From Candidatus Bathyarchaeia archaeon (lineage in GTDB: Archaea; Thermoproteota; Bathyarchaeia; Bathyarchaeales; Bathycorpusculaceae): 26,817 nt of DNA. Both the position numbers and the translations under genes were made by a program. Location: the NCBI GenBank assembly GCA_050010515.1, contig JBEKKX010000035.1:1-26817 (forward strand). The letters run 5' to 3'. Below are positions 1 to 26,817 of the stretch, one piece after another (position 1 is the stretch's first letter; every line of letters begins with the position of its first letter). Under the pieces are notes generated by a model. It was not told the DNA's origin, made no database searches, and was given only the letters and a program-made list of their open reading frames with translations.

Positions 1-1
1 A

Positions 2-1012
2 ATTGAAGACGTGGCAATTGTCGGAGGGGGACCGGCTGGAGCTTATTGTGCTTTTGAGCTTGCAAGAAAAGGAGTCTACGCCACATTATTTGACCACTCT
101 TATCCCAGAGAAAAGCCATGTGGCGGCGGAATTTCGCCTTCAGTCATAGAAAAGTTTCCTTTCGTGGAAAAGTTTCCTTCAAGAGGCGGCGTTTCTGCCG
201 ATTTCAAAATAATATCATGCTCAAACAAGCAGGTTGTGGAAAAAGGATCCCGGATAACGTTCAACGTGTCCAGACGAATTTTCGATCAGGAAATTCTCAA
301 CATGGCTACACAAAGCGGAGCAAATCTGATCGAAGAAAAAGTCTTGGAAGTTCGAAGAAAAAAGAATTCTTGGAAAATCAAAACCGAAAAACGCACACTA
401 ACCAGTAAAATCTTGGTTGGCGCCGATGGAATTTGCAGCATGGTCCGCCGAAAAACGGTTGGCTCTATTCCCCGTGAGAATCTCGGGTTGGGATATGGAT
501 ATCTTGTGAAAGGATTAGAGAAAGAACTCAACACGATTAAGTATCTGGATGCGATCCCTGGCTATATCTGGATTTTTCCTCGGGATGACCACTCAAGCAT
601 TGGCATATGTTGTGAACTCAGATATGGGAGCATGCTAAAGAAACTCCTTGATGATTTTATTCGCTCGTACTGTCCTCAAATCAAAGTTATCTCAGAATTT
701 GCTGCTATGTTTCCATTTGCAAAGGACCCAAGTTTCTTTATACTTCCGTGTGCGGGGAAAGATTGGATTTTGGTTGGAGACGCAGCGGGGCACGGTGACC
801 CGATAACTGGGGAAGGAATTCTCTACGCACTATGGTCGGGCAAACTAGCCGCTGAGGCGATAGAGCGAAATGACCTAAAACAATACGACAGGCAATGGCG
901 AGAAGAATACGGAAATTATCTGGTTGAGCGATGCAAACAGAAAGAGAGGTTCTACACACCTCTCATGATAGAGCTATCGGTAATGCTGAGTTCTTTCCAT
1001 AGCAATCCTTAA
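2..1012 (+). CDS. Geranylgeranyl reductase family FAD-dependent oxidoreductase (frame open to the left window edge)
   Basis: DVAIVGGGPAG Rossmann motif, KPCGGG (PCxGG), GADG, GYIWIFP (YxWxFP) and LVGDAAGHGDPITGEGI are the hallmark GGR motifs. Confidence 0.9.
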   Translation: MEDVAIVGGGPAGAYCAFELARKGVYATLFDHSYPREKPCGGGISPSVIEKFPFVEKFPSRGGVSADFKIISCSNKQVVEKGSRITFNVSRRIFDQEILNMATQSGANLIEEKVLEVRRKKNSWKIKTEKRTLTSKILVGADGICSMVRRKTVGSIPRENLGLGYGYLVKGLEKELNTIKYLDAIPGYIWIFPRDDHSSIGICCELRYGSMLKKLLDDFIRSYCPQIKVISEFAAMFPFAKDPSFFILPCAGKDWILVGDAAGHGDPITGEGILYALWSGKLAAEAIERNDLKQYDRQWREEYGNYLVERCKQKERFYTPLMIELSVMLSSFHSNP

Positions 1013-1550
1013 CAAGCCTGCGTGGTTAGCGCGTCAGCTTGTATCGTAGCATCTTTTGCGGTGCGCAAGAATTTAAGCATATAGGTTTTTTATTTAGCGG
1101 ACGAAAGTTTACAGAGAAAATCAGCAGACGAAGACTTGATAGAATCTAAATGTCAACCGAAAGTTTACATGGAAAACAAACCCTCAAGAACTCTACAGAA
1201 CCCTCAATATAACCATTATTATCAAACCAACTTCTCGCTTTCTTAAGTAAAAAAGCCCTAACCTTGAGCAAATCAACCGTTTTTTTTATCTATCAACCTA
1301 TTTCTCTCCGAGCTAATTCTGGGCTGAATAAAGATAAATAGCGTACGCTAGTATGACAATAAATTGACAAAATGCCGAACACTTGTTTCGTAACGATTGC
1401 AAAATCAGGCTAAGCTAATTAGCCATTGCTATAATTTAGACTTTAGAAGTGCGCACAATTCGTTTTTCATAGTTTGTCTGCTGAGTAGTGAACACGGCTG
1501 GGCGGAACTCTGAAATGCCATTGGTTGGGTAACACCTATCCAGCAATTTA

Positions 1551-1575
1551 CAAAAAAAGAAAAAGAGGAAAAAGG
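1551..1575 (-). terminator. Oligo-T/pyrimidine tract, possible archaeal terminator on the minus strand
   Basis: Minus strand reads CCTTTTTCCTCTTTTTCTTTTTTTG. No convincing gene precedes it. Confidence 0.3.
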
Positions 1576-1619
1576 TTGCGGAGAAAACGTCTAGCTGGCG
1601 ATATCGCCACTTGAGGGAG

Positions 1620-1643
1620 GGTTCAAATCCGATCGGACCCGCC
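1620..1643 (+). tRNA. 3' fragment of a tRNA gene (not a complete tRNA), possible att-site remnant
   Basis: GG-TTCAAAT-CCGAT-CGGACCC-G-CC has the exact spacing of T-loop (7), T-stem 3' strand (5), acceptor 3' strand (7), discriminator and CC. Upstream sequence does not supply the pairing 5' half. Confidence 0.4.
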
Positions 1644-1761
1644 TTTGAGTGATAACAATTAACAATTGAGTAGCAAGTTGCCTGTACCCTTTCCGGCCGC
1701 TCCTATTTGAGACGAGAAAGATTATTCCTTTTTGTTTGAATAAGGTTTTGAACCCTTTTGA

Positions 1762-1786
1762 GCGCGCGCGGGACAAAGCAGCGCGC
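1762..1786. mobile_element. 25-bp collapsed remnant of the GCGCGC-ended element
   Basis: GCGCGCGC-GGGACAAAGCAGCGCGC. Positions 1770-1786 match the reverse complement of the element end GCGCGCTGGTTTGTCCC (26191, 26253) at 16/17. Confidence 0.75.
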
Positions 1787-1839
1787 TAATGCCTTTCAAC
1801 TATTTTTCTATTCCTACTTGTATTCCGATTCAGAATACG

Positions 1840-1856
1840 TAATAATGATTTATAAG
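1840..1856 (+). promoter_or_regulatory. Putative BRE/TATA promoter of the glycan operon
   Basis: A-rich stretch followed by TTTATAAG about 50 nt upstream of ATG 1903. Confidence 0.45.
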
Positions 1857-1902
1857 CGATCGCCAATATAATCACCGCGGTTGCAAGGACGGCAACGATA
1901 AC

Positions 1903-2061
1903 ATGAGTGTGCGCTGTAGAGTGGAGCAGAAGGCAAGTGCAGGGCCGAAAAATACGTTTTTGGGTGTTCCGTCTGTCGGGAAGCTTGTTGAGTTTAAGAG
2001 GGCTGCCCTGAGGCGGGGCTTGTGGTTTAGGGTGTTAGATCGAGCTGAGAGGGGCGTAATA
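1903..2061 (+). pseudogene. 3'-truncated paralog of the hypothetical gene 2145..2522
   Basis: LVEFKRAALRRGLWFRVLDRAERGVI aligns with LLQFKHKAMRAGVWFKALLRIDRVLV. Similarity stops at the GCGCGCGC scar (2062), and the ORF reads through to 2148. Confidence 0.75.
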
Positions 2062-2144
2062 GCGCGCGCGAAAAGGAAGACCTACCCCAAGTTTTTTATT
2101 GGGAAACATGTGTATGTTTGTCTGCTCCTTGAGGGGGTAAAAAC

Positions 2145-2522
2145 ATGACGCTTAAGACTGTTAAAGATGGTTCTCAGAGCATACTTAACCGAATGCAACT
2201 ACTGCAGTTCAAGCATAAGGCCATGCGTGCTGGCGTATGGTTCAAAGCTTTACTTAGGATTGACAGAGTGCTTGTTGATTTAACGATAAAAGTAGCTGAC
2301 AACATTCGCAGTCATTATTTGGCTAAGTGTATCTTGGCTGTTGTGGGTAAGTTGGAAGGGCTTTTGGAAAGCAGTGTCTTAAGCTCGTTAAGGCTGGTCG
2401 GTCGCCCTCTTGCTGAGAAAATTAGTTTAATGGCTCAGAAATGGGGTCATGCTTCTGCTAAAAACTGGGCTACTGATGAATCTTTGGCAGTTTTCTTGGC
2501 TGTAATGCATACGAACGGATGA
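2145..2522 (+). CDS. Hypothetical basic helical protein heading the glycan operon
   Basis: 125-aa ORF with a GAGGGGGT RBS-like site. A paralog fragment lies immediately upstream. No recognisable catalytic motif. Confidence 0.8.
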   Translation: MTLKTVKDGSQSILNRMQLLQFKHKAMRAGVWFKALLRIDRVLVDLTIKVADNIRSHYLAKCILAVVGKLEGLLESSVLSSLRLVGRPLAEKISLMAQKWGHASAKNWATDESLAVFLAVMHTNG

Positions 2523-2555
2523 TTTCATGGAATATTTAACTGGTAATTAATTCGT

Positions 2556-3497
2556 ATGCCAAAGAAAGTTTTGGTTACTGGTGGGGCTGGTTTCATTGGC
2601 AGCCATTTAGTTGACCGGTTAGTTAAAGATGGCTATGATATTAGAGTTATTGATGATTTGTCCACTGGTAGACTTGGTAATATTGAGGGTCATTTGAGTG
2701 CTGGTAAGGTTGATTTTGTTAAAGGCGACATTCGTGATGCTTCGCTTGTTTCAAAAAGTGTTGATGGTGTTGATGTGGTTGTTCATTTGGCTGCTTTGAC
2801 GAGTGTGCCTTTTTCTGTTAAGAATCCTGATTTAGTTTTTGACGTTAACGTCGTGGGAACTTTGAATTTAATTCGTGCTTACGCTCAAGAGGATGTTGAT
2901 AGGTTCGTGTTTGTTTCTAGTTGTGCGGTTTACGGTGATCCTGAGTTTTTGCCTGTGCGTGAGGAGCATCGGCCTAATCCGATTTCGCCTTATGCTGAGT
3001 CTAAGCTTTTAGCCGAGCGTTACTGCTTGGGTTTTCAGGAGCGGCAGCTTTTGCGGTCGGTTGTTTTGCGTTTCTTTAACGTTTATGGTCCAAGGCAAGG
3101 TATGAATGAGTATAGTGGAGTAATAACGCGTTTCGTTGATCGTGTAAGACGAAAGGAGCCGTTGGTTGTTTATGGTGATGGTTCACAAACGCGGGATTTT
3201 GTTTGTGTGTATGATGTTGTTGATGCTGTTTTAGCTTCTATGAAAAGCAGTTGTGCCGAGGGGGAAGTTTTCAATGTTGGTTCTGGTAAGCCCACTTCTA
3301 TCGGTGAGTTGGCTAAGACGGTTTTAGAGTTGGCTGGCGTGGACTTGATGATTCGTTATGAAAAGGCCAGAGCTGGCGACATTAAACACAGTTATGCGGA
3401 TATTTCTAAAGCTAAAAAGCTTTTGGGTTATGAGCCGCGGGTTTGTTTGCGGGATGGTTTGCGAGTGTTGCTTGAAGAAAAATTGGTAGTTGGCTAA
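2556..3497 (+). CDS. NAD-dependent nucleotide-sugar epimerase/dehydratase (GalE-like extended SDR)
   Basis: VTGGAGFIG, HLAA, SSCAVYG, YAESK (YxxxK), RFFNVYGP, GDGSQTRDF. Confidence 0.93.
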   Translation: MPKKVLVTGGAGFIGSHLVDRLVKDGYDIRVIDDLSTGRLGNIEGHLSAGKVDFVKGDIRDASLVSKSVDGVDVVVHLAALTSVPFSVKNPDLVFDVNVVGTLNLIRAYAQEDVDRFVFVSSCAVYGDPEFLPVREEHRPNPISPYAESKLLAERYCLGFQERQLLRSVVLRFFNVYGPRQGMNEYSGVITRFVDRVRRKEPLVVYGDGSQTRDFVCVYDVVDAVLASMKSSCAEGEVFNVGSGKPTSIGELAKTVLELAGVDLMIRYEKARAGDIKHSYADISKAKKLLGYEPRVCLRDGLRVLLEEKLVVG

Positions 3498-4449
3498 ATT
3501 GGTTGAAATTGGAGATATAAGGGAATTATTAGATAGGTTGGATCTGCTTGTTGTTGCAGGTATTCCAGCTTACAATGAAGAGAAGACTATTGCGCGGGTT
3601 GTTTTGGGGGCTCAGAAGCATGCGCATGTTGTGATTGTCTGTGATGATGGCTCAACGGATTTGACTGGGGAAATTGCGGAGCGTCTGGGTGCTGTTGTGG
3701 TTCGTCATGAACGAAATGCTGGTTACGGTGCGGCTATGCAGAGTCTGTTTAAGCGGGCGTGGGCGTTGAAGGCTGATGTGTTTGTTACTTTGGATGCGGA
3801 TGGGCAGCATGATCCTGCCGAGATTCCGCGGCTAGTTAAACCTATAAAAGACGGCGTTGCAGAAGTGGTTTTAGGCAGCAGATTCATGGATAAGAATGGA
3901 ACCGCTGATATGCCGACGTACAGGCAATTTGGCGTGAAAGTAATCACAACGTTAGCTAATGGATCTGGGAAAAATGGCGTTAGCGATGCTCAGAGCGGTT
4001 TTAGAGCATACAGCAAACGTGCCATGGAGCAACTGGGAGACATTTCTGAGAACGGCATGAGTGCCAGCATCGAACTTCTCCGAGCAGTCCATAAAAGTGG
4101 CTTAAAAATCTGCGAAGTGCCTATTTCATGCAAATATGCAGACACCGTGGGAATAAAAACGTCAACCGAAAATGCAGCCAAGCATGGCATGGGTCTTCTA
4201 ATGTCGTTAATCAAACTTGTTGTCGAAGATAGACCTCTCCCATTTCTTGGAATACCCGGCATAATGTTTATCGCTTTAGGCACGTTGTTTGGAGTTTGGA
4301 TGATGGACATATATGCCTCCACACACAGTATAGTGACAAATGTCGCGTTGGCATCTATTGCATTCATTCTGATAGGTTTCTTCATGGTATCAACAGCCAT
4401 AACGCTGTATGCGATAACAAGGTTATCAAAAAAAATGAATGTTAACTAG
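3490..4449 (+). CDS. GT2 glycosyltransferase, polyprenol-phosphate glycosyltransferase (DPM/DPG synthase-like) with two C-terminal TM helices
   Basis: IPAYNEE, DDGSTD, DADGQH, DAQSGFRAY and two hydrophobic C-terminal segments. The start codon is uncertain. Confidence 0.92.
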   Translation: MAKLVEIGDIRELLDRLDLLVVAGIPAYNEEKTIARVVLGAQKHAHVVIVCDDGSTDLTGEIAERLGAVVVRHERNAGYGAAMQSLFKRAWALKADVFVTLDADGQHDPAEIPRLVKPIKDGVAEVVLGSRFMDKNGTADMPTYRQFGVKVITTLANGSGKNGVSDAQSGFRAYSKRAMEQLGDISENGMSASIELLRAVHKSGLKICEVPISCKYADTVGIKTSTENAAKHGMGLLMSLIKLVVEDRPLPFLGIPGIMFIALGTLFGVWMMDIYASTHSIVTNVALASIAFILIGFFMVSTAITLYAITRLSKKMNVN

Positions 4450-4468
4450 GGTAACTGAGGTTAAGTAA

Positions 4469-5395
4469 ATGGTTAAAAAAGTGTTGGTAACGGGCGGTTT
4501 GGGCTTTATAGGCTCAAATCTAGTTCGAGAATTGGAAAAGCGTGGGTATGAAACTTGGGCTTGCGATTTGATGCATTCTTGGCAGCCTAATTATGTTCGT
4601 TGTGACGTTAGCAAATTCAGGCAAGTGGAGCGATTGTTTGCAGAGCATGACTTCGATTATGTTTATCATGCCGCAGCCGAGTATGGCAGATGGAACGGAG
4701 AAGACTACTTTGAAAATCTCTGGGCTACAAACGCTGTAGGCACTAAGAACATTCTGAGAGTACAGGAAAAGAAGAAGTTTCGGATGATTTTCTTTGGCAG
4801 CGCTGAGGTTTACGGTGATTATGACGGTGTCATGCGGGAAGACGTTATGGACACTATTCCAATTAAGCAGATGAACGATTATGCCATTTCCAAATGGGTT
4901 AATGAAATGCAGATTTTAAATTCTGCAGCTATGTTTGGGACGGAATCAGTTCGAGTTCGCTTGTTCAATGTTTATGGTGTGGGCGAGCATTATACCCCTT
5001 ACCGTGGGTGGATACCAAAATTCATCTATAAAGCCATGAGAAATGAGCCTTACACGGTTTACTTGGGTCACAAACGTACACTTGAATATGTTGAGGATCT
5101 CTGCAGAACATTTGTTAACATAATTGATAACTTTAAGCTTGGCGAAATTTACAATTTAGGCGGCGACACCCAATACGACATAAAATACGTTTCCGATTTA
5201 ATTCTAAAAAACCTAAACAAGGACGATTCCAAAGTTTCTTACAAAGAAGCTGAACCCTTCACAACTAGAATCAAAACGCCTGATGCGTCAAAGGCGAAAA
5301 AAGATTTGGATTTTAAGCTAATCATTTCTCCGGAAGAAGGCATGCGGAGAACTGTTGAATGGTTCAAGAAACTGTATGGTGAACAAAGTGCTTAA
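4469..5395 (+). CDS. NAD-dependent nucleotide-sugar epimerase/dehydratase
   Basis: VTGGLGFIG, SAEVYG, YAISK, RLFNVYG. Confidence 0.92.
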   Translation: MVKKVLVTGGLGFIGSNLVRELEKRGYETWACDLMHSWQPNYVRCDVSKFRQVERLFAEHDFDYVYHAAAEYGRWNGEDYFENLWATNAVGTKNILRVQEKKKFRMIFFGSAEVYGDYDGVMREDVMDTIPIKQMNDYAISKWVNEMQILNSAAMFGTESVRVRLFNVYGVGEHYTPYRGWIPKFIYKAMRNEPYTVYLGHKRTLEYVEDLCRTFVNIIDNFKLGEIYNLGGDTQYDIKYVSDLILKNLNKDDSKVSYKEAEPFTTRIKTPDASKAKKDLDFKLIISPEEGMRRTVEWFKKLYGEQSA

Positions 5396-5411
5396 CGGAG
5401 AGAAGTTTGGA

Positions 5412-6416
5412 ATGAACAAAAAAGTGCTTGATGCATTCAATGAGAAAACTGTGCTGGTAACTGGCGGAGCAGGAGCTATAGGTTCTAACTTGGTAAAAAC
5501 GCTAAGTAACTTGGAAACAAAGAAAATTATAATCATAGACGACCTTTCTTCGTCTTATGAATGGAATATACCAGCAAGCCCAAAGGTTGCTTTTATAAGA
5601 GGCAATATTCTTGATGATGAAAAGTTAAGGTGGGCGTTTAAAGAGAAACCTCAAATAGTGTATCATCTGGCAGGTCATTTTGCCAACCAGAACTCAGTGG
5701 ATAATCCTGAAACCGACTTGATGGTCAATGGAATGGGTACATTAAAGGTTCTGGAGCACGCTCATCTAGTTGGCGTTGAACGTTTCATTTATGCATCTTC
5801 AGGCTGTGGAATATACGGTGCAGACTCCAAAATGCCCTTTGAAGAGCATGACGTGTCTATGAAGCTCTATACGCCTTACCAAGTGACCAAGATGTTGGGA
5901 GAACTTTACACCAACTACTTCTACAACCTCTACAATCTCCCAATTGTAAATGCAAGGTTCTTCAATTCGTATGGTCCAGGCGAAGTTCCAGGAAAATACC
6001 GCAACGTTATACCTAACTTCTTCTACTGGTCAATAAACAAGCAGCCTCTTCCGATTACTGGAACCGGCGACGAAACAAGAGACTTCACCTATGTAGGCGA
6101 TATCGTAAGCGGTCTGTTGGCAATGGCATCCTCGGAAGAAGCCGTTGGCGAAGCTTTTAATCTGGCAACGGGTCGAGAAATCAGAATAGGCGACCTGGCA
6201 CAGTGGATAATTGAGATAACTGGTAATGAAGCTGGAGTAGTGTTTAAAGAGCAGAGAGATTGGGACAAGAAAAATAGGCTCTTGGCTTCGATTGAAAAGG
6301 CAAAGCGCGTTCTTGGATATGAACCAAACATGGATTTCAAAAAAGGTCTAAAGCATGTCCATGCTTGGTTCAAAGAAAATTGGCAAAGCATTACGGGTTC
6401 GCAAGCGTTCAATTAA
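5412..6416 (+). CDS. NAD-dependent nucleotide-sugar epimerase/dehydratase
   Basis: VTGGAGAIG, SSGCGIYG, YQVTK, RFFNSYGP, GTGDETRDF. ATG 5412 is preferred over 5355 because it avoids overlap with the upstream gene. Confidence 0.92.
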   Translation: MNKKVLDAFNEKTVLVTGGAGAIGSNLVKTLSNLETKKIIIIDDLSSSYEWNIPASPKVAFIRGNILDDEKLRWAFKEKPQIVYHLAGHFANQNSVDNPETDLMVNGMGTLKVLEHAHLVGVERFIYASSGCGIYGADSKMPFEEHDVSMKLYTPYQVTKMLGELYTNYFYNLYNLPIVNARFFNSYGPGEVPGKYRNVIPNFFYWSINKQPLPITGTGDETRDFTYVGDIVSGLLAMASSEEAVGEAFNLATGREIRIGDLAQWIIEITGNEAGVVFKEQRDWDKKNRLLASIEKAKRVLGYEPNMDFKKGLKHVHAWFKENWQSITGSQAFN

Positions 6417-6453
6417 TGATATATCTAACTGTTATATTTGTGGGTTCTGCATC

Positions 6454-7683
6454 GTGAGAGTTTTAGTGGTGGCTCAATATTTTCCGCCTGATATGGGTGG
6501 CGGTGCCACAAGAGCTTACAATATGGCAAAGGGGCTTTCACTTGCGGGTTGTGATGTAACAGTAGTTGCTGCTTTTCCTCATTATCCTACTGGAAACATA
6601 CCAGCCAAATATCGTGGAAAATTGTTGGCTATCGAAAACGAAGGAAAGTTAAGAGTAATACGGACATTTATTCCCCCGGTAGCGTCAGAAGGGTTTACCA
6701 AGAGATTTTTGCTATTTACATCTTTTATGTTTTCTTCTTTATCCGCATTGCCACTAGTTCGTAAAGTTGACGTGGTATATGCTTCGAATCCGAACATAAT
6801 TGCCATGATTCCAAGTTTAATGTATAAACTGGTTAACAACTGTCCCGTGGTTCAGAACGTAGATGATCTTTGGCCTGAAGCCCTTTACGATTTAGGCATG
6901 AACAGTAAGTCTCTATTGGCAAAATTGGGTGAATTCGTAGCCAAGGTAACATATAGGTTTGCTTCAGCTATTACACCAATCAGTCCCGGGTATGTCAAGG
7001 TATTAACTCAAAAATATGATGTGAAACCAAGCAAAGTTAGTGTAGTGCCAGCTGGCGTTGACTTGGCAATGTTCTCTTGTAAGAGCGTCACTGGATCAAA
7101 AAATGGTAAGTTCAGAGTTTTGTATATTGGTGCCTTCTCTCCAGCATACGATTTTGGCCAGATATTTCGAGCAGCGAAGCTGTTGGCTAATTCTGAAGGG
7201 ATAGAGTTTGTTATCCAAGGTGGGGGCGAACTTGCTTCGGCTTTAAAATCCAAAAGTGAAGAGACAAAATCAAATAATGTTAAAGTGATTGAAAAAATTG
7301 TTAGTCGCCAAGAAGTTGTAAAAGAACTCTATGAAGCTGATGCACTGCTTCTTCCCTTGAACGGTATTGGCTCTATAGAAATGGGCATATCTTCTAAGCT
7401 CTATGAATATCAAGCTGCAGGTAAACCGATAATATGTTGCTCTAACGGTCAGCCAGCCCGCTACGTGTCAGAAACCAAATCTGGTATTGTAGTTAAACCT
7501 GGGGATTATAAAACATTGGCGAAATCAATCCTCTACTTGAGAGGGAATAGAATCGCTGCTGATGAACTGGGGAAGTTTGGAAGAGAATACGTTGAAAACA
7601 ACCTGTCGATTGATAAGATAGGCTTCAAAATGAAAAAACTCCTCGGAGCCTTAACACAGAGGGCTTCAGCTAGGGGTATGTAG
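6454..7683 (+). CDS. GT4 glycosyltransferase (WbuB/Cap1E-like)
   Basis: RVLVVAQYFPPDMGGGA, FPHYPTG, DLWPE, SKLYEYQAAGKPII. GTG 6454 is the probable start. Confidence 0.92.
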   Translation: MRVLVVAQYFPPDMGGGATRAYNMAKGLSLAGCDVTVVAAFPHYPTGNIPAKYRGKLLAIENEGKLRVIRTFIPPVASEGFTKRFLLFTSFMFSSLSALPLVRKVDVVYASNPNIIAMIPSLMYKLVNNCPVVQNVDDLWPEALYDLGMNSKSLLAKLGEFVAKVTYRFASAITPISPGYVKVLTQKYDVKPSKVSVVPAGVDLAMFSCKSVTGSKNGKFRVLYIGAFSPAYDFGQIFRAAKLLANSEGIEFVIQGGGELASALKSKSEETKSNNVKVIEKIVSRQEVVKELYEADALLLPLNGIGSIEMGISSKLYEYQAAGKPIICCSNGQPARYVSETKSGIVVKPGDYKTLAKSILYLRGNRIAADELGKFGREYVENNLSIDKIGFKMKKLLGALTQRASARGM

Positions 7684-7719
7684 GTTATCACAGATGGAGC
7701 TGTATTAGAGTGAAAGAGC

Positions 7720-7956
7720 ATGGGCAAGATTAAAGTTGCAATAGTTGGATGCGATTTTGTAGCCCAAGCGCGCTATTGTGAGGTTTTGGCTGAAGCTGTG
7801 ATAAGTTTGAAGGAAAATTCAGAGCTGGCGCGGATGATGGGTGAGAACGGAAGAAAATACGTGGAAACTGAGGCATCCGTTGAAGCCGTAGGCTTAAAAA
7901 TGAAGGAAATCTTCGAAACGTTACCGCAAACAAGGTATCAAAAAATTGGCTCTTAG
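7720..7956 (+). pseudogene. Chimeric remnant: Gfo/Idh/MocA-type oxidoreductase N-terminus fused to a GT4 C-terminus
   Basis: MGKIKVAIVGCDFVAQ (degenerate GCGxxA Rossmann start), then GCGCGC at 7768-7773, then EVLAEAVISLKENSELARMMGENGRKYVE, which is homologous to the end of 6454..7683. Confidence 0.8.
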
Positions 7957-7980
7957 AAAGTGTTCCATCACCGGAAGGGA

Positions 7981-8489
7981 ATGATTTACGTGGGAAGTTT
8001 GAAGTATAGTCCAGTGTACAAGTCTCATTGTTGTGCATTCGGAGAAGCATGTGAGGAATCTGGGTATTCAATAAGGTATCTTTTTAGTCGTGAGTATGAG
8101 TGGATGCTGTCGAAACGGGTGAAGGAAAAAGCTGTCTTTATTGGGCGCTCGACTAGCATTCTTTCGATGTTAAAAGATACTTTGAATTTGAAAAATATCA
8201 AAACCATAAATGAAATATTCTCGAAAGACCCCAAACCCATTGTCTATTTGCATAATTATCATTTGTTAAATAATCTTATTGCAAGGATGTGTGAAAGGTA
8301 CGAATTACGGTTTGGTTTATTCAGATATTCAGGAGTTTGCAGAAAATATCATCAAACTTTTGAAAGACGTTGAAATGTGCGAACAAGTTGGAAAGAATGG
8401 GTTATCGATACGCTAAAGATAACCATGATGAAGTGAAACTCGCTCGCAAACTAGAGACAATTTTGCATCAAAAATCCAGAACTCAATAA
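7981..8489 (+). pseudogene. Internally deleted or chimeric glycosyltransferase remnant
   Basis: An N-terminal ORF runs to about 8300. A different frame then gives GLVYSDIQEFAENIIKLLKDVEMCEQVGKNG, a frameshift, and YRYAKDNHDEVKLARKLETIL*, a typical GT4 C-terminus. Most of the GT-B fold is missing. Confidence 0.7.
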
Positions 8490-8582
8490 TCAAGTGACGC
8501 AGTATCGGAATAACTCACGTATCGCTTTTTAGGCTATAACACAGAATAAACACGTTCAAATTGTAGTCTTGGGTCTAAAAAT

Positions 8583-9794
8583 ATGAGAATTCTTCAAGTA
8601 GTTCCCTACTTCTACCCGGCTTATGCTTTCGGAGGACCAATTAAAATGGTCTGCCAAATTTCTACGGAGTTGGCGAAGCGAGGGCACGAAGTTGTTGTTT
8701 ACACAAGTGACGCTAGAGATTTCAATTCGCGATTGAAACCCCGTTTCCGAAAAATCGATGGGGTAAGCGTTTTTTATATCAAAAACTTGTCGATGTTTTC
8801 AGTTAGCAAATCCAAACTGTTCATAACTCCTCAATTAATTCCATTGATTGAGAAAGAGGGTTGGGCATTTGATATTATTCATTTGCATGAATATAGAACT
8901 TTTCAAAACTTAGTCGTAGCAAGATATGCAAAAGCGCATGGGATTCCGTATGTTTTTCAAGCACACGGTTCTTTACCCAAGATAGGCCGACAATCTAGAA
9001 AGTGGGTTTTTGACGCTTTTTTTGGTTTTAGACTATTGAAAGACGCTTCAATGACTATTGCTCTCACTCGCGCTGAACGTCATCAACTTCGACGCATGGG
9101 CGTCCCTGAGGAAAAGATAGCTCTTATTCCTAATGGATTAGATTTGTCACAATATGCTTTTCTACCTGCTAAGGGGTCTTTTAGGAAAAAGCATAATATT
9201 CCAGAAAATAGGAAAATAATACTCTATTTAGGGAGAATTCATGAAATAAAGGGGATAGACATTTTGGTTAAAGCATATTCATATGCAAAAAAAACGTTGC
9301 GGCTAAACAATGCAGTGCTCGTTATATGTGGGTCAGATGATGGATATTTAGGTGAATTGGAGAATTTGTTGGTCTCCCTAGGGTTAACACATGATGTTCT
9401 GTTGACAGGACCATTATTCGGGAAGAATAAACTTGAGGCTTACCAGGATTCAGACATTTTCGTCTTGCCGTCACGTTATGAGACTTTTCCAAACGTTGTT
9501 TTAGAAGCGTACGGTTGTTCTAAACCGGTTATTGCTTCTAATGTCGAATCAATGTCTGATATTGTCTTGGACGGAATTACAGGGTTTTTGTTTGAAGCTA
9601 ACGATGTAAAAAGATTGGCAGAACTACTTATAAATGTTCTATCGAATGAAAAAGAGGCTGAAAAGATGGGTAAGACGGCCCGCGAGTTTGTAGAGAGGAA
9701 TTTCTCAATTGAAAGAGTAGTGGATTCCTTTGAAGTTCTCTTCAGGGATAGCTTAAAAAAAATAGAAAGGAGTCAAAAATATGCACAGATATAG
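8583..9794 (+). CDS. GT4 glycosyltransferase
   Basis: MRILQVVPYFYPAYAFGGP, LGRIHEIKG, PSRYETFPNVVLEA (EX7E). Confidence 0.94.
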   Translation: MRILQVVPYFYPAYAFGGPIKMVCQISTELAKRGHEVVVYTSDARDFNSRLKPRFRKIDGVSVFYIKNLSMFSVSKSKLFITPQLIPLIEKEGWAFDIIHLHEYRTFQNLVVARYAKAHGIPYVFQAHGSLPKIGRQSRKWVFDAFFGFRLLKDASMTIALTRAERHQLRRMGVPEEKIALIPNGLDLSQYAFLPAKGSFRKKHNIPENRKIILYLGRIHEIKGIDILVKAYSYAKKTLRLNNAVLVICGSDDGYLGELENLLVSLGLTHDVLLTGPLFGKNKLEAYQDSDIFVLPSRYETFPNVVLEAYGCSKPVIASNVESMSDIVLDGITGFLFEANDVKRLAELLINVLSNEKEAEKMGKTAREFVERNFSIERVVDSFEVLFRDSLKKIERSQKYAQI

Positions 9795-10782
9795 AATTGG
9801 AATAACCGGCGGTTCAGGGTTTATAGGTTCTTCTCTGGCTAAGCATTTGTCTTCGAGCTTTGACGTAAAAATACTGGATGTCAAGGCACCAATAGAGAAA
9901 ACAGCTGGTTTAGTGTTTGAGTTATGTGATATCCGGAAATACGAAGAGGTTGCAAAGGCACTGGCGGATTGTGATTTGGTTATTCACGCCGCTATTATTC
10001 AAATTCCTCTAATTAACGAAGATAAACGTCTGGGGTATGAAGTTAATTTTTTGGGCACGGCTAATATTTGTAGAACTGTTGAAGAGTGCCCAAGGGTAAA
10101 AGGAATGATTCTATCTGGCACTTGGCACACTATGGGTGAAAGAGGCCTTAGTGGCGTCATAAATGAGGAAATTGGTTTTAGGCCTGACAAGGTTGAAGAT
10201 AGAGCACGATTATATGTGCTATCAAAGATGGCGCAAAACGCTATAGTTCGCTTTTACAGTGAAATGTCTGATAAGATCTATGGCATAATTAGAATGGGAA
10301 CTGTTTTGGGTGAGGGTATGCCCGAGAAGACGGCTGCGAACATATTTATAACGCGGGGTCTGAAAGGTAAATCTCTAACTCCTTACAAAAACAGTGCGTA
10401 TAGGCCAATGTTGTACGTTGACATAGATGACGTATGCCAAGCTTATGAGAAATTCGCTAGAAAAATATTGAACGGCGAATTTGAAAAGAGCCAGAATAGT
10501 TTATCGCACATCGTTAATGTTTACTATCCAAGCCCCGTAACGATATTGGAACTGGCAGGAATTGTTAGAGATGCGATAATAAAGTACTCGAGTGGAAGAG
10601 TGGATCCGCGGATAGAGGTAATTGATCAAGGGAAGCCGTTGTTGTTTAACGAAGAGGACAAAGACAAAATAAAGGTAGATATAACAAAAGTCTCAAGGCT
10701 GTTAGGATTGGAGAAGCTCACGAGTCCCAAAGAGTCTATAGAAAAAATAGTCAAAAATAAACTTTGCAGTAATAATCCGTGA
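9781..10782 (+). CDS. NAD-dependent epimerase/dehydratase family protein (divergent)
   Basis: ITGGSGFIG, HAA, YVLSK (YxxxK). It has an atypical SGTWH where SS.AVYG is usual. Confidence 0.88.
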   Translation: MHRYRIGITGGSGFIGSSLAKHLSSSFDVKILDVKAPIEKTAGLVFELCDIRKYEEVAKALADCDLVIHAAIIQIPLINEDKRLGYEVNFLGTANICRTVEECPRVKGMILSGTWHTMGERGLSGVINEEIGFRPDKVEDRARLYVLSKMAQNAIVRFYSEMSDKIYGIIRMGTVLGEGMPEKTAANIFITRGLKGKSLTPYKNSAYRPMLYVDIDDVCQAYEKFARKILNGEFEKSQNSLSHIVNVYYPSPVTILELAGIVRDAIIKYSSGRVDPRIEVIDQGKPLLFNEEDKDKIKVDITKVSRLLGLEKLTSPKESIEKIVKNKLCSNNP

Positions 10783-10934
10783 ACAATCTATATTTGCATC
10801 CAAAATATTTAGGTTTGAAGAAAGAAAATCACGATGAGGAACTTTTAGCCTCTAATGAAAAGGCTGAGCAATACATGCTTATGGATGTGGCTGGAGGTCT
10901 CAGAGTTTTCAAAGACAGTAATTCCTGTGTTTAA
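10779..10934 (+). CDS. 51-codon ORF, probably a collapsed gene remnant
   Basis: GTG overlaps the upstream stop (GTGA) and TAA ends 3 nt before ATG 10938, so it fills the gap exactly. No motif recognised. Confidence 0.35.
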   Translation: MNNLYLHPKYLGLKKENHDEELLASNEKAEQYMLMDVAGGLRVFKDSNSCV

Positions 10935-10937
10935 CCA

Positions 10938-12083
10938 ATGCCCCGCTTAAAATTGGCCATAGTACATAACACGATAGCACCGTACAGGCATCCTTTGTTT
11001 GAGGCGCTTTCTCGAGATTTGGATTTGATGGTTTACTATTGTTCAGTTAAGCATAGCTCGCGTAAGTGGGATTTATGGCCACGAAATTATGATTACGAAT
11101 ATAAGATTCTGCCAAGGATACCGCTAAGGACGCCACTAGGCGATCAAAGTCTGAATTTATCGATAATAAAGGAACTTATCTTAAATAAACCTCACGTACT
11201 AATACTGAGCGATTACACTGAACCGACGATATGGCTTGCCCTTGCTGTAGCTAAATTGTTGAAGATCCCATTAATTTATTGGACAGAAGGAATAAAGGAA
11301 CCGCAATCGATCCTTGGGAGAATAAGCAGACCTTTAAGGGCATTGTTCGTAAAAAAATCAGGGTCAATAATAGTTCCTGGGCGATTATCAAGAAATTATG
11401 TCATTAGTCTAGGTGCTGATCCAGAAAAAGTGTTCATTGCTCCAAACGCCATAGATAACAAGCTATTCGTTGAAACTTCAGGTAAATATGTAGCCCATAA
11501 GAATCAGCTGAGAGATCAGTTAGGGTTTAAGGACAAAGTTCTCATTCTTTATATTGGTCAATTGATTGAGCGGAAAGGCGTTAAATATCTTTTGAATGCC
11601 TATGCAAAGATAAAAAAAGAATACCCTAATGTGGCACTATTAGTTTTAGGAAGCGGCCCCTCAGAATCCAATTTGCGAAAACTCGCTAATTCCATAGAGC
11701 TTCGTGACTTCAGAATTATCCAATCTGGGTCGAACCTAAAAAAACTAATAACGCTGTATTCTATTGCTGACATTTTTGTATTGCCAACTCTAGAAGATGT
11801 TTGGGGATTTGTTATAAATGAGGCTATGGTATGTGGATTACCTGTAGTGTCGACATATGCTTCCCAAGCAGCCTGTGAAATGGTACGTTCTGGAATAAAC
11901 GGTTATGCCGTTAATGCGGAGAGTTCGGAAGAACTATACGTCGCCCTTAAGGAGCTGATTTGTAACGTGAAGCGTAGAAAAGAGATGGGTCAGCAGTCGA
12001 GAGACATAGTTAATAATGAATTCGATGTGCGCCACATGGCTGAGGGTTTTGTGCAGGCTGTAAACCATGTCACGTCTAATTGA
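10938..12083 (+). CDS. GT4 glycosyltransferase
   Basis: HNTIAPYR, IGQLIERKG, PTLEDVWGFVINEAM. Confidence 0.93.
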   Translation: MPRLKLAIVHNTIAPYRHPLFEALSRDLDLMVYYCSVKHSSRKWDLWPRNYDYEYKILPRIPLRTPLGDQSLNLSIIKELILNKPHVLILSDYTEPTIWLALAVAKLLKIPLIYWTEGIKEPQSILGRISRPLRALFVKKSGSIIVPGRLSRNYVISLGADPEKVFIAPNAIDNKLFVETSGKYVAHKNQLRDQLGFKDKVLILYIGQLIERKGVKYLLNAYAKIKKEYPNVALLVLGSGPSESNLRKLANSIELRDFRIIQSGSNLKKLITLYSIADIFVLPTLEDVWGFVINEAMVCGLPVVSTYASQAACEMVRSGINGYAVNAESSEELYVALKELICNVKRRKEMGQQSRDIVNNEFDVRHMAEGFVQAVNHVTSN

Positions 12084-12095
12084 GCGAGGACTATA

Positions 12096-12995
12096 ATGCT
12101 AGTAGTGGTGACACCAGTTAAAAATGAAGGGGAACGGTTAATTGATCTGGCTAATCAGCTAGTTGTTCAGACTCTAGTTCCCGACTTATGGATCATAGTG
12201 GATGACAATAGTACAGATGCTACATCTGATGTTGCCAAACAACTCGCACGCGATTATAAGTTTGTCGTGAACATTTCGCTCAATGAATGTTCCGTTTATG
12301 ATGAAGTCTTCAGATATGGGCAGGTGGTACATACTGGGTTCAATTATGCATTAAATTTCTGTGATGCTCCCGATTTTTTGGGAGTGTTGGATGCTGATGT
12401 AAAGCTCAAGAAGAACCACTATGAGGCGTTAGTTAACGCTTTTGATAGCATGCCTCAATTAGGAATCGCTTCTGGCACATTTATAGAATCGAAGAATGGC
12501 ACGTCTTGCTCATTTTTGGAGAATGCTCAGAACCTATCCATATGCGGTGCTGATATGACTTTTCGGAAAGACTGCTTAATTGATATCGGTGGTTTTCCAA
12601 CATGCCCTCGCCCAGATACAGTAGCTCTTCTCAAGGCTGCAAATCGGGGCTGGAAGATTGGAGTTGTCTCCTCGACTTACGTAATACACCTGAGGGGAAA
12701 CATATCTTTTGACAAATATAGTAGGATAGGGTTTGCGAATTATATGTTGGGATACCATAAAATGAACGCGTTAATAAGTGGTCCTTGGTTAGCATTGAGG
12801 AATCTCTCTTTATCACCGCTGGGTTTCACGACAGGTTACTTGACTGGACTTGCAAAAGGCAACAAAATTGCTGACGAGGAAATTACGCGCTATTTTAGAG
12901 AGAGTTTTTTTAGATACATCCATAAATTCTCCAGTCTGTTATCTCACACGAATGTCAGTATGGATCCAATAGAAAACGCGACTGTGAAATTGTGA
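12096..12995 (+). CDS. GT2 glycosyltransferase
   Basis: VTPVKNE, VDDNSTD, LDAD (DxD). Confidence 0.9.
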   Translation: MLVVVTPVKNEGERLIDLANQLVVQTLVPDLWIIVDDNSTDATSDVAKQLARDYKFVVNISLNECSVYDEVFRYGQVVHTGFNYALNFCDAPDFLGVLDADVKLKKNHYEALVNAFDSMPQLGIASGTFIESKNGTSCSFLENAQNLSICGADMTFRKDCLIDIGGFPTCPRPDTVALLKAANRGWKIGVVSSTYVIHLRGNISFDKYSRIGFANYMLGYHKMNALISGPWLALRNLSLSPLGFTTGYLTGLAKGNKIADEEITRYFRESFFRYIHKFSSLLSHTNVSMDPIENATVKL

Positions 12996-13172
12996 CCTTG
13001 CAGATATTTCTCATTGGCGGATTGGTTATGTCCAAATGCCTGATTACCTCTACAAAGGTAAACTTTCCTCTTTTCTTTCTTTTCTTAACCAAGAGAAAAG
13101 AGAAGCACGCGCGCCAAGTCGAGCAAAAAATCCTAAATCAACTAAAAATAAACTAATCTAACATTATCTGTA

Positions 13173-14352
13173 GTGCAGCTAACTTTGAAAATTCTTTTTG
13201 TTCTTGGTTGTCCTAATCTTTTTCCAGGTGCTGCTTGGACTAGAATCGGCTTTTTTGCTGAAAATTGGTCTAATAAAGGACACGAAGTGGATGTGCTGAG
13301 CGCTTTCAGTTATAAATCGCTTCAAAAAAGGGGCGGCTGGAAATTTGGTAAGGTGCGCATCTTTAATCTTATCTTTAAGATGAATTTAGGGAACTCTTAG
13401 TCTTCACAATAAATAGCTTAATGTCCGTAATAGTTACAATGTTTTACCTAATTGCTGATCGACCAAGTATAGCTATAGTTTCTGTTCCGACTGGTGACGT
13501 TGGGTTAGGTGCAATAATGGCGTGCAGGTTACTTGGAGTTAAATGCGTAGTTGATTACAGAGATGAGTGGGAGAATAATGCTATACATCTTGCTAATTCT
13601 CAAATTGGGAAATCCTTCTATTCTCTGATAAAAAAGCTCATGGCGAATTTGTATACCAAGTGTTGCTTCACAGTTGCTGTAACTTCAAATTTTGCAAGTC
13701 TCTTAACGCGTCGAGGAGTAACTAACATTAGGCTTATACCGAATGGTGCCGATGCTGGAACATTTAAATCGTTAAATAACAAAAAAGGCACTGCATACTT
13801 TACAATTTTTTACTCAGGCGGCATCGGTGGGTATTATAGGTTAGACGTTGCAGTCAAGGCTCTGAAGAGACTTGTAGATAATGGATTAAGAAACGTTAAA
13901 TTGGTCATTGCTGGAGCAGGCGAAGTGCAGAAAATACTCGACTTAGCCCTTGAACTAGACATCTCCGACAATATAGAATATAAGGGTCAATAAGCGACAA
14001 AGCCGAATTGGTGCATCTGATAAATGAATCTGATGTAGGTCTAATTCCTTATGACGATAACCCTCTTTGGAAAAATTCTCTCCCTGCCAAATTCTTTGAA
14101 TATTGTGCATGTGAAATACCCGTGATTGCTACAGCCTATGCCGATTCCTTACTAGCCGAATTAATAAGAAAATACGACATAGGCTTGACTTCGCCGCCAA
14201 TGAATGAAGCGAAACTTGCTGAAGCCATCTTTTAGGTTTACACTAATGAGTCTTTCAGAAAAGCAGCTGGCGCGAAAGCTAGAGCTCTCGTTGAAAAGCA
14301 GTTCGATAGAAATAAGGCTGCTGAAGATTTCCTCAATTTAGTTGAGACTTAA
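13173..14352 (+). pseudogene. GT4 glycosyltransferase pseudogene (two frameshifts, one nonsense codon), paralog of 20289..21500
   Basis: Fragments 13173-13400, 13421-13993 and 14008-14235 join through frameshifts near 13395 and 13988. After TAG 14233-14235 the frame continues VYTNESFRKAAGAKARALVEKQFDR to TAA 14352. It shares FPGA.W.RI, DYRDE and IPYDDNPLW..K.FEYCA with 20289..21500. Confidence 0.9.
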
Positions 14353-14445
14353 TATATTTCATGACTTAAACATTAGAGCTATATAACCATGAATTTTATC
14401 TTGCTATCCCAGACTTTGTCAACAATACTAAAGGAGTAACAAATT

Positions 14446-17400
14446 ATGGCTTTGCATGACTCATTGCGTTGGAAGATTTTTGCAATTTTTAATGCAGCAA
14501 TTGGTGCTTTGGTTGTCTCATTCATGGTTGAAACTTTAATTTTAAGGGTAGTATACTCATCTTTGTTCTTCGTTGTTTTGTATTTACTTCAAAGCTTCTT
14601 TTTCGATTTGAAGACCGACAACGACCATCTTTCTAAATGTAGCAAAATATTTCTAATTCGCAAAACTAACAGCGTCATGTTTGTTTTAGGTCTCTTAGCG
14701 AGCATAGCCATAGTTGTCATCCCTGTTAATTCAGCTTTTTCTAATGCACAGTTTTCAACAGTTCTCTTGAACCTGTCTCCCTTAACATTTTTACGAGTTC
14801 TTCTAGGTTTATTCCTTCTGAGCATATTTCCTGGATATGTGGTAAATTATGCTTTTCTGTCTAAGTCTGGCTTAGATGCTATTGAAAAAATTGGTGTAGT
14901 TTTAGCGTTGAGTTTCGGCGTGAACGCTTTTTTAGGGTTAATTCTCTTGAGGTTGGGTGGACTTACAATAGTTAATCTTCTTTTGGGCATGTGGATATTT
15001 GTTACATTGGTAATAGTAATAAGAACTTTGCGATTTAGACGAGCGAATCCAACTATTTCTTATCAATCTTCTAAGCCGCATGAATATATGAGTTACCTTA
15101 CGCTATTTGTAGTATTCGCGATTATGCTTTTTTCATCATACGCTATCGTTGTTTCAAGTGGTACGGGGTCACTTGCATTAGGAGGCGATATTGGTCGGTA
15201 CATTGCAGTTTCCACGTCGTTAACATCTGGCATAACACCGATTTATCTGAGTGGCTACTCTTTCCTGTTGATGTTCATATCGGTAGCTCAGCATTTTACT
15301 GGGCTCCATATTTTTGCTTCTTACGTTAGTCTTGAGTTTCTTGTTCTCCTAGTTCCTTGCTCTTTCTATCTTCTTTTGAAGTCACTGTTTCCAGAGGATA
15401 GGAAAACTCCCGTTATAGGTGCTGTTCTTATCTCTATAACTAGTGGTCTTTCATCTATTGGTATTTTTGACTTCCTCAGTCTTTACAGCAGTGGTAGTCA
15501 AAATATCAATAGTGCATTATCAAATTTGAGTTCAACAACCGCTTTAGGCACTTTTGACTACCAATTTTATGTAATGCCTCTTAGTTATTCACTTATCTTC
15601 CTGTCCTTAGCGTTTTCCTATAAATATTGCTGCAGAGGAAGAAAACTTACTGACTTGTTGTTATGTGGTTTATTTGCAGTAATTCCTTTGTACACGCATA
15701 GCATTTTTGAGTTTTCAGTTTTCATAGCGACTGTAATAGTTTTCTTATTGTTTTCATCCGTGAAGAACTCTGCAAAAGCTTTGATAGCGATTTGTTTGTC
15801 CATTTTGTTGATATTTATACCCTTTGAAATCACAACAGGAGTATACACATACACACTCACAGACTATTTATTCAGCTTCACAAGCGTTTTTGGCTATACT
15901 AATTTTATGAATCTTGTTAAGTTCCCGTTACTACTCCTTTTAGTTGTAGTTCCTCTGATTGTATTTTTGCGCAGAAGAAAATCTTCTTTACCTTCGATAG
16001 CGTCTGAGAAAGTTCTCTCTCTTTTTGAGAAGCGCCTATTTAAAATAGTTCTCTGGGTTTTTGCAATAGGTTTTTTCATTCTAACAATTTATTTTTGGAG
16101 GTTAAACTGGTCAACTTTTAGCAGTAGTTCAGCAGAATGGCTGCCTCAGTATTGGTATATAACCATTCTTGCTTACGGAATTACTCCTTTTCTAATAATC
16201 GTAACTTTGCCATATATAGTAAAAAGAGGCGATTCACGCAGTCTTTTGTTTATTTTTAGCTTGCTTTTTACGGTATTTCTGTTAGCGTCTTTGTCACTTT
16301 TCATGCCGAACTTCTTTCCTCCAGCTGTTTGGGGTAAACGGTGGCTCTCTTTTGTTTCTTATCCCTTGATTGGCTTAGCCTCACTTGGTTTGTCGTCAAT
16401 AAATTTCACGGCATCAACAGTGAAGGGCATACTGCTTAAGTTTAATCGAGTTAAGATTCGTTTCAGTTCGAACAAAATGCGTGATATCTTGACAATTTTT
16501 CTAATTTTAGCCATATCCTTTTCTTTTTTGTCGTATGCTTATTCTGTTGAATATTTCCAGAGCGCAGCATATACAAAGAGCGTTTCGGATTCCGAAGCCA
16601 ACGTTTATAACTGGATTCTGAAAAATACGCCTGAAAACTCGGTCATTTTGACAGCCACAAGCAGTAGTGCCCAGCAACTTGAATCTATAGCTTGCAGACC
16701 CTCTTTTGGATACTCAGATGCATCAACATCATGGCCACTTCAAGCTTTGTTTAGTTCATGTCTACCCGAGACACTTTTATACTCGCTGAAAGAACTTGGT
16801 GTATCGTATATATTTATCACACCAGACGATGCATCATTTTTAGCCACAAATCTTCAAGATACATATCTGACATCTTTGTTGAACGTTTTACCCATAGCCT
16901 ACAAAAATGGTAACGTTACTTTGTATGCAGCCCCGAATTATCCTTTATACCAAGATTCAAATTACGTTTTGGTATCCCCGACAATAGACCTACTAAACAT
17001 GTCTACCACGCAAAGCTCTTTAGCTTTGTACGACGATTTCAGTGGAAACCTGAGCAACTGGACCGTGATTTCAGGTAACTGGACCACTGAACAGAACGAA
17101 TTGTGCACGTCAGGAAAAGACTCTGTGGCCAATTGGTGCACAATTGTGTCCAATCAGTCTTTCTCAAATTTCATCTATGAGTATAAAGCAAAATCTATGG
17201 TGCCGCCGAATACTGCCCAGTATCAGTATATTTGGGGAATTTTCAGATATGTTGACGCCAACAACTACTACAGTTACTACCTTGGAAATACCACTTATTT
17301 TATATACGAAACATTAGACGGGGTTACTTCTACGCTTGCTTCTGGCCATCTCCCTGCAACTCTAAATCTTACGCAATGGAACAGCGTAAAGGTTGAAGCA

Positions 17401-18843
17401 GAATATTCCACAATAACACTGTATGTCAACGATAATCTAATTACGACAATGCAGGGAACGGGGCAAGAAGGAAAAGTTGGCTTCGAGGCTTACACTGGGT
17501 ATCCTACGTGTTACGGTGACGTTAACGTAACTTCTCTTATCTTGCCGGTGGATTCAAAGTCTGCCCTTTCAGCTTATCAGACTGCATCAAATATGCTTAT
17601 AGCTGCTGAAGTTAATTTTACTGTTATGTCTGATGTGAATTTAGCAAAGCTGCAAACTGGTAATGTGTATGTTTTTCCTTACAACGCACAGGTTCCTGAA
17701 AGCTTATTATCTAACCTCCAAACGTACATATCCCAAGGCGCTAACGTCATATTCCTCGATTCACAATTTGGATCCTTCGACGAACTAGACTCGCCACAAA
17801 ATTCCGTCTTATCGTCAATACTTCAAGTCAACATAGGCGCTACATCCGCATGTTCCGCTATCAACTTTGCGAATGAACAAATCAATTTAAGCTCAAATTA
17901 CACTATTCAAAAACTGATTAGCACCAACAGCGATAACTTAATTATTGCTAACTATACCTTAAATAATCAAACAGTAACGCCCTATATTATTCAAAAACAG
18001 ATAGGTGCAGGGACGCTTTCGTTCATAAATATGGCTGATCTTATAAACTCGGCAAATCCACCAGTTGCGCTGAACCAAGATATTCTTAACTCATCTTTGC
18101 GCTCACTTATGCCGTCTTTGCCTAAACCTGTCCAAACAAAAATAGCGATGACCTCCCCCCTTCCACAAGGTTTGTACAAATTCACAGAATGTAATGATAT
18201 TCCTCAATTGTTGGCAAATAAAGATATCTACAACTACATTTATGTCTATGGCTCACCGATAACCCTTAACGGTTCCTGCATTGTAGAGTCAGATTACGCT
18301 CTCATGACAATGGAACAAACAAAAATCTCTGAACTGGACATTTCAAATGCGACATACAATTTTTCTGTAAAAAATGAGACCTTCTCTTACATCAGCCTTA
18401 AAGGCTCCGCAAATATCTCCATAGAAACAAATTACCTATCGTTTTCGCCCAGCTATAGCGACTCGTTGATTAAACTTACCTTCCCTACGTCAATTACAAT
18501 CCACGTAAGTTTGATTAACGCAGAACTGCAACTCAACACGAGCGACTCTAATTCAAAGAACCTCCTATTTACCTCGGGAAATCTCACAATTACTATCCCA
18601 AATGCAGCGTCGAGTTCTCTAAATATAGCTCTTAACCAACCAACAATCAAACTTAATGGTACCCTAAACTTGTCAGCGTGGCAAGGAATATTCTGGTATG
18701 GCGATAAAGCCATCATCGGCTGGGAAATCAGTCCTGAACAGTGTGTTATCAGCGGAAATCTTTCGTTGCAGCCTATGTATTCCTTTGGTGGAGTTCAAAT
18801 TAAAGTTGAAGATGTACAATACATTAAAAATGTAGAACAATGA
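14446..18843 (+). CDS. Large polytopic membrane protein (GT-C-like N-terminal half) with extracellular beta-rich, ConA-lectin-like domains
   Basis: About 700 aa of closely spaced hydrophobic helices with a GGDIGRY loop. Then YNWILKNTPENSVILT and LKELGVSYIFI, a YDDFSGNLSNWTVISGNW...WNSVKVE...LYVND...GKVGF domain, and many N-x-S/T sequons. Confidence 0.85.
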   Translation: MALHDSLRWKIFAIFNAAIGALVVSFMVETLILRVVYSSLFFVVLYLLQSFFFDLKTDNDHLSKCSKIFLIRKTNSVMFVLGLLASIAIVVIPVNSAFSNAQFSTVLLNLSPLTFLRVLLGLFLLSIFPGYVVNYAFLSKSGLDAIEKIGVVLALSFGVNAFLGLILLRLGGLTIVNLLLGMWIFVTLVIVIRTLRFRRANPTISYQSSKPHEYMSYLTLFVVFAIMLFSSYAIVVSSGTGSLALGGDIGRYIAVSTSLTSGITPIYLSGYSFLLMFISVAQHFTGLHIFASYVSLEFLVLLVPCSFYLLLKSLFPEDRKTPVIGAVLISITSGLSSIGIFDFLSLYSSGSQNINSALSNLSSTTALGTFDYQFYVMPLSYSLIFLSLAFSYKYCCRGRKLTDLLLCGLFAVIPLYTHSIFEFSVFIATVIVFLLFSSVKNSAKALIAICLSILLIFIPFEITTGVYTYTLTDYLFSFTSVFGYTNFMNLVKFPLLLLLVVVPLIVFLRRRKSSLPSIASEKVLSLFEKRLFKIVLWVFAIGFFILTIYFWRLNWSTFSSSSAEWLPQYWYITILAYGITPFLIIVTLPYIVKRGDSRSLLFIFSLLFTVFLLASLSLFMPNFFPPAVWGKRWLSFVSYPLIGLASLGLSSINFTASTVKGILLKFNRVKIRFSSNKMRDILTIFLILAISFSFLSYAYSVEYFQSAAYTKSVSDSEANVYNWILKNTPENSVILTATSSSAQQLESIACRPSFGYSDASTSWPLQALFSSCLPETLLYSLKELGVSYIFITPDDASFLATNLQDTYLTSLLNVLPIAYKNGNVTLYAAPNYPLYQDSNYVLVSPTIDLLNMSTTQSSLALYDDFSGNLSNWTVISGNWTTEQNELCTSGKDSVANWCTIVSNQSFSNFIYEYKAKSMVPPNTAQYQYIWGIFRYVDANNYYSYYLGNTTYFIYETLDGVTSTLASGHLPATLNLTQWNSVKVEAEYSTITLYVNDNLITTMQGTGQEGKVGFEAYTGYPTCYGDVNVTSLILPVDSKSALSAYQTASNMLIAAEVNFTVMSDVNLAKLQTGNVYVFPYNAQVPESLLSNLQTYISQGANVIFLDSQFGSFDELDSPQNSVLSSILQVNIGATSACSAINFANEQINLSSNYTIQKLISTNSDNLIIANYTLNNQTVTPYIIQKQIGAGTLSFINMADLINSANPPVALNQDILNSSLRSLMPSLPKPVQTKIAMTSPLPQGLYKFTECNDIPQLLANKDIYNYIYVYGSPITLNGSCIVESDYALMTMEQTKISELDISNATYNFSVKNETFSYISLKGSANISIETNYLSFSPSYSDSLIKLTFPTSITIHVSLINAELQLNTSDSNSKNLLFTSGNLTITIPNAASSSLNIALNQPTIKLNGTLNLSAWQGIFWYGDKAIIGWEISPEQCVISGNLSLQPMYSFGGVQIKVEDVQYIKNVEQ

Positions 18844-18907
18844 TTCCTGTGAGTAACTGAACTGTATCCTATAAGTGTGAGAAAGTTGCACAAATGGATG
18901 TGAAGCA

Positions 18908-19069
18908 GTGATGAGCGCTAAGATAACATTCGTAGAGACTTATGTTCTCAAGATTCCTGTAAAAATTCGCTTAAGTACTGGTGAAGTTGGCGAAACTAGC
19001 CACTTAATAACTGAGGTTCACACTGACTGTGGCGTAATGGGTATTGGCGAGAGAACCTCCTATGCGTTT
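18908..19069 (+). pseudogene. N-terminal fragment of a mandelate racemase/muconate lactonizing (enolase superfamily) enzyme
   Basis: KITFVETYVLKIP...LITEVHTDCGVMGIGE matches the MR/MLE N-terminal (V.TD.G..G.GE) pattern. It is cut off at GCGCGC 19070. Confidence 0.8.
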
Positions 19070-19075
19070 GCGCGC

Positions 19076-19562
19076 GAAAACGTTTCAGTAGCAAATCTGT
19101 GCCTTGCTGGGTTTTACAACACTACATTAACAGCTCAAGACGCCACAATTTACCTTTCAGGCGATGAATTGCCATTAATCGAAATATCATTGAATAGTCT
19201 AAAGATTTATGTCGATAAATCTGCTATCAACTTGACCATTCAGGAAAAATGGTCAGGAAAAAAGCCTAACTGTAACTAACGGTTCTATTGAATTTGAATT
19301 TGCTGGAAATTTCACAACCAATTTAATACTTCAAGAACCAGTAATTATGTTAAATCAAGGATCATTAAATACTTCTTGGGAAGGAGTATTCTGGTACGAT
19401 TGCAAGACATTCACTACCGTATCCACCGCTGAACCTTTTCCGATAATTGGTTCCTATTCTTTTCAGATTATGAATGTTGACAATGCTGGTTTGCTTTTAA
19501 TCAAAAATATTCAAGATATCCGTGTAGAAATAAAGCCAACGCAATACTGGACAAACGGGTGA
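19076..19562 (+). pseudogene. 3' fragment of a paralog of the 1465-aa membrane protein
   Basis: After a frameshift in the A-run near 19245 it reads QEKSLTVTNGSIEF..NLILQEPVIMLNQGSLNTSWEGVFWYDCK, against NSKNLLFTSGNLTI..NIALNQPTIKLNGTLNLSAWQGIFWYGDK in 14446..18843. Confidence 0.8.
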
Positions 19563-19572
19563 CGCTCAAAGA

Positions 19573-20287
19573 ATGGGTAGCTCATTAATAGGACAAAAAT
19601 ACAAGGAAACTTATGAAAAAAGAGCCAACGATAAGTTTGAAGAAAACTGCGATAAATCTCGGTATTTTAGAGTACCTTTCTATTTTCGGTACTGCTTGCC
19701 AACCTCGCAAAATGTCTGGATTCTTGATATCGGCGCAGCAGATGGAATAGTGGTTGAAAGGTTTAAAGAAAATGGTGTCGGTTGCGACATTGCTTTTCAG
19801 TATTGCCTAAGGATGAATAGCAAAGGAATTCAAAGCGTTTGTTGCGCTGCAGAGTATCTCCCTTTTCGCAAAGGCTCGTTTGGTTTTATTATTGCAAGTG
19901 CAATCTTAGAGCATGTTATTGATTTGAGAGAATGTGTAAATGAATTAATTGGGCTACTAAAAGAAGGCGATTTACTATTAATAAATGTGCCATATTTAGA
20001 AGATTTAACCCCCTACTTGCAATGTAAATATGAGTTCTCTCATTTGAGAAGTTTCGATGAATCATTTTTGGTGAAGTTATTCAGAGATCTCAATGTGGTG
20101 CGTATCTACTATCACGATTTCAACTTTGTTTTTGCATATTAGATCTCCATTGATAAATAGAATACTTGGGATATTATACACCACTATCCCTAAGAGACTC
20201 GAATATCTTTTACTGAAGACAAAATGGACCAAATGGATGAAGCCGTTCTCGATAAGTATCATATTCCAAAAAAAGGATTCTATGTAG
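19573..20287 (+). pseudogene. Class I SAM-dependent methyltransferase, probably frameshifted near 20130
   Basis: ILDIGAADG motif I, AEYLPF, ILEHV and LINVP. The ORF stops at 20142. A second frame continues to TAG 20287, 1 nt before the next ATG. Confidence 0.7.
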
Positions 20288-20288
20288 C

Positions 20289-21500
20289 ATGTCGAGTGTA
20301 ACAAAAACAAAATCGTTTCTTTTCATTATAGGATTTACATGCCCTTTCCCCGGAGCTGGCTGGTGGCGAATCTTTAACTTTGCAAGACATTTTGGCGAGA
20401 AAGATTATAAATGTTGTGTTCTATCTTGTTTTTCGCTTAGCACCATTGATTCTCCGAAGGTTGTGCGAAACGAGCAAGTCTACATTTATAATGTGCTTCC
20501 GTGCATTGAGGTGAACAATCCATTCATTCTGTTTCTTAACAATATTTTGGCTTCAATCGCTTCCATTCCTTCCTTTCTCTTTTTCAGACCTAGCGCCGTC
20601 ATAATATCTGTGCCCCCACCCGATCAACTCGTGCCAATATTCTTGTTATCAAAAATTATGAGGCGTAAAATTATAATCGACTACAGAGATGAGTTTGAAG
20701 ATTATCTGATAATGAACACAAGAAAATGGGGTTTCTTCTATCGCTTCTTCAAAAAATTCCTCACAAGCCTCTACAGAAATGCTGCAATGGTTACTCCTGT
20801 AACACCTGCGGTGGCAGAAGACTTGAAGCGCAGAGGTGTTCATAATGTTAAGGTGACATACGATGGTGTTGACACCAAAATTTTTCAACCATACAATAAA
20901 AGTAAGATGAGATCCGAATTCCATCTTCCTCAGGACAGTTTTGTTATAGCGTATATAGGAAACATATACAAGCCTTATCGTGTAGACGTTGTCATTAGAG
21001 CCTTGAAGCAACTAAACGAAAAAAACCCAAAACGTAAATACTTACTAATTCTTGCAGGAGGTGGAGACATGAAAAGCGTCTTAGATCTGGCCAATAACCT
21101 TGGAATAAGTGATTCTGTGAAATACTTTGGAGTGATCAAGAATCCAACTGAAATAGCCAAAATCTTAAGCTCGGCTGACTGCGGCATAATACCTTACGAC
21201 GACAATCCTTTATGGCAGAAAACCTACTCAACAAAATTGTTTGAATACTGCGCCGTTGGGCTACCTGTAATGGCAACCGTTCATGAAAATTCCGCTCTAG
21301 CGACTGCCATAAAGGCAAATCACATTGGTTTAATAACTCCACCAATAAACAGTGACGATTTAGCTACAGCCATAGAGATATTAAACATCGATAAAGACTC
21401 AAGGCTCAAAATGAGTTCATCTGCATTACAATTTGCCCGAACATACGATAAAGATAAGTTAGCAAGAGATTTGCTAGAAACTATAGAGAGTTTACAGTAG
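20289..21500 (+). CDS. GT4 glycosyltransferase
   Basis: DYRDE, DGVDTKIF, YIGNI, TKLFEYCAVGLPV. Full-length GT-B size. Confidence 0.92.
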   Translation: MSSVTKTKSFLFIIGFTCPFPGAGWWRIFNFARHFGEKDYKCCVLSCFSLSTIDSPKVVRNEQVYIYNVLPCIEVNNPFILFLNNILASIASIPSFLFFRPSAVIISVPPPDQLVPIFLLSKIMRRKIIIDYRDEFEDYLIMNTRKWGFFYRFFKKFLTSLYRNAAMVTPVTPAVAEDLKRRGVHNVKVTYDGVDTKIFQPYNKSKMRSEFHLPQDSFVIAYIGNIYKPYRVDVVIRALKQLNEKNPKRKYLLILAGGGDMKSVLDLANNLGISDSVKYFGVIKNPTEIAKILSSADCGIIPYDDNPLWQKTYSTKLFEYCAVGLPVMATVHENSALATAIKANHIGLITPPINSDDLATAIEILNIDKDSRLKMSSSALQFARTYDKDKLARDLLETIESLQ

Positions 21501-22033
21501 ACTCTGTCAGCATGCTTGTTAAAGATGGAATCGATGAGTGCAGTGGGCGAAGATTCTATGAAGATCCAAGCCACCTCCGAAGGCTCGATACTAAACAAAT
21601 GAACCTGTTAGCAAGAAAATACGGGTTCAATTTATCTAACGCGTACTATAGTGGTCACTATTGGACTGCCATACAATGGATAACATCTGCTACTCCAGAG
21701 TTTGTCTTAAAAGTCACTGATTATAAGAGGGCGAAAAATAGAGAATCGTAAATTGAGCTGAAAAGGCTTAGAAACGAGCTACTGTGTATTAATATTCTCA
21801 GGCTTCCAGCAATATCATTTGAAGGACTCAAAAATATGCGAAGACCGCGTTCCACATTGCCAGCAACAATCCTAAAATTGCTTCTTGCAGCATTTTATCC
21901 CGTTTCATTCTCAACAAATTCCTACATAAATCGTAAAGCTGAGCAAGAATGGGATTTATTCAAGAATCAAGAAAACGGCAGTGAAATGTATCTCTATTAC
22001 ACTAGAAAGAATGCGCCATACCACAGCCACTAA
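21501..22033 (+). pseudogene. 5'-truncated gene with one internal stop, resembling the C-terminal part of glycan-cluster methyltransferases
   Basis: ORFs 21512-21751 and 21836-22033 share a frame, separated only by TAA 21749-21751. No SAM-binding N-terminus is present, and the family guess comes from recollection of FYEDPSHLRRL and GSEMYL-like motifs. Confidence 0.6.
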
Positions 22034-22257
22034 AGATTAGATTAAGCTTGAGTTGCTAAGAAAGAAGAATCAAAAACAAACTTAACTTACCGATTAATCG
22101 ACCAGATCAATCAGCCGAGCTGAATCGGTAAGAAAAGCACAAGTAAACTATCTAGGCAACCGCTGGTACACTGAGAGGTTCTTGAAACTTCGTTAATCTG
22201 TCTGCGAACGGCTTTTAACATCATACGAATGGACTTTGTTTTTCGTCATGGGTGTCA

Positions 22258-22304
22258 GAATAGATTTAAATTCTGAAGTACGCTCAGCTAACAATACAGT
22301 TAGC
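22258..22304 (+). promoter_or_regulatory. TATA box plus inverted-repeat operator upstream of the LamG gene
   Basis: TTTAAATT at 22265-22272 and GCTAAC-N6-GTTAGC at 22287-22304. Confidence 0.45.
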
Positions 22305-22354
22305 GTTAGATATGTGGCTCAGTTGCCACGGACTCCCTTTAGACGTGTCCGCCT

Positions 22355-23812
22355 ATGTCTCCGCGTATCAAGAAAGCATTTACATGCCTAATGGTTGCTT
22401 TGTCACTATTAGGTATGGTTGGCGCTACGTTCGGGTGGGACTATTACCCAACATCTTTTTCTTGGGGTTTCCAGAACAACTGTTTTTTTGGTTTTAATCA
22501 GGCAGTGAATTTCACCTCTGCTCCCCAGCTGGGTGTGCCTCATGACGATAGTTTAGTTGGTTACTGGGCGTTTGATGAGGGCAGCGGAACAGTAGCCAAT
22601 GATGGCAGCGGAAACGGTAACAACGGCACTCTCGGAGGCTCGCCTTTACCTTCGTGGGTTGCTGGGAAATATGGGGATGCTTTAAGTTTTAATGGTATAA
22701 ATGATTATGTTCAAGTTCCAAGTTCGAGTAGTTTAAACCCGACACAAATAACGATAGCGGCATGGTTAAACATCAGTTCTACTGGTAATGACCAATCAAT
22801 TGTTAATAAAATAATATGGGCTACTTCGGGCTATCGGCTTGTTGTTTTATCAAGTGGTGTCTTGGATTTTAATGTGGGGTTTGGAGGAGCCGATAGCGTT
22901 AGTACTGTTCCATATAATTCATGGACATTCGTAGTTGTTACGTTTGATGGTTCGTATGTCACGTTTTATGTGAACGGTGTATCTCAAACTGGGGATAGAA
23001 CTGCACTAAGGGGGTCAATTATTTCAAACACTACCCCTTTGGATATTGGTGAAAGTGGTGGGGAATATTGGGTTTTAGGTGTTATTGATGAAGTCCGCAT
23101 TTACAACCGCGCCTTATCCGCAGCCGAAGTCGCCGCATCGTATATTATGGGCCCGCAGCCTGACATTGCCTCTTTCGCCAACTACTACAGCTACACCGAC
23201 CCAGTCACTAACAATACTATGCTAATCCACGTCAATAACCCTAACGCAAGTAGCAACAACGTTGCCCTCGTTACATGCACAAACTTCTTCGCAGCCAAAA
23301 GGCTATCTTTCCAGGCTAACAACACTGCAACCATAAATGTGTGGACCAACCTCGGGCCACCCGCATTTACCACGGGCGTTTGGAACAGCCAAAACTACAC
23401 GACAACTCTAACGCTTAACGATGCTTCCACGGTGGAACTGAACTGGAACACCTACAATATTACAACATACGCTGACGCTCACGCGAGTGCTTCGCCTTCG
23501 AACGTGACAGTTGCTTATGGGGGAAGCCAAACCCTCAACTTCTCCGCAACGCAGGGATACAACTTCAAAGTCGCAGTCGACGGCACCCCGAAAGGGCAAA
23601 TCAGCAGCTACACCTTCAACAACGTGACAGCACCGCACACTGTCAATATAACTTCTACGCTGATACAGCCGTTTCCATTGGAACTACTAATAGTGGGAGC
23701 CATAGTGATAATAGTCGCTGTATTCGCTTTGGCTTTCAAAAAAGGCTACATAACCATCGAAGTGGTTGACGAAGAAAACCCACAAGAAACCCAAGACGAC
23801 TACACAATATAA
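22355..23812 (+). CDS. Membrane-anchored surface protein with a LamG/ConA-like jelly-roll domain
   Basis: Signal peptide, LVGYWAFDEGSG..DGSGNGNNG, ALSFNG..DYV, WTFVVVTFDG..YVNG, IDEVRIYNRALS, a short beta-repeat module, a C-terminal TM helix and an acidic tail. Confidence 0.92.
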   Translation: MSPRIKKAFTCLMVALSLLGMVGATFGWDYYPTSFSWGFQNNCFFGFNQAVNFTSAPQLGVPHDDSLVGYWAFDEGSGTVANDGSGNGNNGTLGGSPLPSWVAGKYGDALSFNGINDYVQVPSSSSLNPTQITIAAWLNISSTGNDQSIVNKIIWATSGYRLVVLSSGVLDFNVGFGGADSVSTVPYNSWTFVVVTFDGSYVTFYVNGVSQTGDRTALRGSIISNTTPLDIGESGGEYWVLGVIDEVRIYNRALSAAEVAASYIMGPQPDIASFANYYSYTDPVTNNTMLIHVNNPNASSNNVALVTCTNFFAAKRLSFQANNTATINVWTNLGPPAFTTGVWNSQNYTTTLTLNDASTVELNWNTYNITTYADAHASASPSNVTVAYGGSQTLNFSATQGYNFKVAVDGTPKGQISSYTFNNVTAPHTVNITSTLIQPFPLELLIVGAIVIIVAVFALAFKKGYITIEVVDEENPQETQDDYTI

Positions 23813-23946
23813 ATTCCAAACCTTCCTCAAAGGCTACGTTTGCTTTAATCAAACAAATCGCTCAAGCTTCTCTTTTTCAGCAAGTAAAGGCTCCAACATG
23901 TTTTTTAATTCGGTTATGATATGAATAAAAACGAAGGGTGGTTTTC

Positions 23947-24168
23947 TTGACGAAAGTAGTTCAGGTTAAGGTTCCAGAATTCCTGTCCGAAAAGGATGTT
24001 AGAATAGCTGCGGCGATAGAAGCTTTCTCTAAGGGTTCAATAAGTGTTGGAAAAGCAGCAGAAATAGCTGAGATACCTATCTAAGAGTTTCTCGTTGAGC
24101 TTAAAAAAAGAGGCGTAAAAGCATACCCGTACACGGACAAAGAGGCTCTTAAGGAGCTTATGCTTTGA
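23947..24168 (+). pseudogene. UPF0175-family antitoxin pseudogene
   Basis: TTG start after GAAGGGTGG. It reads AIEAFSKGSISVGKAAEIAEIPI*EFLVELKKRGV, with an in-frame TAA at 24082-24084. Confidence 0.85.
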
Positions 24169-24260
24169 GTAAAGCTGTCCTAAACTCCTAGGTCATAATA
24201 GCCCTAAACACGCTAGGCTACCTCAACAAATTGAAAACACTTTTTAAAGAAATCCTAATA
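24165..24260 (+). pseudogene. DUF3368-like PIN-domain toxin, 5' fragment
   Basis: TTG overlaps the antitoxin stop. It reads SKAVLNS*VIIALNTLGYLNKLKTLFKEILI with TAG 24189-24191 and is then fused to the repeat copy at about 24260. Confidence 0.75.
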
Positions 24261-24471
24261 GGTGCATTGGTCGCCGTGTTCGCTCATGCTTTCAAGAAAG
24301 GCTACATAACTGACGAAGTAGTTGACGAGGAAAGACTGAAGAAACCTCAGATGACTACACAATATAAATTCTCTCTTAGAGCAAGCCCAGACAGGTCTAA
24401 AATTTATTTTTATAGAAAAAATCAGCAAGAATCTCCCCAACTTTAATGTTGATGTTGTTTTCCAAATAGAC

Positions 24472-24606
24472 TTAGGATTCAACTGTTCGTGTGTCTTTGG
24501 AAAAATCGTCGTATGACATGCCCTTTGTGTACTTTTCGATTTTGTCAATAAATTCAATAATTTCGACAAATAAATCTGTAGTAACATTCCAAGAAAGTTT
24601 ACTCAT
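24472..24606 (-). pseudogene. HepT/DUF86-like (HEPN) ribonuclease, N-terminal fragment
   Basis: MSK...LFVEIIEFIDKIEKYTKGMSYDDFSKDTRTVES* resembles the DUF86 N-terminus. The RX4H catalytic half is absent. Confidence 0.7.
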
Positions 24607-24772
24607 TGAGCCGCCATTTCTTCGTAACTATCGTCACTGCAGGAAGACCCTCCAAAACGTACCTTTGCGCTCTATGAGAGCCTTTGTGAATTAGGACTGG
24701 ACCTTTCATCCTGCGACATTCACAGACGATTTGTTCGGCTCTAAGTTCGTCTCCAACTTCTTTTCCTATCAA
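24599..24772 (-). other. Short ORF translationally coupled to the RHH gene, probably a remnant of its partner gene
   Basis: TTG overlaps the TGA of the RHH gene. 57 codons, no recognised motif. Confidence 0.3.
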
Positions 24773-25110
24773 CTTACTTTTCCCTCTTCCCACAGTTTTT
24801 TCAAAACTTTAACTGTAAGATCCAAGTCAAGCCTGAGGTCATTGGCGATATCGAAAGTTTCAGCCTCTTTGTGCTCATTCAAGTAAGCGAGAATCTCTGT
24901 TCTAGCTTGCTGCATGCTGACGTTTTCTCTTATTTCAATAACTTTCAAGCCGCCAACTTCCTGAACATACTTTTCAGTTGCCTCTCTAATGAAAGCGCTC
25001 CTGGACTTTGCTCCTGCGCGTTTCACCGCTTCATCAATATTTTGAAGTTCATGTTTAGGGAAGCGTACGGGAACAATCGTTTCTTTTTCTACAACTTTCT
25101 GCATTATCAT
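24769..25110 (-). CDS. CopG/ribbon-helix-helix DNA-binding protein with a C-terminal winged HTH (antitoxin-like regulator)
   Basis: IVPVRFPKHELQNIDEAVKRAGAKSRSAFIREA (RHH) and EILAYL...TFDIANDLRLDLDLTVKVLKKLWEEGKV (wHTH). Confidence 0.85.
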   Translation of the reverse strand: MIMQKVVEKETIVPVRFPKHELQNIDEAVKRAGAKSRSAFIREATEKYVQEVGGLKVIEIRENVSMQQARTEILAYLNEHKEAETFDIANDLRLDLDLTVKVLKKLWEEGKVS

Positions 25111-25124
25111 CAACTTTATACGAA

Positions 25125-25148
25125 TAATACATGTAATACAAATTTAAA
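25125..25148 (-). promoter_or_regulatory. TATA box and tandem TGTATTA operator of the RHH gene
   Basis: Minus strand reads TTTAAATT-TGTATTA-CA-TGTATTA, ending 14 nt before ATG 25110. Confidence 0.55.
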
Positions 25149-25191
25149 GCTTACCATAATTAGGCGCTTTATCTTTCCCCAAAATCACTAT

Positions 25192-25276
25192 CTATTCTTT
25201 CCTCATGGTTCCTTCTTTATTGATTACTACATAGACTCTTGTCCCACATACCTTTTTGGAACATCCACTTAGCCGA
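25192..25276 (-). pseudogene. DUF2080-like (transposon-associated small protein) 3' fragment
   Basis: With two 1-nt frameshifts it reads SAK-VDVPKRYVG-RVYVVINKE...*, matching the SAKVDVPKxYxGxRxYVI pattern. Confidence 0.6.
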
Positions 25277-25297
25277 AACTATTTCACAAAAGATAGG

Positions 25298-25372
25298 ATG
25301 ATAGTTAAGATTTGCATTATTCTGGGAACTAGGCCCGAAATAGTAAAGTTTTCACCCATCATACGTGAATGA
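25298..25372 (+). pseudogene. wecB: UDP-N-acetylglucosamine 2-epimerase (non-hydrolysing) N-terminal fragment
   Basis: MIVKICIILGTRPEIVKFSPIIRE* contains the GTRPE.IK signature. Confidence 0.85.
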
Positions 25373-25510
25373 CTTCACTATACAATCGTAAAGCGCATCA
25401 GGAATAAAACCGCCCTCTTCACCCATCAAAGCCGTAATCAAAAGCCTTGCTGCCACTTAATATAAACTTGCTTGTAGTCAATTATTTTCAAATAATCTGC
25501 TATATATAGC

Positions 25511-25555
25511 CGCAAGATTTAAAGTGCACATTTTCACGATAATATTATCGTGGAA
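25511..25555 (+). promoter_or_regulatory. BRE/TATA promoter with a perfect 18-bp palindromic operator
   Basis: CGCAAGA-TTTAAAG at 25511-25524 and CACGATAATATTATCGTG at 25535-25552, ending 7 nt before ATG 25560. Confidence 0.75.
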
Positions 25556-25559
25556 TCAA

Positions 25560-26210
25560 ATGGTCAGCGCCGAGTTTATCGATAAGATATTCACTCAATT
25601 CTTGCCTAAACTATCAGAGAAGTATACTGTAAGAAAACTTTCGTTGCTAACAAAGTCTTCGTATGATGCAACCTACCGTCACGTCCACTATCTCATCAAG
25701 GAAAACGCATTAAAAGTAGAAAAGGTCGGCGCTTACTCCTACGTTAGCGTAAACTTCGAGAGTAATCTGGCAAGGAAAATAATTGAAAAAGTAAGCCTCA
25801 CTAAAACCGAGATTTTCCTGAAAAAAGACATAATAACTAAAAAACTGCTCGAAGAACTCATCAAAGAACTCAAAGACTCGATACCCAATGAATTACTATC
25901 CATGATCCTTTATGGAAGTTACGCCAAGGGAACACAGACAGAACAAAGCGACATAGACCTCCTCATTGTCGTCTCAACATTTGACACCAGAGACAAGATC
26001 GAAAGGATATGCGACGCAACGGAAATGCGATATGGAAAAGACATCGCACCATTAATCACAACAGCAACCGAACTCAGAAAAATGCTTAAATCAGAGACAC
26101 CAACCGTAGCACAAGAAATACTATTGGATGGAATAGTGCTCTTTGGATATGAAAAATATTACTCAATCATTTTCTCGGCAAACTCGGTAAGCGCGCTGGT
26201 TTGTCCCTAA
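25560..26210 (+). CDS. wHTH plus minimal nucleotidyltransferase (MNT/MntA-type antitoxin), last codons supplied by a mobile-element end
   Basis: GSYAKGTQTEQSDID fits GSX10DXD. The N-terminal HTH reads YTVRKLSLLTKSSYDATYRHVHYL. The terminal ALVCP* is encoded by the repeat starting at 26191. Confidence 0.88.
   Translation: MVSAEFIDKIFTQFLPKLSEKYTVRKLSLLTKSSYDATYRHVHYLIKENALKVEKVGAYSYVSVNFESNLARKIIEKVSLTKTEIFLKKDIITKKLLEELIKELKDSIPNELLSMILYGSYAKGTQTEQSDIDLLIVVSTFDTRDKIERICDATEMRYGKDIAPLITTATELRKMLKSETPTVAQEILLDGIVLFGYEKYYSIIFSANSVSALVCP
26191..26208 (+). mobile_element. Left end of a second GCGCGC-ended element (partner end not seen)
   Basis: GCGCGCTGGTTTGTCCCT is identical to 26253-26270. Confidence 0.75.
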
Positions 26211-26252
26211 AGTATGTTAATGTTTATTTTTGGGTTGGGGTCTCGTATCAAA

Positions 26253-26498
26253 GCGCGCTGGTTTGTCCCTTAATTGGTGTAAAATGGTTATAACTCTTAT
26301 TTTTTGATTTGGAGGCAAATTTGAGCTGTTTAACTTCTTACGGAATGGTTCGCACTTTACCAACGAATTGGGCACCATGTAAAACAAACGCGAAGACCCA
26401 GCTGTGCTATGTTCTCAAGAGTTAGTTTAGCACTTGAACATCCCCAAAAAGACGACTCTTAACCATTTTTAACCATGATAGGGACAAAGGCTGCGCGC
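26253..26498. mobile_element. 246-bp MITE with imperfect 44/45-bp terminal inverted repeats and a 7-bp target site duplication
   Basis: 26253-26296 against the reverse complement of 26454-26498 gives 33/45 identities, in blocks GCGCGC, TTTGTCCCT, TGGT and AAAATGGTTA. Flanks are TATCAAA (26246-26252) and TACCAAA (26499-26505). No transposase ORF. Confidence 0.85.
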
Positions 26499-26613
26499 TA
26501 CCAAATTGTTTGCGTTTTCACTCAACAGTGAAACATGATGGCTCGCATTTTTGAGTCACGTGTGAACACAAAGCTTTTCTCTGGTTCTGTGCTATCTCTT
26601 CTCGGCGATTAGG

Positions 26614-26769
26614 TTGAAACAGAGGAAAGTCATGATTATTCTTTCTCTCCTCGAAGAAAGCAAAGGGAAAACAGACAAAGAATTGCAAAAGGAAATAATG
26701 GAAGGTCTTTCAGGAGTTTACTTTCCCTGGTGCAAAGGAATAGAAGAGATCAAGATAATAGAAGAGTAA
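26614..26769 (+). CDS. Small hypothetical protein (51 aa)
   Basis: TTG start, MKQRKVMIILSLLEESKGKTDKELQKEIMEGLSGVYFPWCKGIEEIKIIEE*. Protein-like beta-alpha-beta periodicity, below the ORF-track length cutoff. Confidence 0.55.
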   Translation: MKQRKVMIILSLLEESKGKTDKELQKEIMEGLSGVYFPWCKGIEEIKIIEE

Positions 26770-26817
26770 ATATCAAACACGAGTCATGTTATACGCGGTT
26801 TTGAAGCGGCAGAAACA

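Follow-up and report, generated by a model that had tools for sequence, protein, structure and literature searches.

The window, by which we mean the whole stretch of 26,817 nt analysed here, contains a glycan gene cluster bracketed by a family of mobile elements with self-complementary hexamer ends (Table 1). These elements truncate genes, as the sequence-only reading of this DNA had proposed. They insert at the borders of and inside the glycan gene island, cutting the neighbouring DNA exactly at their ends. An exact count recovered all nine GCGCGC loci which that reading had listed (1762, 1781, 2062, 7768, 13109, 19070, 26191, 26253 and 26493), with runs of 8 at 1762 and 2062, corresponding to 11 overlapping matches. 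Dinucleotide-preserving shuffles of the window gave a mean of 2.85 matches (sd 1.88, largest 9) and reached 11 or more in 0/100 cases, and the genome total of 296 loci in 2.38 Mb predicts 3.34 loci for the window (Poisson P = 0.007); the excess is thus real. The excess over the genome rate is entirely due to repeat ends. The arrangement GCGCGC-N3/4-TTTGTCCC occurs four times in the window where 0.00 copies are expected, and only once more in the genome (C48:640), which bears out the assignment of four loci to the ends of a single repeat family.

Table 1. Features of the window and of related elements on other contigs (C) of the same genome
Feature	Position	Strand	Remark
Genus-conserved repeat copy	1619..1761	+	1619/1627-1760 matched at several points in relatives (74-83%)
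Micro-remnant of family-1 element	1762..1786	-	(GC)4 fused directly to last 17 nt of inverted repeat
GCGCGC-N3/4-TTTGTCCC	1770-1786	-
Truncated gene, N-terminal 53 codons	1903..2061	+	Family members roughly 130-200 aa
Bare (GC)4 at truncation point	2062..2069		Homologs read GAYCTNAC there
Intact family-4 glycosyltransferase	6355..7683	+
Start of another gene, 16 codons (MGKIKVAIVGCDFVAQ)	7720..7767	+	Too short for family search
Bare GCGCGC, in-frame joint of two gene pieces	7768..7773		Ala-Arg
Second family-4 glycosyltransferase, C-terminal ~55-60 codons	7774..7956	+	84-92% to C-termini of intact ~400-aa proteins
Bare GCGCGC	13109..13114		Between GT2 gene and frame-shifted GT4 gene (13173-14235); no breakpoint shown
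Mandelate racemase/muconate lactonizing-type enzyme, N-terminal 54 codons	18908..19069	+
Bare GCGCGC at truncation point	19070..19075
Cut gene fragment, hexamer-free (counter-example)	25289..25369	+	Similar to residues 3-29 of an ORF in a relative
Nucleotidyltransferase ORF	25524..26210	+	Last 7 codons and stop come from element end at 26191
Family-1 insertion sequence, first 62 nt of transposase-proximal end	26191..26252	+	Interrupted by next element
GCGCGC-N3/4-TTTGTCCC	26191	+
GCGCGC-N3/4-TTTGTCCC	26253	+
246-bp MITE	26253..26498	+	Imperfect ~45-nt terminal inverted repeats starting GCGCGC; no flanking duplication
GCGCGC-N3/4-TTTGTCCC	26481-26498	-
Duplicated segment	26501..26817	+	Starts 2 nt past MITE; 98% to end of contig C20
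Units of 1-2 kb with terminal inverted repeats	C16:53498-54619; C57:5607-6737; C45:1200-2410; C33:3818-4925
MITEs, 165-481 bp, no long ORFs	26253-26498; C48:397-640; C57:1927-2407; C44:16483-16647; C40:1229-1393

The bare hexamers of the window are ordinary in number (four against 2.41 expected from the genome rate, P = 0.22) and unusual in position. Three of them, at 2062, 7768 and 19070, coincide with the points where homology breaks off in truncated or fused genes, within short chimeric ORFs, and the one at 13109 is intergenic; assuming 10–30 breakpoints in the window, the chance of finding three out of four sites at most 6 nt from a breakpoint is 5e-7 to 1e-5.

At the right border the elements are stacked. 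Uninterrupted family-1 copies read on as ...GTATCA(AA)TGAG... and have no GCGCGC where the MITE abuts at 26253, and at least two other elements in metagenome contigs adjoin at the same point, hexamer included; C57:122-149 shows the same. The arms of the MITE (26262-26304 and 26446-26488, 43 nt) are 74% complementary, and it shares its ends with the family-1 insertion sequences; a second copy at C48:396-641 is 88.7% identical, and copies are also carried by relatives, including G124 and G042. The nucleotidyltransferase ORF, the family-1 element and the conserved repeat of the left border are cut exactly at element ends (26191, 26253 and 1761). This conserved repeat consists of a tRNA-3′-end-like stretch, ~115 nt and a GAACCC-TTTT-GGGTTC hairpin, and its copy in the window ends abruptly after ...GAACCCTTTTG, where relatives go on with GGGTTCAA.... 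It is followed by the micro-remnant, whose 17 nt of inverted repeat read GGGACAAAGCAGCGCGC on the plus strand; a comparable remnant of 58 nt is found elsewhere in the genome (C16:55882-55939).

The gene truncated at 2062 has an intact paralog (ORF 2145-2522). Alignment of the 81-aa ORF 1903-2148 stops at residue 53 both with this paralog and with 5/5 homologous loci in relatives; codon 54 opens the GC run, where the homologs proceed with ...ERG(I/V)I-DLT.... Inside the glycan cluster, the 16-codon gene start before 7768, which we take by eye to resemble a Rossmann-type N-terminus, is joined to the end of a glycosyltransferase, and at this joint 12/12 longer proteins examined (of 74 found) read ...(P/A)GD-(Y/D/C/H)xA(L/F)(A/S)(E/K)AV.... 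The fragment cut off at 19070 is the only match to PF02746 in the genome, at 20 bits (E 8e-4) and below the cut-off of 22; its residues 1-54 are matched by five intact MR/MLE-type proteins of 411–417 aa (best 94% identity), and all five read ...YA(F/L)-RGKSYT at the joint, where the window has ...YAF-AR-ENV. Searches for a repeat end beside the bare hexamers at 7768, 13109 and 19070, and for repeat-end similarity beside the (GC)4 at 2062, found none.

The joints at 7768, 13109 and 19070 are not assembly chimeras, as contigs from independent public runs span them unchanged (2/4, 2/4 and 4/4 of the runs listed, respectively); an abundant relative in 2/4 runs carries 48 different nucleotides in place of 7489-7806. 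The hexamer is also non-templated, being absent from the intact homologs at 19070, 7768 and 2062 (at 2062 also at the DNA level), in a comparison where one side of each joint is readable. These foreign hexamers at breakpoints agree with the earlier proposal that an element made the deletions and fusions and was then erased, but a general rule is contradicted by the truncation of 25289-25369, since there is no GCGCGC at position 25370; the relative's ORF that matches this fragment is presumably a UDP-GlcNAc 2-epimerase. Two duplicated segments, present also in C55, likewise lack GCGCGC at their edges.

The genome of this peat archaeon and Bathyarchaeia MAGs commonly carry an IS5/IS1182-like superfamily in which GCGCGC (sometimes GCGCGCGC) forms the outer tip of the terminal inverted repeats. 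The superfamily comprises cut-and-paste insertion sequences of ~1.1–1.3 kb with a single DDE transposase as well as MITEs of 165–481 bp. The families into which the ends fall have 30, 27 and 4 members and begin with GCGCGC throughout, and every inverted-repeat family of the superfamily opens with (GC)3-4; many element ends sit ~120 nt from contig ends. A search for autonomous, transposase-bearing copies, as had been suggested, found complete copies of 1108–1211 bp whose transposases have an N-terminal DUF772 (PF05598) and a catalytic DDE_Tnp_1 (PF01609) domain, with both domains present in four intact copies (C16, C45, C57 and C62) and one degraded copy (C33). The sequence-only reading had not recognised the end sequence from a described IS family; with these IS5/IS1182-like DDE enzymes, however, the element is of a known kind. 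MITEs and insertion sequences have their inverted repeats in common; there are several copies of the MITEs, spread over several genomes. No direct target duplication was found outside the hexamers in 9/9 complete elements, which would fit the hexamer itself being the duplication. Among 37 loci from other genomes, 36 of them from Bathyarchaeia/Bathyarchaeota MAGs, there were 20 inverted-repeat pairs with the same ends, and no flanking duplication was seen at these pairs.

The elements resemble the IS5 and IS1182 families (NCBIfam NF033581, NF033551) in their two transposase domains, size and terminal inverted repeats. They differ in that all ends start with the self-complementary (GC)3-4, and in that three transposases of 331–336 aa stay below both curated cut-offs (65.6–122.4 against 140 for IS5_4, 113–155 against 270 for IS1182); the 483-aa transposase on C62, in an element that is also GCGCGC-ended, clears the IS1182 cut-off (372.6 bits against 270). 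Members of the IS5 family produce target duplications of 2–9 bp, unlike the complete copies described here. Further inwards, the family-2 repeat (..CTTGTTGCAAAA..) probably resembles IS903-type ends. Like other prokaryotic MITEs, those of this genome are small, lack a transposase, are present in several copies and have inverted repeats in common with an autonomous element, but they end in a palindromic hexamer and have no flanking duplication. No description of GCGCGC-ended elements was found in the part of the literature that our search covered.

Genome-wide, 82 of the 296 GCGCGC loci are element ends and 214 are bare. With crude gene calls (longest ORFs of at least 120 aa, covering 75% of the genome), 95 of the 214 bare loci (44%) are non-coding, about three times the share in a set of 13 control hexamers (13.4%; P = 2e-28); with element ends masked, there were 118 non-coding copies versus 54–75 expected, and 128 coding copies versus 174–367 expected. 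Bare (GC)3-4 is found preferentially in non-coding DNA and at breakpoints of synteny or homology, which supports the proposed association. The remaining 119/214 bare loci lie inside long ORFs, so that the absence of the hexamer from intact gene bodies, as had been noted, is true of the window but not of the genome; as the relative G013 also has the hexamer within two intact orthologous genes, the hexamer alone is not diagnostic. A Pfam scan of the ORFs over bare loci had little power (7/84 peptides with a match, one of them a truncated domain abutting the run). A decayed repeat end was found beside 1/95 non-coding bare loci. An A precedes the run in 47% of the flanks of non-coding bare loci, 61% of those of element ends and 28% of coding ones, and the GC run itself ranged from 6 to 8 nt. 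The 11-mer GCGCGGCGCGC has five copies, all non-coding, versus 0.2 expected, and belongs to a series of decreasing lengths built around the hexamer, from insertion sequences of 1.1 kb through MITEs of 165–481 bp, remnants of 25 and 58 nt and hexamer pairs 12–66 nt apart to GCGCGGCGCGC and bare (GC)3-4. Other small repeats account for some of the bare hexamers in non-coding DNA.

In a DNA comparison with the nearest relatives, 5/16 bare non-coding loci were at most 10 nt from the end of an alignment, versus ~0.65 expected (P about 5e-4). A three-gene block (C13:92171-94551), which matches a relative at 94% identity, has (GC)4 and (GC)3 exactly at its two borders; the relative's DNA has neither run there. 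At C13:72678-72688, which is a copy of GCGCGGCGCGC, G042 and G080 have, between the same flanks, ~750 nt made up of a gene piece and half a MITE (inverted repeat included), with a (GC)4-like run before it and a (GC)3-like run after it. This looks like an emptied element site, with loss as the putative direction of change; the unoccupied state was seen in no relative compared, each having a break there, and identities among the relatives give no clear tree. One clean filled/empty pair was found (C13:70208-71027), in which the left 'hexamer' is GGGCGC, the outer GGGC of which recurs in the empty site of the relative (GGGC-AT-GCC); some of the hexamer, at least, can thus be microhomology or come from the target.

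We consider it plausible, though not proven, that bare (GC)3-4 runs are scars, and we give a probability of roughly 0.55 to the reading that the hexamers at 2062, 7768 and 19070 are footprints of elements that rearranged the DNA and then vanished. An element end would make the deletion or fusion and the element body would subsequently be lost, which would leave the bare (GC)3-4 at these three sites and, at 1762-1786, the run that adjoins the 17-nt remnant. The body may be lost when self-complementary termini join, either the two of a single element or those of two elements on either side of the lost DNA, since the self-complementary terminal hexamer makes the two inverted ends direct repeats as well; alternatively, excision by the transposase may leave the hexamer behind. 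The hexamer may either be carried by the element or be partly supplied or regenerated at the target, and we favour neither. Within the population, neither an excision event nor a polymorphic filled/scar pair was seen, and the contigs compared have no joint at the bare hexamers. Self-erasure by the joining of two palindromic termini, as originally put forward, was not observed, and the C13:70208 pair suggests a hexamer that is in part target-derived.

Precise and nearly precise excision of Tn10 and Tn5 in E. coli is a host process in which slippage occurs between short direct repeats and is favoured by inverted repeats, and the proposed loss between direct-repeat hexamer ends would similarly leave one copy. 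In Tn10 and Tn5, however, slippage uses the target duplication or internal sequences as repeats, and the gene is restored or nearly so, whereas the putative product here is a foreign scar of 6–11 nt, often at a deletion joint. Excision of Tc1/mariner and hAT elements leaves a few terminal or flanking bases at the donor site as a stereotyped footprint, to which the recurrent GCGCGGCGCGC is comparable; to our knowledge, such excision footprints have not been described for prokaryotic insertion sequences. IS903 and IS1 make adjacent deletions through intramolecular transposition, and the genes cut exactly at an element end at 26191, 26253 and 1761 correspond to this, but classically the element stays, unlike at the three joints that keep the hexamer only.

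An unlikely alternative is that GCGCGC is not part of the element at all and represents a palindromic target, duplicated as 6 bp on insertion, with the inverted-repeat appearance due to its self-complementarity, bare hexamers being unused or re-emptied targets and breakpoint hexamers arising by recombination between elements sitting in such targets. This would explain why no other duplication accompanies the complete elements or the pairs in other genomes, why one hexamer precedes four otherwise different inverted-repeat families, and why the length of the run varies; the outer four bases shared with the empty site at C13:70208, the runs flanking a housekeeping gene block without element ends, and the short palindromic flanks at three sites in relatives (CAAAG-CTTTG, GTCACA..TGTGAC and GGCATGCC) also point this way. 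It is difficult to reconcile with the uninterrupted family-1 copies, which have no GCGCGC where the MITE and at least two other elements abut or at the C57:122-149 point, with the intact homologs of the broken genes, which lack the hexamer, and with the persistence of the hexamer where an element end joins new DNA (26191, 26253 and 26498), and it leaves the non-coding excess of bare hexamers unexplained.

Less probable still is that the bare hexamers are unrelated to the elements, which would merely share a motif that is a preferred site of breakage and rejoining, possibly by a BssHII-like restriction enzyme (cohesive CGCG ends), Z-DNA or hairpin-prone (GC)n. Two cut sites rejoined would leave exactly one hexamer, under-representation in coding DNA is often seen with restriction sites, and the hexamer does bound gene blocks without element ends. 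Religation needs a native hexamer on both sides, yet the intact homologs lack it on the readable side of all three joints, as does the relative at either end of the C13 block, and the remnants that keep a partial inverted repeat connect the bare loci to the 82 element ends. That ordinary sequence simply chanced on three breakpoints we regard as highly improbable: the unremarkable bare count in the window and the hexamers within intact genes of this genome and its relatives would be in keeping with coincidence, but the close fit of three out of four sites to breakpoints is not, and the association with breakpoints is repeated elsewhere in the genome at 5 of the 16 loci compared.

All nine GCGCGC loci that a reading made from the sequence alone (the sequence-only reading) had placed in the window were recovered at exactly their positions. 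With 8-nt runs at 1762 and 2062 they amount to 11 overlapping matches, where 100 shuffles preserving dinucleotides averaged 2.85 and never got to 11. The extended motif GCGCGC-N3/4-TTTGTCCC, claimed for four sites, likewise stands, with four copies in the window and none expected. The assembly of the source genome G000 (66 contigs, 2.38 Mb, 42.6% G+C), in which contig C35 is the entire window, contains 296 GCGCGC loci, which predicts 3.34 in the window versus the nine seen (P = 0.007). This excess consists of repeat ends alone, as bare loci, with no element inverted repeat alongside (2062, 7768, 13109 and 19070), number four versus 2.41 expected (P = 0.22); it is the position of the bare copies in the window that is special, and not their number.

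Features of the window, with positions on the forward strand
Feature	Position	Remark
Geranylgeranyl-reductase-like gene	2–1012	
(GC)4 run and last 17 nt of an element repeat	1762–1786	
Sugar epimerase/dehydratase, GT2 and GT4 gene cluster	2556–12995	
Frame-shifted GT4 gene	13173–14235	
1465-aa ORF amid the glycan genes	14446–18843	No Pfam family above threshold
Methyltransferase gene		Downstream of the 1465-aa ORF, first in order
Further GT4 gene		Second in order
Gene for LamG-type protein		Third in order
Ribbon-helix-helix gene		Fourth in order
Nucleotidyltransferase gene	25524–26210	
First 62 nt of a larger element related to the MITE	26191–26252	Cut short by the MITE
246-bp MITE	26253–26498	Imperfect terminal inverted repeats of ~45 nt

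The repeat ends belong to insertion sequences that are IS5/IS1182 superfamily members by their domains, with ends starting in the self-complementary hexamer. Genome-wide, element ends form families of 30, 27 and 4 members, which start with GCGCGC-CAGYYTGTTGC, GCGCGC-TGSYTTGTCCC (with GCGCGC-ATGSYTGTTCC) and GCGCGC-ATAAGTGKTCATTAAT, and many lie ~120 nt from contig ends, like collapsed repeats. Complete copies (1108–1211 bp) encode transposases with DUF772 and DDE_Tnp_1 domains, for which IS5 and IS1182 are the nearest NCBIfam models, although they fall below both curated equivalog cut-offs; the exception is a 483-aa copy on contig C62, likewise GCGCGC-ended, which scores above the IS1182 cut-off. 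They also differ from IS5/IS1182 in the duplication expected of these families, since all nine complete elements in G000 lack a direct duplication beyond the hexamers. Related transposases (41–97% identical) were found at 37 loci, 36 of them in Bathyarchaeia or Bathyarchaeota MAGs, and at the 20 loci where an inverted-repeat pair was detected by script the ends again begin with (GC)n. The MITE of the window has an 88.7% identical copy on contig C48 and further copies in several genomes of the genus, and the metagenome runs containing the window are from peat and wetland; among 21 runs listed, 20 have the window in whole or in part. The elements insert at the edges of islands and also into each other, neighbouring DNA is truncated exactly at their ends, and they shrink while anchored on the hexamer, with remnants of 25 and 58 nt, hexamer pairs spaced 12–66 nt apart and an 11-mer (GCGCGGCGCGC) present in five copies, all non-coding, versus 0.2 expected.

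An example of element erosion in place is locus L096 (C4:23331–23454), where the related genome G042 (contig C14) has an insert of 1115 nt with a MITE-type repeat at its end, and G000 has 124 nt followed by a degenerate version of the final ~20 nt of this repeat, ending in GTGCGC.

At three of the four bare sites in the window the hexamer lies at a gene breakpoint. ORF 1903–2148 can be aligned only up to residue 53 with five homologous loci from relatives and with an intact paralog (2145–2522), and the GC run at 2062 starts at the very next codon, where all five homologs go on with ERG(I/V)I-DLT (DNA GAYCTNAC); a protein search with this ORF gave no match besides itself. At 19070, the first 54 residues are matched by five intact MR/MLE-type proteins of 411–417 aa (best 94%), after which the homologs read YA(F/L)-RGKSYT versus YAF-AR-ENV in the window. 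The MR_MLE_N Pfam match is weak (20 bits, cut-off 22), yet it is the sole one in the genome; ORF 18908–19279 has no relatives among 100 genomes of the genus, and a metagenome scan for the undeleted locus with P0001, an intact homolog of the truncated gene, gave only relatives of 23–25% identity. At 7768, an in-frame Ala-Arg joint connects 16 codons of one gene with the closing ~55 codons of a GT4 gene; this C-terminal piece matches the ends of intact enzymes of ~400 aa at 84–92% identity, and all 12 intact GT4s examined have (P/A)GD-(Y/D/C/H)xA(L/F)(A/S)(E/K)AV at this joint. In two of four runs an abundant relative carries 48 different letters instead of 7489–7806, as an intact single GT4 would, and the syntenic cluster of the related genome G013 has a longer GT4 fragment without the hexamer at the counterpart position. 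The chance of three of four bare sites lying ≤6 nt from a breakpoint is 5e-7 to 1e-5, assuming 10–30 breakpoints. The site at 13109 is intergenic with no demonstrable breakpoint, and when tried as a degenerate family-2 end it scored under the null. Truncation is also seen at the (GC)4 run at 1762, where the conserved repeat 1619–1760, which in relatives runs on into a GAACCC-TTTT-GGGTTC hairpin, stops after TTTTG one base before the run.

The sequence-only reading would have been undone by hexamers native to the intact genes or by joints created in assembly. On the side of the break that can be read, intact homologs lack the hexamer at 2062, 7768 and 19070, as seen at protein level and for 2062 also in the DNA. 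The joints at 7768, 13109 and 19070, the three covered by this check, were bridged with zero differences by contigs from independent runs; for runs X11 and X13 the evidence extends to the parts of the window with listed contig cover. A fragment at 25289–25369 is cut without a hexamer, and the hexamers therefore mark some breaks but not all. This fragment comprises 27 N-terminal codons with an 81% match to the start of a relative's ORF, which we take to be UDP-GlcNAc 2-epimerase-like, and an intact, more distant paralog is present at C1:117958–118551.

The 296 loci in the genome comprise 82 element ends or repeats, 119 loci within ORFs and 95 non-coding loci, based on crude gene calls (longest ORFs ≥120 aa, covering 75% of the genome). 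Bare loci are non-coding in 44% of cases, versus 13.4% for 13 control all-G/C hexamers pooled (P = 2e-28). With element ends masked, non-coding DNA contains 118 copies versus 54–75 expected, and coding DNA 128 versus 174–367 (Markov order 1–3). Runs of eight make up 26 of the 95 non-coding loci, and the coding loci include eight runs longer than 6 nt (seven of 8 nt and one of 10 nt). The flanks of bare loci share an A at position −1, as is typical of element ends. In comparisons of low power, proximity of bare hexamers to element ends was raised only about two-fold, and the lengths of non-coding intervals containing them did not differ from those at random non-coding positions. Decayed solo inverted repeats were rejected as their source, with 1/95 non-coding and 0/119 coding loci above the 99% null. 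Three non-coding hexamers (C9:38772, C12:59367 and C41:4585) are equally placed in a small common motif with CCAAATATGATTCAACATAG 20–25 nt upstream, and some bare hexamers thus come from a repeat or regulatory motif of another kind.

Alignment to the closest relatives (G042, G124 and G004, ~91–94% identity in a core region) placed five of 16 bare non-coding loci in six 20-kb regions ≤10 nt from an alignment end, versus ~0.65 expected by our own arithmetic from the listed alignments (Poisson P ~5e-4). In four of these regions the hexamers lay mostly in islands without homolog or in conserved blocks, with one of 11 loci on an alignment end. Enrichment at breakpoints, a check set by the sequence-only reading, was found for the non-coding loci of these regions; the 119 bare loci within ORFs speak against a scar origin.

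Four cases on contig C13 illustrate the comparison. Case A (C13:92171–94551) is a block of three genes, one UbiA-type, one unnamed and one for thymidylate kinase; it is 94% identical to G042:C13 and is edged in G000 by exactly GCGCGCGC and GCGCGC, where the G042 sequence continues and has neither run. At C13:67945 (Case B) both relatives are homologous from the inner boundary of a (GC)4 run onwards, and G124 has no GC run at this position. In Case C (C13:72678–72688), G000 has GCGCGGCGCGC between two flanks that in G042 and G080, another related genome, enclose ~750 nt, preceded by a (GC)4-like run and followed by a (GC)3-like one; the insert consists of a gene piece and half a MITE with its inverted repeat, and the two inserts are 95% identical, with point changes in the G080 runs. 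We can only infer the direction of this change, since no relative has the site unoccupied and the identities yield no clear tree; a single loss in G000 would be mechanistically simpler than the gain of a one-ended composite. Case D is an 820-nt family-1 element (C13:70208–71027) with empty sites GGGC-AT-GCC in G042 and AGACCT-GCC in G124. Its left hexamer is GGGCGC, of which the outer GGGC is already in the G042 empty site, and the hexamer can thus be partly flank sequence; this could reflect microhomology at insertion, or the G042 site could itself be an old footprint. In a search for empty sites, neither of the two G124 MITE copies had flanks with a counterpart in G000, and MITE copies were too few for a flank survey in five complete or near-complete relatives. 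A low-power Pfam test on 84 peptides spanning bare non-coding hexamers gave any match in seven, including a truncated integrase-core fragment from C13:106060 and a Cas1 fragment 42 residues off the run; the others were intact genes or their upstream regions.

Bare (GC)3–4 runs are thus located at gene and synteny breakpoints and are not templated by intact sequence on the readable side. A short scar marking rearrangement joints genome-wide is probable, and we give a probability of roughly 0.55 to the bare runs being remains of elements lost after making a deletion, fusion or transfer. The main alternative is that the hexamer is a palindromic target duplicated on insertion, which would fit both the lack of any other duplication and the GGGC in the G042 empty site of Case D. 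However, in another element insertions adjoin a T-rich spot where uninterrupted copies have no hexamer, the hexamer is present at every joint between an element end and new DNA, and intact homologs are without it; we regard a duplicated target as improbable.

If the bare runs are remains of lost elements, they may have arisen by two routes. In the route of the sequence-only reading, host slippage or annealing would take place between the two termini, direct and inverted repeats of each other at once. Alternatively, the transposase may cut staggered across the hexamer, the transferred strand outside and the other strand inside, leaving self-complementary GCGCGC overhangs on the donor flanks that would pair with one another and need nothing but ligase for sealing. 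Such sealing would suit archaea because these, to our knowledge, generally lack Ku-type end joining. Departure of a single element would then leave a 6–11-nt (GC)n scar, and two elements acting jointly would excise all DNA between them, leaving one scar and fusing unrelated genes; scars and GC-rich palindromes might in turn become preferred landing sites. The family would then be a self-healing cut-and-paste system, building and pruning tRNA-adjacent variable islands from hexamer-bounded blocks. Staggered cutting would explain why target duplications are absent, why repeat families that have diverged still keep the hexamer and why a housekeeping block is bounded by it, but a functional sticky-end hexamer is speculative and we consider it doubtful.

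The nearest known processes are insertion-sequence-mediated adjacent deletion and the precise or nearly precise excision of Tn10-type elements, and eukaryotic transposons are known to leave stereotyped foreign footprints at donor sites. In the parts of the literature open to full-text searching, nothing relevant to GCGCGC-ended elements turned up. The element class is ordinary; what is unusual is the palindromic terminus together with no visible duplication, which would make a DDE family of this kind an unusual subject for transposition chemistry, with an enzyme small enough to test (336 aa in the copy on contig C16). If the bare runs are remains of elements, 6–11-nt (GC)n marks would record past insertion-sequence activity invisible to ordinary IS finders, with ~95 non-coding marks in G000 beside 82 recognisable element ends, and the cutting, fusing and shuffling of surface-glycan and tRNA-adjacent islands in uncultured Bathyarchaeia would be readable at nucleotide resolution. 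Even without this, there is a definable element family at which the contig breaks, chimeric ORFs and pseudogenes of these MAGs are concentrated.

Several further observations concern tRNA-like sequences and islands. Window 1580–1761 comprises a stretch resembling a tRNA 3′ end (GGTTCAAATCCGATCGGACCCGCC) followed by ~115 nt that recur at 74–83% identity in several places in at least three relatives, always ending in the GAACCC-TTTT-GGGTTC hairpin, and element ends strike the same hairpin at C44:16482 and C11:1986. Neither this stretch nor four such loci gave a tRNA call in ARAGORN, the window had nothing at gathering scores in tRNA and Rfam scans, and a permissive Rfam scan of 1000–2200 gave one snoRNA match at chance level; the repeat may represent a small RNA or the relic of an attachment site. 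Locus L099 (C13:85227–94994) is a 9.8-kb island immediately past a tRNA-like 3′ end, with 7 nt at this position in G124 and a different 5.2 kb in G042. It is a mosaic with (GC)3–4 runs as its visible joints, and the Case A block is located inside it. Elsewhere, a 1.5-kb gene (C1:2267–3766) has counterparts of 74–75% identity in three relatives, located at unrelated positions, and is flanked by two GCGCGCGC runs, one 131 nt upstream and one 5 nt past its end (C1:2128–3778).

The sole Pfam match of the 1465-aa ORF was weak (3keto-disac_hyd, E 5e-4). The glycan genes are 70–90% identical to those of relatives, far below the 96% and 98% identity to two G042 contigs of 24574–25219 (around the ribbon-helix-helix gene) and 23782–24202 (beyond the LamG-type gene); together with a depth 7–30 times that of neighbouring bins over 23500–25491 (runs X11 and X13), this suggests a mobile or shared module. 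The final ~100 nt of the LamG-type gene, with the sequence downstream (23714–23816), are repeated 556 nt on (24270–24371) at 82–83% identity. Contig C55, which terminates in element repeats, holds differently arranged copies of window 1202–1428 (98%) and 3353–4065 (90%) and looks like a second, rearranged glycan locus; no hexamer was found at the borders of the duplications common to both. In the syntenic cluster of G013 (C28, ~19750–20850), what by eye look like genes for a nucleotidyltransferase and a HEPN/DUF86-type protein (L019/L020) lie between the epimerase and GT2 genes, together with 114 nt duplicated from the 3′ end of the epimerase gene.
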